From contig CAJMLN010000004.1 in assembly GCA_905214315.1 (NCBI GenBank), forward strand, positions 14,521 to 78,520: DNA of 64,000 bases. The letters run 5' to 3'. Shown piece by piece: positions 1-64,000 of this stretch. Each line of letters starts with the position of its first letter. The stretch's first letter is position 1. The notes under the pieces are model-generated. The model made no database searches. It was not told the origin of the DNA and saw only the letters and a list, made by a program, of their open reading frames with translations. Source of the DNA: an uncultured bacterium (lineage in GTDB: Bacteria > Bacillota > Clostridia > Christensenellales > QALW01). Position numbers and translations under genes: made by a program.

Positions 1-556
1 TGCAAAGCACTTTTCTCCCGCAATGATTCCCGAGGCAAGGGAGAGGGTCATTCTTGTCAACGGCATGTCCAAGGCCTACGCGATGACCGGCTGGCGCATG
101 GGGTATTCCATCAGCAATGCAAAGATTGCCAAAATGATCGGCAGCTACCAGAGTCACGCCACCGGCAATCCCAATACCGTGGCGCAGTATTCCACCCTTG
201 CAGCCATTACCAGTGAGAATCCGGAATTCAGCGCTATGCTCGAGGAATTTTGTCGCCGCAGAAATTATATGGTGGAGGCGGTCAATGCGATTCCCGGTCT
301 TCATGCGCAGATGCCCAAGGGCGCGTTTTATGTCATGGTTTGCATCAAGGACGTGATCGGCAAAGCATATAACGGAAAAAAAATTATGGGGTCCATGGAT
401 TTTGCCGAGGCCTTGCTGGACGCGCAGATGACGGCCGTTGTGCCGGGGCTGCCCTTCGGCGCCGACGGCTATATTCGCCTTTCCTATGCCACGAGCATGG
501 AGACGATCCAAAAAGGCCTGCAAAGAATTTGTGAATTTGTGAAAGGATTAAAGTGA
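1..556 (+). CDS. Class I PLP aminotransferase (aspartate aminotransferase-like), C-terminal part; 5' end lies outside the window
   Basis: The reading frame is open to the window edge. 'VNGMSKAYAMTGWRMGY' is the PLP-lysine region typical of AspC-type enzymes. The stop overlaps the next start (ATGA-type coupling). Confidence 0.8.
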   Translation, partial: AKHFSPAMIPEARERVILVNGMSKAYAMTGWRMGYSISNAKIAKMIGSYQSHATGNPNTVAQYSTLAAITSENPEFSAMLEEFCRRRNYMVEAVNAIPGLHAQMPKGAFYVMVCIKDVIGKAYNGKKIMGSMDFAEALLDAQMTAVVPGLPFGADGYIRLSYATSMETIQKGLQRICEFVKGLK

Positions 557-1968
557 TGTTAAAGTTAGATAAGCATACCAACCATTTAACCGAAAATATT
601 TATCACTATACGCTGCAGGATGTGGCCGAGCCCGAGCTGTACCGCGCCCTGTATGATTATAAATCCATTCCCAAGGTAGCTTTTAACGAGCGCCATGTGC
701 CGATGATTACCCCGAGCGAGCTGTGGATTACCGATACTACCTTCCGCGACGGCCAGCAGTCGACCTCGCCCTTTACGGCCGGGCAGATTGTGGAGATTTA
801 TAAAATGCTCAGCCGCCTCAGCGGCGAGAACGGCATCGTCCGGCAGAGCGAGTTTTTCCTCTACAGCGAAAAGGACCGCGCCGCCGTGGAAAAGTGCCAG
901 GATTTGGGGCTGCGCTTTCCTGAGATAACCAGCTGGATTCGCGCCAATCCCAAGGATTTTGAGCTGGTAAAGGCCATGGGGGTAAAGGAAACGGGTATTT
1001 TGGTCAGCTGTTCGGACTATCACATCTTTAAAAAAATGAATCTGACCCGCTCTCAGGCGCTGGAGAAATATCTTTCCATCGTCAAGGCGGCCCTGGAGCA
1101 GGGCATTGTTCCGCGGTGCCATTTTGAGGATATCACGCGCGCGGATTTTTACGGCTTTGTGGTGCCCTTTGCCACGGAGCTGATGAAGCTGAGCCAGGAG
1201 AGCGGCATTCCCATCAAAATTCGTGCCTGCGATACAATGGGCTTCGGCGTGTCCTATCCCGGTGCGTCGATTCCCCGCAGCGTGCAGGGTATTATCTACG
1301 GCCTGAACCACTATGCCGGCGTGCCCAGCGCCCAGCTGGAATGGCACGGGCATAATGATTTTTATAAGGTGGTCAGCAACGCGGCTACGGCCTGGCTTTA
1401 CGGCTGCAGCAGCGTAAACTGCTCGCTTCTGGGCATCGGCGAGCGCACGGGCAACTGCCCGTTGGAGGCCATGGCGATTGAGTACGCCTCGCTGCGTGGC
1501 ACGACCGACGGCATGGATCTTTCGGTGATTACCGAGATTGCGCAGTTCTTTGAAAATGAGCTGGGCTATGAAATTCCGGCCAACACGCCGTTTGTAGGCC
1601 GCAATTTCAATGCTACGCGGGCGGGCATCCACGCCGACGGAATGCTCAAGGACGAGGAGATTTACAATATCTTTGATACCAAGGCGATTCTGAACCGCCC
1701 GGCCATGGTCATTGTGGACGCGCATTCGGGCTTGGCGGGCCTTGCCTACTGGATGAACGGATACTATCATTTGAGCGGCGATATCGCCGTGGATAAGCGC
1801 GATGACATTGTGGTAAAGATGAAGGAGCTGGTGGATAAAGAATATGCCGCCGGACGCAATACCGCCATGGGCGACGTGGAGCTGGACGGCATGCTCAAGG
1901 CGCTGGATAAGGATATTCACGCCGCATTTGAGCACCATTATTTAGCGGCAAAATTATTGAAAAAATAG
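553..1968 (+). CDS. HMGL-like/DRE-TIM acyl-CoA condensing enzyme (homocitrate / Re-citrate / isopropylmalate synthase family)
   Basis: 471 aa. 'LWITDTTFRDGQQS' and 'EWHGHNDF' are metal/substrate motifs of the LeuA/NifV/Re-citrate synthase family. The size and lack of a LeuA C-terminal regulatory domain fit the homocitrate/Re-citrate type. Confidence 0.7.
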   Translation: MMLKLDKHTNHLTENIYHYTLQDVAEPELYRALYDYKSIPKVAFNERHVPMITPSELWITDTTFRDGQQSTSPFTAGQIVEIYKMLSRLSGENGIVRQSEFFLYSEKDRAAVEKCQDLGLRFPEITSWIRANPKDFELVKAMGVKETGILVSCSDYHIFKKMNLTRSQALEKYLSIVKAALEQGIVPRCHFEDITRADFYGFVVPFATELMKLSQESGIPIKIRACDTMGFGVSYPGASIPRSVQGIIYGLNHYAGVPSAQLEWHGHNDFYKVVSNAATAWLYGCSSVNCSLLGIGERTGNCPLEAMAIEYASLRGTTDGMDLSVITEIAQFFENELGYEIPANTPFVGRNFNATRAGIHADGMLKDEEIYNIFDTKAILNRPAMVIVDAHSGLAGLAYWMNGYYHLSGDIAVDKRDDIVVKMKELVDKEYAAGRNTAMGDVELDGMLKALDKDIHAAFEHHYLAAKLLKK

Positions 1969-2053
1969 TTTTTGATAATTTTTATCAAAAATCTATGGAA
2001 ATTTCACTGGGAATGGTTTATAATACAGGTATAAACTTGAAGGAGGTTTTTCT

Positions 2054-2467
2054 ATGATTAAAATCATCTACGGAAAAAAAGGAGCGGGCAAAACCAAAAA
2101 GATTATCGAAAGCGCCAACATCGCTTCGGAAACCTGCAAGGGCAACGTTGCCTTCCTCTTTAACAGCAAGCGGTACATCTGCGACCTGAAGCATCAGGTG
2201 CGCTTTATTGATACCAATGAATACGGCATAAAGGGCGCATATCTGTTTTTAGGCTTTATCAGCGGCCTGATCGCTTCCAATTTTGACCTGGAAAAAATTT
2301 ATGTCGATGGATTTTTAAAGCATATGGATCGTCCCATTGAAGAGCTGGAGGATCTCTTCATTCGCCTCAAACCCCTCTGTGAAATGCACCGGGTGGAGCT
2401 GATCCTTTCGGTAAGTGCGGATAAGGACGAGATTCCGGCGTTTATGCAGGAATTTTTAGCAGATTAA
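2054..2467 (+). CDS. Small P-loop NTPase-like protein of unknown function
   Basis: 137 aa. Walker A-like 'GKKGAGKT' at the N-terminus and Walker B-like 'KIYVDGF'. A GGAGG Shine-Dalgarno sequence lies 8 nt upstream. Confidence 0.4.
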   Translation: MIKIIYGKKGAGKTKKIIESANIASETCKGNVAFLFNSKRYICDLKHQVRFIDTNEYGIKGAYLFLGFISGLIASNFDLEKIYVDGFLKHMDRPIEELEDLFIRLKPLCEMHRVELILSVSADKDEIPAFMQEFLAD

Positions 2468-2476
2468 GGAAAGACT

Positions 2477-3964
2477 ATGAAATATACTTCCACCAGGGAT
2501 TCGTCCCTATCGTTTTCAGCGGCAAAATGCTTTGTACAGGGCATTTCGGCCGAAGGGGGACTGTTTGTTCCCGAAGCGTTTCCGGAATTCAGCTTGCAGG
2601 ACATTTCCGCCATGGCGGAAATGTCCTACTCGCAAAGAGCGTATGCGGTGCTGTCCCGCTATTTAACGGATTTTTCTAAAGAAGAGCTGAAGGCCTGCAT
2701 CCGCGGAGCCTACGAAGGCAGATTTGATACCCCCGCCGTGGCGCCGCTGCACCGGATAGACGGGCGTACCGCCGTGCTGGAGCTGTTCCACGGTCCTACG
2801 CTGGCCTTTAAGGATATAGCGCTGCAGATTCTGCCGCATTTTTTAAAGTACGCTAAAGGCAAGGAGGGCGAGACCTGCGATATCCTGATTCTTGTGGCCA
2901 CCTCCGGCGATACGGGAAAGGCCGCGCTTGAGGGCTTCTGCGATGTGGACGGCATGCGCATTGCGGTGTTCTTCCCCAACGAGGGCGTCAGCCATATGCA
3001 GCAGCTGCAGATGACCACGCAGGAGGGCGGCAACGTGCTGGTATGCGCGGTAAACGGCAATTTTGATGACGCGCAGACCGGCGTAAAAAGAATTTTTGCC
3101 GATGCCGCAGTACGGGAGGGACTGCTGCACAACGGTGTAAAGCTCTCCAGCGCCAACTCCATCAACTGGGGACGGCTTGTGCCGCAGATCGTCTATTATT
3201 TCAGCGCCTATGCCGATTGGCTGAAGGAGGGCCGCATCCGGCCGGGCGAGAAGATCAACTTTGTGGTTCCCACGGGCAATTTCGGGGATATTCTGGCCGG
3301 CTACTATGCCATGCGCATGGGACTGCCGGTACATAAGCTGATTTGCGCCTCCAATAAGAACAACGTGCTTACCGACTTTTTTGCCGGCGGCACCTATAAC
3401 GCCAACCGCGCGTTTTATAAAACCATGTCGCCCTCAATGGATATTCTGATCTCCAGCAATCTGGAACGGCTGCTGTTCGAGCTCTCTGGCCGGGATGATA
3501 AGGCCGTTCGCGCCATGATGGACCGGCTGAAGCAGTCGGGCGAGTATTCGATTTCCGCGCAGATGCAGGAGGCGTTGAAACAAAATTTTACCGCCGGCTG
3601 TGCCGACGAAGAGGAAACGCAGGCGGCTATTTCGCGGCTGTGGAAGGAAAAGAATTACTGTATCGACACGCATACGGCCGTGGCGGTCAGCGTATATGAA
3701 AAGTATAAGAAGACCTCCGGCGACGATACGCCCACGGTCATCCTTTCCACTGCCAGCCCGTATAAATTTCCCCGCGCGGTGCTTTCTGCCGTTTCCGGCA
3801 GCGCGCCGGAGGATGACTTTGAGGCGGCCGCGGCCCTGGAAGCCATGGGAGTTCCCATGCCGGCGCAGATCGCTGGACTGAAACAGAAGCCGGTGCTGCA
3901 CCGCGGCGTCTGCGCGAAAGATGCCATGGCGGCGGAAATTTTCAAAATAGGAGACAAAAGATGA
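2477..3964 (+). CDS. thrC: Threonine synthase
   Basis: 495 aa. 'PTLAFKDIALQ' contains the PLP lysine and 'ATSGDTGKAA' is the phosphate-binding loop. Length and N-terminal 'MKYTSTR' are typical of long-form ThrC. Confidence 0.9.
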   Translation: MKYTSTRDSSLSFSAAKCFVQGISAEGGLFVPEAFPEFSLQDISAMAEMSYSQRAYAVLSRYLTDFSKEELKACIRGAYEGRFDTPAVAPLHRIDGRTAVLELFHGPTLAFKDIALQILPHFLKYAKGKEGETCDILILVATSGDTGKAALEGFCDVDGMRIAVFFPNEGVSHMQQLQMTTQEGGNVLVCAVNGNFDDAQTGVKRIFADAAVREGLLHNGVKLSSANSINWGRLVPQIVYYFSAYADWLKEGRIRPGEKINFVVPTGNFGDILAGYYAMRMGLPVHKLICASNKNNVLTDFFAGGTYNANRAFYKTMSPSMDILISSNLERLLFELSGRDDKAVRAMMDRLKQSGEYSISAQMQEALKQNFTAGCADEEETQAAISRLWKEKNYCIDTHTAVAVSVYEKYKKTSGDDTPTVILSTASPYKFPRAVLSAVSGSAPEDDFEAAAALEAMGVPMPAQIAGLKQKPVLHRGVCAKDAMAAEIFKIGDKR

Positions 3965-4968
3965 CGGACGATAAAAAGACCATTTTTTCCGGCATACAGC
4001 CCTCGGGCTGTGTGACCATCGGCAATTATCTGGGCGCGCTGCGCTCATGGAAGCAGCTGCAGGAGGACTATCACTGCTATTACTGCGTGGTGGACCTTCA
4101 TGCCGTTACCGTGCGGCAGGAGCCGGCGGAGCTGAGACGGCGCTGTATTGAGCTGTATGCCGAATATATCGCCTGCGGCCTTGACCCGGAGAAAAACGTG
4201 ATGTTTTTCCAGTCCCATGTGCCGGCGCACAGTGAGCTTTCCTGGCTGCTGACCTGCAATTCCTATATGGGCGAGATGAGCCGGATGACGCAGTTTAAGG
4301 AAAAAAGCAAAAGGGCAGGCGCCAATGTGGGCCTGGGACTTTTGTGCTATCCGGTGCTGATGGCGGCGGATATTCTGCTGTATAACGCCGATTTGGTGCC
4401 CGTGGGAGAGGATCAGAAGCAGCACCTGGAGCTGGCCAGGGATCTGGCGGTCCGCTTCAACAGCGCCTACAGCGATACGTTCACCGTGCCGGAGGGATAC
4501 ATTCCAAAAAACGGCGCGCGGATTATGAGCCTGACCGATCCTACCAGTAAAATGAGCAAGAGCGCCGAAAATCCCAACGCGTTTGTTTCCATTCTGGACG
4601 CGCCGGAGACGGTGATGAAAAAATTCGCCCGCGCGGTTACGGATTCGGACAATAGCATTGTGCACGATTCGGCCAACAAGCCGGGCGTGACGAATCTGCT
4701 GGAAATTTACGCCGCCTGTACGGGGCAGGAGATTGCGGCCGCAGAGCAGGCCTTTGCGGGAAAGGGCTACGGCGAGTTTAAAAAAGCCGTGGGCGAGGCT
4801 GTAATAGAAACCCTGAGGCCCATACAGGAAAACTTTAAGCGCATTATGGATGATAAAGCCTATATTGAAAAATGCTATACCGAGGGCGCGCGTCAGGCCG
4901 CATATACGGCCGGTAAAACGCTGGCTAAGGTACAGCGCAAGATGGGCCTTGCCCCTAAAAAACTGTAA
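3961..4968 (+). CDS. trpS: Tryptophan--tRNA ligase
   Basis: 335 aa. Class I signatures are present: 'GIQPSGCVTIGNYLGA' (HIGH region) and 'KMSKS'. The start overlaps the thrC stop (ATGA). Confidence 0.95.
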   Translation: MTDDKKTIFSGIQPSGCVTIGNYLGALRSWKQLQEDYHCYYCVVDLHAVTVRQEPAELRRRCIELYAEYIACGLDPEKNVMFFQSHVPAHSELSWLLTCNSYMGEMSRMTQFKEKSKRAGANVGLGLLCYPVLMAADILLYNADLVPVGEDQKQHLELARDLAVRFNSAYSDTFTVPEGYIPKNGARIMSLTDPTSKMSKSAENPNAFVSILDAPETVMKKFARAVTDSDNSIVHDSANKPGVTNLLEIYAACTGQEIAAAEQAFAGKGYGEFKKAVGEAVIETLRPIQENFKRIMDDKAYIEKCYTEGARQAAYTAGKTLAKVQRKMGLAPKKL

Positions 4969-4972
4969 ACGG

Positions 4973-5005
4973 AAGCCGCGGGAGTCCCCTTGCGGCTTAT
5001 TTTGT
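4973..5005 (+). terminator. Rho-independent terminator after trpS
   Basis: Stem aagccgc / gcggctt followed by a T-tract (attttgt). Confidence 0.6.
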
Positions 5006-5023
5006 GCCGAAAAGGAGTTTTAA

Positions 5024-6439
5024 ATGATGAATAAAAGATGGATGAGCCTTTTTTTAAGCGTTCTTGTATGCACCGGCTGTACTGCGGCGCCGCCGATTTC
5101 CTCTGGAGATGCGCCGCCCTTTGACGTTACCGCACCTTTTTCGCAGAGCGAGGAGCTGGTTCTCCCGGCTCTTTACGGCGAAGGCATGGTTCTGCAGCGG
5201 GGGCGGGTAAAAATTACGGGAAAAACGCAGGATACGGACATTGCGGTTATCCTGAATGAAAAGGTGTACTGGGGCCGTTGTGAAAACGGAAGCTTTTGCA
5301 TTGAAATTCCCGATGCCGTTTCCGGCGGGCCGTATAGCTTGACGGTACGTACTCGGAATTTCGGAAAACGGTTTGAACAGGTGTATATAGGAGATGTGTT
5401 CCTGTTGGGCGGCCAGTCAAATATGAGCCTGACGCTGGGCAGCTGCGATCAAACGCTTCCGGTAAAATACATCAATGAGAATATTCACTTTTTTACCGTG
5501 GATAAGCAGTTTGCCGATACGCCGCAGACGGAGGTATCGGGCGCCTGGAAAAAGGGAAACGCCGCGGCAAATATGGATTTTTCGGCCATCGGCGTGATTT
5601 TTGCCGATGCTATGCAGAAAAAAGAAAATGTGCCCGTGGGGGCGGTATGCGCCTCGCTGGGCGGAACGATGACCAGCACCTGGCTGCCTGAGCAGGAGGC
5701 CGGGGGAATTGAGGATATTCCCTATATCAACCCTGAAAAATATGCCAATACCAGCGAGCCGAGCAAGTGTTATAACGGCATGATCGCACCGCTGACGGAT
5801 TATGTATTTAAAGGGGTGCTCTGGTATCAGGGGGAAAATCAAACGGAAAAGCATCAGGAGCTGCTTACGGGCGTCATTAATGGCTGGCGTCGGGTCTTTG
5901 ACGATGCCTCGCTGCCGTTTTTGATTATTGAGCTGCCCGGATATGAGGTCAGCGAGGAGCCAACCCGCTGGGCGCAGGTGCGGCAGGCACAGCAGCAAAC
6001 AGCGGAGGCGCTTGAAAACGTATGGCTGTGCTGTACCATTGATACCGGCGACCGGACGGATATCCATCCTCTGGATAAGGAGACGGTGGCGCTGCGCTGC
6101 GCGCTTGTGGGGCGGAATGCCTTTTACGGGGAAAATCTTTATACCGGCCCTGTGATTACCAATTGCACAAGGGAGAACGACGCGATTGTCTTAAGCGTTG
6201 CTTCCGAAGGCGGGCTGACTGTTCGGGGGACGTTGGAGGGGTGCTTTGAAATTCGTACAAAAGGAGCGACTAAGGGGTTCGTTCCCGCCCGGGCGGTGAT
6301 CGAGGGAGATACTATTGTTGTTTCGGGGATTGAAGATCCGGTGCAGGTGCGCTATTGCTTTACAAGCTTTCCCCGCCCCGCGATATTTGACGGCTGCGGA
6401 CTACCCCTTGACCAGTATGTCTCCCCTGTGCTTGGATGA
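5024..6439 (+). CDS. Lipoprotein, sialate O-acetylesterase-like SGNH/DUF303 carbohydrate esterase
   Basis: Signal peptide with lipobox 'LVCTGC'. 'LLGGQSNM' contains the catalytic Ser block and 'VLWYQGENQ' is also present, both typical of the 9-O-acetylesterase family. Confidence 0.7.
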   Translation: MMNKRWMSLFLSVLVCTGCTAAPPISSGDAPPFDVTAPFSQSEELVLPALYGEGMVLQRGRVKITGKTQDTDIAVILNEKVYWGRCENGSFCIEIPDAVSGGPYSLTVRTRNFGKRFEQVYIGDVFLLGGQSNMSLTLGSCDQTLPVKYINENIHFFTVDKQFADTPQTEVSGAWKKGNAAANMDFSAIGVIFADAMQKKENVPVGAVCASLGGTMTSTWLPEQEAGGIEDIPYINPEKYANTSEPSKCYNGMIAPLTDYVFKGVLWYQGENQTEKHQELLTGVINGWRRVFDDASLPFLIIELPGYEVSEEPTRWAQVRQAQQQTAEALENVWLCCTIDTGDRTDIHPLDKETVALRCALVGRNAFYGENLYTGPVITNCTRENDAIVLSVASEGGLTVRGTLEGCFEIRTKGATKGFVPARAVIEGDTIVVSGIEDPVQVRYCFTSFPRPAIFDGCGLPLDQYVSPVLG

Positions 6440-6462
6440 GCTTGGATAAACGGAAAATACAA

Positions 6463-6500
6463 ACAGCAGCGGCTACTCCGCTGCTGTCAGTATTTTTGTT
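6463..6500 (+). terminator. Terminator hairpin between convergent genes
   Basis: 10-bp stem acagcagcgg / ccgctgctgt with a 5-nt loop, followed by tattttt. Confidence 0.6.
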
Positions 6501-6576
6501 CGGCACAGCGAAAGAGTGATCGTCTCCTTTGTCTTTTTCATGGTGCGCTGCGTCCCCTTTCGGGAATTTTTGTTTT

Positions 6577-7236
6577 TTACAGCAGCGTCTGGCCGTTGAT
6601 CTCCAGCCGGAATTTTAAGCCCAGCTTTTCGGCGGCCTTGCGGCAGAGGATCATGCGGCCCAAAAAGATTTCAAAGTAGTCCATAATACTGCTGTATCTG
6701 GTTTCAATTTCCAAATACAAGGTGATGGTCGTTTTATCCTCGCTGATTTTTAAGGAGGAATCCTTTACCGAAAAGTTGACGCGGTCATGGATGTCAAAGG
6801 TGGCGACATCCGCGTTGCGTACGCGGCTGCGGCGGACGTCGGATTTATCGGCCAGAATCAGGGCCGCGGAAACCTCGTCCACCGGCACGCCGGTGCCCTC
6901 GTCGTGATTGCCGATAGCGGTGATAATTGTGGCCACATCCTCGGCGTCCATATCCATGTGGTCCAGGATTCGGAAGGCCATGACCGCCCCGCTCTGGGAG
7001 TGCTCCACCCGGTTGACCAGATTGCCGATATCATGCAGATAGCCGGCAATTTTGGCCAGCTCCACCTCGTGGGGAGGGTAATTCAGCCGGGAGAGGATCT
7101 CCCCCGCGCAGACGGCCACCTTGGTCACGTGGGCGAAGCTGTGTTCGGTATAGCCCAGCGCCTGCAGGGAGCTGTCGGCCTTTTGAATATAGGTTTTTAC
7201 GGCGGCATTGTTTTTGATGTCTTCAAAGCTTATCAT
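6577..7236 (-). CDS. HD-domain phosphohydrolase-like protein
   Basis: 219 aa. 'HSFAHV' ... 'GYLHDIGN' is the H...HD metal motif. Confidence 0.7.
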   Translation of the reverse strand: MISFEDIKNNAAVKTYIQKADSSLQALGYTEHSFAHVTKVAVCAGEILSRLNYPPHEVELAKIAGYLHDIGNLVNRVEHSQSGAVMAFRILDHMDMDAEDVATIITAIGNHDEGTGVPVDEVSAALILADKSDVRRSRVRNADVATFDIHDRVNFSVKDSSLKISEDKTTITLYLEIETRYSSIMDYFEIFLGRMILCRKAAEKLGLKFRLEINGQTLL

Positions 7237-7248
7237 AAAAAACTCCTG

Positions 7249-7920
7249 TCAGGGGCGGGGGATTTTATAGCCCACGCCGCGCACGGTTTCTATCAGGACT
7301 CCCGCGCTGCCTAATTTCTGGCGCAGGGTGCGGATGTGCACGTCCACGGTACGGTTCTCACCGTCAAAGGAATAGCCCCAAATACGGTTGAGAAGCTGGT
7401 CGCGCGTCAATACCAGGTTCTTTTTTTCCAAAAGCAGGCACAGCAGCTCGAATTCCTTTAAGGTAAGCGCGATCTCCTGTCCGTCCACCCTTACCATATG
7501 GGAAGAAGGGCACACGTACAGCGGCCCTACGGTGTATTCCTGCAGGTTCTGCGCCGGCGCGCTCCGGCGCAGCAGCGCCTTGACGCGGGCAACCATTTCC
7601 ATCATGCCGAAGGGCTTGGGAATATAATCGTCGGCGCCCTTTTCAAAGCCTAAGACCTTGTCGTATTCCGAGCCCTTGGCCGTCAGCAGAATCACGGGCA
7701 GGTTCCTGCAGCCGGCGTCGGCGCGCAGCTTTTCCAAAATGGACAGGCCGTCCTCCTCGGGCAGCATGATATCCAGCATCACCAGCTCCGGCGGCTGCTT
7801 TTTCATCTCCGCCCAGAACAGGGAGGGCGCCGCAAAGCCGGCGGCCGGAATCCCCGTGGAGGAAAGCGTGTAGACCACCAGCTCCCGTATATTATTATCG
7901 TCTTCTACAATATAAACCAT
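7249..7920 (-). CDS. OmpR/PhoB-family response regulator
   Basis: 223 aa. The receiver domain shows 'MVYIVEDD', 'LVMLDIMLPEEDG' and 'LTAKG'. A winged-helix output domain follows ('LTLKEFELLCLL', 'RTVDVHIRTLRQKL', 'VRGVGYK'). Confidence 0.9.
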   Translation of the reverse strand: MVYIVEDDNNIRELVVYTLSSTGIPAAGFAAPSLFWAEMKKQPPELVMLDIMLPEEDGLSILEKLRADAGCRNLPVILLTAKGSEYDKVLGFEKGADDYIPKPFGMMEMVARVKALLRRSAPAQNLQEYTVGPLYVCPSSHMVRVDGQEIALTLKEFELLCLLLEKKNLVLTRDQLLNRIWGYSFDGENRTVDVHIRTLRQKLGSAGVLIETVRGVGYKIPRP

Positions 7921-7931
7921 ACGCCCTCCTG

Positions 7932-9131
7932 TTATTTTTCTGAAAGCATTGCGTCCTTCAGCTGCTTCAGCGCGTCCATTCCGGCTATAATCTGCTCGTC
8001 GGTGGGGGTGGAATAGTTTACGCGGAAATTCCGGCAGGGCTTCTGCGGATCGGTCAGAAAGGCGCTGCCGGGCACGACGGCCACGCTGTACTGGCCGATG
8101 GCGCGCGAGCAGAATTCCTGCATATCAATTTTTTCCGGAAGCGCACACCATAAAAACAGCCCGCCGGTCACCCTGCTGCAGGTGATCTCCGGCAGCAGGC
8201 ACTCCTCGGCTTTCTGCCTGCACAGCGCGGCCTTTGCTTTATACAGCGCCCGCAGCCGCTCCAGATGCGCGGCAAAATCGTAATCGGTCATAAAATGATA
8301 GGCGATCATCTGCGCCAGAATGTTGGAATGGACGTCCTGTGTCTGCTTGATGGCGGTGAATTTGGCAATCAGCGGCCGGGGCGCAAGGCAGAAGCCCACG
8401 CGCAGGCCGGGGGAGAGGACCTTGGAGAACGAGCCGGCGTATAAAACGATGCCGTCGGTATCCATACTCTTTATCGGGGGCAGGCCTTCGCCGGTAAAAT
8501 AAAGATCGCCGTAGGGGTTGTCCTCTAAAATCAGAAAGCCGTATTTTTTTGCCAGCGCATAGATGGCGCGGCGCTTTTCCAGGCTGGTGGTAATGCCGGT
8601 GGGATTCTGGAAATTGGGTATGATATATAACAGCTTTACGTTTTTATTGGTTTTTGCGGCCTCCTCCAGCGCGGAAAGATTCAGTCCGTCCTCTTCCATG
8701 GGAATTCCCGCCAATCTGGCGCCGGAGAGCTTGAGGGCGTTGACGGAGCCTACAAAGCTGGGTTCCTCGCATAAAATCGTATCGCCCGCGCCGCAGAGCG
8801 CCGTTGCCGCCAGACTCATCGCCTGCTGGGCGCCGGCGGTAATTAAGATATCGTCGGCTTCCTTTCCGGCTCCGTGGTTGGCCTGCATGTAGGCCTTCAG
8901 GGCTTCCCGCAGGGGCGTATAGCCCTCGGTAACCGAATACTGCAGTGCCGCGATCGGTTCTTCTTCAAAAATTTTTTGGGTAATCTGCGCCACCTCCCGG
9001 GAGGGAAAGGCCTCCGGCGAGGGATTGCCCGCCGAAAAGGGAATGATGCCCGGGGCGGCGCTCATTTTCAAAATTTCACGGATCGCCGAGGGCTTCAGCG
9101 CCCGGGCGTTATCGGAAAAGGAATACTCCAT
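7932..9131 (-). CDS. PLP-dependent aminotransferase, class I/II (2-aminoadipate/aromatic aminotransferase-like)
   Basis: 399 aa. 'SFSKVLSPGLRVGF' contains the PLP lysine and 'PNFQNPTG' is also present. Confidence 0.8.
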   Translation of the reverse strand: MEYSFSDNARALKPSAIREILKMSAAPGIIPFSAGNPSPEAFPSREVAQITQKIFEEEPIAALQYSVTEGYTPLREALKAYMQANHGAGKEADDILITAGAQQAMSLAATALCGAGDTILCEEPSFVGSVNALKLSGARLAGIPMEEDGLNLSALEEAAKTNKNVKLLYIIPNFQNPTGITTSLEKRRAIYALAKKYGFLILEDNPYGDLYFTGEGLPPIKSMDTDGIVLYAGSFSKVLSPGLRVGFCLAPRPLIAKFTAIKQTQDVHSNILAQMIAYHFMTDYDFAAHLERLRALYKAKAALCRQKAEECLLPEITCSRVTGGLFLWCALPEKIDMQEFCSRAIGQYSVAVVPGSAFLTDPQKPCRNFRVNYSTPTDEQIIAGMDALKQLKDAMLSEK

Positions 9132-9279
9132 AAAAGGCCTCCGTTTGAAAGAAATTTTTCTGTATGTATTCTATCACAAAATCCGGCAAAGCACAACGTT
9201 CCTTTTTTTAATAGAAAAGTGAGAGTTTTTTTCTTTTGCGCTGTTAAAGGGATGAACGGGAGAAAAGGAGAGAAGCAGA

Positions 9280-9837
9280 ATGGATTACGGTGCCAGTAGC
9301 TACCGCCGTTTCCTTGCAGGCGACGACAGCGGCCTTGCCGAAGTAATTCGGCTTTATAAGGACGGTTTGATGTTCTATATCAACGGTTATGTCAACAATC
9401 TCAGCACGGCGCAGGAGCTGACCGAGGATGTGTTTTTTTTACTGGCGGTGAAAAAGCCGCGCTTTCGGGAGGAGGCCCTGTTTAAAACCTGGCTGTATAC
9501 CATCGGGCGGAATCTGGCCCTCAACAGGCTGAAAAAGCTTTCGCGGCACAGGGAATACAGCCTGGAGGATTTTGCGTGCTCCGCCGCCGATAAAGAGCTG
9601 CTGGAGATCCGGTGCCTGAAAAATGAGCGCAACGCCTGCCTGTACCGGGCGATGGCACAGCTGAAGCCGGAATACCGGGAGGTTTTGCATCTGCTGTTCT
9701 TTGAGGGCATGAAAAACGCCGAGGCCGCAAGGGTGATGAAAAAGAACAGACGGCAGATTGAAAATCTCGTCTACCGGGCAAAGCGCTCCTTAAAAGCCCG
9801 TTTAGAAAAGGAGGATTTTGATGTTGAAGGATTGTAA
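9280..9837 (+). CDS. ECF-type RNA polymerase sigma-70 factor
   Basis: 185 aa. The region 2 pattern is 'DVFFLLAVKKPRF...FKTWLYTIGRNLALNRLKK'. The region 4 HTH is 'YREVLHLLFFEGMKNAEAARVMKKNRRQIENLVYRAKRSLK'. Confidence 0.85.
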   Translation: MDYGASSYRRFLAGDDSGLAEVIRLYKDGLMFYINGYVNNLSTAQELTEDVFFLLAVKKPRFREEALFKTWLYTIGRNLALNRLKKLSRHREYSLEDFACSAADKELLEIRCLKNERNACLYRAMAQLKPEYREVLHLLFFEGMKNAEAARVMKKNRRQIENLVYRAKRSLKARLEKEDFDVEGL

Positions 9838-10534
9838 TGAAATGACCCGCGATGTTTTAGCCCGCCGGGAGGCCTATAAGAAAAAAAGACGCCGCTTGTG
9901 TTTCGCCGCCGGGACGGCGGCCGCGGCTGTGCTCTGCTGCGCAGCAGTGGCTGCGCTTGCGCCGGGGCAGCCGGGACCAGAGCTGCACGTGATGGAAAGC
10001 GGCACGGCCGCTCCTTCTGCGACCACCTCGAACCCGCCGGAATATGAAATATCGCTTTTTGTCAACGAGCTTGACAAAAACGCCGCCGGCGCGCTGCGGG
10101 CGGATGCGGATATTCAGGTTTTGCCTCTGTCGGAGACGGAAACGATTCCGCAGCTGCAGTTTTTAAAAGAGCTGGCGCTGCCGGAAATGCTGACCGAGAG
10201 AACGGTCTCTGCCGTTTACGTGCGGTCCGACCGGGATATTGCGGAATATAACCGCCTGTATGAATATATCTGCCGGTTTTCCGACCAAAATTCGGAAAAA
10301 GAACTGTGCGTGGCGTTTTCTTCAAACGGAAAGCCGATCCGGGATTATCTCTTTGATGACGAGGGCGCCAGGGTTTCCCGTATCAACGGCGTGGAAATGA
10401 CGGTTTTTCGGTATGAGGAGATCCTGTACACCGAGTTTACCGCCGGCGGACTGTTTTTTGACCTGGAGGCGCAGGGACTTTCCCAGGAGGAATTTGCACT
10501 TTGCGCGGCGGAGATTCTTCAGCAATTTTGCTGA
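9818..10534 (+). CDS. Putative membrane-anchored anti-sigma factor / sigma-associated protein
   Basis: Overlaps the sigma gene by 20 nt. It has a basic stretch 'KKKRRR' and then one Ala-rich TM helix. The extracytoplasmic domain has no motif I recognise. Confidence 0.45.
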   Translation: MMLKDCNEMTRDVLARREAYKKKRRRLCFAAGTAAAAVLCCAAVAALAPGQPGPELHVMESGTAAPSATTSNPPEYEISLFVNELDKNAAGALRADADIQVLPLSETETIPQLQFLKELALPEMLTERTVSAVYVRSDRDIAEYNRLYEYICRFSDQNSEKELCVAFSSNGKPIRDYLFDDEGARVSRINGVEMTVFRYEEILYTEFTAGGLFFDLEAQGLSQEEFALCAAEILQQFC

Positions 10535-10793
10535 AGAGGAAAGCCTTTTTCTAAGCTGCTTTGAAAGAATGCCGAGATCTCCTTACAAATGGCAAGACAA
10601 ACAGCTGCTCTGCTGCCATCAATGGGCAGGCGCAGGAAATATTTCTTTGGCCGGTAAGGGAAACGGTGGAAAAGCATGATGTAACGGAAAAACTTAAAGA
10701 AGATCAGCTCATGGCATGGATTGGAAAGAGGATATTTAAAGCTGTACCAGAGAGTGCGTGAACAGCGAATTGATTTTTGCATAACACAAAAAT

Positions 10794-10835
10794 GAAGCGA
10801 GGATATTTTTAACGATATCTTCGCTTTGCTTTTTT
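10794..10835 (+). terminator. Rho-independent terminator after the sigma/anti-sigma pair
   Basis: 12-13 bp stem (gaagcgaggatat / atatcttcgcttt, with G-U wobbles) followed by gcttttttac. Confidence 0.5.
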
Positions 10836-10937
10836 ACTGAAAGAACTGACCGCCCTTTTTCGGAACAGAGATACTGACCGATATTTCGCCTCGGCGGGGC
10901 ATTTTATGAGAAACCTGAAAATTTTTTGATTTGCCTA

Positions 10938-10966
10938 TTGACAAAAGTTCGACAACGTACTATAAT
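10938..10966 (+). promoter_or_regulatory. Consensus sigma-A promoter for the MarR/flavodoxin cluster
   Basis: TTGACA, a 17-nt spacer, then TATAAT (both hexamers perfect), about 40 nt upstream of the marR-like start. Confidence 0.6.
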
Positions 10967-11006
10967 AAAAATACGATAAAGAACTATTGGAGATGGAGCG
11001 CGCCTT

Positions 11007-11441
11007 ATGGATGCAAAAAGATTTTTTTATGATTTTGGAAAAGCAATTTACCATGTTGACGCAGTTTATGAGGATTTTGCAAAGGAAAGCGGTGTAACAT
11101 CCCCGACTCTGCTTTGGATACTTTACGCTTTAAACGACGGCAGGGAGCATACGCAGCGGGAAATATGCGTGGATTGGGAGCTGCCTAAAAGCACGGTGAA
11201 TACCGTGATGACAGAGTTAAAGAAAAACGAATATGTAGAGCTTATTCCCATCAGGGGAAAGCGCAGGGAAATGACCATTGTGCTGACGCAAAGCGGGAAG
11301 ACGTATGCTGCCGCTCTGCTTGCGGGAATTTATAAAAAAGAGGCGGAAGTATTCAGGCAGTTGGATGCCGATGACCGGCAGATTATCTATCGGCTTGAAA
11401 AAATTGTTGCTCTCCTCAGAGAAAAGAAGGATTCGGAATGA
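11007..11441 (+). CDS. MarR-family transcriptional regulator
   Basis: 144 aa with a winged-HTH pattern ('TQREICVDWELPKSTVNTVMTELKKNEYVEL...RREMTIVLTQSGK'). Confidence 0.85.
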   Translation: MDAKRFFYDFGKAIYHVDAVYEDFAKESGVTSPTLLWILYALNDGREHTQREICVDWELPKSTVNTVMTELKKNEYVELIPIRGKRREMTIVLTQSGKTYAAALLAGIYKKEAEVFRQLDADDRQIIYRLEKIVALLREKKDSE

Positions 11442-11949
11442 AGGTGGTGGTGTTGCGGGGAAGTCTGCACAAAAACGGTTTTTCCAATCTACTTGCAGGG
11501 GAATTTGTCAGGAGCGCGGAAGAAGCGGGACATAGGGTACAGGTTCTGGATGCGGCGCATAGGAAGATGCATCCGTGTCTCGGCTGCGGTCATTGTGGAA
11601 TGGATGGAGAATGTGTTGGATGATAACCGCATGATCCAGGGTACGCTGCTCGGCGCTGACACAGTGGTGTTCGTTACGCCGATTTATTATTTCGGAATGT
11701 CGGCACAGCTCAAAATGGTGATTACAGTTATACCGCGAAATTATCTGTGAAGCATTTGAACGCAGTGCTGATTACCGCCGCATGGGACGGGGACGATGAT
11801 GGAACGCCCTATACGGCGGAGCATTATAAAAAGCTGTGCCGTTATATGAATTTTGAAAATTGCGGTATGGTTCTCGGTATGGGATGCCATCCAGGACAAG
11901 AAACTCGAAGCACATGAAAGAAGCATATAAACTCGGAAAAAAGATTTAA
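11438..11949 (+). pseudogene. Frameshifted NADPH-dependent FMN reductase / iron-sulfur flavoprotein-like gene
   Basis: One homologous protein is spread over three or more frames. The pieces are 'MKVVVLRGSLHKNGFSNLLAGEF...CLGCGHCGMDGEC' (frame a), 'DDNRMIQGTLLGADTVVFVTPIYYFGMSAQLKMVI' (frame b) and 'KHLNAVLITAAWDGDDD...YMNFENCGMVLGMGC' (frame a). The natural-looking C-terminus 'EAYKLGKKI*' is in yet another frame. Confidence 0.7.
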
Positions 11950-11962
11950 GGAGGATATACCA

Positions 11963-12445
11963 ATGTCAAAGATTTTAGTTGCTTATTTTTCGGCAAGCGG
12001 AGAAACAGCCCGCCTTGCGAAAACGATTGCGGATATCACGGGCGGCGATCTTCACGAAATTATGCCCGCACAGCCTTATACCGCGGCTGATTTGAATTGG
12101 CAGGACAAGGACAGCCGTTCCAGCGTGGAAATGCAGAACCCCGCTTCCCGTCCGGCAATCGGAAACTCGGTGAAAAATATGGAAAATTATGATACCGTGT
12201 TTGTCGGCTTTCCGATTTGGTGGTATGTAGCGCCTGCCATTATAAATACCTTTCTTGAAGGCTATGATTTTTCCGGCAAAACAATCATCCCGTTTGCTAC
12301 CTCCGGCGGCAGCGGCATGGGGAAAACGGATGCGCTTCTTCAAAAGTGCTGCTCCCATGATGCCCAGTGGAGGCCCGGCAAACGCATGAGCAGCCGTGAA
12401 AGCGCCGCGTCCGTAAAGAAATGGATTGATAGTCTGAATTTTTAA
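11963..12445 (+). CDS. Flavodoxin (Flavodoxin_4-like), cytoplasmic
   Basis: 160 aa. 'KILVAYFSASGETARLAKTIA' is the FMN phosphate loop and 'VGFPIWWYVAP' and 'FATSGGSG' follow. No signal peptide is present. Confidence 0.8.
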   Translation: MSKILVAYFSASGETARLAKTIADITGGDLHEIMPAQPYTAADLNWQDKDSRSSVEMQNPASRPAIGNSVKNMENYDTVFVGFPIWWYVAPAIINTFLEGYDFSGKTIIPFATSGGSGMGKTDALLQKCCSHDAQWRPGKRMSSRESAASVKKWIDSLNF

Positions 12446-12463
12446 GGAAAGAGGTATGAAAGG

Positions 12464-13168
12464 ATGAAAAGATTTATTCCGCTGTTTTTAGCAATGATTA
12501 TGGTATTTTCTGCCTGTGCAGGAGAAAATTCTTCAAATTCAGGTAGTACGCCAAACAACGCGCAGAACGAGCAGCAAAGCATTTCCGGTACGGAGGACTC
12601 AAGCAGCACTGCCAACCTGCAGCCGGCAAGCAGCGAACCGGAAGCTTTTGCCGGGACAAATACCGAGCCGCCCGGACAAAGCACTAAAATACTCGTTGCT
12701 TATTTTTCGGCAACCGGCACCACGAAACAGATTGCAGAACACGCAGCAAATGCGATGGGCGCCGATCTTTATGAGATCACTCCCGCACAGCCCTATACAT
12801 CGGAGGATTTGAACTACAATGACAAAAATAGCCGTTCCACAAAAGAGATGGACGATCCCTCCTGCCGCCCTCAGATCAGCGGCGGTGTAGAAAACATGGC
12901 AGATTATGATATCGTTTTTATCGGCTATCCCATTTGGTGGGGTGAAGCGCCGAGAATCGTATCTACTTTTGTGGAAAGCTATGACTTTTCCGGTAAGACG
13001 GTTGTAACGTTTTCTACCTCCGGCGGCAGCGGACACAATGACCGCAGCATTAAGAACCTTGCAGGCAGTGCAAACTGGATCACCGGCACAAGAATCAGAA
13101 ATAATGCTTTACGTTCCGATGTTGTAAATTGGATTAACGGTCTTAACCTTAACATAACAGCAGAATAA
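12464..13168 (+). CDS. Lipoprotein with an extracytoplasmic flavodoxin domain
   Basis: Signal peptide with lipobox 'MVFSAC', then a low-complexity S/N/E/P linker. A paralogous flavodoxin domain follows ('KILVAYFSATGTTKQIAE', 'IGYPIWWGEAP', 'FSTSGGSG'). Confidence 0.75.
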   Translation: MKRFIPLFLAMIMVFSACAGENSSNSGSTPNNAQNEQQSISGTEDSSSTANLQPASSEPEAFAGTNTEPPGQSTKILVAYFSATGTTKQIAEHAANAMGADLYEITPAQPYTSEDLNYNDKNSRSTKEMDDPSCRPQISGGVENMADYDIVFIGYPIWWGEAPRIVSTFVESYDFSGKTVVTFSTSGGSGHNDRSIKNLAGSANWITGTRIRNNALRSDVVNWINGLNLNITAE

Positions 13169-13184
13169 GAAAAAAGGTGCGCGG

Positions 13185-13961
13185 GTGAATAAGAATATTT
13201 CGGTTAAAAAAGCAATGAAATACATCGTGGATATTGTCATGCTCCTTCTGCTTCCCGCACTGATGGCGGAAATGCTGATGGGGCAGGAAATCCACGAGTG
13301 GATAGGCGTGATCAGCTTTATCGCTTTTGCTGCGCATCATATTTTGAATTACCGCTGGTGGGCGGCGCTCTTTCAGGGAAACTATACCCCTGTGCGGTGC
13401 CTTGTTACCGCAGTCAATTTGCTGCTTCTTGCAGATATTTTTGCGCTGATAACAAGCGGCGTTATGATAAGTGGCTTTGTATTGGAATGGCTGCACATAT
13501 CTGGCGGAATGTTGATTGCAAGAAAACTGCACTTGTCAGCTTCCTACTGGGGTTTGATTCTGATGTCGGCGCACATTGGGTTTCACGCCTGTGCAGGGGC
13601 GGCCCCCCTTAAAGAGAAGAAAGCCAGCATCGCATGGATAACGCGGACTTTAGCGATTGTTGTCTCCATATATGGCATTTATGCTTTTTTCTCGCAGAAG
13701 ATTTCAAACTATCTGTTCTTTCAAACGCACTTTGTTTTTTACGATGAAGCAAAGCCGGCCCTTGTATTTATAAGCGAAACGGTTGCGCTGATCGTGCTGT
13801 TTGCGACTGTATTCTACTACCTGCGGAAACTGCTTGCGAAGATCAACTGCAAGGAAAGCACACAAAAGCTGTTCAAGTGGCTTGCGTTTCTGCTGCCGCT
13901 TTCTATCTGCCTGACGGTTGCCTTGAGCATCGGTATCGGCAGTACCTCTGCTCCGTTGTAG
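13185..13961 (+). CDS. Polytopic membrane protein, DUF4405-like (cytochrome b-like His pattern)
   Basis: 258 aa with about 6 hydrophobic helices. Conserved-looking His residues sit in the helices: 'IHEWIGVISFIAFAAHHILNYRWW' and 'KLHLSASYWGLILMSAHIGFH'. Confidence 0.55.
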   Translation: MNKNISVKKAMKYIVDIVMLLLLPALMAEMLMGQEIHEWIGVISFIAFAAHHILNYRWWAALFQGNYTPVRCLVTAVNLLLLADIFALITSGVMISGFVLEWLHISGGMLIARKLHLSASYWGLILMSAHIGFHACAGAAPLKEKKASIAWITRTLAIVVSIYGIYAFFSQKISNYLFFQTHFVFYDEAKPALVFISETVALIVLFATVFYYLRKLLAKINCKESTQKLFKWLAFLLPLSICLTVALSIGIGSTSAPL

Positions 13962-14536
13962 GGGACTGTTCCTGCCGGTTCGGGCACAGAGCTTTCTTCA
14001 AGCAAAGCTGAAACGATATCTAATGATTCGGTTCTTTTGCCGAAATATGTAGTGATAAAAGGTGGGCAGTCGTGAGGGCGAGATATGGCGTATGGAGGTT
14101 GAAGCACCGTACGGCGTAACTATTGTTTTACATCAGTCCTTATAAAACGATGCAAAAGAGAATGGAATTATGGAAATATCCGGGTTCTCCGGTGACGACC
14201 TCCCGCGGGTCCTCGTGGCTTGACGCGGTTTTTTCCGCAAGGCAAGAGTGAGAAGGCAGCTGCGGCACCCCTCTACACAATCCATGGAAATAATGTGAAA
14301 TGGAACAGAAGCGCTGCCGGCCGCCGTCTTTCCATGGAAGCGGAGCGGACGCCTGCTGCGCGGAGAATCCCAACCCTCGCCCGGTGCAGCTGTGCCTTGG
14401 GGCATTATTTTGGGGCTCATCTGTTAGGTTGAAGCGCGAAAATAAGCTTTCCTTTTGAGATGCCAGGGGGAGGACTTTGACAAAGAAGCGAGAGAATAAA
14501 ATTCTATAGAAAATTTTCGTTTTTTCACAAATTTGG

Positions 14537-14563
14537 CCGCGCCGTTTACAGCGCGGTTTTATT
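14537..14563 (+). terminator. Terminator-like hairpin inside the ORF-free gap
   Basis: Stem ccgcgc / gcgcgg (6 GC-rich bp, 8-nt loop) followed by ttttatta. No coding gene lies upstream of it. Confidence 0.4.
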
Positions 14564-14794
14564 ATGCTATCATACGCTGCAAAAGGGAGCGAAATTTGCG
14601 GCGTTTATAAAAAAGAATACAGCAAATTTTATCTGTCTCCAGATTCGCCGTATATCGTGGAAATTTCCCCGATAAAAAAGAAAGATCCCTGGGGTTTTTG
14701 ATAAAAGGTCTGCTTTTAGGATAAAAGGAAGAACATTAAAGGACAGAATACTCCTTTTAAATGTAAAACATTTCCATTTGCTTGCGGATTCGTA

Positions 14795-14822
14795 TTGACA
14801 GGCGTTTGATTCCGGCTATAAT
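14795..14822 (+). promoter_or_regulatory. Sigma-A promoter for the glycosyltransferase gene
   Basis: TTGACA, a 16-nt spacer, then TATAAT, 40 nt upstream of the ATG at 14863. An AAGGAG Shine-Dalgarno sequence precedes the start. Confidence 0.6.
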
Positions 14823-14862
14823 ATAACTATAGAAATTTTGACCGCAGCAAAGGAGCAACTGA

Positions 14863-15963
14863 ATGAAATTACTGATACTTACCTGCAATACGGGGCAGGG
14901 GCATAACTCCACCGCAGGCTCGATATCGGAAAAATTTATAAACAGCGGCTGCGAATGCACCGCGGCGGATTCCCTTGCGTTTTTATCCCAGAAAATGTCC
15001 CGGTTTATCAGCTCCTGGCACACAAGGATCTATCGCCATGCGCCCATCCTTTTTGACCAGGGCTATGAATATGCCGAAAAACATCCTTCGGTGTTTGCCG
15101 ATGAATCCATGGCCTATAATTTTTTCGGCCATGGCGTCAACAAGCTCAACCGCTATATGGAAGAGGGCGGCTATGACGGCGTTTTGTGCGTACATCCGTT
15201 TTCTGCCATTATGCTTACCGAAACTCTGCGCCGCTTTCCCAAAGCAGTGAAAACGGGGCTTGTGGCTACCGACTATACCTGCAGTCCCAGCGTGGCGGAC
15301 AGCCGGATGGATTTTTACTTTATCCCGCATGCATCGCTTACGCAGGAATTTATTTCCTGCGGTGTACCGGCGGAAAAGATTGTTGCCAGCGGAATCCCTG
15401 TAAAGCAGGCGTTTTTTGCGCGTGAAAGCAAGGCCGATGCCAAGCGGGCGTTTGGCCTTGCGCCCGATGCGCGCCATGTGCTGCTGATGTGCGGCAGCAT
15501 GGGCTGCGGGCCGATTGAGGAGCTGGCGCTGGAGGTGAGCGGCCGGCTGCCCGCAGGGGCGGTGCTTACCGTGGCCTGCGGCACGAACGAGCGCCTGAAG
15601 AAAAAGCTGGAAAAGGCGGAACGGGCAAATCTGCGCGTGCTGGGATATACCGATCAGATCTCCCGGCTGATGGACAGCGCCGACCTGTATATGACCAAGC
15701 CCGGCGGACTGAGCGTGACCGAGGCCGCCGTAAAACGGCTGCCGATGCTGTTTGTGGATGCGGTTTCCGGCTGCGAAAGCTATAACAAGAGCTTCTTTCT
15801 TTCCCGGCATATGGCCGCGGCAGTGGATTCTCCCGACCGGCTGGCACAGGAATGCGTCAGGCTGCTGTCGGACCGCGAGGCTCTGGCGGCGCAGGCAGAG
15901 GCAATGGAAGCCGAATTCCGTACAAATCCGGCCGACAGTATCTTTCAGACCTTTTCTTCTTGA
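14863..15963 (+). CDS. Diacylglycerol glycosyltransferase (MGDG synthase / UgtP-like, GT28)
   Basis: 366 aa. The N-terminus 'MKLLILTCNTGQGHNSTA' matches the UgtP/MGDG-synthase signature ('LILTANYGNGH'). Confidence 0.75.
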   Translation: MKLLILTCNTGQGHNSTAGSISEKFINSGCECTAADSLAFLSQKMSRFISSWHTRIYRHAPILFDQGYEYAEKHPSVFADESMAYNFFGHGVNKLNRYMEEGGYDGVLCVHPFSAIMLTETLRRFPKAVKTGLVATDYTCSPSVADSRMDFYFIPHASLTQEFISCGVPAEKIVASGIPVKQAFFARESKADAKRAFGLAPDARHVLLMCGSMGCGPIEELALEVSGRLPAGAVLTVACGTNERLKKKLEKAERANLRVLGYTDQISRLMDSADLYMTKPGGLSVTEAAVKRLPMLFVDAVSGCESYNKSFFLSRHMAAAVDSPDRLAQECVRLLSDREALAAQAEAMEAEFRTNPADSIFQTFSS

Positions 15964-16010
15964 ATTCCGCGGCGGAAAAAACGGCTTGTCAAAATTACAT
16001 AGGATAAGGA

Positions 16011-16037
16011 AAACCGGAATAATCCGGTTTTTTGTTT
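16011..16037 (+). terminator. Rho-independent terminator
   Basis: aaaccgga-ataa-tccggttt followed by tttgttttt. Confidence 0.6.
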
Positions 16038-16172
16038 TTATGCAAAACCTATAAAAGACGGAAATCAGTGTAAAAAATCTTTGCCTAAAAATGTCTTTTC
16101 ATATATAATAATATAATATATATTCGTTAATAAGCGGCCTTTGGCGCTTTGTGCCGGCCGGGGAGGAAAAAC

Positions 16173-17573
16173 GTGCAGCTGCGCAGAATCGAACGCTTTG
16201 AAAACACTTCCGGAGCGGAATACATACAAAAAATAAATACCTTGCTGAAGCAAACGCCGCGCACCTATTTTGTGGAAACCTACGGCTGCCAAATGAACGT
16301 GCGGGATTCCCAAACGCTGGCGGGGCTGTTGGAGCGCATGGGCTACACGCCCGCCCAAAAGAGGGAGGAAGCCGACGCGGTTATCTTCAACACCTGCTGC
16401 GTGCGCGAGGGCGCCGAGGAGCGGTTGCTGGGGAATTTGGGCGTTTTAAAGCCTTTAAAGCAGCAAAGGCCGGATATGCTTATCATGGTATGCGGCTGCA
16501 TGATGCAGGAGCCGGGCATGGCCGAATCCATCCGCCGCCGGTTCCGGTTTGTGGACGTCGTTTTCGGCACCCATAACACCCACTGCCTGCCGGAGCTGAT
16601 GTATAAGGCCTTAACACAGCGCACGCCGGCCTATCAGCTGTGGGAAAAAGAACAGGGCATTGTGGAGGATATGCCCGTGCGGCGCGAGAACTCGGCCTCG
16701 GCGTGGGTTAACATTATGTACGGGTGCAACAACTTCTGCTCCTACTGCATCGTACCCTATGTGCGCGGCCGGGAGCGTTCCCGCCAAAGCGGGGATATTC
16801 TCCGCGAGGCACGCGCGCTGGCCGAGCAGGGCGTTAAGGAAATTACCCTTTTGGGGCAAAACGTCAATTCCTACGGCAAGGAGAGCGATGAAATCTCCTT
16901 TCCGGCTCTGCTGAAAAAATTAGATGAAATCGACGGCCTGGAGCGCATCCGTTTTATGACCAGCCACCCGAAGGATCTTTCGGATGAACTGATTGAAACA
17001 ATGGCTTCCGGCCGGCACATCTGCCGCTATATTCATCTGCCCGTGCAGTCCGGGTCAAACCGAATCCTTTCCTTAATGAACCGGCGCTACAGCCGCGAGG
17101 ATTATTTTACTCTAATCGAAAAACTGCGGCGTGCCATGCCGGATATTGCGGTCTCCACCGATATTATCGTCGGCTTTCCCACCGAAACGGAACAGGATTT
17201 TGAAGATACCTTGGATTTATACAAGCGCGTAGGCTTTCACTCGGCTTTTACGTTTATCTATTCCAAACGCGCCGGCACGCCGGCGGCCGAAATGGCGGGG
17301 CAGGTATATGAGCGCGACGCCAAAGCGCGCATCGCAAAGCTGATTGCGCTTGCCGAAGAATGTACGCTGGCGGCCAACCAAAAATATGTAGGCAAAAGCT
17401 ATCCTGTTTTGGTAGAGGGCGTTTCCAGGCGCGATAAGCAAATGGTTTCCGGCCGTACCGAATGCGGCCGGATGGTCAGCTTTCCCGGCTCAAAGGAGCT
17501 GATAGGCAAAATTGTACCGGTAAAAATTGTGGAGGCCAAACTCAACACGCTTTTAGGCAAGATGGAGGAATAA
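16173..17573 (+). CDS. miaB: tRNA-2-methylthio-N6-dimethylallyladenosine synthase
   Basis: 'YFVETYGCQMN' belongs to the UPF0004 cluster, 'GCNNFCSYCIVPYVRG' is the radical-SAM CxxxCxxC motif, and a C-terminal TRAM domain is present. I prefer the GTG start at 16173 (GGGAGG 7 nt upstream) over the ORF-track start at 16149. Confidence 0.9.
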   Translation: MQLRRIERFENTSGAEYIQKINTLLKQTPRTYFVETYGCQMNVRDSQTLAGLLERMGYTPAQKREEADAVIFNTCCVREGAEERLLGNLGVLKPLKQQRPDMLIMVCGCMMQEPGMAESIRRRFRFVDVVFGTHNTHCLPELMYKALTQRTPAYQLWEKEQGIVEDMPVRRENSASAWVNIMYGCNNFCSYCIVPYVRGRERSRQSGDILREARALAEQGVKEITLLGQNVNSYGKESDEISFPALLKKLDEIDGLERIRFMTSHPKDLSDELIETMASGRHICRYIHLPVQSGSNRILSLMNRRYSREDYFTLIEKLRRAMPDIAVSTDIIVGFPTETEQDFEDTLDLYKRVGFHSAFTFIYSKRAGTPAAEMAGQVYERDAKARIAKLIALAEECTLAANQKYVGKSYPVLVEGVSRRDKQMVSGRTECGRMVSFPGSKELIGKIVPVKIVEAKLNTLLGKMEE

Positions 17574-17576
17574 AAG

Positions 17577-20189
17577 ATGCCCCTTTCACCGATGATGCAG
17601 CGCTATATCGTGCTGAAGGAAAAATATAAGGACTGCCTTGTGTTCTACCGGCTGGGCGATTTTTACGAGATGTTTTTCGACGACGCGCTGACGGCGTCCA
17701 AAGAGCTGCAGCTCACCCTTACCGGGCGCGACTGCGGCCTGGAGGAAAAAGCGCCCATGTGCGGCGTGCCGCACCACAGCGTAAACAATTACATCAACAA
17801 ACTGCTGGAAAAAAACTATAAGGTAGCCATCTGTGAACAGCTGACCGACCCCAAGGAATCCAAAGGGCTGGTGGAGCGGGACGTCATACGCGTAATTACC
17901 CCCGGCACGGTGATTGAGGACGCGATGCTGGAGGGGAAGAACAACAACTTTTTGGCCGCGGCCGTATGGCGGGAGAACCGCTGTGGCATCGCCTGGGCCG
18001 ACGTTTCCACCGGCGAATTCAATTTAACCGAGGTTTTGTGCCAAAACGATTTGGACGCCGTGTGCGACAAGCTGTTTGAAATTTCGCCCAACGAAATTAT
18101 CGTGGACGCCGGCTTTATGCAGGCGGCGCAAAAGATGCCGGAATATATTAAAAAACAGTTCAAGCCCTTTATGGAAGTACCCGGCCTGTTTGAGGCGGAG
18201 GCGGATATCGCCAAGCTGAACCGCCGCTTTCCCCAGGCCAAAAGCTTTAAAAAATACCCCTGCGCGGTACAGGCCGCCGCAGGGCTGTGGAGCTATTTAG
18301 GTTCCACCCAAAAGAATACGCTGGCGCATATGACGCAGCTTTCGTTTATTGCCGGCAAGGAATATTTGCAGCTGGACGCCGCGGCCCTGCGCAATTTGGA
18401 AATTTTTAAATCCATGGGTGGGCACGGCACGCGCGGCACGCTGCTGTGGCTTTTAGATAAAACCGAAACGGCCATGGGCGGAAGAAAGCTGAAAGCCTGG
18501 CTGGAGAGGCCTTTGCGCAAAAAAGAGGAGATTGACCGCCGGCTGGACGCGGTGGAGGAGCTGGCGCAGAATTACATTCTGCGGGAGGACCTTAAGCCCC
18601 AGCTGGGCGCCATCGGGGATATTGAGCGCATCTGCACCCGGGTTTCCTACGGCACGGTAAACGCGCGGGAGACCTCGGCCATGCGCCGTTCCTTAAAAGT
18701 TCTGCCGGATATCCAAAAAGCGCTGCTTGCCTGCCAAAGCGCCCTGCTGCGGGAGTGCGGCCAAAACATCGACGGCTTAGAGGATATCTTTGCGCTTTTA
18801 GAAGCCGCCATTGCCGAGGACCCGGCCGAGAGCGTAAAAGAGGGCGGCATCATCCGCGACGGCTATTCCGCCCAGCTGGACGAGTACCGCGACGCGGTAA
18901 AGAACGGCCAAAGCTGGATTTTGCAGCTGGAGGCCAAAGAGCGCGAGGAGACCGGCATTAAAACCTTAAAAATAAAGTTCAACAAAGTTTTTGGATATTC
19001 CATTGAGGTAACCAACAGCTTTCTGGATAAGGTTCCCTACAGCTATGTGCGCAAGCAGACGCTGACCGGCGGCGAGCGCTTTATTACGCCTGAGCTGAAG
19101 GCCGTGGAGGAAAAGATTTTAGGCAGCGAGGAAAAGGCAATCCGGCTGGAATACGAGATCTTCTGCCAGGTACGGGAGGAGCTTTTAAAGGCGCTTCCGC
19201 GCCTGAAGCAGACGGCGGCGGCCATCGCCGCGGCGGACTGCCTTTGCTCCCTGGCGGCAGTGGCGGCGGACTTTTCCTATACGCGGCCGGCGATAACGAC
19301 CGACGGGGCCATTCATATCACGCAGGGGCGGCACCCGGTTATCGAAGCGATGATGAACGACGCCTCCTTTGTGCCCAACGATACGCTTTTGGATACCGAG
19401 GAAAACCGCTTTATGGTCATCACCGGTCCCAACATGGCCGGCAAAAGCACGTATATGCGGCAGGTGGCGCTGATTACGCTGATGGCGCACATCGGCAGCT
19501 TTGTACCCGCGGCGCAGGCGGAAATTTCCGTATGCGACCGCATCTTTACCCGGGTGGGCGCCTCGGACGATTTAGCCGCGGGGCAGAGCACCTTTATGCT
19601 GGAGATGAACGAGGTGGCGGGCATTTTAAAGAACGCCACAAAGGACAGCCTGATTATTTTAGATGAAATCGGCCGGGGCACCAGCACCTTTGACGGGCTT
19701 TCCATTGCCTGGGCCGTGACCGAATATATTGCCCAAAAGAAAAACATCGGCGCCAAAACACTGTTTGCCACGCATTACCATGAATTAAGCGAATTAGAGG
19801 GTCGGCTGGACGGCATAAAAAACTACTGCATCACCGTAAAGGAACACGGGGACGACGTTATTTTTCTGCGCAAAATTCTGCGCGGCAGCGCGGATAAAAG
19901 CTTCGGCATCGCCGTGGCGCATTTGGCCGGCATTCCCAGGCCCGTGTTAGAGCGCGCAAAGGAAATTTTGGCGACCTTGGAGGAAGCGGACATCAGCAAA
20001 AGCGGCGTAGTTTTAACCGGCGGCAAAACAAAGCCCCAAAAAGCCGAGCAGACGCTGATGTTTGTAAGCGGCAATACGCAGGAGATTATACAGGAGCTCA
20101 AGGCGGTGGATATCAACACGCTTACGCCGATTTCGGCGCTGAATATCCTGTGCGAACTCCGCGAAAAAGCAAAGAGGGAAAATGAATGA
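17577..20189 (+). CDS. mutS: DNA mismatch repair protein MutS
   Basis: 870 aa. 'TPMMQQY'-like 'SPMMQRYIVLKEKY', 'FYRLGDFYEMF', Walker A 'GPNMAGKSTYMRQ' and 'STFMLEM' are all present. Confidence 0.97.
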   Translation: MPLSPMMQRYIVLKEKYKDCLVFYRLGDFYEMFFDDALTASKELQLTLTGRDCGLEEKAPMCGVPHHSVNNYINKLLEKNYKVAICEQLTDPKESKGLVERDVIRVITPGTVIEDAMLEGKNNNFLAAAVWRENRCGIAWADVSTGEFNLTEVLCQNDLDAVCDKLFEISPNEIIVDAGFMQAAQKMPEYIKKQFKPFMEVPGLFEAEADIAKLNRRFPQAKSFKKYPCAVQAAAGLWSYLGSTQKNTLAHMTQLSFIAGKEYLQLDAAALRNLEIFKSMGGHGTRGTLLWLLDKTETAMGGRKLKAWLERPLRKKEEIDRRLDAVEELAQNYILREDLKPQLGAIGDIERICTRVSYGTVNARETSAMRRSLKVLPDIQKALLACQSALLRECGQNIDGLEDIFALLEAAIAEDPAESVKEGGIIRDGYSAQLDEYRDAVKNGQSWILQLEAKEREETGIKTLKIKFNKVFGYSIEVTNSFLDKVPYSYVRKQTLTGGERFITPELKAVEEKILGSEEKAIRLEYEIFCQVREELLKALPRLKQTAAAIAAADCLCSLAAVAADFSYTRPAITTDGAIHITQGRHPVIEAMMNDASFVPNDTLLDTEENRFMVITGPNMAGKSTYMRQVALITLMAHIGSFVPAAQAEISVCDRIFTRVGASDDLAAGQSTFMLEMNEVAGILKNATKDSLIILDEIGRGTSTFDGLSIAWAVTEYIAQKKNIGAKTLFATHYHELSELEGRLDGIKNYCITVKEHGDDVIFLRKILRGSADKSFGIAVAHLAGIPRPVLERAKEILATLEEADISKSGVVLTGGKTKPQKAEQTLMFVSGNTQEIIQELKAVDINTLTPISALNILCELREKAKRENE

Positions 20190-22171
20190 AAATAAAATTG
20201 CTTGACGCCTCCGTTGCCAACAAAATCGCCGCGGGCGAGGTAGTGGAGCGGCCGGCTTCCATTGTAAAGGAGCTGGTGGAAAACAGCATAGACGCCGGCG
20301 CCAGCAGCGTAACGGTGGAAATCCGCGGCGGCGGGAGCGAGCTGATCCGCATTTCCGATAACGGCTGCGGCATGGAAGAGGAAGACGTAAAACAGGCCTT
20401 TCTGCGCCACGCCACCAGCAAAATCTCCCGCGCGGAGGATTTAAACGATATTAACACCTTAGGCTTCCGCGGCGAGGCGCTGGCCAGCATCGCGGCCGTC
20501 TCCCGCGTGCGCCTGGTAACACGAACCGCCGACGCGCAGGAGGGAACGGAAATTGAGCTGGAGGGCGGAAAAATACAAAAGTTCTGCGCCGCCGGCTGCC
20601 CGGAGGGGACGGGCATATGGGTAAAGGAGCTGTTCTTTAACACTCCCGCCCGCCGGAAATTTTTAAAAAAGCCCTCGCAGGAGGCCTCCTACATCGGCGA
20701 GGCGATGACGCGCCTTGCCCTTTCCAACCCCGGTATTTCCATGCGCTTTATCAGCGAAGGCAAAACGCTTTTGCACACCCCCGGCGACGGGAATCTGCTC
20801 TCCGCGATCCGTGCAATCTACGGCGCGGAGGTCTCCGGCAATATGCTTCCGGTAGACTATGAAGCCAACCATATCCGCTTGACCGGATATTTAGGCAACC
20901 GCGAGCTGCAGAAGAACAACCGCAGCTGGCAGCTGCTGTTTGTAAACGGCCGCTGGATTAAGAACCAGCTGGTTTCCCAGGCGGCGCAGGACGCCTATGC
21001 CGGAAGACTGAATATCGGCAAATTCCCGTTTTTTATTTTGAAAATGGAGCTTTCGGGGAATTTGGTGGATGTAAACGTGCATCCCAATAAGCAGGAGGTG
21101 CGCTTTGCCGACGGCCTGCCGGTTTATGAAACCGTGAACAGGGCCGTTTACGATGCTCTGCGGGTCCATCAGGAGGTCCCGGGGCTGTTCCGGGATCGTT
21201 TGCCGCAGATTTCAGGCACAGCGGGGATTATAGAGGTGGAAACCGTCGGCCAGGAAACGCCCGCATTTATCGAGGGCGCCGGGAAGACGCAGCCGGCCGG
21301 TATGCCGGCGGAGCCTGTTGTTTTGGAAAAGGGAAATATGGCTGTACCTGCGTATCCCGCCTCTGCACCGGAGCCTTCTGCACCGCAGCCTGCGAAGGAA
21401 GCGGCGCCTGAAAATTCTTTTTTACAGCCGCCGGAGCAGGAAAAACAGCGTGTGGCCCAGGAGGTAAAAAAGTTTGCCGAATTTATTGCCCAAAGCGCGC
21501 CGGAGGTGGCCGAAACCGGGTTTTCGCCGGTGGAGCTCTTTCAGCGTTCTCCGCAGCCTGCGGCTATGCAGCAGGAGCTTGCGCTTTCGTATCAGCCGCA
21601 GTATAAGGTAACGGGTATTCTGTTTGATACGTATATTCTTTTAGAGGCCGGAGAGGATGTATATATCGTTGACCAGCATGCCGCGCATGAACGGCTGCTG
21701 TTTGAAAAATTTATGAAGCAGGCCGGGGAAAACGCGTCGGCCAGCCAGCTGATGCTGGCGCCGGCGGTTATTCAGGTATCTCCCGCGGAGCAGGCCATTT
21801 TGGAGGAAATGCTGCCCCAGCTGGAGGAGATCGGCTATGAAATTGAAGCCATAGGTCCCGGCGCCTTTGCCGTAAAAGCCGCGCCCGCGGCCCTGGGGAC
21901 GGTGGATCCGGAGCGCTTTATTTCCGGTCTGCTGGATGAAAGTGCCTCGCTCAGGCAGCTAAAGAGCGCCGAGCTTAAGCGTTCGCGCCTGATACAGCTC
22001 TCCTGCAAAAGTGCGGTCAAGGGCGGCGATAAGCTTTCCGGAGAGGATATCGAAAAGCTGATGGAGCTGATCGTTCAGGAAAATATTCCGCTTTCCTGCC
22101 CCCACGGCCGGCCGATTTTAATTAAGCTTACAAAGCGCGAGCTGGAAGTGCGCTTTAAACGGATCCAATGA
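20186..22171 (+). CDS. mutL: DNA mismatch repair protein MutL
   Basis: 661 aa. The GHKL ATPase N-terminus reads 'IAAGEVVERPASIVKELVENSIDAG' and 'DNGCGM'. The C-terminal endonuclease region reads 'DQHAAHERLLFE' ... 'CPHGRP'. Confidence 0.95.
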   Translation: MKIKLLDASVANKIAAGEVVERPASIVKELVENSIDAGASSVTVEIRGGGSELIRISDNGCGMEEEDVKQAFLRHATSKISRAEDLNDINTLGFRGEALASIAAVSRVRLVTRTADAQEGTEIELEGGKIQKFCAAGCPEGTGIWVKELFFNTPARRKFLKKPSQEASYIGEAMTRLALSNPGISMRFISEGKTLLHTPGDGNLLSAIRAIYGAEVSGNMLPVDYEANHIRLTGYLGNRELQKNNRSWQLLFVNGRWIKNQLVSQAAQDAYAGRLNIGKFPFFILKMELSGNLVDVNVHPNKQEVRFADGLPVYETVNRAVYDALRVHQEVPGLFRDRLPQISGTAGIIEVETVGQETPAFIEGAGKTQPAGMPAEPVVLEKGNMAVPAYPASAPEPSAPQPAKEAAPENSFLQPPEQEKQRVAQEVKKFAEFIAQSAPEVAETGFSPVELFQRSPQPAAMQQELALSYQPQYKVTGILFDTYILLEAGEDVYIVDQHAAHERLLFEKFMKQAGENASASQLMLAPAVIQVSPAEQAILEEMLPQLEEIGYEIEAIGPGAFAVKAAPAALGTVDPERFISGLLDESASLRQLKSAELKRSRLIQLSCKSAVKGGDKLSGEDIEKLMELIVQENIPLSCPHGRPILIKLTKRELEVRFKRIQ

Positions 22172-23040
22172 GCGTACTGATCCTTGCCGGGCCCACGGCC
22201 TCGGGAAAAACACGGCTGGGGGCGGAGCTGGCCGGGCGGCTTGGCGGCGAAATCATCTCCTGTGATTCCATGCAGATTTATCGGGATATTCCCATCTGCT
22301 CCGCTGCGCCTTCAAAAGAGGAGCGGCGGGGAATTCCCCATCATTTAATCGGCTTTCTGCCCTTTGACGCAAGGTTTACCGTGGTGGATTACCGCAGGGA
22401 AGCCCTGAAAAAGATACGGGAAATTCTTGCGCGGGGGAAACAGCCCATTCTGGTGGGCGGAACGGGACTGTATGTTCATTCCCTGCTGTATGAGGCGGAC
22501 TTTGCCGGCGGGCAGGATGAGGCTCTGCGCCGCAGCCTGGAGGCGCTGACGGACGCCGAGCTGTATGCGCGCCTGCTGGAGGCGGATCGGAATACAAAAA
22601 TTTCTCCTTCTGACCGCAAACGGATGCTCCGTGCGCTGGAGGTCTACGCACTGACCGGGAAAACCCCGCAGCAGGGAGAGTCCTGGCGGAAAAAGAGTTC
22701 GGAGTTTGCCTATAAGCTGTTTTGCATTTCGCCCCCCCGCGAAGCGCTTTACGAAAGAATCAACCGCCGGGTGGAGGAGATGCTGGAGGCCGGGATGGAA
22801 GAGGAAATCCGGCGGCTGCAGAGGCTGGGCGTAAACGAAACGCACCAGTGCTACAAGGCTATCGGCTGCCGGCAGCTGATAGAATATTTTGAAGGAAAGA
22901 TTACGCGGGAGCAGGCGGTGGAAAAAATCAAGACCGAAAGCCGCCGGTACGCCAAGCGGCAGCTGACCTGGATGCGCGGCGAGGAGGCCGTGTGGCTGGA
23001 GGGAAAAGACCCGCTGAAGCAAATACTGGAGGAGCTATGA
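22168..23040 (+). CDS. miaA: tRNA dimethylallyltransferase
   Basis: 290 aa. P-loop 'GPTASGKT', 'ISCDSMQIYRDIPI' and 'PHHLI' are present. The gene overlaps the mutL stop. Confidence 0.9.
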   Translation: MSVLILAGPTASGKTRLGAELAGRLGGEIISCDSMQIYRDIPICSAAPSKEERRGIPHHLIGFLPFDARFTVVDYRREALKKIREILARGKQPILVGGTGLYVHSLLYEADFAGGQDEALRRSLEALTDAELYARLLEADRNTKISPSDRKRMLRALEVYALTGKTPQQGESWRKKSSEFAYKLFCISPPREALYERINRRVEEMLEAGMEEEIRRLQRLGVNETHQCYKAIGCRQLIEYFEGKITREQAVEKIKTESRRYAKRQLTWMRGEEAVWLEGKDPLKQILEEL

Positions 23041-24302
23041 ACGAAATACTGGCAGAAGAATACGGCGTTTCTGCGCCGCTTTTAAAAAAGGCGGCGGAGG
23101 CGGAGGAAAAGTGCGCCGGAGTTTTTCGGAAAATTGACGAGGTAAAGGAATACAACCAGCTGCGGGTGCTGCACGCGTTTATGGAGGAGCGGGTTTCGCC
23201 CTCGCACTTTGCGCCCAGCTACGGCTACGGCTACGACGACGCCGGAAGAGAAAAGCTGGAACAACTGTTCGCCCGCATTTTTAAGGCGGAGGCGGCACTG
23301 GTACGGCCGCACATTGCCTCCGGAACCCATGCGCTGTCTGTTGCCCTGCAGGGAATCGTGCGCCGGGGAGACCGCGTGGTTTCCGCCTCGGGCGCACCGT
23401 ATGATACCTTGGAGAGCATCATCGGCCATAAAGCGCCCGTTGAGGGCTCTCTCTGCGACAGAGGCGCTTTTTATGAGGAACTGCCGCTGAGGGCGGACGG
23501 CAAAATGGATTTTGAAAACCTTGCGGCCTTTGCGCGCGGCGCGGCGGTCATCATGCTGCAGCGCTCCCGCGGATATCAGGACAGACCCAGCCTTACGATT
23601 GCGGATATCCGCCGGGCGGCGGATATCATTCGGCAGGCGGAACCGTCGGCCGTGATTTTTGTGGATAACTGCTACGGCGAATTTGTGGAGGACTGCGAGC
23701 CGCTGGAGGCCGGCGCGGATATCATGGTAGGCTCGCTGATTAAAAACGCCGGCGGCGGTCTGGCCCCCACCGGCGCGTATATTGCCGGCCGGGCGGATTT
23801 AATAGAGCGCGTTTCCTACCGGCTGACGGCGCCGGGCATCGGCAGCGAGGTGGGCAGCTATGCGGCGGGATATCTGCCGTTTTATCAGGGATTGTTTTTA
23901 GCGCCGCAAACGGTTTCCGAGGCGCTCAAGGGCGCGGTGTTCACCGCCGCCATGCTGGAGGAGTACGGCTACCGGCCTTCGCCAAAATGGAATGAAGCGC
24001 GGGGCTGCATCATACAATCGGTACAGCTGGGCAGCGCCGAAAAGGTCGTTGCGCTGTGCCGGCAGATTCAAAGAGTTTCCCCGGTGGATTCCTACGTAAC
24101 GCCGGAGCCCTGGGCCATGCCGGGGTACAGCGACGAAGTGATTATGGCCGCGGGCACGTTTATCCAAGGGGCGTCCATTGAATTAAGCGGCGACGCGCCT
24201 ATTCGCGAACCCTATATGTTTTATATGCAGGGCGGCATTGTGTATGCCCAGGTAAAGGCGGCAGTGCTGTGCGCCCTTGAAAAAATGAACGGAGGTCTTT
24301 AA
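23037..24302 (+). CDS. YnbB-like PLP enzyme (Cys/Met-metabolism / 'aluminium resistance' family)
   Basis: The conserved position after miaA matches that seen in Firmicutes. 'SLIKNAGGGLAPTGAYIAG' is the PLP-Lys region. I prefer the ATG at 23037 (ATGA overlap with the miaA stop) over the ORF-track start at 22992. Confidence 0.7.
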   Translation: MNEILAEEYGVSAPLLKKAAEAEEKCAGVFRKIDEVKEYNQLRVLHAFMEERVSPSHFAPSYGYGYDDAGREKLEQLFARIFKAEAALVRPHIASGTHALSVALQGIVRRGDRVVSASGAPYDTLESIIGHKAPVEGSLCDRGAFYEELPLRADGKMDFENLAAFARGAAVIMLQRSRGYQDRPSLTIADIRRAADIIRQAEPSAVIFVDNCYGEFVEDCEPLEAGADIMVGSLIKNAGGGLAPTGAYIAGRADLIERVSYRLTAPGIGSEVGSYAAGYLPFYQGLFLAPQTVSEALKGAVFTAAMLEEYGYRPSPKWNEARGCIIQSVQLGSAEKVVALCRQIQRVSPVDSYVTPEPWAMPGYSDEVIMAAGTFIQGASIELSGDAPIREPYMFYMQGGIVYAQVKAAVLCALEKMNGGL

Positions 24303-24305
24303 AGG

Positions 24306-25523
24306 ATGGAACAGCTTGGCGTAAAACCGTGTGATATTCTGATTCCCGCGCCGGGAGCAGATCTGTACGCTTATTCGGTGGTGGCATGCGACCAGTTTAC
24401 CAGCGACGGGGCTTACTGGAAGGAGGCGGCGCGCATCGCGGGGGAAAAGCCCTCCGCGCTAAAGCTGATCTTTCCGGAGATTTATTTAGCCGGGGATAAC
24501 CGCGCGCGAACCGAGGAGATTAATAAAACGATGCGGGAATATCTTTCCGCCGGTGTTTTTTGCGAAATAAAAAACGCCGTCTTTTATGTGGAACGGACGC
24601 TCTCCTTCGGCGGCGTGCGCCGGGGCATCGTACTGGCGGCCGATCTGGAGGCGTATGACTATGCGCCGGACTCCCATTCGCTGATTCGCGCCACTGAGGG
24701 AACCATTGAGGATCGCCTTCCGCCGCGGGTGCTGATACGGAAGGACGCGCCGATCGAGCTGCCCCATATCATGCTGCTGATCGACGATAAAAAGAATCAG
24801 GTGATCGCGCCGCTTTCACAGATGGAAAAAACGCCGGTTTACCAGACGGAGCTGATGCTCGGCGGCGGCAGCATCAAGGGCTGGTGCCTGGGCGAGGAGG
24901 CAAAGGCGCATGTGCTGAACAGCCTACCCCTGGCGGAATGCGGTACGGGCGGGAATGTGATTCGCTTTGCCGTGGGCGACGGCAACCATTCCCTGGCCAC
25001 GGCTAAAAAATGCTGGGAAGAGCTGAAAAAAAGCCTGACGCCGGAGCAGCTTCAGAATCACCCCGCCCGGTACGCGCTGTGCGAGATTGTGAATCTGCAT
25101 GAGGAATCCATGGTGTTCGAGCCGATTCACCGGGTGCTGTTTGATGTGGACGTGCCGGATTTCCTTCGGGCGCTTGCGGACATAGAAGGGGAATCGGACC
25201 AGAGCTGCCTTGTTTTGGCGGAAGGAAGCGAACGGCGTATCTGTCTGAAGCCGTCCCATACGCTTACCGTGGGTACGCTGCAGCGCTTTCTGGACGAATA
25301 TCTGAAAGGCCATCCCGGGGTGCGCATCGACTATGTCCATGAGCCGGAGCAGGTAAAAAAGCTGGCAGGGGAAAAAAATACCGTGGGCATTTTATTGCCC
25401 GCCATTGCAAAGGAATCGCTCTTTCCGGCCGTGCAGGAGAACGGACCGCTTCCGCGCAAGACGTTCTCCATGGGCATGGGACAGGATAAACGCTACTATT
25501 TAGAGGCAAGAAAAATAAGATAG
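24306..25523 (+). CDS. DUF1015-like conserved protein
   Basis: 405 aa. The size and 'FAVGDGNHSLATAK' resemble the 'ADGHHR' core of DUF1015. This assignment is from memory only. Confidence 0.5.
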   Translation: MEQLGVKPCDILIPAPGADLYAYSVVACDQFTSDGAYWKEAARIAGEKPSALKLIFPEIYLAGDNRARTEEINKTMREYLSAGVFCEIKNAVFYVERTLSFGGVRRGIVLAADLEAYDYAPDSHSLIRATEGTIEDRLPPRVLIRKDAPIELPHIMLLIDDKKNQVIAPLSQMEKTPVYQTELMLGGGSIKGWCLGEEAKAHVLNSLPLAECGTGGNVIRFAVGDGNHSLATAKKCWEELKKSLTPEQLQNHPARYALCEIVNLHEESMVFEPIHRVLFDVDVPDFLRALADIEGESDQSCLVLAEGSERRICLKPSHTLTVGTLQRFLDEYLKGHPGVRIDYVHEPEQVKKLAGEKNTVGILLPAIAKESLFPAVQENGPLPRKTFSMGMGQDKRYYLEARKIR

Positions 25524-25535
25524 GGGATAAAGGAC

Positions 25536-26864
25536 ATGATAAAGGTAACAAAATTCGGCGGAAGCTCCCTGGCTGATGCGGCGCAGTTTCAGAAGGTGGC
25601 TGAAATTATTCAGGCCGATCCGGCCAGAAAGTACGTGGTGCCCTCGGCGCCGGGCAAGCGGTTTAAAAATGACGATAAGGTGACCGATCTTTTATATAAG
25701 AGCTACGCCCTTGCCAGCTCCGGGCAGGATACCGCCGAGGTGTTTGCGGAAATTACCCGCCGTTACACGGATATTAAAAACGAGCTGGCCCTTAAGACGG
25801 ACGTGGAAGGGCTGATTTCCCGGATAAAAAACCGGGTGGACGGCGGCGCCGGCATCGCGTATACGGCCTCCCGGGGCGAATATTTAAACGGTATTCTTTT
25901 GGCGGAATATTTAGGCTTTGCGTTTATTGACGCGGCGGAGGTTATTTTGTTTGATTCCCGCGGCGTGCTGGATGCGGAGAAGACCAATACCATTATGAGC
26001 AAACGGCTTTTAAAGGAAAAGCAGGCCGTGATCCCCGGCTTTTACGGCTCCGGCCCCGACGGCAGCATCGTTACATTTTCCCGCGGCGGCTCGGATATTA
26101 CCGGCTCGCTGGTAGCCCGCGCGGCTAAGGCGGATCTGTATGAAAACTGGACCGACGTTTCCGGCTTTATGGTTACCGATCCGCGGATTGTCCCCGAAAC
26201 CCGCGTGATCCGCTACATTACCTATAAGGAGCTGCGCGAGCTTTCCTATATGGGCGCTTCGGTGCTGCATCAGGATGCGGTATTCCCGGTTTCCCAGAGC
26301 GGGATTCCGATCAATATCCGCAACACCAATGAGCCCGACGCACCGGGAACCATGATTGTGCATCAGCTGCCCAGGGAGCATCAGAGCGATACGGTTATTA
26401 CCGGCATTGCCGGACATAAGGGCTACTGCGCCATTACCATCGAAAAGAATATGATGAACAGCGAGCTGGGCATCGGCCGCCGCTTTTTGGAGGTGTTTGA
26501 AAGAAACAACATCCTGTTTGAGCATCTTCCCAGCGGTGTGGATACGATGTCGGCCGTGCTCAACGCCAAGGCGATTGAGGGGAAACAGGAAAGCGTAATG
26601 GCCAGTATACAGGATGAAATTGAGCCGGATTCCATTGAGTTTATTCCCAACCTGGCACTTTTGGCCGTGGTAGGACACGGCATGGCCAGAAGCGCCGGCA
26701 CCGCGGGTAAGATTTTTTCGGCCTTGGGAAAACAGAATATCAATATTCGCATTATCGATCAAGGCTCCAGTGAAATCAATATTATCATCGGCGTTGATGA
26801 ACAGGATCTGGAAAAGAGTATCCGTACCATTTACGACGCCTTTGCCCGGGAAGAGCTTTTGTGA
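25536..26864 (+). CDS. Aspartate kinase
   Basis: 442 aa. The AAK fold shows 'VTKFGGSSLADA' and 'FSRGGSDITGS'. Two C-terminal ACT-like regions follow ('ALLAVVGHGM...'). Confidence 0.9.
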   Translation: MIKVTKFGGSSLADAAQFQKVAEIIQADPARKYVVPSAPGKRFKNDDKVTDLLYKSYALASSGQDTAEVFAEITRRYTDIKNELALKTDVEGLISRIKNRVDGGAGIAYTASRGEYLNGILLAEYLGFAFIDAAEVILFDSRGVLDAEKTNTIMSKRLLKEKQAVIPGFYGSGPDGSIVTFSRGGSDITGSLVARAAKADLYENWTDVSGFMVTDPRIVPETRVIRYITYKELRELSYMGASVLHQDAVFPVSQSGIPINIRNTNEPDAPGTMIVHQLPREHQSDTVITGIAGHKGYCAITIEKNMMNSELGIGRRFLEVFERNNILFEHLPSGVDTMSAVLNAKAIEGKQESVMASIQDEIEPDSIEFIPNLALLAVVGHGMARSAGTAGKIFSALGKQNINIRIIDQGSSEINIIIGVDEQDLEKSIRTIYDAFAREELL

Positions 26865-27709
26865 AACGGAAAAAAGCAATCTGCATCGCCTGTATTTTGC
26901 TTTCGGCAATCTTTACCGCGGGAGGAATTGCCGGAAGCATTTGGATAGAGAGAGAGATTCACTTTACCCCGGAATATGAAAGGATTGACCTCGCGCCGAT
27001 TCTGGAAAAGGAAACGCTTTGCCCGGAGGATTATAAAACGCTGTTTTATCAAACGGGCCTGGGCAGGCGGGCGGTTGACCAGCTGCGGACGCAGGAGGAT
27101 TTTACGGCGCAGATTACGGCGTTTCAGGAGGCGTTTTTCGGCGGAGCTTCAGCCGCCCGGTGTTACCGCGCGGGCATCAGCACGCGGATGGAGCATACGG
27201 TGGATGAGGACGGCAGAAATACGGCGGGCTTTTCTTTGGCGCCATATGAAGAGGGCTATGTGGTGGCCATGTTCTCCAGTCATTCCTTTGGCTGGCGGCA
27301 CGGTCACGCGGGGCTTATCACCGGCAGCAATCGTGTGCTGGAGGCACCGATTTTAGGCGTTCCCGCCGGAGAATACCGCTTGAATACGTGGCGGGAATAT
27401 CCCACGTTTGTCATGCTGCGGCTGAAAGATGCGTCGGAGGAGGAGCTGGAAAAAATAGCCGACGATGCACTGGAGAATCTGACGGGCGTTGACTACAGCC
27501 CGTTGGCGGGAGTTTTGCATAAATACAGCGGCCGGCGGCCAGCTACAACCCAGTGCGCACATCTGGTATGGCATGCGTTTTATACGGCCGGTTATGATAT
27601 CGATTCTACCGGCGGCAATATCGTTACCGTTTGGGATCTGGTGAACAGCGAGCTGTTTGAGGTGGTGCAGATCTATGGACTGGATCCGGATCGCCTGTGG
27701 CGGGAATAA
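26861..27709 (+). CDS. Membrane-anchored protein, possibly a permuted papain-fold (YiiX/YaeF-like) hydrolase
   Basis: It has an N-terminal TM helix. 'WRHGHAGLI' (His) precedes 'TQCAHLVWHAF' (Cys), the order expected for permuted NlpC/P60-like amidases. The evidence is weak. Confidence 0.35.
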   Translation: MKRKKAICIACILLSAIFTAGGIAGSIWIEREIHFTPEYERIDLAPILEKETLCPEDYKTLFYQTGLGRRAVDQLRTQEDFTAQITAFQEAFFGGASAARCYRAGISTRMEHTVDEDGRNTAGFSLAPYEEGYVVAMFSSHSFGWRHGHAGLITGSNRVLEAPILGVPAGEYRLNTWREYPTFVMLRLKDASEEELEKIADDALENLTGVDYSPLAGVLHKYSGRRPATTQCAHLVWHAFYTAGYDIDSTGGNIVTVWDLVNSELFEVVQIYGLDPDRLWRE

Positions 27710-27989
27710 AAGCATGTGTATATAAAAAAGGACTTACGCTGCATACCGCATGATAGCCCGATGAAAAAATGCGCTTTGACGATGAGAAGAAATAGCGGTG
27801 GAAAGAAAAATACGTCGCCTCTTGAAGCCGGGGAACTTTTTGCCTTGCAAAAATCCGGAGGAAGAGATAAAACGAAGCGGTGCCGTTTTTCTTTTTCATT
27901 TAATATTTGGAGTAAAAGAAGGCAGTTACGATAAAACCCCTGTTCGATTTTGTAGTGAACAGGGGCTTTATTGTGTTTGTAAGATGTTT

Positions 27990-30206
27990 TTATGTTCCTG
28001 TTAAAAAGCGGTTGACAACCAGCTGCCTGAATTCCGGGGAAAGCGACGCAAAATAGGCTGTAAAACCGGTTACACGTACAACAAGGTCAGGATACTGCTC
28101 AGGATTTTTATGAGCTTGTAATAATTTTTCGCCGTCCAGAATATTGATATTAATCAGCGTGCCGCCTAACCGAAAATGAGTTTTGATCAGATCCAGTATC
28201 ACCTGCACGCCGCCCTCCTCAAGGGTAATTTGGGGATCAAACTCCAATTGCAGCGGCGCTGTGTTGCCGCGCCCGCACTGAATACCTGCAATGCCGGTAG
28301 AGAGCGCGGTCACCGCACCGTCGATGCGGAAATGCGGGTTAGGATTGGCTCCGTGGGAGATGGGCTCGCCCCTTCTTCTTCCGTTGGGGGTAGCTCCTAC
28401 CGCCTGCCCGTACTCAATGCTTCTTGCCCAGGAAAACAAGCCCGGCACAAGCCGCCGGCCAGCCGGCATTTCCTGGGTTACTACGATTTTCGTCCACAGG
28501 GCGCTGATTCTCTTAGCCCAAGCGTCCGCTGCCGTACCGCCGCCGCAGTATTTGGGTGTGGCCTGCAGCATCAGGCGCAGCCGCTCATCTGCAAAATTAT
28601 TTTCCAGCGCTTCAAACAATTCGTTCCAGGAAAGCCTATGTTCCCGCTCGATGCGCTCCTCCATTGCGCCGAAGGAATCCGCCGCTACGGCAAGTGCCGC
28701 GCCGTCCACGCCCACGGTGAAAAGCTCGGCGCACTGCGAAGCGTCCAGTCCTTTTTCCAGACAATTGTGAAACATCAGATTCATAATCAGTTCCGGCGTT
28801 ACCTCATGGATGTGATCCAAATGCAGGTTTACGCCCTTGGCAACGGTATTCACCGCGCGAACCAAATGCTTTTGGAATAAGGCGAAGAGCCTTTCTGTAG
28901 ACGGACTGCTTTCCGCCTGCATTTCTATCAGCGCTTGTTCCAGAACTTTGGCAAGATTGACTTTTACGGTATCGTTCATCGGAAACTCTCTGCCCGGAAC
29001 ACACATCCAGTTGCAGCCGACGGCAATGCGCTGCCGCGCGGTTTTTTTGTCTACGCCGTTTTTCATATACCCGTCGCACAAATTTTTATCATCGCAGAAC
29101 CGGGGCCAGCCGTTTTTGTTTTTGAATAAGTAATATACGGCCTTTTCCAAAAATGCAGGATCGCAGTTTTCATGTACGCGCACGGTCAGGTTGCAGGAAA
29201 TATTGATCCTGTCCGCAGCTTCTAAAGCAAGGTAGGAAAGATGGTTTGTCAGATCACGGTCGTTTTCGTCCACACCGGAGAGCTGATAATAATGTGGGTC
29301 GATCAAAAGCAGATTGGCAAGAAGAAAGATGGCCGTTTCATCATCTATATTTCCATTTTTTTTGTCATTTTCGTAAAAGGGAAGCAGCAAAGTATCCAGC
29401 TGAAAGCCCGCGCCGTCACGGGTATAGATGCGGGCGGCGCAGTTAAAAAACGCCGTCCACTGACAGGCCTCATGAAATGTTTGGGGTCTATTCAGCCGGA
29501 TGTTTTGGCAGGCCGAAAGCATTTTTTCAAGGCTCTCCCTGATTTCAGGCCGGGCTTCATGCTTCAGCAGCTCCTGAATTTTTTCAATATGCCGGTCAAT
29601 AAAAGCGATAATCGCGCGCACGCATCTTTCTTCGGCATCATAAAACGCCTGCTTTTGGGGATTTTGTTTTCTTCCTTCGGCTATCTTTTTTAAAAAACCG
29701 CCAAAGCCTAATGAAAACCCAATGCGGTAATCACAGGCAAAGTGCGCGTCGCCATCAATGCCGGAGGCAATGTTGTACTTTTCCTGCAGGGGTTTTAAAT
29801 CGTCATAGGGAAAGTGTTTTTCATCCCAGCGCTTGCTCCACTGGGCCGTTGCGCCGCGCTGCATAAAATTGCGGAGCCTGGTGTTTTTTTGAATCCAGTC
29901 GGGCATATAATGGATATCTCCCCGGTAGTTTACCAGCATATCGCGCCATCTTCCGCAAAGCATTTCCATCGGATCTACATAGGGTTCGTGCGCGTCTATT
30001 ACCCGGCAGAAATTTTCACTCATTCCGTCCAGCCCGTAAAAGCTGCCGTTTTCACTATTGTACCACGGCTCTACATAATATCCCTCCGGCAGGGGAACGG
30101 TGCCGAAATCGTCCAGATCGGTATAGCCGTTTTGCTTTTTTTTCGCCAGTGTATGGGCGATTTTTGTCTGCCTCATATAGCGCAGTCTATCTTGATAGGT
30201 CAGCAT
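27990..30206 (-). CDS. Glycyl radical enzyme (PFL2/dehydratase-like superfamily), substrate unknown
   Basis: 738 aa. The C-terminal glycyl-radical motif is 'VVRVTGFTAYFASLSPEFRQLVVNRF' (Gly714). 'ATPNGRRRGEPISHGANP' corresponds to the 'TPDGR' motif. The candidate thiyl-Cys loop is 'IAVGCNWMCVPG'. Confidence 0.9.
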   Translation of the reverse strand: MLTYQDRLRYMRQTKIAHTLAKKKQNGYTDLDDFGTVPLPEGYYVEPWYNSENGSFYGLDGMSENFCRVIDAHEPYVDPMEMLCGRWRDMLVNYRGDIHYMPDWIQKNTRLRNFMQRGATAQWSKRWDEKHFPYDDLKPLQEKYNIASGIDGDAHFACDYRIGFSLGFGGFLKKIAEGRKQNPQKQAFYDAEERCVRAIIAFIDRHIEKIQELLKHEARPEIRESLEKMLSACQNIRLNRPQTFHEACQWTAFFNCAARIYTRDGAGFQLDTLLLPFYENDKKNGNIDDETAIFLLANLLLIDPHYYQLSGVDENDRDLTNHLSYLALEAADRINISCNLTVRVHENCDPAFLEKAVYYLFKNKNGWPRFCDDKNLCDGYMKNGVDKKTARQRIAVGCNWMCVPGREFPMNDTVKVNLAKVLEQALIEMQAESSPSTERLFALFQKHLVRAVNTVAKGVNLHLDHIHEVTPELIMNLMFHNCLEKGLDASQCAELFTVGVDGAALAVAADSFGAMEERIEREHRLSWNELFEALENNFADERLRLMLQATPKYCGGGTAADAWAKRISALWTKIVVTQEMPAGRRLVPGLFSWARSIEYGQAVGATPNGRRRGEPISHGANPNPHFRIDGAVTALSTGIAGIQCGRGNTAPLQLEFDPQITLEEGGVQVILDLIKTHFRLGGTLININILDGEKLLQAHKNPEQYPDLVVRVTGFTAYFASLSPEFRQLVVNRFLTGT

Positions 30207-30996
30207 ATTGCCGCAGCTCCTTCATTTTCTCTTTTTGGGGAATTTCAAATTTCTGCTGCCGTATTCCCAGCGCTTTTGCCTTGCTCAGGCCCAGTGGATG
30301 ATAGGGCAGCAGCTCATATTCCGTTACGTTTTTTAAACGCCGGATAAAATCTCCGGTTTGCCGTATATTTTTGGCCGTATCGTTTACAGTGGGGATGATT
30401 GGTGTACGGATTTTTATCGGAATCCCCAGTGCGTCAGCTTTTTGTATGTTCTGTAAAATCTGCCCGTTATCCGCGCCGGTATATTCCCGGTGCTTTGCGC
30501 CGTCGAATATTTTTATATCGGCCATGATAAAATCCGCCCGCGCTAAAACATCGGCGTCAAAGAAATACAGGCTCGTTTCCACGGCGGTATGAAGCCCTGC
30601 CTGCCGGCAAAGCGTTAAAACCTCCGCGGCAAACCGGGGTTGTGCCAAAGGCTCGCCGCCGGAGAGCGTAACGCCGCCGGAAACTCCATAATAGGGCTTA
30701 TCCGCAAGCACGGCCTGCAGAACCTGCTGCGCGGTCATCTCTGTTCCGCAGGGCACGCGCGCGCCGGCATAGCAGCCCTCCGCGCACCTGCCGCAGCCAA
30801 TACATTTTTCCGGGTAAAAGAGTTCCTGCCTTGCAAAGGAGATACATTCCGGGTTATGGCACCACCGGCACGAAAGCGGACAGCCCTTGAAAAAGACCGT
30901 TGTGCGGAGACCCGGACCGTCGTGAATGGACGCGCGCTGGATATCCGCAATCATTCCTTTACACACCGATAGGTTCCTCTTTTTTACTTTCTGCAC
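30187..30996 (-). CDS. Glycyl-radical enzyme activating enzyme (radical SAM)
   Basis: 'IQRASIHDGPGLRTTVFFKGCPLSCRWCHNPE' is the N-terminal GRE-AE signature with the CxxxCxxC motif. It has one extra ferredoxin-like motif, 'CIGCGRCAEGC'. It overlaps the GRE start by 20 nt. The start could instead be the ATG at 30954. Confidence 0.9.
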   Translation of the reverse strand: MQKVKKRNLSVCKGMIADIQRASIHDGPGLRTTVFFKGCPLSCRWCHNPECISFARQELFYPEKCIGCGRCAEGCYAGARVPCGTEMTAQQVLQAVLADKPYYGVSGGVTLSGGEPLAQPRFAAEVLTLCRQAGLHTAVETSLYFFDADVLARADFIMADIKIFDGAKHREYTGADNGQILQNIQKADALGIPIKIRTPIIPTVNDTAKNIRQTGDFIRRLKNVTEYELLPYHPLGLSKAKALGIRQQKFEIPQKEKMKELRQYADLSR

Positions 30997-32056
30997 TTGT
31001 GATGATGGCTTCCAGCATGGCCATTACCTCAACATTTTTGCTTAGCGTTGCCATAGGAGGCATTTTCTCTTTTGTTTGCTTATGCCAAGCATATAAATGC
31101 GGCATATCGGTCATCTCCGGCCCAAAGGGGATTTCGGGAACCTTCACCGGATTGCCGTATAAGTCAAATGCCTCAACGCCGGGCTGATTTTCTGCGCCGC
31201 CGGTACATAAAAGCACGCCTTGGCTGCACATGACCATCGGCCCGGAGGGGATTACGGCCCGCGGCGTTGTCCAGGTACCCTCCAGCACCGCCATTCTTTT
31301 ATCATACCGAATTACAGCAGCAAAATTATCGGCGGTATCCCCAAAGGGCGTATTCAGTTCCTGGCCCACTGCCATTACGCTTTTTCCACTGCCGAACAGC
31401 CATTGGGCAAAAAAGCAGCCGTAGCAGCCGATATCCAAAAATACGCCGCCGCCGTACTTTTTTTGGTGCCACCATGTCTTTTGACGCTGGGCATCGGTCA
31501 TTTCCTCCGCGTTTGCGGCTACACCCCGATGTCTTGCGCCCTTTCCCAAAGGTCCGGTGTGGCCGTTAATGTACCGCAGCTTCAGCGGTTCGCCCACAAG
31601 GTGAGCGTCCAAAGCGTTTTTCATTTTATGTAAATACGCACGCCACATGACCGGCCAGTTTACATAGGCCTCAATTCCGTATTTTTCAGCAAGCGCTTCG
31701 ATATCACGGGCGTCCTGCAAATTTGCCGCCATGGGCTTTTCAAGAACGATGTTGATACCGCGTGCTGCGCAGGCCTCGGCGGCCTTTCTTTTTTGGGAAT
31801 TTTCCGTAAGAATAAAGGCTATCTCCGGTTTCACCTCATCCAGCATCCGGCAGTAATCCTCATAAATACGGGGACAAAAATTTGTGCGTATATTTTCCCT
31901 GTTCCATTCCGGTGTGTACCGGAGCGGCGCAATTTTTTCTACACCCGAAGGGATATCCGCAGCCGCCTCCAGGCTGTATTCCGGGTGCCGGCTGATATAC
32001 AGGGCAACCTCGTTTACATGCATATGGGCAAAGCCGATAATCACTGCTTTTATCAT
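30959..32056 (-). CDS. Gfo/Idh/MocA-family oxidoreductase, non-canonical N-terminal dinucleotide loop
   Basis: An 'EKPMA' motif is present. The N-terminus is 'MIKAVIIGFAHMHVNE' rather than GxGxxG. I prefer the start at 32056, which forms an ATGA overlap with the upstream stop and has a GGCGGAGG Shine-Dalgarno sequence. Confidence 0.75.
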   Translation of the reverse strand: MIKAVIIGFAHMHVNEVALYISRHPEYSLEAAADIPSGVEKIAPLRYTPEWNRENIRTNFCPRIYEDYCRMLDEVKPEIAFILTENSQKRKAAEACAARGINIVLEKPMAANLQDARDIEALAEKYGIEAYVNWPVMWRAYLHKMKNALDAHLVGEPLKLRYINGHTGPLGKGARHRGVAANAEEMTDAQRQKTWWHQKKYGGGVFLDIGCYGCFFAQWLFGSGKSVMAVGQELNTPFGDTADNFAAVIRYDKRMAVLEGTWTTPRAVIPSGPMVMCSQGVLLCTGGAENQPGVEAFDLYGNPVKVPEIPFGPEMTDMPHLYAWHKQTKEKMPPMATLSKNVEVMAMLEAIITSAESKKEEPIGV

Positions 32057-33168
32057 AATTCCTCCGCCTTGATTTCTCTGTTTTCTTCCGCCGAACGGTA
32101 GAAGCATTCGATAGCCTTGGTAACCTCCAGGTTTTGTTCCTGGGTAATTAAATATTCCGTTTTGCCGGCCAGCACATCCATAATATGGCGGTACATATAG
32201 CGGTGCTGCTCAAAGGGAACACCTCGGTATGGACCGTTATCAAACCATTTCATACGGCATTCACTCTGAAAACGGCCGATGTTTTTATACAGTGTTTCAC
32301 CGTTTACCGAAAGCCCGCCTTTATCGCCGCAGATAACCATATCCAGATTCGTCGTCGGCAGATTCAGCGCCCAGGAAAATTTAAAATTTACGCTCATGCC
32401 GCCCTTCAGGCGCATAAAGCCGGCAGCAAAGTCCTCTACGTTGAATTCACGGTAATCATAGGGCCGGGGCGTAAAGGTTCCCGCATAGGCGCCGCTTTCG
32501 GCAATGCTTAATAAAATATCCTCTCCCTGATTTGCAATTTTTGTATAGGCGCTGCCGGAAACGGCTTCTACCTTTTTATTGCCTGCAATCCAAAGCAGCG
32601 AATCCATTAAATGCACGCCCAGGTCACAGAACGGTCCGCCAAAATTATGCTCCTTCATATGGAACATACCCCAGGTGGGAATGCCAATGCGGCGGATAAA
32701 TGCGATATCCGAAAAATAAACCTCGCCCAGCTCGCCGCTTTCTACCAGCTCTTTGGATTTTTGCATATAGCTGCGCCACCGCATACACTGGCAGGGAAAT
32801 AAGTGCCTGTTATACTTTTCAGCTGCCGCCCACATCTCCTTTGCATCGGCCAGCGTAAGGGCAATGGGCTTTTCACATGCTACATGCGCGCCGGCCTGCA
32901 GTGCTTTTATCGTCCATTCCTTATGATACTGATTGGGTGTACACACCGCTACAAAATCCGGCTTCAGCTCCTCCAGCATTTGCTGGGGGTCAGCATACCA
33001 CTTTTCCACGCTATGACGCTTCGCAGTTTCCTCCGCGGCTTCCGGGCGGATATCCGCTACTCCCACTACCTCTGCCAGACCCTCCTCCCGCAGAATATTC
33101 AGCGCCGGAAAGTGGGCGCTGTTTGCAATCATGCCGGTACCGATGACCGCCACACGCAATTTGTTCAT
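32053..33168 (-). CDS. Gfo/Idh/MocA-family oxidoreductase (canonical)
   Basis: 371 aa. 'LRVAVIGTGMIANSAH' is the Rossmann loop and 'CEKPIA' is also present. Confidence 0.85.
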   Translation of the reverse strand: MNKLRVAVIGTGMIANSAHFPALNILREEGLAEVVGVADIRPEAAEETAKRHSVEKWYADPQQMLEELKPDFVAVCTPNQYHKEWTIKALQAGAHVACEKPIALTLADAKEMWAAAEKYNRHLFPCQCMRWRSYMQKSKELVESGELGEVYFSDIAFIRRIGIPTWGMFHMKEHNFGGPFCDLGVHLMDSLLWIAGNKKVEAVSGSAYTKIANQGEDILLSIAESGAYAGTFTPRPYDYREFNVEDFAAGFMRLKGGMSVNFKFSWALNLPTTNLDMVICGDKGGLSVNGETLYKNIGRFQSECRMKWFDNGPYRGVPFEQHRYMYRHIMDVLAGKTEYLITQEQNLEVTKAIECFYRSAEENREIKAEEL

Positions 33169-33215
33169 TTTCTTTCACCTCATATAATGCTCCGGCGTAG
33201 GAGCCGGCGCTGTAA

Positions 33216-34655
33216 TTATTCGTTTTTAACCTCGCATACAGCCCGCTGTATCGCTCGGTAATAACTGTCGTTCATGCTTTTTTCAGTGTTTTCCGAAAGT
33301 GTCGGGCAGATCCAGCCTCCCTCGTCATGCTCGTTCCAGGCATAGATAAGCAGGGTGTTTGGCCTGCTTTCTTCATGCGCTTTCTGCAGGCGCAGTATAT
33401 TTTTAGCATGAAGATACAGCTCTTCCTCGGAGGCAGGCAGGGAATAATGCGTTCCGCTCATCCAGGAAACGGGGTTTTCAATCCGCGGGCGGAAATCGTG
33501 CCCCAGGCAAAGCAGGGGAACGTGGTCAAGTCCCGTCTGCAAAGAATACCGCATCCGACACATATCCTCATTCCGCCGGGAAAAGGAAGCATAGGGCTCT
33601 CCCGGCTGATCGGATATAAAACCGTAGGAACCAATGGCGTCAAAACCCATATCTTTTATTTTGTAAACGGGATACGGCTGCGGCTGAGCGTTCATACCGA
33701 TGTAATACGGCTCGGGATTTCCGGCGCTTTGAGCTGCCCTTGTGATATGGGCACGGTACGCGCCGTCAGCATGTACGGCGTCAAATACATAGAGAACGGG
33801 ACGGCCGTCAAATTTCAGATAATATTCTTCCTTCATCTGCCGTGCCAGCCCGGCAAGCGTTTCGTCATCCAGTCCGGAAACACGTACAATGGCCGTCATT
33901 TTTATCCTATTCCGGTATTTTGATTGTGCATGCCGCTTTCGGGCGTAGCTCATGGGATCGTTATCACGGTACCAGCAATAAGCAAAATAATCGATTCCCG
34001 CCGCTATTGCCAATTTGGCTTCGGTATCAAACCGTTCCTGTGTCTCCGGCGGAAACGAAAGGCTGCCATCCGCCTCTTCTTTGGAAAAAAACGGAGCTCG
34101 CCAATGAAATTTTTTGGGGGAAAGCGCCCGTGCAACCTGACGTGAAACATTGCTTTTCGTATCGTGTGTGGAAAAATAGGCGTCCCACCGGATAGCGCCG
34201 ACGGAAAACGGCTGCCTCGAAATCTCCGCTTTTGGTTTCTGCGCGGGGAGAATTTCCTCGGTAACAATTTCTTTTACCCAAATATCACAAAGAGGCGTAC
34301 CGGTATCCTGCATAAAATAAGCCGTCACCTCCTGCAGACCGGGGACGAAGGAAAAATCGCCGGAGAGCCATACCCAGCTTTGGTCCGTTACCAAGACTTT
34401 TTCGCCGGTATCGTAGGCAATGAATTCCTGACTGCAATGGATATAGCGCAGCATATGGCATACAGCCAAAGAAACCGGCTGTGCGCCGGAAGCAAGCTTC
34501 AGGCAATAACGCGTTCTGCCGCCGGAGGCGGGCGTCAGCCGAAGCGCCGGCGAAGAATAAGGCTGTGTTCTGTTCTTTACAAAAAGCACCCCGCCACGCG
34601 GCTCCAAAACCGCGCCTCCCTCGTTAAAAAGACGGCTGTCTGAAAATGATATCAT
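33216..34655 (-). CDS. Cytoplasmic GH99/WbsX-like (beta/alpha)8 glycosidase-like protein with an N-terminal beta-sandwich
   Basis: 479 aa with no signal peptide. It is a paralogue of the next gene, sharing 'IRWDAY', 'SPKKFHWRAPFF', 'IDYFAY', 'NPVSWM' and 'YAWNEHDEGGWICPT'. The last motif resembles the 'NEW/HxEG' motif of GH99/WbsX-type folds. The family assignment is an inference. Confidence 0.45.
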   Translation of the reverse strand: MISFSDSRLFNEGGAVLEPRGGVLFVKNRTQPYSSPALRLTPASGGRTRYCLKLASGAQPVSLAVCHMLRYIHCSQEFIAYDTGEKVLVTDQSWVWLSGDFSFVPGLQEVTAYFMQDTGTPLCDIWVKEIVTEEILPAQKPKAEISRQPFSVGAIRWDAYFSTHDTKSNVSRQVARALSPKKFHWRAPFFSKEEADGSLSFPPETQERFDTEAKLAIAAGIDYFAYCWYRDNDPMSYARKRHAQSKYRNRIKMTAIVRVSGLDDETLAGLARQMKEEYYLKFDGRPVLYVFDAVHADGAYRAHITRAAQSAGNPEPYYIGMNAQPQPYPVYKIKDMGFDAIGSYGFISDQPGEPYASFSRRNEDMCRMRYSLQTGLDHVPLLCLGHDFRPRIENPVSWMSGTHYSLPASEEELYLHAKNILRLQKAHEESRPNTLLIYAWNEHDEGGWICPTLSENTEKSMNDSYYRAIQRAVCEVKNE

Positions 34656-36508
34656 TTTGTTCCTTCTTTACGCTTTTTTTTTATAAGAAGCGATACGCCG
34701 GCTGCTGCTCCGATCACGCCGATACCCCCGCACAAAACGGGGATGAGCGGAAACTTATTTTCAATCGTTACTGCTGCCGGCGGTACCGTTGCTGTACTTT
34801 CATCCTTCGTGGGCGGCGCGGTATCGTCTGTTGTTCCGCCTGCATTTTCCCGGTGTTCGGCAATTGCTTTTTTCAGCGCATCCAAATGGCCAGTATTGAT
34901 TTTAGGCGTGCCGTCCTCATTGAAAAGCTGATTACCGTTTTCGTCCACCTCGATGGTTGGGCAAATCCAGCCTCCCTCGTCATGCTCATTCCAGGCATAG
35001 ACGGTAAGGGTATTGGCTTTGGTCGCATTTTGGATATCCTCTTGTTGCAGGTAATCGAGTGCTTCTTTTACAAAAGCGTACAATTCCTCGTCTGTGGCGT
35101 ACTGACCGTAGGAATTTTGACCGACCGTCATCCAGGAAACCGGGTTTTCAAACCGGGGTACGGTGTGCCAGCCAAAGGAGACATTGGGAATAAACTGATC
35201 GCTTGCTGCGAGGTTTTCCGCCCACATGACTTTGGCCTTTGAAACGATATCCGCGAAAGACGCTCCGTTGCTTACCGATACGCCGTAGCGTGCCGCCGCG
35301 TCACCGTAAACTTCCTTTACCTTTGCTGGTTCGTGCGACATAATCGCCACAAACGGTGCGTTTAATCCTTTCTTCTTACATTCGGCACGGTAATAGCCGA
35401 TATCGTCCTTCACCTTGGCCCATTGCGCATCGTTATCGATATACAGATATAAAAGCGGCCGGCCGTTCAGCACCGTCATATAATAGTCCTCTTCAAAAAG
35501 GCTTACGATTTCCCGGCGGAACTTATCCTGCCCGGGGGAGATGATGCAGCACATTTTGATGTCTGTATTATAAGCGCTGGCCTTATAGAATTCCCGTGCG
35601 GTTTTCATATCGCCGTCGTACATCAAAAACGCAAAGTAATCAATGCCCGCATCGATGGCATACTGCATTTCCTGATCGAAAATTTCCTGTGTATACTCGG
35701 GAATCTCAATATTTCCCTCTTCCGTAACTCTGGCAAAAAACGGGGCGCGGAAGTGATACTTGGCGGGAGAAAGCGTTTTTTCTACCTGGGAAAGAATACT
35801 GCTTTCGGTTCCTACCGTATCGTTATTATGGCCGTACCAGGCGTCCCAGCGGATCACGCCCACGGTGGTGTTTTCCTCCCGTACCGCACTGGAAACGTCA
35901 ATATGCGTTAGCGCATATTCTTCCTTTATCCCGTTCACTTCACTTACTTTTACAAGTGAAAAATCATCCATATAGTAAGCGGGTGCCTCTTCTTCTCCGG
36001 TACCTACTACCTGTACATAGACGTAAACGTGGTCTAAGCCGATCTCCTGGTCATACGTAAGCTCCTTTTCAATCGTAAACTCCTGCCAGCCGGTGGTAAG
36101 GTCCTTTTTAGCGCTGGTAAGATAGCTGTCATTTTTTTCGCCGATTTGCTTGTAATTGAGCACAAGCTGGCAGTTTGCCGGATAGCTTTCCTCCTCGGGC
36201 AGCCGCACCCAAACGCTGGCGCGGTAGGTGCCGGGCCCGCATTCCTTGATCTGATCCTTTACATTTTGCTGCCAGCAGGCCCATGCTCCCGCCCGGTTGG
36301 ATACCGAAGCGCCGTATTCCCCGCTGTGGGCATACTCGGGATCCACGTCTACGTCGCTATTGGGACCGTATTTGGCAAAGGGGAAGATCTCTCCTTCTTC
36401 AAAATCCCCGTTTATCAGCAGCTCGTCAGTCACGGCATGCGCGCATATCAAAGAAAAACACGATAAAAACAGAACGGATGCAAGCAAAAGTGCGTAAAAC
36501 TTTTTCAT
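34652..36508 (-). CDS. Secreted, C-terminally anchored CBM_4_9-like + GH99/WbsX-like protein
   Basis: The signal peptide is 'MKKFYALLLASVLFLSCFSLICAHA'. I prefer the start at 36508, with an AAAGGAGA Shine-Dalgarno sequence. 'LINGDFEEGEIFPF' is a CBM4/9-type opening. The catalytic-like domain carries 'VYAWNEHDEGGWICPT'. The C-terminus has a TM helix plus 'KKKRKEGTK'. Confidence 0.5.
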   Translation of the reverse strand: MKKFYALLLASVLFLSCFSLICAHAVTDELLINGDFEEGEIFPFAKYGPNSDVDVDPEYAHSGEYGASVSNRAGAWACWQQNVKDQIKECGPGTYRASVWVRLPEEESYPANCQLVLNYKQIGEKNDSYLTSAKKDLTTGWQEFTIEKELTYDQEIGLDHVYVYVQVVGTGEEEAPAYYMDDFSLVKVSEVNGIKEEYALTHIDVSSAVREENTTVGVIRWDAWYGHNNDTVGTESSILSQVEKTLSPAKYHFRAPFFARVTEEGNIEIPEYTQEIFDQEMQYAIDAGIDYFAFLMYDGDMKTAREFYKASAYNTDIKMCCIISPGQDKFRREIVSLFEEDYYMTVLNGRPLLYLYIDNDAQWAKVKDDIGYYRAECKKKGLNAPFVAIMSHEPAKVKEVYGDAAARYGVSVSNGASFADIVSKAKVMWAENLAASDQFIPNVSFGWHTVPRFENPVSWMTVGQNSYGQYATDEELYAFVKEALDYLQQEDIQNATKANTLTVYAWNEHDEGGWICPTIEVDENGNQLFNEDGTPKINTGHLDALKKAIAEHRENAGGTTDDTAPPTKDESTATVPPAAVTIENKFPLIPVLCGGIGVIGAAAGVSLLIKKKRKEGTK

Positions 36509-36589
36509 AGTTTCTCCTTTCCGATGGCCGGTCTTTTGCCGGCGTTTCCTATAAAGTTTATGGCGATAAAAGCTTATCGCCATATTTTT

Positions 36590-37456
36590 TTACTGTTCTT
36601 TTTTCTTTCGGGCAATGCCAATCAAGACCGGAACCGCAGTCAAGAATGCCGCCGAGGCGATCCAAAGCATCTTTGTGGAATCTCCCGTTATATACGCCTT
36701 ATCCGTGGTGGGCACTGCGCTCCAGGCTGTTTTTTGGTTTGTGGCCGTATAGGAGAGGAAGAAATCCGCCTCTTCAGCACTGCAGGCCACCACAAATTTA
36801 CTGCCCGAGAAAAGCGTCGGCTTAAAATCAAAACGTACAAACAGCTCTGAAAGCGGATAATTTGCCGTTTCCGTATGCGTAACCGTTACGGTGTTATCGC
36901 TGTTTACGGGCATGGATACCGTAAGCGTCGCCGATTTTCCCGGAGCAATGGTTACTGGATCGCTTGAGCTTTGACTGCCGCCGTACCAGCCGATGTTTTC
37001 ACCCGCGGCGTTTTTGTGAAGCACCTGCAGATACATTTGAATGTTCAGCTCCGTCTTGCCGATGTTATACACGGTATAGGATTTTTCAACCTTGCCTCCG
37101 GCAACGTCGCTGCTGCCGACAATACCGCTTTTGGATACTAAAAAGGCGTTGTTCAGATCCTGGGAAACCTCGTAAATAACACCGGTGACGGAATCGGCCT
37201 CCTCCGTCGGCGCGGGCGATTCCTGCTGGGAGACAGGCGTAAGGCTTACCTTGATATTATCCAAATACATCGGCCCTGTGGGCGCCTTTACCTGAACAAA
37301 ATAAATATTATAGTAAAATTCGTTGCTGTTGTTCTTCAATTCTTCTAAGGTACAGGGATATTCAGCGGTAAGCGTTACCCATTTTCCGTTGGCGGTTAAA
37401 ACCTCGCTGGCAGCCAAATTGCCCGAGGTATCGGCGCTGTCCTTTCTGAAATACAT
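36590..37456 (-). CDS. 3' segment of the interrupted surface-protein gene (domain B copy 2 + Ig-like region + C-terminal TM anchor)
   Basis: It is in the same frame as 37517..38698, separated only by a TAA and 20 sense codons. It has no Shine-Dalgarno sequence and no signal peptide of its own. The C-terminus is 'MLWIASAAFLTAVPVLIGIARKKKEQ'. Confidence 0.5.
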   Translation of the reverse strand: MYFRKDSADTSGNLAASEVLTANGKWVTLTAEYPCTLEELKNNSNEFYYNIYFVQVKAPTGPMYLDNIKVSLTPVSQQESPAPTEEADSVTGVIYEVSQDLNNAFLVSKSGIVGSSDVAGGKVEKSYTVYNIGKTELNIQMYLQVLHKNAAGENIGWYGGSQSSSDPVTIAPGKSATLTVSMPVNSDNTVTVTHTETANYPLSELFVRFDFKPTLFSGSKFVVACSAEEADFFLSYTATNQKTAWSAVPTTDKAYITGDSTKMLWIASAAFLTAVPVLIGIARKKKEQ

Positions 37457-37825
37457 CTTTGCGCCGAAATTATCGCTCTTTTTGATATCGGCTGATATTT
37501 TAATGATAAAATTTTCTTATCCGGAATATTTTAATGCCTCGGCATACAGCTCGCGGCCGATTGCCCAGCGGGGCGAGGCGTTATACGCTTTCGGCTGCAG
37601 CATAAGCACATGGCCATGGCCGGAGGAAGGATCCGGATCCTCTGCAATCTGCGGGATCACTGTATAATTATCGGCAGTAAATACCGCCTTGCTCCAATTG
37701 TTATCCGAGGTATACGGCCGGAAGATGCCCCATTCGGTTTTATTTCCGGAGCCGTCATAAGCCTCGGCCGGAAGCATACCCAGCGGAATTTCTTCAAAAT
37801 TCGAAATTTTTGCAGGTATGAGGTT
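37232..37825 (-). repeat. Tandem duplication unit, copy 2 (period about 759 bp)
   Basis: Near-identical at the nucleotide level to 37991..38578 over most of its length. Spurious plus-strand ORFs at 37323 and 38082 are 114-aa near-twins offset by 759 bp. Confidence 0.85.
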
Positions 37826-38698
37826 TTCTCTCCGTGCTTCCGCAGGTGCATTCGTTGCTGTAGGCGTGGGGGCGGCTGTAGCCGGAGCCGTCGTGGTAGC
37901 GGTAGGCGATACCGTAGCTGTTGCCGTAGGCGTCGGTGCCGTTGATGCGGTTGCTGTGGCCGTCGCTGTAGGCGTCACTTCTTCTAAAAAGACCGGCGTT
38001 ACCGTAGCGGTGATATGATCCAGGTAAATGGGTCCTGTAGGCGCTTGTACCTGAACAAGATAAATATTATAGTAAAACTCGTTGTTATTGTTTTGCAGTT
38101 CTTCTAAGGTACAGGTATATTCGGCGGTAAGCGTTACCCATTTTCCGTTGGCGGTCACTACCTCGCTGGCGGCCAGATTGCCCGAGGTATCGGCGCTGTC
38201 TTTTCTGAAATACAGCTTAGCGCCGAAATTATCGCTCTTTTTGATATCTACGGAGAGCTTTATTTTATACCGCACGGCCCCGGGTGTCGTCTGTGCCTGG
38301 GCATACAGCTCATTTCGGATCGCCCAGCGGGGCGAGGCGTTATACGCTTTCGGCTGCAGCATAAGTACATGGCCGTGGCCGGAGGAAGGATCCGGGTCTT
38401 CTGCAATCTGCGGAATCACCGTATAATTATCGGCAGTAAACACCGCTTTGCTCCAATTGTTATCCGAGGTATACGGCCGGAAGATGCCCCATTCGGCTTT
38501 ATCGTATGTTCCGCTGTTTACGGGTGTCTCACCGACAGCAACCGCTTCAAAGGTTGCGATCTTTGCGGGAATGACATTGGCGCTTTCCGTGCCGTCCCGC
38601 TCAACGGATTCCGCGTGGATCAGGCTAAAAACACTGAGGCAGGATGCGAGCACAGCGCATAATAGAAAAAATGAAACGATTTTTCTCTGCTTTGTCAT
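37517..38698 (-). CDS. 5' segment of the interrupted surface-protein gene (signal peptide, domain A-B copy 1, T/A/P linker, domain A copy 2)
   Basis: Signal peptide 'IVSFFLLCAVLASCLSVFSLIHAES'. The 'EWGIFRPYTSDNNWSKAVFTADNYTVIPQIAEDPDPSSGHGHVLMLQPKAYNASPRWAI' block is duplicated internally. The segment ends at an in-frame TAA at 37517-37519. Confidence 0.6.
   Translation of the reverse strand: MTKQRKIVSFFLLCAVLASCLSVFSLIHAESVERDGTESANVIPAKIATFEAVAVGETPVNSGTYDKAEWGIFRPYTSDNNWSKAVFTADNYTVIPQIAEDPDPSSGHGHVLMLQPKAYNASPRWAIRNELYAQAQTTPGAVRYKIKLSVDIKKSDNFGAKLYFRKDSADTSGNLAASEVVTANGKWVTLTAEYTCTLEELQNNNNEFYYNIYLVQVQAPTGPIYLDHITATVTPVFLEEVTPTATATATASTAPTPTATATVSPTATTTAPATAAPTPTATNAPAEARRENLIPAKISNFEEIPLGMLPAEAYDGSGNKTEWGIFRPYTSDNNWSKAVFTADNYTVIPQIAEDPDPSSGHGHVLMLQPKAYNASPRWAIGRELYAEALKYSG
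37991..38578 (-). repeat. Tandem duplication unit, copy 1
   Basis: See copy 2. The core (38021..38494 versus 37262..37735) is almost identical except for a 52-nt patch. Confidence 0.85.
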
Positions 38699-38713
38699 AA
38701 AAACTTCTCCTTT

Positions 38714-39790
38714 TTATATGATTTCTGTTTGTACCGCACTGTTTTCTTCGGCGGACCTGATTCCGGCCGAAAGCGCCGCCATTACCTGTAAATTCAAAGG
38801 CATATCAAGGGTTTCATCGATATCGCCCGTGCCGTCCATAAAGCGAAGGACATGCTCGGCCAGCGCCTCCTTACGCATCTGCGGCATATCGATCATCTGC
38901 GCAGGCGCCGCCGGCTGATGGGTTCTGCCGTGATAAATTTTTACCTGCGTGCTGTGCCTGTCGCAGACGATCACGCCATCAGAACCATAAATAACCGGTC
39001 CTGTGGGGATTTCAGCCGGATTATAGCTGCTCCAGGAGCCCTCCAGCAGACCCACTCCCTCTCCGAAATCCAGAATCATCGCGCTGTAATCCTCTACATC
39101 GGTAAAACGGGTGTCGAACTGTTTGGAAACGGCGTTCACAGCTTTTGCCTGATGCCCAAAAATCCAGGTAGAAAGCATCGTACCGTAGCAGGCGTAATCC
39201 AAAATGGAACCGCCGCCGAACTTTTTTTGATACCACCAGGTTTTTTTCAGCCATTCCTCTTCGGGAAGCTTTCCGTCCGGCGCATAGGAATAGGGTCCCC
39301 AGGTGGCGGGACTGCGGTAAACGACTCTTCTGATTCGGCCAATCTCGCCCGCATCCGCAAGCTCCTTTGCTTTGCGGAACGGCAAAAACCAGGATACAGG
39401 CCAATTGGTGATTACTTTTGTGTGATTCTTTTCCGCACAGGCCGCCATTTTTTTTGCGTCATTCAGATTCACGGCCATGGGCTTTTCCACGATCACCGGA
39501 ATTCCTTCGGAAAGCAGGGTCAAACAGATATCGCTTTTACTGCTGTTGTTTGCCGCAACGACCGCTAAATCGGGTTTTTCCTCTAAAAGAAGCTGCCAGG
39601 AAGAAAACCGCTTCATTTTCTGTGCGCCCGCGCCGAGATTTTTTTCACGCTCCTGCGGGGTGAGGCCGTCGTATTCCGGCACATCGGCAAAGCCGATGCA
39701 CGAAAACCGCTCATTGTTGCTCAAGGTGCCGAACAGAGTCGCCGCATGCGGGTGAGAAACGCCGAAAAAGGCTGTTTTTATCGATTTCAT
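38714..39790 (-). CDS. Gfo/Idh/MocA-family oxidoreductase, non-canonical N-terminal loop
   Basis: 358 aa. 'VEKPMA' is present. The N-terminus is 'IKTAFFGVSHPHAATLF' rather than GxGxxG. It is a paralogue of 30959..32056, sharing 'NWPV.W' and 'WWHQKKYGGG'/'WWYQKKFGGG'. Confidence 0.75.
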   Translation of the reverse strand: MKSIKTAFFGVSHPHAATLFGTLSNNERFSCIGFADVPEYDGLTPQEREKNLGAGAQKMKRFSSWQLLLEEKPDLAVVAANNSSKSDICLTLLSEGIPVIVEKPMAVNLNDAKKMAACAEKNHTKVITNWPVSWFLPFRKAKELADAGEIGRIRRVVYRSPATWGPYSYAPDGKLPEEEWLKKTWWYQKKFGGGSILDYACYGTMLSTWIFGHQAKAVNAVSKQFDTRFTDVEDYSAMILDFGEGVGLLEGSWSSYNPAEIPTGPVIYGSDGVIVCDRHSTQVKIYHGRTHQPAAPAQMIDMPQMRKEALAEHVLRFMDGTGDIDETLDMPLNLQVMAALSAGIRSAEENSAVQTEII

Positions 39791-39801
39791 ATTTTTTCTC
39801 C

Positions 39802-40893
39802 TTAAAAGGTCGTTTCCATTCTAACCGTACTTTCCGTACGAATAGCCTGCGGAATTTTTGTCATGATTTCAAGCACATGCCGTGCGTGCTCGGGGCGGAG
39901 CACCGGTTCGGTATCGTTTTCAATGGCCCGCACTAAATCCTTTAAGCAGCAGCACTGGCTGTTGATTTTTTCGGGAACGGTTTCCCAGGGCTGCGGAGTA
40001 ATCCAGCCGCGCATGCCGATTGCATCACTGTCGATATATACCTCCGGCATGGGATTCTGCATATACGGCTTTGTGAAGGAAATCGTTCCTCTGGTTCCGT
40101 AAATTTCAAGCTGAGGTGTTTTCGATGCTTTTTGCGAAAAACCGGTATCCACAAAACCGGCTTTTCCGTTCACAAAGCGGAGGGAAATCAGATATTCATC
40201 GGGAATTTTATCCGTTGTCATCTGCTGTCCGTTATAGGCGCCGGAGCGCACTTTGCGTTGCGGATCGGTAATCATGCTTAGGCAGCTGATGCTTTTAACC
40301 GGACCGAATACCGTCGTTACAATCTGCAGACCGTGTACGCCCATATCCACCAGTGCGCCCGCGCCGTCTTCAAAGAACCAGGAGGGGTCGGCATCGCGGT
40401 ACTGAAAGTATTCTGGTCCGCCGTGTGCCAGGTTGCATTTTAAATAAGCCGGTTCACCGATAGCCCCGCTTTCCATCAGCTGCCGGGCAACGGCTAAGTC
40501 GAACCGCATGGGGTGGATGGGCGCGCAGCCAAATTTTACACCCTTCTCTTTTGCCAGCGCAATTTGCCTGTCAAAGGCCTCCACCGTGGGGGCGGCCGGC
40601 TTTTGGGAAATCAGGTGCTTTCCCGCCTGAAGCAGCGCCATATTGATTTCATAATGCGCCTGAATACTCGCTGCGTCTATAGCGATGTCAAAGTCGCACT
40701 TTTTTATCATCTCCTGTACGGAGGGGTACCATTCCGGTACGCTGAATTTCTCTGCCGCCTCTTTAGCCCGCTCGGGAATGATATCGCATACGGCTACGCA
40801 TTTGGCGGAGGCTTCTTTTTCAATATTCGGAAGATATACGCTGTTTGCAAAACTTCCGCAGCCTACAACGGCAACACGCCATATTTTTTTCAT
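39802..40893 (-). CDS. Gfo/Idh/MocA-family oxidoreductase (canonical)
   Basis: 'WRVAVVGCGSFANSVY' is the Rossmann loop. I prefer the start at 40893 ('MKKIWRVAVVG'), with AAAGGGAAA upstream. Confidence 0.85.
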   Translation of the reverse strand: MKKIWRVAVVGCGSFANSVYLPNIEKEASAKCVAVCDIIPERAKEAAEKFSVPEWYPSVQEMIKKCDFDIAIDAASIQAHYEINMALLQAGKHLISQKPAAPTVEAFDRQIALAKEKGVKFGCAPIHPMRFDLAVARQLMESGAIGEPAYLKCNLAHGGPEYFQYRDADPSWFFEDGAGALVDMGVHGLQIVTTVFGPVKSISCLSMITDPQRKVRSGAYNGQQMTTDKIPDEYLISLRFVNGKAGFVDTGFSQKASKTPQLEIYGTRGTISFTKPYMQNPMPEVYIDSDAIGMRGWITPQPWETVPEKINSQCCCLKDLVRAIENDTEPVLRPEHARHVLEIMTKIPQAIRTESTVRMETTF

Positions 40894-40910
40894 AAATATT
40901 TCCCTTTCTG

Positions 40911-40939
40911 TTGACATCATTTTATTTTTCATCTAAAAT
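40911..40939 (+). promoter_or_regulatory. Candidate sigma-A promoter for the AraC-family gene
   Basis: TTGACA, a 17-nt spacer, then TAAAAT in the divergent intergenic region. Confidence 0.45.
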
Positions 40940-41029
40940 CATTATATGGGATAGTCGGAGGGTTTTCAAGAAACAAAATTAGCATGATATCGCACTATTT
41001 TAACATTTTTATGTCAGGAGAAGGAGACC

Positions 41030-41956
41030 ATGTTTTACAGGATATCTGTTTATCCGCATCCGGAACCGGTTACTGCATATGATATCACTCGGCAGACCGT
41101 ATGGCGCTGTGCCGACGAAAGGAATATTCTCGTCATTCTTCTTGACGGAAGCTGCTGCTTTACGCTGGCGAATCAAACGTATGAACTGTCCAAAGGCGAT
41201 ATGATCCTGATTCCCGCCGGGGAAGAATACATGCGGAAACCGGTCAAGGATCTTTCGTGCCGGTTTGCCTATATCCATTTTGAAACAAAACGCCCGATAG
41301 AAGCTATCAGGCAGGATGCGTATGAAACCGCACTCAGCGGGCTGGGGCGGGAATATTTTGAAAAACGATCTGATATCGAGGAAATTTTTCTGCCGCAGGT
41401 GGTTAAGATTACAAACGGATTTCAGGAATTGACGCACATGCTGCTTCAGCTGATGAAAGAATGCTGTCAGGCCAATCGGGTCAGCTGTTTTGCTTCCGCT
41501 TTGTTGCTTTTGCAAATTCTGCTGCTGGCACAAAAGAACGTGTTGTCGCCCTATCTGATTTCCAGCCGGATACCGGAAACATCACGTTCGCTGATTTTGC
41601 AAAAATCCGTTCATTATATCCGTAAGAACTATGAAAGTAAAATTACGCTGAAAAATCTTTGTGGACTTACGAGCGTTTCTCCGCAGCATTTAATTCGCCT
41701 GTTTCATAAGGAATTGAATATGTCGCCGGTAGAATATATCAACCATGTTAAAATCCTGCACGCTATAGAATTGCTACGTTCTTCTAACCTTACCATTGAA
41801 GAAATCTCATATAAACTGGGCTTCAGCAGCCCAAGCTATTTCGGAAGGGTGTTTAAAAGGCATAACGGTAATACGCCGCATGAAGAACGCGTTCGTATTG
41901 CGACGTTTTCGCCGGCAAAAAGAGAAAGAACCACTGTACCGCTTCCGGAACAGTGA
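41030..41956 (+). CDS. AraC-family transcriptional regulator (cupin sensor + HTH_18)
   Basis: 308 aa. The N-terminal cupin-like region includes 'GDMILIPAGEEY'. The C-terminus is 'LCGLTSVSPQHLIRLFHKELNMSPVEYINHVKILHAIELL...IEEISYKLGFSSPSYFGRVFKRHNGNTP'. It is divergent from the GRE/oxidoreductase operon. Confidence 0.85.
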   Translation: MFYRISVYPHPEPVTAYDITRQTVWRCADERNILVILLDGSCCFTLANQTYELSKGDMILIPAGEEYMRKPVKDLSCRFAYIHFETKRPIEAIRQDAYETALSGLGREYFEKRSDIEEIFLPQVVKITNGFQELTHMLLQLMKECCQANRVSCFASALLLLQILLLAQKNVLSPYLISSRIPETSRSLILQKSVHYIRKNYESKITLKNLCGLTSVSPQHLIRLFHKELNMSPVEYINHVKILHAIELLRSSNLTIEEISYKLGFSSPSYFGRVFKRHNGNTPHEERVRIATFSPAKRERTTVPLPEQ

Positions 41957-42379
41957 TTGTTTAAATACCAAAGCTGCTTTTATCGGCAGATTGAAGCAGA
42001 GGGGGTTTAAGCGGGTAAACTTAGCTGCCGGGGAAATTTTTCTTAAAGACTGCGTTTTGTCGTTTCAAAGAGCTTACCTGCGCGTCAATTTGTTGTAGAA
42101 AAGGGCGTGTTATAACACAGCGGCAATTGGTTTTTTCTATTTGCACAGAATTCGGGCTTTCGCTCTTTTTGACAGGGGAGCTAACGGCCGTAAAACAAAG
42201 GGAAAGAAATTTTTTTGTTTTTCATGCCGAAATTTCTCTCCCTCTGCCGCAGGCCTTTTGCTGCCTCGCGCGTCGGGAAAGGCAATGGATTTTTGAACTG
42301 CTTTAATAATAGAAGGCATCTTTATAGCAAGCTTAAATTTTTGCAGCATATTTTAGAAAATTACTGTTGAAACTTTTAT

Positions 42380-42408
42380 TTGCATTTCTTTCCACTGCGT
42401 GATATAAT
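42380..42408 (+). promoter_or_regulatory. Candidate sigma-A promoter ahead of a ~200-nt leader for the CNNM gene
   Basis: TTGCAT, a 17-nt spacer, then TATAAT. Confidence 0.5.
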
Positions 42409-42621
42409 AATTTTGTATTATATTTTTTTAAGGAGATGGTTGCACTGGATCCGCTTCCCCGAAGTTGTCCGCTTTGCGGATGTTTTTTGCAGCCTGCAGG
42501 CTATAGAACCGCAGGCGATGTTTTAGAGGACAGAAGGCCCTTTTTGTCCCCACCGTTTTCCCGGCTTTATTTGCGGTGCTGAGTTGACGGCGTTGGTGTT
42601 ATAAATATAAGGAGGGTTTTT

Positions 42622-43953
42622 ATGTCTGACATAGGCAAACAAATTATTTTACAGATTTTTTTAATTTTACTTAATGCTTTTTTTGCCGCGACGGAGATCG
42701 CCGTGATTTCCCTGAACGCTACCAAGCTGAAGGCACGGGTGGAGGACGGAGATAAAAAAGCGGGAAAAATGCTGAAGATGGTGGAGGAACCTACAGGCTT
42801 CCTTTCTACAATACAGATTGGTATCACGTTGGCGGGCTTTTTGGGCTCGGCGTTTGCGGCGGATAATTTTTCGGACCTTTTGGTCAACTGGCTGGTCAAT
42901 ACCTGCCATATTACGTTTCTTTCGCCTGCCGCGCTCAACAGCATCTCTGTTGTTGTAATTACGTTGATTCTTTCGTATTTTACCCTGGTCTTGGGAGAAC
43001 TGGTGCCCAAGCGGATTGCCATGCGCCGCTCGGAAAAGCTGGCGAGCGCTTTCTGCGGCGTTATTACGTTCCTGTCAAAGGTTTTAAAGCCGGTTATCTG
43101 GTTCTTAACGGTTTCCACCAACGGCGTGCTGCGCCTGTTCGGAATTGATCCGCATGAGGCGGACGAGGCCGTTTCACAGGAGGATATCGTTATGATGCTT
43201 GATGCCGGCGCGGAGGAAGGCACTATCCGCCCGCAGGAGATCGAATATATTAAAAACGTGTTCGCGCTGGATCATCTCAACGCATCGGATGTGATGACAC
43301 CCCGTAATTCCATTGAGCTGATCGCCGACGACGCCGAAGAGGATGAAATTTTAAACAGTATTGAAAGCAGCGGGTATTCTCGCCTGCCTGTTTACAGTGA
43401 AACTGTGGATAATATTATCGGTGTACTGCATACGCGGGAATATCTTTTAAAGAAAAATACTCCCGGATTTAAGCTGGAGCAGGCGGTGCTGCCTGTAAGC
43501 TTTGTGCCCGAAAGTATTCATTTGGACGCGCTTTTTAAGGATATGCAGATGGATCATACGCATATGGTTATCGTTGTGGATGAATACGGCGGCACGGCGG
43601 GTCTGGTAACGATGGAGGACATCCTGGAGGAATTGGTAGGCGAAATTTGGGACGAACAGGATGAAGAGATCGATAATTTTGAGAAGACGGGGGAAAATAC
43701 TTATAAAATTCTGTGCAGCACGCCTATTGATGAGTTTTTTGCCTTTTTTGACCTGGAAGAAGAGGAATGCGATTCCTCCACGGTTAATGGCTGGATTCTG
43801 GAACAAACGGGAAAGATTCCTGACGAGAAGAGTTTTTTCGAATATAAAAATTTAAAAATTACCATTACAAAAGCGGATGAACAGCGTACTCAGGAGATCA
43901 GCGTAACGGTAAATCCCATAAAAAAGGAAGAACCTGAAGAAAAGGGAAAATAA
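42622..43953 (+). CDS. CNNM/DUF21-CBS-CorC_HlyC family membrane protein (TlyC/CorC-like divalent-cation transporter)
   Basis: 443 aa. The DUF21 N-terminus reads 'LLNAFFAATEIAVISLN'. A CBS pair is present ('VMTPRNSIE...YSRLPVY', 'HMVIVVDEYGGTAGLVTMEDILEELVGEI'), followed by a C-terminal CorC_HlyC domain. Confidence 0.85.
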   Translation: MSDIGKQIILQIFLILLNAFFAATEIAVISLNATKLKARVEDGDKKAGKMLKMVEEPTGFLSTIQIGITLAGFLGSAFAADNFSDLLVNWLVNTCHITFLSPAALNSISVVVITLILSYFTLVLGELVPKRIAMRRSEKLASAFCGVITFLSKVLKPVIWFLTVSTNGVLRLFGIDPHEADEAVSQEDIVMMLDAGAEEGTIRPQEIEYIKNVFALDHLNASDVMTPRNSIELIADDAEEDEILNSIESSGYSRLPVYSETVDNIIGVLHTREYLLKKNTPGFKLEQAVLPVSFVPESIHLDALFKDMQMDHTHMVIVVDEYGGTAGLVTMEDILEELVGEIWDEQDEEIDNFEKTGENTYKILCSTPIDEFFAFFDLEEEECDSSTVNGWILEQTGKIPDEKSFFEYKNLKITITKADEQRTQEISVTVNPIKKEEPEEKGK

Positions 43954-43957
43954 AAAA

Positions 43958-43986
43958 CAGCCGGCAGAAAATGCCGGCTGTTTTGC
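43958..43986 (+). terminator. Rho-independent terminator
   Basis: cagccggca-gaaaa-tgccggctg followed by ttttgc. Confidence 0.65.
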
Positions 43987-44028
43987 TGACTCGGGCTGAT
44001 TTTTCCTGTGCACAAAAACGGTTTTGGG

Positions 44029-44268
44029 TTATTTAAAGTCTTCTTCACGCACCTCTTCTTTTTCCTCCGGCACGGCGTCGGCCTCAGCAGGGCGGCAGCG
44101 CACTGCTTTTAAAATGCGCAGGTACTGCTTGCGCTTTGCCTCCAAATTATAAATGGCAAAATCGATATCCTCTTTGGTAACGGCGTTGTTGAATATGTGG
44201 ATGGCCTGCTGCCAGCTTTTATATGCCTGCTCCACCTGGCGGGCACAGCGATCTTCGTTATTTTCCAT
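44029..44268 (-). CDS. DUF2508 (YaaL-like) small protein
   Basis: 79 aa. 'WQQAIHIFNNAVTKEDIDFAIYNLEAKRKQYLRILK' matches my recollection of the YaaL pattern. Confidence 0.5.
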   Translation of the reverse strand: MENNEDRCARQVEQAYKSWQQAIHIFNNAVTKEDIDFAIYNLEAKRKQYLRILKAVRCRPAEADAVPEEKEEVREEDFK

Positions 44269-44310
44269 AAAAAATCCCTCCGCTAAAAGAGTATGAGCGG
44301 AGGGGGTGGT

Positions 44311-45261
44311 TTATTCTTCCCTTTTATATAGGCGACGGTTGTTCAGCAGCCATTGCTTTTCTGAAAAGCCACCCGGCTGCACGTCAGTCAGGGCCTTTTG
44401 AAAATCGAACATGCGGGCGTCGATCATGTCCAGGTAGTGCAGCATTTCCGCCTCGGGAAACATGGGACGCCGGATTGCGCCGAACTCAGGCTCATAATGA
44501 TGGGAAATGAGCATATGCTGCAAAAGCACCGTTGTCTGTTCACGGGCACCCACGGCCTTTGCTGCCTCGGCAATGATCAGCGGTCCCTGTACGATGTGTC
44601 CCAGCAGCAGTCCCTTCACGGTATAATCACTTACCAGGCCCAACTCTGAAGCGGCCATTTCGTCGGTTTTTTCAATATCATGCAGGATTACGCCCGCGTA
44701 GAGCCAGTCGGGATCCAGCTGGGTATAAATTTTGCACATGGCCTCGGCCGCGGTCAGCATTGTGGTGGTATGATATAAAAGACCGCAGCGCACCGAATGA
44801 TGGTTGGCCTGTGCAGCCGGATAATACAGCAGCTTGTCCTTGACCTGCTCTACCACATAGGCTACGATGCCGCGGATATCCTCTTGGCTGATGCGCGCGA
44901 TGTAGTCCTGCAGCACGGCAAACATTTCTTCCCCGCTTTTAGGGGCGGAGGGAACGAAATCACTGATGGAAACAGGATCGCTCTCGGACGCCGGGCGGAT
45001 TTTTTCTATTTTCAGCTGCAGAGAGTTCATCCACGCTACCACAAGGCCGCGAACCTTGACCAGCAGGTTGGTTCTGTAGCCGGCAAACTGCGTTTCATTA
45101 TAATTCCATATTTTGGCGTTCATCTCTCCATGGGCGTCGGCGATGGTCATATCAACAAAATTTTTGCCGGTCTGTCCGGTTTTTACCTGGAATGTTTTTA
45201 TCAGCACAAAGCCTTCAAAGCTGTCGTTTACGGCAAGCTCGTTTAATTTTTTCTGTTCCAT
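44311..45261 (-). CDS. yhaM: 3'-5' exoribonuclease YhaM (OB fold + HD domain)
   Basis: 316 aa. It is colinear with B. subtilis YhaM, sharing 'YPAAQANHHS', 'LYAGVILHDIEK', 'TVKGLLLGHI', 'LQHMLISHH' and 'EAEMLHYLDMIDARM'. Confidence 0.85.
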   Translation of the reverse strand: MEQKKLNELAVNDSFEGFVLIKTFQVKTGQTGKNFVDMTIADAHGEMNAKIWNYNETQFAGYRTNLLVKVRGLVVAWMNSLQLKIEKIRPASESDPVSISDFVPSAPKSGEEMFAVLQDYIARISQEDIRGIVAYVVEQVKDKLLYYPAAQANHHSVRCGLLYHTTTMLTAAEAMCKIYTQLDPDWLYAGVILHDIEKTDEMAASELGLVSDYTVKGLLLGHIVQGPLIIAEAAKAVGAREQTTVLLQHMLISHHYEPEFGAIRRPMFPEAEMLHYLDMIDARMFDFQKALTDVQPGGFSEKQWLLNNRRLYKREE

Positions 45262-45344
45262 ATGTCCTCCTAAACCAATTGCTATTATAATTGTAGCATA
45301 AACAGGGAAAAATATAAAGCAAATAATGAAAAAGGAGCGACAGT

Positions 45345-45464
45345 ATGAAAAAAAAGAAGAAAAATATGTGGCATGACGGAAATATCCCGTCCGATGTGGA
45401 GGGGAGCTATACCGGCGTCAGTGAAAACGGAGGCCCGCCCGTACAGGATGCCGACGATCTGTAA
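45345..45464 (+). CDS. Candidate 39-aa small protein
   Basis: An AAAGGAG Shine-Dalgarno sequence lies 7 nt before the ATG. The sequence is 'MKKKKKNMWHDGNIPSDVEGSYTGVSENGGPPVQDADDL'. It falls below the ORF-track cutoff. Confidence 0.4.
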   Translation: MKKKKKNMWHDGNIPSDVEGSYTGVSENGGPPVQDADDL

Positions 45465-45556
45465 CAAATTTTCAGATCTTTTTGCAAAATTCACCATCTG
45501 CCGAACGACATTTTGTGTAAGGGCGCCGCGCTATAATGATGAAAAAACCGTAGTGG

Positions 45557-47794
45557 ATGGTGAAATGTATGAAACAGTGGATCAAGCCCGGACTGGCTTT
45601 TTTGTGCGGCTTGCTGGCGGCCCGGTGCAGCTTTTTGCAGGGCGTTTACCCCTTTGGGGGCGCGCTGCTGTGTGTGATGTATGAAAGCCGCTGGTTCTCC
45701 TTTCTCTTTTTAGGCGCCGCGATCGGCGCCATTTCTACCGGAGCAACCGCCGGCGGTATGTTGCTGGCGGTTTTGCCGCAGGTTCTGCTTTTGCCCCTGC
45801 TGCTGCTTTTCAAAAAAAAGAACGTGCAGGCGCTTTTGTGGCGCCAGTTGGCGGTGCTGGCGGCCTGCACGGTGCCCGCACTGCTTTTACATATCGATTT
45901 TTACGAGCGCGTGTTCCAGATTTTTTCCGGTCTGCTGGCCGTATGCCTGATTCCGCTGCTCAAGCGCATCGTGCTTTCGGTTTCCCAGCTGGAGAGCCGG
46001 CTGAGTTTAGAACGCGCGGATATTCTGGCCCTGGGCTGTGTGGGCGGACTGGTGCTTGCCTGCCTGCCGCGTACGGATTTTTTAGGGTTTAACCTGTGTA
46101 TTTTTGCATTGCTGTTTTCCTCCTCCTTGGCGGTATGCGCCTTTGAGGGCGCGGGCAGTATGTGGGCTTCCATCTGTGCTATCATGTGGGTGGTCAAGGG
46201 GGGCGATTCCACCATTGCGCTGTGTCTGGTGGCCGGAGGCATCTTTGCAGGAATGCTTGCCTCCAAAAAAGGCGGTATTCTGCTGGGCTTTCTGCTGGGG
46301 GACATGCTGGTAAGCCTGTTCTTTTTAAATGCCTTTGCCATCAGTACAGGCGTGGTCAATCTTGTTTTAGGCTGTGGTTACACCGTGTTTTTAAAGGCCG
46401 CCTGGGTAGAGCGGCTCCGGCGGCTGGCCGGCGTGCGCTCGGGTGTAAATGATTTGGAGATGAGTTATATCGAGGGGCTGCGGCAGCAGCAGAGTGAGAA
46501 ATTAAAGGGCGCCGGAAGAATGTATGCCGAGCTGGCCAAGGCGTTTACCGCCGCCTCAAGAAACCGGGAGTTCCGCAGCGAGCTGATCGACCGTACGGTA
46601 CAGCTTTGCCGGGAGTGCGAGAAGAGCGAATACTGCCTGAAAAGCCGGAAAAGCGATACGCTGATTGAACTGGGACAGGCAGCCGACGAGCTGATGGAGC
46701 GGGAACGGATTTCCGGCCTGCCGCTGACATTGACGGCCCGGTGCGTCCGGCCCATGGAGCTTTTGGCGGGGCTGACGGCCAATTTCAAAACCCTTTCGGC
46801 TGCCCGGCGGGAAAACCCGGACGAGAGCATGGAAATGGCGCAGCAGCTGAAAAGCCTTTCGGAAATGCTGTTTTCGCTGGCGGAGGATCTTTCCGAGCTG
46901 CCGGAATTTGATAAGGAGAGGGAGCTGGCGGTGAAAGAAGTGCTGGCCTCGCGCGTAGGCGGTGTGAAACAGGTGCTGTGCCGAAAAAACGGGGAAAGCC
47001 ATACGCTACAGATCACTTTGAAAGAATATACTAAGGATACGCAAAATAAAATATGCCGTGCCCTGGAGGCGGGATTTTTGGGAAAATACCGCTGCTTAAA
47101 CGGCGGAATTAATAAAAGCGGCGGCTTTACCGGTACCTTTGCGGCTGAGCCTAAATTTAAAGTAAACGCTTATGCCTGCCGCCGGAGCAAGAGCGGTGAG
47201 GCGGTATGCGGCGATTCCTTTACCTTTGGCAGTGTGGATAACGATAAATATATCGCCGCCATCAGCGACGGCGCCGGCAGCGGCGAAAAAGCCGCTAAAG
47301 AGAGCGAAAGTGCGCTGGATCTTTTAGAGGCCTTTACTTCCACCCATATCAAGCGCAGCGATATGTTCAAAGCTATGAATCAGCTTCTGCTGCTGAAGGG
47401 GGACAACGAGGCGTACTCCACCATGGATGTGGCGGAATTTAATCTGGAAAATGGCATCCTGTACTGGACCAAGATCGGCGCGGTGCCGGGATATATTGTT
47501 AGGGGCGGCAAGGTGGAAAAGGTGGAGGCGGGCGCTCTGCCCATGGGCATTGTGTCCAAGATCAATCCCGCCACTACCAAAAAGCTGGTGCAGAACGGCG
47601 ACGTCATCGTGCTGATGAGCGACGGTGTGTACGACGGCCTTTGCCGCGGCGAGGAGGATACGATTAGCCGTATATTGGCGCAGGAAACGCCGGAAAATAC
47701 CAAAGAACTTGCTGAAAAATTGCTGGAGAGCGCAAAAGAAGCCAGGGTGGATGACGATATGACGGTTATGGTGCTTCGGGTGGACGCGGCATAA
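45557..47794 (+). CDS. spoIIE: Stage II sporulation protein E (PP2C phosphatase)
   Basis: 745 aa. About 10 N-terminal TM helices are followed by a central regulatory region. The C-terminal PP2C domain reads 'CGDSFTFG...AISDGAGSGEKAAKES...VLMSDGVYD...DDMTVMVLRV'. Confidence 0.9.
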   Translation: MVKCMKQWIKPGLAFLCGLLAARCSFLQGVYPFGGALLCVMYESRWFSFLFLGAAIGAISTGATAGGMLLAVLPQVLLLPLLLLFKKKNVQALLWRQLAVLAACTVPALLLHIDFYERVFQIFSGLLAVCLIPLLKRIVLSVSQLESRLSLERADILALGCVGGLVLACLPRTDFLGFNLCIFALLFSSSLAVCAFEGAGSMWASICAIMWVVKGGDSTIALCLVAGGIFAGMLASKKGGILLGFLLGDMLVSLFFLNAFAISTGVVNLVLGCGYTVFLKAAWVERLRRLAGVRSGVNDLEMSYIEGLRQQQSEKLKGAGRMYAELAKAFTAASRNREFRSELIDRTVQLCRECEKSEYCLKSRKSDTLIELGQAADELMERERISGLPLTLTARCVRPMELLAGLTANFKTLSAARRENPDESMEMAQQLKSLSEMLFSLAEDLSELPEFDKERELAVKEVLASRVGGVKQVLCRKNGESHTLQITLKEYTKDTQNKICRALEAGFLGKYRCLNGGINKSGGFTGTFAAEPKFKVNAYACRRSKSGEAVCGDSFTFGSVDNDKYIAAISDGAGSGEKAAKESESALDLLEAFTSTHIKRSDMFKAMNQLLLLKGDNEAYSTMDVAEFNLENGILYWTKIGAVPGYIVRGGKVEKVEAGALPMGIVSKINPATTKKLVQNGDVIVLMSDGVYDGLCRGEEDTISRILAQETPENTKELAEKLLESAKEARVDDDMTVMVLRVDAA

Positions 47795-47976
47795 CGGATA
47801 TGGCGGCCTATGAAGGCACGGAAATTGTTCAAAAAAGTGGTGACTTTAAAACGCTGCCCTTCATTCGCCTGACGGCGCCAGCTCTCTTTGTCAGGGAGCC
47901 GTTAAGTGATTGCAGAACGGAAAGGGAGCTTTTCATAATTTTTTGCTTTATGGATAAGGCTTTGTTAAAACGGTGT

Positions 47977-48795
47977 TTATGAGCATTGTTCCAACAGTGC
48001 CTGTGCTTCTGCAAAATCGGGAAAGAGCGCTATCAGTTCATTTAAAATTTCAGCGGCGGCAGCAGCACTGCCGCTGTCGTAAAGCTGTTGTGCTTGGGCA
48101 AATTTGGGGCGGCCGTAGGCTTCCAGGCAATTGGCTAAAAGCTCCTGAGCAGAGGTATATTTTTGAGAATCTTTTTCGGAAACCTTCTGTAGCTCTTCTG
48201 CCGCTTTTGCATATTCGCCCGCACTGTAGAACGCTGAGCCTTCGGCAAAAGCTTTGTCGGAAACTGCTTTATGTTCCACCTCTTCGATGGCGGAGGAAAG
48301 CTTTTCAGAGGCAAAGCCGAAGCGTCCGGCGCGGCTTAAATAGGTTTTTGCTTCGTCCTGTGAATATTCTTCCCGGTAAAAGGCCGCGGTTATTTCGTCG
48401 AGCTTGGCGTATACGGCCGGTTCGATAAAAGCCTTGAATATTTCAAGACCTCGATAGCGGGTCCAGACCTCAGAGGTATAGTCTGCTGAAAAACAGAGAG
48501 AGAAATATTCTTCTAAGTGTACGGAAAGTTCATCGGAGAGGGACTCCTGAGTTCCTTTTTCTTCTGCTTCCTTCCAAATAGTGGCAGCCGCCTGATAATT
48601 GTTTTCATGAAGCGCCGCCGCAAATTTTCCTGACCCGGAATGCAAATACAGCAGACCATTTTCACTGAAGAGAAAAAAGTATATTAGAAATCCCGTCATC
48701 ACAAGGATTGCGGCGGACAATAGTATGGTGAGCGCGCGGGAGTCTTTTGCGGCGCGGCGCGGCGCAGGTTTGCCGCTTCTTCTGTTCTGGGCCAT
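47977..48795 (-). CDS. Membrane-anchored helical-repeat protein, function unknown
   Basis: 272 aa with a basic N-terminus and one TM helix. The extracytoplasmic part looks TPR-like and rich in A/E/Y. Confidence 0.4.
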   Translation of the reverse strand: MAQNRRSGKPAPRRAAKDSRALTILLSAAILVMTGFLIYFFLFSENGLLYLHSGSGKFAAALHENNYQAAATIWKEAEEKGTQESLSDELSVHLEEYFSLCFSADYTSEVWTRYRGLEIFKAFIEPAVYAKLDEITAAFYREEYSQDEAKTYLSRAGRFGFASEKLSSAIEEVEHKAVSDKAFAEGSAFYSAGEYAKAAEELQKVSEKDSQKYTSAQELLANCLEAYGRPKFAQAQQLYDSGSAAAAAEILNELIALFPDFAEAQALLEQCS

Positions 48796-48995
48796 AATAA
48801 AAGTACCTCCCTCTGTTTATCTGAGCATAATGGAAAAAGCGCGTTTTCGGTATTCCCCGGCGCGGGGAAAAAAATAGATAATTTTTTGTTTTATCCGCAT
48901 ACAGCAGGCTTGTCCGAAAAAGGAGAGCCGGATATTGTTTTTCGGTAGTTAGGCAATTATTATAGCATAAACTGGCCGCGTGCGGCCAGTTTTTA

Positions 48996-50168
48996 TTATC
49001 TTTTTCCTTTTTTGATCAGCAGGCTGTTGATTTTTGTAGAAGGATCCAGCAATTCGCTGATGGAAGCGTCATGGTTCAGCGTGTCAGTGATATAGGCGAT
49101 GTACTTGGAAAGATCTACGCTGCAGTACCATGGCCGTGCCAGCAGCTCCGCGGTGCTGCGTACGGAGTTGGTAGTAAATACCTTGCGGATATATCCCTTT
49201 TCATACGCGTCGTCAAAATGCTCAAGCCCTTCGCAGAACAGACCGAATGTGGCGCATACATAAATATCTTTTGCATTCAGTTCCTTCAGCTTTACAGCCA
49301 GGTCCAGCACACTGTCGCCGGAGGAGATCATATCGTCTACGATGATCAGATCCTTGCCGGCAACATCGGCGCCTAAATACTCATGCGCTACAATAGGGTT
49401 GCGGCCGTTGATGACAACGGAATAGTCGCGGCGCTTATAGAACATTCCCAGGTCAACGCCCAGTACGGAGGAAAAATAAATGCCGCGGCTCATAGCACCT
49501 TCATCGGGGCTGATGATCATCAGGTGTTCTTTGTTAATGCTGATATCGGGAACCGCGTTGACCAACGCCTTGATCATCTGATAGGTGGGCATTACATTTT
49601 CAAAGCCGTGTACGGGAATGGCGTTCTGTACACGGGGATCGTGCGCGTCAAAGGTGATAATATTTTCTACTCCCATGCTTATCAGTTCCTGCAGAGCAAA
49701 TGCGCAGTCAAGCGATTCTCTTCCTGCGCGCTTATGCTGGCGTCCCTCATAGAGCATCGGCATGATAACGGTAATTCTTCTGGCCTTTCCGCCGATGGCG
49801 GCAATAATGCGTTTTAAATCAGCGTAGTGATCATCGGGACTCATAGGAACCTGCTGGCCGTACATCTTATAGGTAAGAGTGTGGTTGAACACATCGCAGA
49901 TGATATAGATATCCAAGCCCCGCACCGATTGCCGGATTACGCCTTTGGCCTCGCCGCTGCCGAACCGTGGACAGGAGATATCGATCATGTAGGTATCGCG
50001 TTCATATGCTACAAATCTGGCATCGTTTCGGAACTCACTGTCGCGCTCTTTCCGCCATTTGGTAAGATAGTAATCAATGCGTTTTCCGATCTCCTCGCAT
50101 CCGGGCATGGCGATGATGCCCAGCGGGGCAAAGGGAAGGCTTGTAAGGTTTTCTAAATAATCGGCCAT
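48996..50168 (-). CDS. Ribose-phosphate pyrophosphokinase family protein (long form)
   Basis: 390 aa. 'DLIIVDDMISSGDSV' is the PRPP-binding loop and 'ITFDAHDP' is also present. It is longer than canonical Prs. Confidence 0.75.
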   Translation of the reverse strand: MADYLENLTSLPFAPLGIIAMPGCEEIGKRIDYYLTKWRKERDSEFRNDARFVAYERDTYMIDISCPRFGSGEAKGVIRQSVRGLDIYIICDVFNHTLTYKMYGQQVPMSPDDHYADLKRIIAAIGGKARRITVIMPMLYEGRQHKRAGRESLDCAFALQELISMGVENIITFDAHDPRVQNAIPVHGFENVMPTYQMIKALVNAVPDISINKEHLMIISPDEGAMSRGIYFSSVLGVDLGMFYKRRDYSVVINGRNPIVAHEYLGADVAGKDLIIVDDMISSGDSVLDLAVKLKELNAKDIYVCATFGLFCEGLEHFDDAYEKGYIRKVFTTNSVRSTAELLARPWYCSVDLSKYIAYITDTLNHDASISELLDPSTKINSLLIKKGKR

Positions 50169-50261
50169 AAAAGTTCCTCCTAAACTGTGTTCTTTTGTTC
50201 CAGCAACATTATACTATCTTATAACATTTTTGTAAAACGCATATCTGCGTATTTTTGCTGT

Positions 50262-50296
50262 TTTTGTAAAAAAAGAAACAGAGCTTTCGCTCTGTT
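50262..50296 (-). terminator. Rho-independent terminator after dnaJ
   Basis: Read on the minus strand: stem aacagagc-gaaa-gctctgtt followed by tctttttttac. Confidence 0.6.
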
Positions 50297-50319
50297 CTAA
50301 AATAAGGAATTCTCAGGTC

Positions 50320-51426
50320 TTAAAACAGGCCCTTCTTCTTTTTTCCTTTTTCCGTGCCGCTGAGCTCTTCCTGAAAAGCTTTCAGCAGATCTTTTTGCTT
50401 ATTTGTAAGGCGTTTGGGTACGGAAAGGTTAACTGTTACGTACAAATCACCTTTCGTTTGGGTATTGATGCGGACGATACCCTGGTTTTTCATACGGAAG
50501 CGGGTGCCGGGCTGCGTGCCCTCCGGAATTTTTAAATTGGCGGTTCCCTCTAAGGTAGATACCTGAATTTCACCGCCCAGTACGGCCGTGGCATAATCGA
50601 TATCCATATTCAGGAACAAATCGCTGCCGCGGCGCAGGAAGCGGTCATGATCCGCAACGGCAATGCGTATGTATAAATCGCCGTTGCCGCCGCCGCGCCG
50701 TCCCTGTTCTCCTTCGCCGCGCAGGGTAATGGCCTGGCCGTTATCGATACCGGCGGGGATATTGACATTTAAAGTACGTCTGCGGCGGATCCTGCCCTTG
50801 CCGTTGCAGCGTGTGCAGGGATCTTTTATAATTTTTCCCGTACCGCGGCACCGGTCGCAGGGACGCGATGAAGCAAAACTGCCAAAGATCGTATTCTGCT
50901 GGGAATGTACCTGGCCGCTGCCGTGGCATATCGGGCAGGTTTCCGGCTGAGTGCCGGGCTTTGCGCCGCTGCCGTGGCATACGTCGCATTCCTCTTCCCG
51001 CAGCAGCTCTATATCCTTTTTTGTACCGAAAGCCGCTTCTTCAAAGGAAATTTTAAGGTCTACCCGAAGGTCGTTGCCGCGCTGGGGGGCATTGGGATTC
51101 CGCTGCTGCCGCGCGCCGCCGCCGAAAAAGGTATCAAAAATATCGCCGAAGCCGGAAAAGCCCTCGCTGCTGTAGGTATAGCCTCCGCCGCCGAAGCCCT
51201 GCGGACCGTCGTGGCCGAATTGGTCATAATTGGCTCTTTTCTGAGGATCGGAAAGGACGTCGTAGGCCTCGTTGACTTCCTTAAAGCGAGCCTCGCATTC
51301 GGCATCACCCGGATGCATATCCGGGTGATACTTCTTTGCCAATTGGCGGAAGGCTTTTTTTATTTCGTCCTCACTGGCGTTTTTCTCTACGCCGAGCACC
51401 TCGTAATAATCACGCTTATTCGCCAT
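50320..51426 (-). CDS. dnaJ: Chaperone DnaJ
   Basis: The J domain reads 'DYYEVLGV...KKYHPD'. A G/F region and four CxxCxGxG zinc motifs follow. Confidence 0.97.
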
Positions 51427-51434
51427 ATCAACTA

Positions 51435-53282
51435 TTATTTATCCTCATCTACTACTTCGTAATCCGCATCATAGGTATTGCCGTTTCCGGGATCTGCGCC
51501 GCCGGCTTCTGCCTGGTCTACATTCGGCGCGCCCTGGGCGCCCGCCGCTGCCTGGGCTGAGGCATAAATCTTGCCGAAAATCTCCTGGCTCACCTGGGCC
51601 AGCTTATCGGAGGCAGCCTTGATGGCTGCGGTATCCGTTCCGGCAAGGGCAGCCTTTGCCGCGTCGATCTCGGTCTGGATTTTTGCCTTATCGTCCGAGG
51701 CGATCTTATCGCCCAGCTCGTTTAAGGTGCGCTCGGTATTGTATACCAGACCGTCGGCCTGATTGCGCGTTTCTACGTTTTCTTTATTCTTTTTATCCTC
51801 CGCCGCATACTGCTCGGCCTCCTTTACGGCCTTGTCGATTTCTTCGTCGGAAAGGTTTGTGCTGGCGGTAATCGTGATATCCTGGGAATTGCCCGTGCCA
51901 AGATCCTTAGCTGAAACATGTACGATGCCGTTGGCGTCGATATCAAAGGAAACCTCAATCTGCGGTACGCCGCGGGGCGCTGCCGGAATGCCGGTCAGCT
52001 GGAAACGCCCCAGCGTCTTATTATATTGCGCCATTTCACGCTCGCCCTGCAGTACGTGAATTTCAACCGAGGTCTGGCCGTCGGCGGCGGTGGAGAAAAT
52101 CTGGCTCTTTTTAGCCGGAATGGTGGTGTTGCGTTCAATCAGCTTGGTGCACACGCCGCCTAAGGTCTCAATACCCAAAGAAAGCGGGGTTACATCCAGC
52201 AGAAGAACATCTTTTACCTCGCCGCCGAGCACGCCGCCCTGAATGGCCGCGCCGATGGCAACGCATTCGTCGGGGTTGATGCCCTTAAACGGCTCCTTGC
52301 CGGTGATTTTCTTTACAGCCTCCTGCACAGCGGGGATTCGGGTAGAACCACCCACCAGTACTACGCGGTGGATATCATTCATTGAAACACCCGCGTCGCT
52401 CATGGCCTTATTTACCGGATCCATCGTGCGTTTTACCAGATCGCTGGTTAAATCGTCAAACTTAGCGCGGGTCAGGGTCAGGTCCATATGCAGCGGACCG
52501 GCGGGGCCCATGGAGATGTAGGGCAGATTGATGTTGGCCGAAAGCGTGCCGGAAAGGTCGATCTTTGCTTTTTCCGCGGCTTCCTTCAGACGCTGCATGG
52601 CCATTTTGTCCTGTGAAAGATCTACGCCGTTGCTCTTTTTAAATTCAGAAACCATCCAGTCCATAATGTGCTGGTCGAAATCGTCACCGCCCAAGTGGGT
52701 ATCGCCGTTGGTAGCCAGTACCTCAAATACGCCGTCGCCGATCTCCAGAATGGAAACGTCGAACGTGCCGCCGCCCAGGTCGTAGATCAAAATTTTCTGG
52801 TTTTCCTCTTTGTCCAGACCATAGGCCAGGGAGGCCGCCGTGGGCTCGTTGATAATACGCAGTACCTCAAGACCGGCGATCTTGCCGGCGTCCTTGGTGG
52901 CCTGACGCTGGGAGTCGTTAAAATACGCGGGAACGGTAATAACCGCCTGGGTAACGCTCTCACCTAAATAAGCTTCGGCGTCAGTCTTCAGCTTGGTAAG
53001 GATCATCGCGGAGATCTCCTGGGGAGAATAGCTCTTGCCGTCAATGGTGCGTTTGCTGGCGGTGCCCATGTCACGCTTGATGGACATCACCGTGTTATCC
53101 GGATTGGCTACGGCCTGACGCTTGGCGATAGCGCCTACCAGACGCTCACCGTCTTTAAAGGCCACAACAGAAGGAGTCGTTCTTGCCCCTTCGCTGTTGG
53201 GAATGACGACGGGCTCGCCGCCTTCCATTACTGCTACGCAGGAATTGGTTGTACCTAAATCAATACCGATAATTTTGCTCAT
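51435..53282 (-). CDS. dnaK: Chaperone DnaK (Hsp70)
   Basis: '[14 protein letters not shown]', '[12 protein letters not shown]' and '[13 protein letters not shown]' are all present. Confidence 0.98.
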
Positions 53283-53318
53283 AATCTATATCCTCCTGAA
53301 AATAATCAATAAATATTA

Positions 53319-53903
53319 TCAAATGGTTACCTGAACCATTGAATAGCGAATAATTCTGCCGTCGATTTTATAGCCCTTGGCAAAGACGGCCGCTACAGTG
53401 CCGGGCTTTTGTTCTTCTGTACAGGGAACTTGCATTACGGCGTTATGGCAAGCAGGATCAAATGGAAGCCCCTGGGCCTCAATCTCTTCCACGCCCAGCT
53501 CCTTCAGAGCCTGCGCCATTTGCTTGAGCACCATCTCCAGTCCCTCCATCAGCGTGCCGGCGGTACCGTTTTCCCGTTCGGTCTGCAGTGCACGCTCCAA
53601 ATTGTCCATCACCGGCAAAAAGCTTTTAACGGCTTCGGCTTTGCCATCGGCCATGGCGTCGGCGCGCAGAGAAGCATTTCGCTTGCGGTAGTTGTCAAAA
53701 TCTGCCTGGATCCGCTGCGCAAGCTGCAGATATTCCTCTTCCTTGCTGGCTTCCTCCGGCTCCTCTGTCTCTTCGGGCTGTACATATTCTTCAGCCGCGC
53801 TGGTTTCCTGTGAGGCCTCTTTTGTATCTTCCTGTGTATTTTCAGCTTCTTCGGCCTTTTTTGCCGATTCCTTTATGGTGTCGTCATTCTTCTTCTCTTT
53901 CAC
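53319..53903 (-). CDS. grpE: Nucleotide exchange factor GrpE
   Basis: 194 aa. An acidic N-terminus is followed by 'ADFDNYRKR', 'LPVMDNLERAL' and 'GYKIDGRIIRYSMV'. Confidence 0.93.
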   Translation of the reverse strand: MKEKKNDDTIKESAKKAEEAENTQEDTKEASQETSAAEEYVQPEETEEPEEASKEEEYLQLAQRIQADFDNYRKRNASLRADAMADGKAEAVKSFLPVMDNLERALQTERENGTAGTLMEGLEMVLKQMAQALKELGVEEIEAQGLPFDPACHNAVMQVPCTEEQKPGTVAAVFAKGYKIDGRIIRYSMVQVTI

Positions 53904-54933
53904 CTGTTTTTTCCTCCAATGCTGTAGTTTCGGTAAAAACCCTGCTCAGGGTTTTGCCCATTTGGTCAAGCACAGAAAGGACTTTGTCATACTGCATTCT
54001 GGTAGGGCCGATAACGCCGATTTTACCTAACGTTTTATTGCCCGCAGAGTATGTAGCCGTCACTATGCTTATATCGCCCAGGCCGGTTTCGCGGCCGATA
54101 CGGACGGTAATTCGGGAATCGTCCTCGTTTACAATTTCACCCAGCTTCTGCTTTTCTTCCAAAAGCTTTAAAAAACCGCGCGCCTTTTCCAGGTCGGTAA
54201 ACTCCTGATGGGCCAGCACCTTGCTGGCACCGTCGATCACCACACGGCTCTGTACACGGCCGAGCCTGGCCTCCAGCACCGCGCAGATCGTATCAAACAG
54301 CTGTTTTTGGTCGGCAATTTCATTTTCCATCATGAACTGCGCACCAGGGTGGATCTCGTTGACGCTTTTGCCCGCAAACATTTTGTTCAGCAGGCGGGAC
54401 ATGCTTTCCAGCTCCTCCTGCGTCATGGCGCGGGGAAGGGTAATGGGGGTATTCTGTACCATTCCCGTGTCGGTAAGCAGTACTACCATGGCTGTCAGCG
54501 GATTGACCGGCATCAGCTGGATGCTGCTTACGTTTACCTCCGTTGCCTTGGGCGGGGTTACAATGGAAACATACTGGGTCAGATCCGATATCACTCTTGC
54601 CGCATCCGAGAGCACTGCGCCGGTTTCGTCGATCCGTTGATCATAATATTTTTTGATGTAGTCAATCTCCGGCAGCGAAAGCTTGGAAAGATGCATCAGG
54701 TTATCCACATAGAAGCGGTAGGCTTTATCACTGGGAATTCTTCCTGCAGAGGTATGTGGCTGTTCAAGGTAGCCTAAATCCTCCAGGTCGCTCATTTCAT
54801 TGCGGATGGTAGCTGATGAAAGCGCAAAGCTTTTGGATATGGTGCGGGAGCCTACGGGAATGGCGTTGGTGATATAATCCTCTATAATTGCCTGTAATAT
54901 CTGTTTTTGCCGTTCGCTTAATTCATCCATCAA
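53884..54933 (-). CDS. hrcA: Heat-inducible repressor HrcA
   Basis: 349 aa. 'LSERQKQILQAIIEDYI...PVGSRTISK' is the winged HTH. The gene is first in the hrcA-grpE-dnaK-dnaJ order. Confidence 0.93.
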   Translation of the reverse strand: MMDELSERQKQILQAIIEDYITNAIPVGSRTISKSFALSSATIRNEMSDLEDLGYLEQPHTSAGRIPSDKAYRFYVDNLMHLSKLSLPEIDYIKKYYDQRIDETGAVLSDAARVISDLTQYVSIVTPPKATEVNVSSIQLMPVNPLTAMVVLLTDTGMVQNTPITLPRAMTQEELESMSRLLNKMFAGKSVNEIHPGAQFMMENEIADQKQLFDTICAVLEARLGRVQSRVVIDGASKVLAHQEFTDLEKARGFLKLLEEKQKLGEIVNEDDSRITVRIGRETGLGDISIVTATYSAGNKTLGKIGVIGPTRMQYDKVLSVLDQMGKTLSRVFTETTALEEKTGEREEE

Positions 54934-54956
54934 AAATCAGCCTTCATCATTTTTTG

Positions 54957-54983
54957 TTAGCACTCGAATGTGTCGAGTGCTAA
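54957..54983. promoter_or_regulatory. CIRCE operator (HrcA binding site)
   Basis: A perfect TTAGCACTC-N9-GAGTGCTAA inverted repeat lies between the promoter and the hrcA start. Confidence 0.92.
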
Positions 54984-54993
54984 TTTCAATTTC

Positions 54994-55022
54994 ATTATAG
55001 TACGCAAATTTGTATTTGTCAA
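54994..55022 (-). promoter_or_regulatory. Consensus sigma-A promoter of the hrcA operon
   Basis: Read on the minus strand: TTGACA, a 17-nt spacer, then TATAAT, immediately upstream of CIRCE. Confidence 0.75.
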
Positions 55023-55229
55023 CACTTTTAAGACTAACATTTTTAATTATTTTCATAAAATTGTGAAATATACAAAAATAAGGGAAGGCAAAATATTGCT
55101 GTTTTTAAAAAGAATACGGAATTTCCGCCGGCATTTAAAAAATATTGACAGGCCAAACAAAAACTGCAGCAAATGAAATTCGTTGAATGAACGAACAATA
55201 AATAAAACATAATAGAAAGGAGAGAAAAA

Positions 55230-55457
55230 ATGACGGTAAAAATCATTGCCCGCATCAGTAAAAAAAATTATAAAGCCCTGAAAAGACTGGCTAAACGTAA
55301 GGGAACCGACGCTGTACTCAATCAGGCGCTGAAACAATTTTTTGATAAAAATCATAAAATGAAAATGAAAGTACTGCTTAAAAAAGGATACCGGGCAATG
55401 GCGGGGCTGAATCTTTTTTTATGCGGGCCCGTGCTGCGGGAAGACCGCGAGTTTTAG
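55230..55457 (+). CDS. MazE/EndoAI-like RHH antitoxin
   Basis: 75 aa. The ribbon-helix-helix N-terminus reads 'VKIIARISKKNYKALKRLAKRKG'. 'LLKKGYRAMAGLNL' parallels 'MRRGYMEMAKINL' of B. subtilis EndoAI. The gene sits directly upstream of mazF. Confidence 0.6.
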   Translation: MTVKIIARISKKNYKALKRLAKRKGTDAVLNQALKQFFDKNHKMKMKVLLKKGYRAMAGLNLFLCGPVLREDREF

Positions 55458-55518
55458 TCCGGTAAAAAGCAGTGCTTTTGCCTGCTGCGGAGCAGGCTGC
55501 CAGGGAGGGTGAAACAAA

Positions 55519-55866
55519 TTGATAAAACGGGGCGAGATCTATTACGCCGATCTGTCGCCGGTGGTAGGCAGTGAACAAGGCGGAATAAGGCCTGTATTGA
55601 TTTTGCAGAACGACGTGGGCAACAGGTACAGCCCTACGATCATCGTGGCGGCAATTACCTCTAAAATAGATAAGGCAAAGCTTCCTACGCATATAGAAAT
55701 CGAAGGAGAACGGCACGGATTGCCGAAGGATTCGGTTATCCTGTTGGAGCAGATACGAACCATTGACAAAAGAAGGCTGAAGGAAAAGCTCGGGGGCCTG
55801 AATATTCCGGCGATGAGCCGGGTAGAAGAAGGCCTTAGGGTGAGCCTGGGCTTTGCGGAGTTTTAA
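55519..55866 (+). CDS. mazF: mRNA interferase toxin MazF/EndoA (PemK family)
   Basis: 115 aa with a TTG start and a GGAGGG Shine-Dalgarno sequence. '[59 protein letters not shown]...[17 protein letters not shown]' is nearly colinear with B. subtilis EndoA. Confidence 0.92.
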
Positions 55867-56100
55867 GAGGAGCATCATACACGCGATATACGCACGGCTT
55901 CTGTGCCGGCAGATGGACAGAAAGGCTTCCTGCATTGGCAGGGAGCCTTTTTTGCAATGCGACAGGAAAACAAAAGGTATCTTTTTTTTTCGGCTGAGGG
56001 AGGTTTGCAAGGGAGAATTTCGGACTGGCCGGCCGGCGTATCGGCGGAACTCTGGCCGAGAGTTCTTTTTGTATTTAATTTTTACTTTATGTACTTTTTG

Positions 56101-56129
56101 TTGAATTTACTGCTTTTGTGTGTTATAAT
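56101..56129 (+). promoter_or_regulatory. Candidate sigma-A promoter for the GH-like lipoprotein gene
   Basis: TTGAAT, a 17-nt spacer, then TATAAT. Confidence 0.5.
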
Positions 56130-56214
56130 AAATAAAAATGTATGTCTATAGCCTGGAATATGGGCAATGGCAGGCAAAAAAACTTTTAAAATTATGAAGT
56201 TTGAGGTGAAGGTT

Positions 56215-58860
56215 ATGAAGGGTTTCCGTACCGCGGCGGTGCTGTTTTTAGCGGGGCTGCTGCTTTTTACCGGCTGTGCTAAAAAGCCGCAGCCGGAAGA
56301 AGGCGTTCCATCGGCAACGGTCGGCTCAGTTACGGCTTCTCCTGTGCCGACGCGTACGCCCGGTAGCACTGCCTCCGGCGATGAAACGGTATCTCCTGGA
56401 GATACGGATGCGCCGGCAAATACTTCCGCACCCGGGGGGAATACCGCAGGCGGCAGTGCCGGAGGAAGCGGCGGAGGCAGCAGCGGAGGGAGCGGCAGTA
56501 ATACCGGCGGTGTTGTTCCGCCTTCAGGCGGCGGGGATTCCTCCATTATAGAAAAGAATCTGATTCCTGCGGCCAGCTCGAATTTTAACAGCGTTTCTTC
56601 CGTAAGCCAGACCGCCTGGACGATCAAATACGGTTCTGTTTCCCCTACGATTTCGTCTTCCGGCTACGGCGGTACCAAATGCCTTTACTATACCAAGGCT
56701 GCCTCCAGCAGCGAAAATTATTTTTCGCCGGCGATCAATCTGGCACCTTACATAACTTCGGCGGGCTATTATACGATCCGTTTCCAGTATAAGGTGGCGG
56801 CCTCCGGAGAGGTGGCACCCTTTACCGGCCTGATCCGCGGCACGGCGGCCGATCAGAATTCCTTTATTCAGGAGAATAACGGCAATTATTATGCCAATCT
56901 GGTGACGGCACCCTCGGTACAGCCGGGCAAGTGGCAGACCTATGAAGCTACATTTAAGGTGCAGGCCGGCGACGTTAAGACTTCTGCCAACTGGAATTTT
57001 TGTGTTCATCTGATCGCCGATCAGGTGACGGGCATTTATATCGATAATTTCGAGCTGATCACCTTTATCGATAATACCAAGCCTTCGGGAGTTTCTTCGG
57101 CTGTTACCTGGGTGGCCAATGAGGTTGTACTGGTAAGCGACCGGTTCTATGACGATGCGTTTAACGATGTGGACGTGGATCTTGTTTTGACCAACGGCAG
57201 CGTTACCTATACCATTCCCGGCTTCTGGGACGGCAGCAGCGTATGGCGCATTCGCTTTGTATGCCCCTCCGCCGGCACCTGGACGTATAAGACCGTGTGC
57301 ACCAATACAAAGGATACCGGCCTGCACAACCAGACCGGCCGCATTACCTGCACCAATTATTCCGGTAGCCTGGAGATCTATAAACGCGGCTTTGTAAAGA
57401 CGGTCTCGGGCACGCGGTACTTTATGTATAACGACGGCACGCCGTTCTTCTATCTGGGCGATACCCACTGGAGTTTGGGCTCGGAATCTCTGGATATGGT
57501 CAAAACCATTGCCGCCCACCGGGCAAAGCAGGGCTATACGGTGATTCAGAGCGAGCCTCTGGGTGCGACATTTTCTATGGCCAACGGCATGGATGAGGGC
57601 GATGTTATAGGTTTTAGGGCCAATGACCAGAAATTCCAGGCCATTGCGGCGCAGGGACTGGTACACGCCAACGCGCAGTTCTTCTTCCCGCACGATATGG
57701 ATACCTGTATTGAAAATCACGGCGGATATTCCTCGCGCAACGTATCGCTTACGGTAAACGGTTCTTCGGTAACCATCAAGGATCTTTCCGATCAGGCCAA
57801 AACATATCTGAAAAAGCTTTCCCGGTACTGGGTGGCCCGCTACAGCGCGTATCCTGTGATGTGGACGCTTGGCCAGGAGGTCGACAATGACTTTTACTGG
57901 GACAGAGGCGATCATTTGAAATGGAATTTTGTAAACAATCCCTATAAGCTGGTGGCTGAATATATCGATCAGTACGATCCCTACAGCCATCCGCTGACGG
58001 CGCATCAGGAAAGTACGGCCATGACCGCCGCGCTGGGCAACGGCTACGGCGCCGGTGAGAGCGGCACGCTGTATTTGGGCGACAGGAGCGATACCTATCC
58101 CTCGGCCTTCCGTAAGGTAAAGGCCCATACCTGGTATGCGGCGCAGTGGTCCCCCAGCCTTACCAGCAATTATGACTACGCTGTGGCCAAGGATTACTGG
58201 TACAACGGCCAGGGTAAGCCGGTGGTCAATTACGAAGGCCGCTACTGCTACCTGTGGACCAAGAATTTCGGCGCGCGGATGCAGGGCTGGACGGCGTATT
58301 TAAACGGTATGTTCGGCTACGGCTGGGGCGGTCACGATACCTGGAGCTACGGCAACATCTATAATGAGGACGTCAATTCCTCCGACGGGGTGGATACGAT
58401 TACCTCCACCGAGAAAAAAGCCGCTACCTGGCGGGATTCCCTGGAGTATGCCAGCTCCTATCAGACGGGGTATATGAAAAACTTTTTCAGCACCTTTGAC
58501 TGGTGGAACCTGATTCCGCGGTTTGACGATACCGCGTATTTCAGAAACAGCAGCGGTGTATACAGCGTAACGGCCAGCAACAGCAGCAATACGAAAATGG
58601 TGATCTATTTTTACAGCTTTTATGATAAGACCGTAGCGGCGAATAATAATACCGGCGAAGCCGGCGGCCGCTCTACGGGTACCATCGGCAATCTTTCACC
58701 CAATACTACCTATAAATATAAGTGGTTCAATCCCATTACCGGGCAGTTCTCGGCTGAAGGAAGCTTCACTTCCTCGTCTTCGGGCACATACAGCATCGGC
58801 AATAAAATGTGGAACGGAAAAATCTGTTATACCGATATGGTATTTTATATGTATCGGTAA
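56215..58860 (+). CDS. Lipoprotein: G/S linker + CBM-like module + DUF5060/DUF4038 (GH140-like) glycoside hydrolase domain
   Basis: The lipobox is 'LLLFTGC'. I prefer the start at 56215, with a GAGGTGAAGG Shine-Dalgarno sequence. 'TYTIPGFWDGSSVWRIRFVCPSAGTWTYKTVC' is DUF5060-like. 'RYFMYNDGTPFFYLGDTHWS' is a DUF4038/GH140-like opening. Confidence 0.65.
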   Translation: MKGFRTAAVLFLAGLLLFTGCAKKPQPEEGVPSATVGSVTASPVPTRTPGSTASGDETVSPGDTDAPANTSAPGGNTAGGSAGGSGGGSSGGSGSNTGGVVPPSGGGDSSIIEKNLIPAASSNFNSVSSVSQTAWTIKYGSVSPTISSSGYGGTKCLYYTKAASSSENYFSPAINLAPYITSAGYYTIRFQYKVAASGEVAPFTGLIRGTAADQNSFIQENNGNYYANLVTAPSVQPGKWQTYEATFKVQAGDVKTSANWNFCVHLIADQVTGIYIDNFELITFIDNTKPSGVSSAVTWVANEVVLVSDRFYDDAFNDVDVDLVLTNGSVTYTIPGFWDGSSVWRIRFVCPSAGTWTYKTVCTNTKDTGLHNQTGRITCTNYSGSLEIYKRGFVKTVSGTRYFMYNDGTPFFYLGDTHWSLGSESLDMVKTIAAHRAKQGYTVIQSEPLGATFSMANGMDEGDVIGFRANDQKFQAIAAQGLVHANAQFFFPHDMDTCIENHGGYSSRNVSLTVNGSSVTIKDLSDQAKTYLKKLSRYWVARYSAYPVMWTLGQEVDNDFYWDRGDHLKWNFVNNPYKLVAEYIDQYDPYSHPLTAHQESTAMTAALGNGYGAGESGTLYLGDRSDTYPSAFRKVKAHTWYAAQWSPSLTSNYDYAVAKDYWYNGQGKPVVNYEGRYCYLWTKNFGARMQGWTAYLNGMFGYGWGGHDTWSYGNIYNEDVNSSDGVDTITSTEKKAATWRDSLEYASSYQTGYMKNFFSTFDWWNLIPRFDDTAYFRNSSGVYSVTASNSSNTKMVIYFYSFYDKTVAANNNTGEAGGRSTGTIGNLSPNTTYKYKWFNPITGQFSAEGSFTSSSSGTYSIGNKMWNGKICYTDMVFYMYR

Positions 58861-58863
58861 AAA

Positions 58864-58900
58864 ATATCCGGCGACTGTAATGCGCGCCGGATATTTTTGT
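58864..58900 (+). terminator. Rho-independent terminator
   Basis: 10-bp stem atatccggcg / cgccggatat followed by ttttgt. Confidence 0.65.
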
Positions 58901-59211
58901 AAAGAAAATTATGCGGCAGTTGGATGAAAAGAATCAACAATAAAAAAGGGAAAAGAAAAATCTCGCCTTTCACGGATCAGAGAGGCAGGGTTTCTTAATT
59001 GGAGGAAGAGCCGAAGAAATGTCGGAGCAGCTTTGCTGACAGGCTGGCAAAGATCGCGGTTCATTTGCGGAAGAATCGCCGCACGGCTGACAGGTTGATA
59101 GGAAATCTGCCGCCGGCCGTGCTCGTAAAAGAAATTCTCTGTATAAAGGGAGCGGACGTCATGCAGACGGAAAAAAATGCAAGATTTTTTTAATATGGGT
59201 ATGGACATTCA

Positions 59212-59240
59212 TTTGAAATATTGTTATAATAATAGAAACT
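59212..59240 (+). promoter_or_regulatory. Candidate sigma-A promoter for the thuA-like gene
   Basis: TGGACA, a 17-nt spacer, then TATAAT. Confidence 0.45.
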
Positions 59241-59261
59241 ATTTTTAAGGAGTATAACAAA

Positions 59262-59987
59262 ATGATAAGGGTAACAGTTTGGAATGAATTCAAGCATGAA
59301 AAGGAAGAGGAAGCGATCCGCGATATTTATCCGCAGGGCATTCATCAAGCCATTGCTGAATTTTTGGGAAAAGAAGAGGACATCACCGTGAGAACCGCCA
59401 CGTTGGACGATCCCGATTGCGGCCTGACACAGGAGGTGCTGGAGCAGACGGATGTGCTGCTTTGGTGGGGGCATATGGCGCATCATATGGTACCGGACGA
59501 GGTGGCAGTGCGGGTACAGCAGGCGGTGCTTTCAGGTATGGGACTTGTAGTGCTGCACAGCGGACATCATTCCAAGGTGTTTAAGCTGTTGATGGGAACT
59601 CCCTGCAATCTGTCCTGGCGGGAAAACGGCGATATAGAACGCGTTTGGGTCATCGATCCCAGCCATCCTATTGCGCAGGGCATTGACCGCTATTTTGAGT
59701 TGGAGCATGAGGAAACCTATGCCGAGCCGTTTTCAATTCCCGAGCCGGATCATCTGGTATTTGCCGGCTGGTATGAAGGCGGAGAGCTTTTCCGGAGCGG
59801 CTGCTGTTATCACCGGGGGCACGGCAATATCTTTTATTTCCAACCCGGACACGAGAGTTTTCCTACCTTTTATAATAAAGATGTACAGACAGTTATTAAA
59901 AACGCCGTTCGGTGGTGCGCACCGGTTATTCGAAGAGAAATTGACTGTCCGCAGGTGGAAAAGATCATTCCCGGGAATAAACGCTGA
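59262..59987 (+). CDS. ThuA-like (trehalose-utilisation / class-I glutamine amidotransferase-like) protein
   Basis: 241 aa. '[12 protein letters not shown]', '[11 protein letters not shown]' and '[11 protein letters not shown]' form the typical ThuA pattern. Confidence 0.8.
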
Positions 59988-60042
59988 GCTTTTGTGCGGA
60001 TAGGATAGGCCAGTATTGAATTTGCTGTGGGAGGGGATACCA

Positions 60043-60858
60043 ATGAAAACGAGAAAGAGGCTTCTTGCCGTACTGTGCGGCATTTTGGTTTTTTTAAATT
60101 TGAGTATAAATTTTTTCGCGGTATTTTCTCTTGTTTGGATCGGTTACGAAACGCAGGAGATTGCTGAAGAATTTGAAAAAATTACAGAGCTTATAGCAGA
60201 TGAGAATGCTGTATCTCAGCTGGCGCTTTCCCGTTTAGGGCAGAGTACGGCAATGGGCAGCAATGCTATTCGGCTGCGGCAGGAGCTGCAGGAGAGGAAT
60301 TTCAGCGGTTCCCGCGGAAAGGTGGAGGCCGCGGCTAAGGAATATTTGAACAGCTTAATTGCGCTGTCCGGCAATGTTGCGCAAAAACTCAGCAGTCAGC
60401 CGGTCATGTATTCTCTTTCATATGACTATGTATATTTGAATCCGCAGGGTGCGAAAAAGAACCTCCAATCCGCCAGACGTATTGTAGAGGAGATTAACAC
60501 GGAAATGGAGAATGCAGGCCAAATGGATACCTATATGGGGTATATCAAGGGCAAAAATGCCGGTCTGGGTTATGTTTATGTGTATCAGGCGCTGATTATG
60601 ACACTGGCGCTTCAGATGCAGGACGGCGATATTCTTACTTTTTATGAAAGCAGTGAGGAAGACAGTCTTGATATTCTGCTGCTTATTTTTGATAAGCAGG
60701 AGCAGCTTGTGGATTTTTTGCTTCAGAACCAGAAAAAATGGAGTGTTTCCTCTACCGGCAGGCTTGTGATAACGGATTCCAATGTGCAAAGGGAATATCA
60801 AAGAATGGCCAAAGAGCGCAACGAGCTGCTGGAGCAGCTGCAGCAGGCTGAAGATTAA
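60043..60858 (+). CDS. Membrane-anchored coiled-coil protein, unknown function
   Basis: I prefer the start at 60043 (GAGGGG Shine-Dalgarno sequence; 'MKTRKRLLAVLCGILVFL...'). It has one or two N-terminal TM helices. I recognise no motif. Confidence 0.4.
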   Translation: MKTRKRLLAVLCGILVFLNLSINFFAVFSLVWIGYETQEIAEEFEKITELIADENAVSQLALSRLGQSTAMGSNAIRLRQELQERNFSGSRGKVEAAAKEYLNSLIALSGNVAQKLSSQPVMYSLSYDYVYLNPQGAKKNLQSARRIVEEINTEMENAGQMDTYMGYIKGKNAGLGYVYVYQALIMTLALQMQDGDILTFYESSEEDSLDILLLIFDKQEQLVDFLLQNQKKWSVSSTGRLVITDSNVQREYQRMAKERNELLEQLQQAED

Positions 60859-60914
60859 GAAATAAAGAAAACGGCTTTTTCGCTTTTGTGCGAAGGGCCG
60901 TTTTTTACGGTGTA

Positions 60915-62195
60915 TCAGGTGGCGCCCTGAAGGCGCGCTTCGTAACGCTGGATTTCTTCTGCCAGATAGCTTAAATCCTGTTCCCATAATTCCTGATGGG
61001 TTAGAATTTGGGGCGTTGTTTCCTGTGAAAGGACGGTGCTGAAGGAATCGCGGATATCATAAATGCGGTATACCTGAAGAATGCAGAACAGCGAAAAAAC
61101 CAGATGTTTCGGCAGCTGCTGGTTCTGGCGCTGATATTCCTCAAAGGCGGGCAGTACATTTTCGGCAAATTTTCCGGCAATGCCCGGCAGCAGGTCTTTC
61201 CAGAGAATTTTGATATAAGGATTGGAAAGCCGGCGGATGGTGTCCAGCGCGTAGATTTCAATTTCTTCAAAGCTCATATCCACGGTAGGCACGATCTCTT
61301 CAAACACGGAAACCGTCATATGCTTTACCAGCCGCGGGCGCGAGGTAAAATCTGCTGCGGTTTCCACGTCGTGAAGCACGGCATAGGCGGCGGAAACAGT
61401 AAGTGCGCCGTCGTAGACGCGTTTTTTCATCGTACGGTAGGGCAGAATATCCTCCGCCCACAGGATTTCGCTGCCGAAGGGAAGCTGCGCGCGGATATCC
61501 TTTTTGGCGGAAACGACAAAGCGCAGGTATTTTTCGGTAAAAATCTCCAGCGCGCCGGTGCCGGCAGAGGCGGAATCTGTAAAAGATTCGGCCACGGTAT
61601 CGCAGAAGGTGTTTTCCAGATTCAGCCAGTTGATAAAATCAATGCCTAATTTCCAGTGCTCGCTGTAACGGATCACGCAGTTTTTCAGTTCTTCGCCGTT
61701 GCGGTCGGTATCGGCCGTCGGCAGGATGATAAAGCCGTGCCTTTCCAGGCAAAATCTTCTGAACAGCAGCATTGTCAGCTGCGTCACGGCATTCTGGGGG
61801 ATTTTTTTCATTTTTTCCCCTGAAAAAGCGGCCGGCGCGGCGGGCGCCCATAGAATGACGGAGATCTCTTTATCGTCCGATAGGCTGAGCAGCTGTTCAT
61901 ATTCGGTAAAGGGATCCAGCACGCGGGTGACTGAGTCCACGCGGATATCCTCCCGGTCAATTTTGTCGGCGGCGTGCACCGTATACACGTTGTACTGCTT
62001 TTGGCCTTTTACGGCTTTTTCATCCCGGATGATCACACTGTTGGCGCAGGCCTGTCCGCTTTCGTTGGCCTTTTGCAGCAGCCGTCCGAAAAAAGCGCGG
62101 GAAAAGGCATTGTCGCCGAATTGCAGAAACCGGATCGGCCGGTTGCCGGCGGGATCCGCTGAATTTTTGTTTCTCATAGAGCACTCCTTTGTCAT
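60915..62195 (-). CDS. Mannitol dehydrogenase-family protein (tagaturonate/altronate oxidoreductase-like), divergent
   Basis: 426 aa. The N-terminus 'IRFLQFGDNAFSRAFFGRLL' parallels 'ILQFGEGNFLRAF' of UxaB-type enzymes. The rest is colinear in length, but I could not verify the catalytic residues. Confidence 0.5.
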   Translation of the reverse strand: MTKECSMRNKNSADPAGNRPIRFLQFGDNAFSRAFFGRLLQKANESGQACANSVIIRDEKAVKGQKQYNVYTVHAADKIDREDIRVDSVTRVLDPFTEYEQLLSLSDDKEISVILWAPAAPAAFSGEKMKKIPQNAVTQLTMLLFRRFCLERHGFIILPTADTDRNGEELKNCVIRYSEHWKLGIDFINWLNLENTFCDTVAESFTDSASAGTGALEIFTEKYLRFVVSAKKDIRAQLPFGSEILWAEDILPYRTMKKRVYDGALTVSAAYAVLHDVETAADFTSRPRLVKHMTVSVFEEIVPTVDMSFEEIEIYALDTIRRLSNPYIKILWKDLLPGIAGKFAENVLPAFEEYQRQNQQLPKHLVFSLFCILQVYRIYDIRDSFSTVLSQETTPQILTHQELWEQDLSYLAEEIQRYEARLQGAT

Positions 62196-62301
62196 ATATA
62201 TATTATTCTACCACATCCGGCATTTTTTTTCAATCCCTGCTGTATTGTGAATGTTTTCTCTTTGTGTGTGTGGAATATCGGAAAATCTTTATTTTAGGGT
62301 A

Positions 62302-62330
62302 TTGACAACCGTATTTCCTCATGTTAGTAT
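62302..62330 (+). promoter_or_regulatory. Candidate promoter for the terminal surface-protein gene
   Basis: TTGACA, a 17-nt spacer, then TAGTAT. Confidence 0.45.
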
Positions 62331-62414
62331 AGATATGGAATATTTTTCAAGTTATAGTATGAAAAAAGGTTTCTTGTATAGATCCTTAAAAATACTATAA
62401 ATGTAGGAAATTGT

Positions 62415-64000
62415 ATGAGAAAAAAGAAATGGCTAAATGTCCTGGTGGTATGTACAATTTTTTTGGGCGTATTGCAGGGCGTGGTGTTTGCGGAGGAAAT
62501 TGAGCCGAATATTGTGGCACATTATACGTTTGATTCGGGAAAAGAAGGCTGGACGGTTTTTGGAGCATCTGATTCCGAGATGACCAGAGAGCCGTATTCA
62601 GGGAATAGCAGAGATTATTATCTGGCAATCAATAATCATTGTGATTCCTGGGTCTCGCCGATGATTAATCTTTATTCTTTGATTAAAGAAAACGGACCGG
62701 GAACCTATACGGCGCATGCAAGCGTGCGTACCAGCAGCGATAAAGCGAATCTTGAAGTGCGCATGATTATGCGCTCGTACAAAGGATATTCCTTTATAAC
62801 AAATATTAATGGGAATTTTCATGCCGGTATAGGAACGCCGACGCAGATATATCAGAATGAGTGGACGGATCTTTCCGGTTCGTTTAAGGTTTTGCCGGAG
62901 GATATTCAGAATGAAACCGGATATTTTTTTCTTTGTTTTGATTATTTAGAGGATGGCTGGGGCAGTCAATTCTGTGTGGATGAAGTTATTATCTGTAAGC
63001 TGAACGATACGGATATAACCAATGGCAGCTTTAGTTATGATACAATCGGCTGGCGGAACTGGGGCGGATACGGAACGCTGTATCGGGCGTATGTAAGAGA
63101 AGCTGATGACAGTATTTTTTCAATGGGGTATTATTTAAAATCTTCAGTTTACGGATCCATTGCCTGTAATGTAGATCAGATACTTTCCTATTATGGCGCT
63201 ACTGAATATGAGGTTAATTTTGATTTGTATCTAACGCAGGAAGCACATGCATACTTGAGTAAAATGGTATTTTATTTATCTACGAATGACGGACAGTCTA
63301 ATGTGTTTATAGGGCAAAGAAGTAATGCCAGCCTGACGGGAGATGGGAGAACCCATGTTACGCTTACCGTAGATACTACAGATTTAGCGCCGGAAAGCAG
63401 TCAAACAATCTATAATTTCTTTTCGCCGCACAGCAACCAGGTGTTTTTCCGTATGGAATATCAGCCTAAGTTCAGTACGGGGATTATAGCGGATGAGGAA
63501 TATGGTATTTCCAATGTGAGCTTCCGGCCGAAAAATTCGGCAAGCTTTGTACCGTCGCAGTATACGGTGATAACAAACAGCTTTTTGGAAATTACGCCGG
63601 GGGAATCCTTTCAGTTAAATGCAACGGTATATCCTGCAAACAGTACCTATCAGCATGTAACATGGCATAGCAGTGATACTTATTATTTAACAGTAGACAG
63701 CACAGGAAGGATTACGGCAGCGATGTATCCCGGAGCCGGAGAACAAACGGTAACGATAACCGCGCGGGCAGGCGACGGTCTTAGCCAAACAACATGTACG
63801 GTAACGATAAAAGACCTTCAGTTTAAGTATTTAAAGGAAAAATTCGGATTTGATACGCGGGTATGCAATATTCTTGAAGATATTCAGAATGCGTTAAAAA
63901 TCAAATATTCCACGGATTTAGCACATGCGGATTATATGTATAATAGAATAGTAGGGGGATTTGATTATTTGGGGTGGGATTGGAATTTAGCCGCGGGTAA
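62415..64000 (+). CDS. Secreted multi-domain protein (two CBM_4_9-like modules + Big_2 domain), 3' end outside the window
   Basis: It is absent from the ORF track because no stop occurs before the window end. By hand translation the signal peptide is 'MRKKKWLNVLVVCTIFLGVLQGVVFA'. 'ITNGSFSYDTIGWRNWG' is a CBM-type opening. 'ITPGESFQLNATVYPANSTYQHVTWHSSDTYYLTVDSTGRITA' is a Big_2 signature. Confidence 0.7.
   Translation, partial: MRKKKWLNVLVVCTIFLGVLQGVVFAEEIEPNIVAHYTFDSGKEGWTVFGASDSEMTREPYSGNSRDYYLAINNHCDSWVSPMINLYSLIKENGPGTYTAHASVRTSSDKANLEVRMIMRSYKGYSFITNINGNFHAGIGTPTQIYQNEWTDLSGSFKVLPEDIQNETGYFFLCFDYLEDGWGSQFCVDEVIICKLNDTDITNGSFSYDTIGWRNWGGYGTLYRAYVREADDSIFSMGYYLKSSVYGSIACNVDQILSYYGATEYEVNFDLYLTQEAHAYLSKMVFYLSTNDGQSNVFIGQRSNASLTGDGRTHVTLTVDTTDLAPESSQTIYNFFSPHSNQVFFRMEYQPKFSTGIIADEEYGISNVSFRPKNSASFVPSQYTVITNSFLEITPGESFQLNATVYPANSTYQHVTWHSSDTYYLTVDSTGRITAAMYPGAGEQTVTITARAGDGLSQTTCTVTIKDLQFKYLKEKFGFDTRVCNILEDIQNALKIKYSTDLAHADYMYNRIVGGFDYLGWDWNLAAG

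Follow-up and report, generated by a model that had tools for sequence, protein, structure and literature searches.

An oxygen-sensitive glycyl-radical enzyme (GRE) that lies outside every characterised isofunctional family is encoded, together with its activase and with oxidoreductases of the Gfo/Idh/MocA type, in a conserved gene arrangement, which we analysed in a 64,000-nucleotide stretch of DNA (the window) from an uncultured clostridial gut bacterium and in related loci. The conserved core consists of a divergent AraC gene and of the genes GfoA-GfoB-GfoC-GfoD-activase-GRE. A sequence-only reading of the window had assigned surface glycan-binding and glycoside hydrolase (GH)-like genes to the same system; its overall interpretation is supported in part, namely as to the link between the GRE and the Gfo genes and not as to the surface and GH-like genes. 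The combination of a GRE with Gfo/Idh/MocA proteins is absent from a June 2026 review of GREs and was not found in full-text literature searches.

The gene string occupies positions 27990-40932 of the minus strand, with neighbouring genes overlapping or separated by gaps of at most 60 nt, and reads as one putative AraC-controlled operon. In the ORF list, all ten ORFs of the minus strand and the regulator gene facing them stand where the sequence-only reading had placed them, and its picture of a string with short gaps or ATGA-type overlaps, facing a cupin-AraC gene, agrees with the ORF positions and with the Pfam and NCBIfam matches. Assignments were made from Pfam and NCBIfam profiles with their cut-offs, and gave a GRE, a radical-SAM activase, four Gfo/Idh/MocA proteins and CBM4_9 and WbsX-like domains, the WbsX-like one marginally; likely true starts were placed where the alignments of homologues begin. 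The regulator (41030-41956, plus strand; PF12833, PF00165, PF02311) is kept in divergent orientation in ten loci of relatives (L003, L010, L011, L012, L013, L016, L017, L023, L025 and L026). The region between GfoA and the regulator gene (40894-41029) holds the best promoter-like sites, its two top sigma-70-like sequences (40969-40941, minus strand, and 40911-40939, plus strand; 11/12 each) being consensus matches only.

The GRE (738 aa; 27990-30206, minus strand; PF02901, 1e-86; PF01228, 4e-14) has an intact Cys loop, G397-C398-N-W400-M-C, and an intact Gly loop, R711-V-T-G714, and is shown to carry all the elements that glycyl-radical catalysis requires. It reached none of the NCBIfam equivalogs (60-206 bits against cut-offs of 994-1150); with its best NCBIfam model, the TIGR01774 subfamily, it scored 262 bits (cut-off 678), and the top PDB match was 2f3o with 185 bits, glycerol dehydratase 1r8w giving 174 bits. 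These values bear out its description as an orphan without a characterised family. In a group of GREs that we call the CxW clade, an invariant Trp (W400 in the window) stands where the CXE motif has its general-base Glu; among 163 GREs, the 95 with CxW group cleanly together, as a large, monophyletic and uncharacterised branch. All known GRE C-O eliminases and isomerases keep the CXE motif, whereas the enzyme from the window has C-N-W, and the missing Glu speaks against an eliminase mechanism of the canonical kind. Three acidic residues, E407, D412 and E472, are invariant across the clade. His155 and Asp412 of the GRE are conserved, and we take them to align with H164 and D447 (C+14) of glycerol dehydratase.

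The activase gene (30187-30954, minus strand; ORF to 30996) overlaps the GRE start by 20 nt. Its product matches TIGR02494 at 279.5 bits (cut-off 174) and contains the C39-x3-C43-x2-C46 motif and one ferredoxin-like CX2CX2CX3C motif; alignments of its homologues begin at residues 13-15, which makes M15 (30954) the likely start. The four Gfo proteins, all encoded on the minus strand, form two pairs, GfoA/GfoB and GfoC/GfoD, each with a DgpA-like member carrying an NAD motif and a GxxHxH/CYG member. GfoC (32053-33168; motifs GTGMIA, EKP and D-x3-H) aligns end to end with DgpA (PDB 7xr9; E 2.4e-55, 35% identity), a glycoside C3-oxidoreductase (bioRxiv 10.1101/816074), so that the likeness to DgpA, proposed for the Gfo proteins from sequence, is confirmed for this one. 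GfoA (39802-40893, ORF to 40932, likely start M14; GCGSFA, QKP, D-x3-H; Pfam) has DgpA1 as its closest solved relative (PDB 9m3d, E 7e-21). In GfoD (30959-32056, ORF to 32107) GFAHMH replaces GxGxxG, EKP is kept and D-x2-C-Y-G replaces D-x3-H; its likely start, M18 (32056), gives an ATGA overlap with the GfoC stop. GfoB (38714-39790; Pfam) has GVSHPH, EKP and D-x2-C-Y-G, and by motifs and family alignment it is a paralogue of GfoD, both belonging to one atypical GxxHxH/CYG subfamily. The AF2 model of GfoD (pLDDT 89.9) has the complete two-domain Gfo fold; its best Foldseek match, 1,5-anhydro-D-fructose reductase 2glx, is barely ahead of many Gfo-family structures, and DgpA2 is among the top matches.

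The whole arrangement from the divergent AraC gene through GfoA-GfoB-GfoC-GfoD to the activase and GRE is contiguous in L001, L010, L016, L017 and L023 and is found in other gut Clostridia, the GfoA orthologues that adjoin the remaining genes in other genomes being 62-74% identical. A Gfo gene lies within 7 kb of the GRE in 21 of the 23 loci of close orthologues. The GfoC-GfoD-activase-GRE block recurs at a GRE identity of 41-44% (L032, L059, L069, L070), and GfoC orthologues with 53-59% identity adjoin GREs of just 41-43% identity; GfoD is the most constant neighbour of the activase and GRE genes. Such synteny, found across families and phyla and in loci whose GREs share as little as about 41% identity, upholds the proposed linkage and is at odds with the lack of conserved synteny expected of genes adjacent by chance. 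Some orthologues, L012 and L013 among them, consist of AraC-activase-GRE or transporter-activase-GRE and have no Gfo gene, which suggests that the Gfo enzymes may be accessory instead of obligatory partners. The idea from the sequence-only reading that the GRE might act on a keto-sugar formed by these enzymes is to be seen in this light.

As for the surface and GH-like genes, they sit between GfoB and GfoC in a lineage of about 93% identity only, and a search for a GRE near their homologues in other genomes found none. Their proposed membership in the GRE system is thus not sustained, and they are a lineage-specific insertion outside the conserved system. Another MAG carries an almost identical insertion, although the flanking genes there share only 82-86% identity, so that it was exchanged recently. 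The cytoplasmic protein (33216-34655, minus strand) combines an N-terminal beta-sandwich with a GH99-fold (beta/alpha)8 domain and has the invariant motif YAWNEHDEGG; its AF2 model (pLDDT 94.8) matches GH99 endo-alpha-mannosidases in Foldseek (E about 1e-10, TM 0.55-0.64). The surface-anchored protein encoded at 34652-36583 (minus strand; probable start M26, 36508) combines a signal peptide and a C-terminal TM anchor with a CBM4_9 module (PF02018, 1e-12) and a GH99-fold domain; it is a paralogue of the cytoplasmic protein (34% identity, E 2e-56), as the sequence-only reading had proposed. The matches of the cytoplasmic and the surface-anchored protein to the WbsX family (PF14307) are marginal (27.8 and 25.5 bits, respectively, against a cut-off of 25.1); structure prediction nevertheless supports a GH99-like fold. 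What had been taken for a duplicated CBM-like surface protein (36590-38698, minus strand; ORFs 37517-38698 and 36590-37456) does contain an internal tandem repeat, but it is a single gene, and Pfam yielded no family and no CBM match for it. In relatives the gene is an intact single ORF (702 aa in the gene call of L005), whose product carries a signal peptide and a C-terminal TM anchor as well as an internally duplicated domain and a Thr/Pro/Ala linker. When aligned with L005 and L008, the copy in the window proves to be cut by an in-frame TAA at 37517-37519, produced by one G->T change (GAA->TAA), and is now a pseudogene.

Neither the locus, as had been read from the sequence, nor the whole 64-kb window holds a transporter gene; this lack is, however, a local peculiarity, as in relatives CUT1 or CUT2 ABC importers or MFS genes adjoin the activase and GRE genes. 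In relatives, the neighbouring genes encode sugar ABC importers, regulators of the ROK or LacI type and proteins of the alpha-mannosidase families GH38 and GH92, the operons including CUT2 ABC with ROK, CUT1 ABC, AP_endonuc_2 or a PfkB kinase whose gene immediately follows that of the GRE. AP_endonuc_2 accompanies Gfo-Gfo-activase-GRE in L003, L018, L025, L026, L039 and L049. The absence of a PTS points to a non-phosphorylated substrate. GH38 adjoins in about five lineages, being together with the activase and GRE the whole system in L094, L099 and L051, GH92 + SusCD PULs carry the activase and GRE, and a GH26 gene is located nearby in L025. Only some 10% of the sampled loci have a GH38 or GH92 neighbour, these counts being approximate because ORFs were called naively as the longest ones. 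Since free mannose needs no radical chemistry, the association with mannosidases alone names no substrate.

Features that recall iol clusters are the multiple Gfo paralogues of a locus and, in relatives, AP_endonuc_2 with its IolE/IolI fold, CUT2 ABC importers and the PfkB kinase (IolC family) after the GRE; IolG is the top NCBIfam match of GfoC and GfoA (98 and 73 bits), and GfoD has scyllo-inositol dehydrogenases among its structural neighbours. The Gfo proteins might then be inositol or inosose dehydrogenases interconverting myo-, scyllo- and chiro-inositol via inososes, and the GRE, whose Trp might pack against a cyclitol ring just as against a pyranose, might dehydrate or ring-open an inositol or inosose by radical chemistry, replacing the IolE/IolD steps in anoxia. 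We consider this rather unlikely: the IolG scores are far under the cut-off of 355, GfoC matches DgpA (E 2e-55) far better than any inositol dehydrogenase (E 1e-13 to 1e-17), IolB, IolD and IolJ were not seen among the neighbours, a literature search found no link between GREs and inositol, and the association with GH38, GH92 and GH99-fold proteins would be unexplained unless the feedstock were a mannosyl-inositol. In our opinion it is quite unlikely that the GRE is a variant of the 1,2-diol dehydratases with a small aglycone or polyol released from a glycoside (such as glycerol, glycerate, propanediol or a tetritol) as its substrate, the Gfo proteins handling the sugar part independently. The similarity to glycerol dehydratase and the positions of His155 and Asp412, presumably those of substrate-binding residues in diol dehydratases, would suit it, and the loci composed of GH38, activase and GRE would fit hydrolysis of a mannosyl-X with the GRE acting on X. 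However, the GRE lacks the Glu of CXE, on which every characterised dehydratase depends, neither aldehyde/alcohol dehydrogenase nor microcompartment genes, the usual companions of diol dehydratases, occur nearby, and the tight and ancient GfoC-GfoD-activase-GRE linkage is hard to explain if the substrates differ.

The resemblance of GfoC and GfoA to DgpA and DgpA1, and of GfoD to DgpA2, also brings to mind oxidative cleavage, in which the Gfo proteins would oxidise a recalcitrant C-, S- or unusual O-glycoside at C3 and the GRE would replace a DgpBC-type lyase or cleave C-C/C-O bonds of the resulting enone or 3-keto sugar by radical chemistry. The PUE dgp operon likewise carries two Gfo genes (bioRxiv 10.1101/816074). 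AP_endonuc_2, which has the DgpC fold, accompanies the system in the six loci named above, but there a polar lyase is already at hand and the GRE would be redundant for the lyase step, and the window has no AP_endonuc_2 gene. Moreover, the GRE (69-77% identity) is far more conserved than the Gfo set, which suggests one common small substrate instead of diverse glycosides, and loci with only the activase and GRE exist; we hold this explanation improbable. Finally, the GRE and activase genes and the oxidoreductase and GH genes might be unrelated and merely share a strand, as the recent insertion of the GH99-fold and surface genes, unlinked to GREs elsewhere, would allow. For the Gfo genes this is largely refuted by their synteny with the GRE and activase genes across families and phyla; gene overlaps typical of translational coupling and the single divergent AraC promoter region serving the string also count against it, and chance adjacency is hardly tenable.

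The explanation that we favour, tentatively and with somewhat less than even confidence in it as a whole, is that the locus would be a single AraC-regulated catabolic operon built from two modules. One, ancient and conserved, would comprise the two Gfo pairs, the radical-SAM activase and the GRE; the other, recently acquired and lineage-specific, the surface and cytoplasmic GH99-fold proteins and the pseudogene surface protein. The second module would probably free feedstock from an alpha-mannoside-type glycan, a theme suggested by the GH38, GH92 + SusCD and GH26 neighbours and by the inserted GH99-fold proteins. A sugar-type substrate is suggested by the DgpA-like GfoC, the match of GfoD to 1,5-anhydrofructose reductase and the sugar-type operons of relatives; a sugar of mannose configuration would be one candidate, a 1,5-anhydrohexitol or the corresponding keto form another. 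For the GRE, our best guess is that it cleaves a C-O bond of a non-phosphorylated hexose-type ring by radical chemistry: the activase would install the radical at Gly714, Cys398 would abstract a hydrogen from the ring, on which Trp400 would stack, and the ketyl radical would expel a vicinal C-O substituent in eliminase- or ring-opening-isomerase-type chemistry. This would be similar to the diol dehydratases and YbiW/PflD but with another base, the replacement being a guess. The product, a deoxy-keto sugar, would be phosphorylated and enter glycolysis. The Gfo pairs would perform a redox-neutral hydroxyl/keto interconversion at C2 or C3 (epimerisation, or formation and reduction of a keto sugar), either supplying the radical step from related sugars or processing its keto product. 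Taken in this sense, the operon points to an undescribed anaerobic route for the breakdown of a glycan-derived sugar.

Ten consecutive minus-strand ORFs fill positions 27990-40932 of the window, and a divergent ORF lies at 41030-41956. Analysis with Pfam and NCBIfam bore out the gene list of the sequence-only reading: a glycyl radical enzyme (GRE; 27990-30206, 738 aa, PFL-like, with PF02901 at 1.2e-86 and PF01228 at 3.9e-14), a radical-SAM activase (30187-30954; TIGR02494, 279.5 bits against a cut-off of 174), four Gfo/Idh/MocA proteins (GfoD, 30959-32056; GfoC, 32053-33168; GfoB, 38714-39790; GfoA, 39802-40893), a pair of WbsX-like proteins, one of which carries a CBM4_9 domain (34652-36583) and the other lacks a signal peptide (33216-34655), and the divergent cupin-AraC regulator. 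Two ORFs belonging to one surface gene (36590-38698) match no Pfam family. Neighbouring genes of the string are separated by at most 60 nt or overlap, and the two sites of the region that look most like promoters lie back to back in the space between the AraC and GfoA genes. The idea that internal terminators split the operon was rejected, since the 27 terminator-like sites are in the range of background (21.6 ± 3.7 expected); a search of the locus with Rfam gave no match to a riboswitch or other RNA element. Several genes probably start downstream of the first ATG or GTG of their ORFs (GfoD at M18, the activase at M15, GfoA at M14, and the CBM protein at M26), and the M18 start of GfoD results in an ATGA overlap with GfoC.

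Both flanks of the locus are occupied by housekeeping genes, one by mutS, mutL, miaA and aspartate kinase, and the other by CNNM, spoIIE and the dnaK operon. Between the aspartate kinase gene and the GRE, and convergent with the latter, lies a 282-aa ORF without a Pfam match (26861-27709), which has a counterpart of 281 aa at the same position in three related loci (L005-L007). Elsewhere in the window, a 471-aa protein with a SASA domain (sialic-acid-specific acetylesterase, a carbohydrate esterase) is encoded at 5024-6439 amid genes of amino-acid biosynthesis and tRNA synthetases. A second carbohydrate-related gene group occupies the right end (56167-62195) and comprises an 897-aa DUF5060 and apiosidase-like protein (56167-58860), a ThuA-like protein (59262-59987), an ORF without a Pfam match (60016-60858) and, on the minus strand, a protein of the mannitol dehydrogenase family (60915-62195). 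No sugar transporter was found in the locus or in the whole 64-kb window, which leaves the former without the dedicated transporter of a self-contained sugar-utilisation locus. Many related loci do have transporters, so their absence, which had been regarded as unusual, does not generalise as a property of the system.

By its sequence the enzyme belongs to the GRE superfamily, whose defining features, as far as a sequence can reveal them, are all present. The PFL-like barrel (PF02901) is followed by the C-terminal glycine-radical domain (PF01228) with its RVxG motif, the Gly loop reads R711-V-T-G714 and the Cys loop G397-C398-N-W-M-C. C398 aligns with the Cys of GC(V)E in the solved structures 2f3o and PflD, and it is conserved in 100% of 152 aligned GREs. 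The gene of the activase overlaps that of the GRE; its product contains the motif C39-x3-C43-x2-C46 as well as one ferredoxin-like CX2CX2CX3C motif. In one relative (P0128, 1052 aa) the two are naturally fused, an N-terminal radical-SAM activase with a ferredoxin-like insert being joined to a GRE of the clade described below; a fusion of a Gfo protein with a GRE, as which this protein was also considered, was ruled out.

None of the described GRE functions could be assigned by NCBIfam equivalogs and a PDB sequence search, the scores lying far under the cut-offs. Among the NCBIfam models, that of the broad PFL2-3 subfamily scores highest (262 bits, cut-off 678), and the equivalog scores amount to 60-206 bits against cut-offs of at least 994 for HypD, HpsG/HpfG, CutC, PFL and the decarboxylases (HypD 186/1100, HpsG 190/1000, CutC 140/1050, PRK09983 206/1109, and TIGR01255 for PFL 59.7/994). 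The best solved relatives are PFL2 of Archaeoglobus fulgidus, PflD (181 bits) and glycerol dehydratase (174 bits). The first of these (PDB 2f3o; 185 bits over residues 148-733) differs from the GRE in its GCVE loop, archaeal origin, debated function and unrelated genomic setting. The adjacent Cys-Cys pair of the formate lyases (PFL, TdcE) is absent, the second Cys of the C-N-W-M-C loop being non-adjacent; C402 was rejected as a PFL-like partner, as it is not conserved among the relatives with Trp in the Cys loop. Neither does the enzyme possess the Cys-x-Glu (CXE) feature of the 1,2-eliminases and isomerases (GD, PD, HypD, CutC, IslA, HpsG/HpfG, HplG, YbiW, PflD), in which a general-base Glu follows the catalytic Cys at a distance of two residues, as Trp of its G-C-N-W loop stands where Glu of GCVE aligns. 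According to a review of June 2026, all six C-O eliminases and three GRE isomerases keep CXE, with Glu hydrogen-bonded to the substrate (PMC13450708).

A search of 1.84 billion cluster representatives with the GRE yielded 4584 relatives, of which 163 full-length ones were aligned together with locus-derived sequences. Cys-x-Trp (CxW) is present in 95 of the aligned GREs, which form one clade, with zero non-Trp sequences inside, in a neighbour-joining tree, that is, a quick distance tree. W400 is invariant in this clade, and Glu occupies the equivalent position in 57 of 57 CXE-type sequences; E407, E472, Q643, P651 and T713 are further invariant residues peculiar to the clade. Nine residues (W400, E407, Y408, D412, E472, L477, Q643, P651, and T713) are conserved in at least 91% of the CxW clade and in at most 28%, nearly all in at most 18%, of the CXE group, and H155, C398, R610, and G714 are common to both. 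D412, situated at C+14, is found in only 28% of the sampled CXE-type GREs; judging from the alignment offset, we take this to be the position of Asp447 in glycerol dehydratase. Because the motifs are intact, the Glu of CXE is replaced and there are residues specific to the clade, the GRE looks catalytically competent, yet equipped unlike every described class. More than 100 GRE clusters with 72-93% identity are among the matches listed; the few close ones with a source name derive from MAGs of Clostridia, Oscillospiraceae or Monoglobaceae. Each of the 21 genome matches is an uncultured MAG of human, ruminant or other gut origin, and the wider CxW relatives extend to Bacteroidota-type PULs and sediments.

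Of the characterised enzymes, YbiW/PflD resemble the GRE in several respects: they are PFL-like, act on sugar rings, occur in gut bacteria and have a cognate activase, and PflD is the second-best PDB match. Their substrates are 1,5-anhydroglucitol-6-P and 1,5-anhydromannitol-6-P (they are C-O lyases, the 'isomerases' of anhydroglycolysis), and the chemistry that we propose below, expulsion of a vicinal C-O bond by a ketyl radical, is of their type. However, the identity to the GRE is only about 28-30%, their Cys loop is of the CXE type in contrast to CNW, and they have no Gfo partners. Their pathways start with phosphorylation of the substrate by a PTS (PMC12441222), whereas the CxW clade lies beside ABC importers and no PTS was seen in the related loci. 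A GRE tied to Gfo/Idh/MocA proteins or mannosidases is absent from the characterised GREs of the 2026 review and from full-text searches, and a literature search on GREs combined with Gfo/Idh/MocA, DgpA, 3-keto glycosides, mannosidase, inositol or anhydroglucitol led to reviews or irrelevant papers, none of which treats this system. The enzyme is probably the representative of a new functional class within the known superfamily.

As to the oxidoreductases, GfoC is homologous over its full length to DgpA (7xr9; E 2.4e-55, 35% identity, residues 1-363 against 2-363) and possesses the NAD loop (G10-T-G-M-I-A), the Lys of EKP (E99-K-P) and the D-x3-H motif (D-L-G-V-H). DgpA, a gut-bacterial member of the family, oxidises the C3-OH of a C-glucoside, with tightly bound NAD(H) and with 3-oxo-glucose as hydride acceptor (bioRxiv 10.1101/816074). 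The best solved relative of GfoA is DgpA1 (E 7e-21), and this protein, like GfoC, keeps the Gly-rich loop and D-x3-H, with QKP in place of EKP. GfoB and GfoD, which are paralogous, belong to a separate subfamily with the invariant signature G-x-x-H-x-H ... EKPMA ... NWP ... WW ... GGG-x3-D-x2-CYG ... EG-x-W, in which G-x-x-H-x-H replaces the Gly-rich dinucleotide-binding GxGxxG/A loop, EKP with the catalytic Lys is retained and C-Y-G takes the place of His. The predicted structure of GfoD (pLDDT 89.9) has the complete two-domain Gfo fold, and its top Foldseek match is a bacterial 1,5-anhydro-D-fructose reductase, a type of enzyme found in the Gfo family and a point of contact with YbiW/PflD; many Gfo members, including DgpA2, follow with nearly equal scores, so that the structural match does not discriminate a function. 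With one canonical and one atypical member in each pair, the 2+2 arrangement may reflect two couples that oxidise and reduce, or else two heteromers.

The gene order around close GRE homologues was followed by tblastn of the window's proteins against their loci, some of which are duplicates of one MAG (e.g., L001 and L024). The uninterrupted string GfoA-GfoB-GfoC-GfoD-activase-GRE with a divergent AraC gene, found in L001/L024, L010, L016, L017, and L023, shows the ancestral layout. In other loci a divergent AraC gene faces AP_endonuc_2, a long Gfo, GfoC-like, GfoD, activase and GRE genes (L003, L018, L025, L026) or the activase and GRE genes alone (L012, L013), or there is a GfoD-activase-GRE string (L015, L019, L021). 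Neighbour counts, which are approximate, as gene content was derived by naive longest-ORF calling and BLAST clustering, were taken from loci in which the sequence extends 4 kb or more upstream of the GRE gene: at least one Gfo gene is nearby in 21, and at least two in 18, of the 23 loci of orthologues (GRE identity at least 65%), in 4 and 4 of the 14 loci at 45-64% identity, and in 9 and 5 of the 24 loci below 45%. Moreover, the order GfoC-GfoD-(small ORF)-activase-GRE recurs at 41-44% GRE identity (L032, L059, L069, L070), where GfoC is 53-59% identical to that of the window. Because of this recurrence, chance adjacency is excluded for the Gfo genes, and the rival explanation that the GRE and its activase have come to lie next to the oxidoreductase and glycoside hydrolase genes by accident is highly improbable. 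The central proposal of the sequence-only reading, that a GRE without an assigned family has a functional connection with keto-sugar oxidoreductases, is upheld.

The four extra ORFs between GfoB and GfoC have a different history. They are shared only by a 93%-identical lineage (L005-L009) and lie exactly between these two genes; this inserted module is an accessory 'front end' outside the conserved system, and the emphasis previously laid on surface glycan binding does not extend beyond that lineage. What had been read as a duplicated secreted surface protein is one gene: in relatives it encodes 702 aa, and, as comparison with two related MAGs demonstrated, it is broken here into 393-aa and 288-aa ORFs by a single G->T change (GAA->TAA) at 37517-37519, so that it is a young pseudogene unless the change is an error of sequencing or assembly. 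Most of the stretch of 33.7-40.2 kb, with GfoA, GfoB, the surface protein and the greater part of the GH99-like genes, is 97-99.8% identical in nucleotides to L005, except for a patch at 34688-35187 that is only 80% identical; the identity is 76-89% from GfoC to the GRE (27987-33700) and 82-86% in the housekeeping flanks (18000-27700). This mosaic suggests that GfoA, GfoB and the inserted genes have recently been recombined or transferred between species.

The two WbsX-like proteins are paralogous (34% identity, E 2e-56), and no solved sequence relative of them was found. In the AlphaFold2 model of the 479-aa one (pLDDT 94.8) the N-terminal beta-sandwich resembles CBM22, and the predicted (beta/alpha)8 domain is closest to GH99 endo-alpha-mannosidases/mannanases (E ~1e-10, TM 0.55-0.64), in particular BtGH99, BxGH99 and human MANEA, and next to GH71. 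The invariant Y-A-W-N-E-H-D-E-G-G motif of the family includes E442-x-x-E445, the likeness of which to E333/E336 of BxGH99 is one of spacing; the identity to GH99 is 13-15%, with no Pfam GH99 match and a marginal one to PF14307. The co-occurrence of these 'WNEHDEGGW' proteins with the GRE, which had been put forward for checking, did not hold: elsewhere the genes around their homologues are unrelated and include no GRE, and the idea was rejected.

A metagenome scan added 80 loci with GREs of 35-75% identity, in which ORFs were called naively and clustered, Pfam being applied to cluster representatives. CUT1 ABC importers (SBP_bac_1 and two BPD_transp_1) are situated directly upstream of [Gfo]-activase-GRE in about 10 loci, a CUT2 monosaccharide ABC system and an ROK protein flank activase-GRE in L030 and L031, and sugar regulators of the LacI, AraC or Peripla_BP_3-AraC type recur nearby. 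The solute-binding proteins gave no closer indication of the substrate, being similar only generically to ribose-type (CUT2) or maltose/oligosaccharide-type (CUT1) proteins. AP_endonuc_2, which has no gene in the window, is a recurrent neighbour in some of the GRE loci, and a PfkB sugar kinase gene comes right after the GRE in L063 and L097. Alpha-mannosidase families also recur: GH38 is encoded near the GRE in L001/L024, L051 (URO-D-GH38-activase-GRE, L051:397-7569), L074, L093, and L094/L099 (ROK<-GH38, then SBP-permease-permease-activase-GRE), and GH26 in L025. In Bacteroidota-type loci (L054-56, L107, L114; GRE 46-52% identical) activase-GRE opens a PUL with GH92 and SusC/SusD, the order in L056:327-13737 being activase-GRE, a 140-aa ORF with no Pfam match, GH92 (one with PA14), SusC, and SusD. 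Since GH38, GH92 and GH26 are neighbours in these loci and the insert of the window has the GH99 fold, an alpha-mannoside theme is repeated, though it is not universal.

Some further neighbours deserve mention. The uroporphyrinogen decarboxylase (URO-D) family (PF01208) recurs beside GH38 and the GRE in L051, L074, L076, L093 and the neighbourhood of the relative P0125. Small ORFs of about 140 aa adjoin the activase or the GRE in distant relatives: that of L032 (6730-7167) has weak cupin/ureidoglycolate-lyase similarity (E 3e-4), and the Bacteroidota counterpart (cluster c26, L055:12152-12580 and others) matches no Pfam family. In L093 (6628-11513) a lipoyl-domain E1 (TPP) and a transketolase-like E1-beta, resembling acetoin dehydrogenase, are encoded directly upstream of GRE-activase; in this single locus a methyl-ketone (1-deoxy-ketose) product would be a conceivable target for cleavage by such an enzyme.

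Taken together, the comparisons show that a putatively competent GRE/activase pair of a new clade is genetically coupled to DgpA-like oxidoreductases and to sugar importers and regulators. As for the reaction, we tentatively propose a radical C-O cleavage on a non-phosphorylated hexose-type ring, a scheme whose chances as a whole fall somewhat short of even. Cys398 would abstract hydrogen alpha to a hydroxyl, and the resulting ketyl radical would expel a vicinal C-O substituent (the hydroxyl, or the ring or glycosidic oxygen), as in diol dehydratases and YbiW/PflD. Trp400 might be stacked on the ring, with E472, E407 or D412 standing in for the Glu of CXE. The deoxy-keto product would be phosphorylated (by PfkB in some loci) and then cleaved, and the Gfo pairs would adjust the C2/C3 configuration or the oxidation state before or after the radical step.

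Among the other routes, one leading through a cyclitol is unlikely. That the GRE might instead dehydrate an aglycone in the form of a small diol or acid is quite unlikely. The GRE 1,2-eliminases (glycerol and propanediol dehydratases, HypD, CutC, IslA, HpsG, HpfG) share with it the 10-stranded barrel, the Gly loop, the Cys loop and H155, and their activases are of the same TIGR02494 family, but the GRE is shorter (738 aa against about 790-850) and has no microcompartment or aldehyde-processing context. An oxidative glycoside cleavage of the DgpA type, with the GRE replacing or following the lyase, is distinctly doubtful. The PUE dgp operon resembles the locus in having two Gfo-family genes; however, the DgpB/DgpC deglycosidase of the DgpA/DgpA1 systems is missing from the window, and no GRE is known in dgp/dfg clusters. 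Returning to radical cleavage, and considering the clade as a whole, there is almost an even chance that CxW enzymes constitute a new GRE class performing C-O/C-C cleavage of a non-phosphorylated mannose-configured hexose, anhydrohexitol, keto-sugar or cyclitol by means of a Trp-lined pocket and a non-CXE base, together with DgpA-like pairs.

In gut microbiomes few protein families are as abundant as the GREs, and, to our knowledge, the assignment of each new GRE class (CutC, HypD, IslA, YbiW/PflD) has brought to light metabolism that matters to the host. In the present case an entire clade is devoid of the motif by which the known eliminases and isomerases are all defined, and its context is consistently carbohydrate-related; the conserved six-gene core is a compact system for direct testing. 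Solving the clade would add a reaction type to radical enzymology and would explain the role of many paired Gfo/Idh/MocA genes in anaerobes. It could also reveal a glycan-derived nutrient, possibly one connected with yeast or host alpha-mannosides, that oxygen-free polar chemistry cannot handle. If the proposal is true, gut Clostridia, Bacteroidota and sediment bacteria would possess a widespread, unrecognised anaerobic pathway of carbohydrate metabolism.
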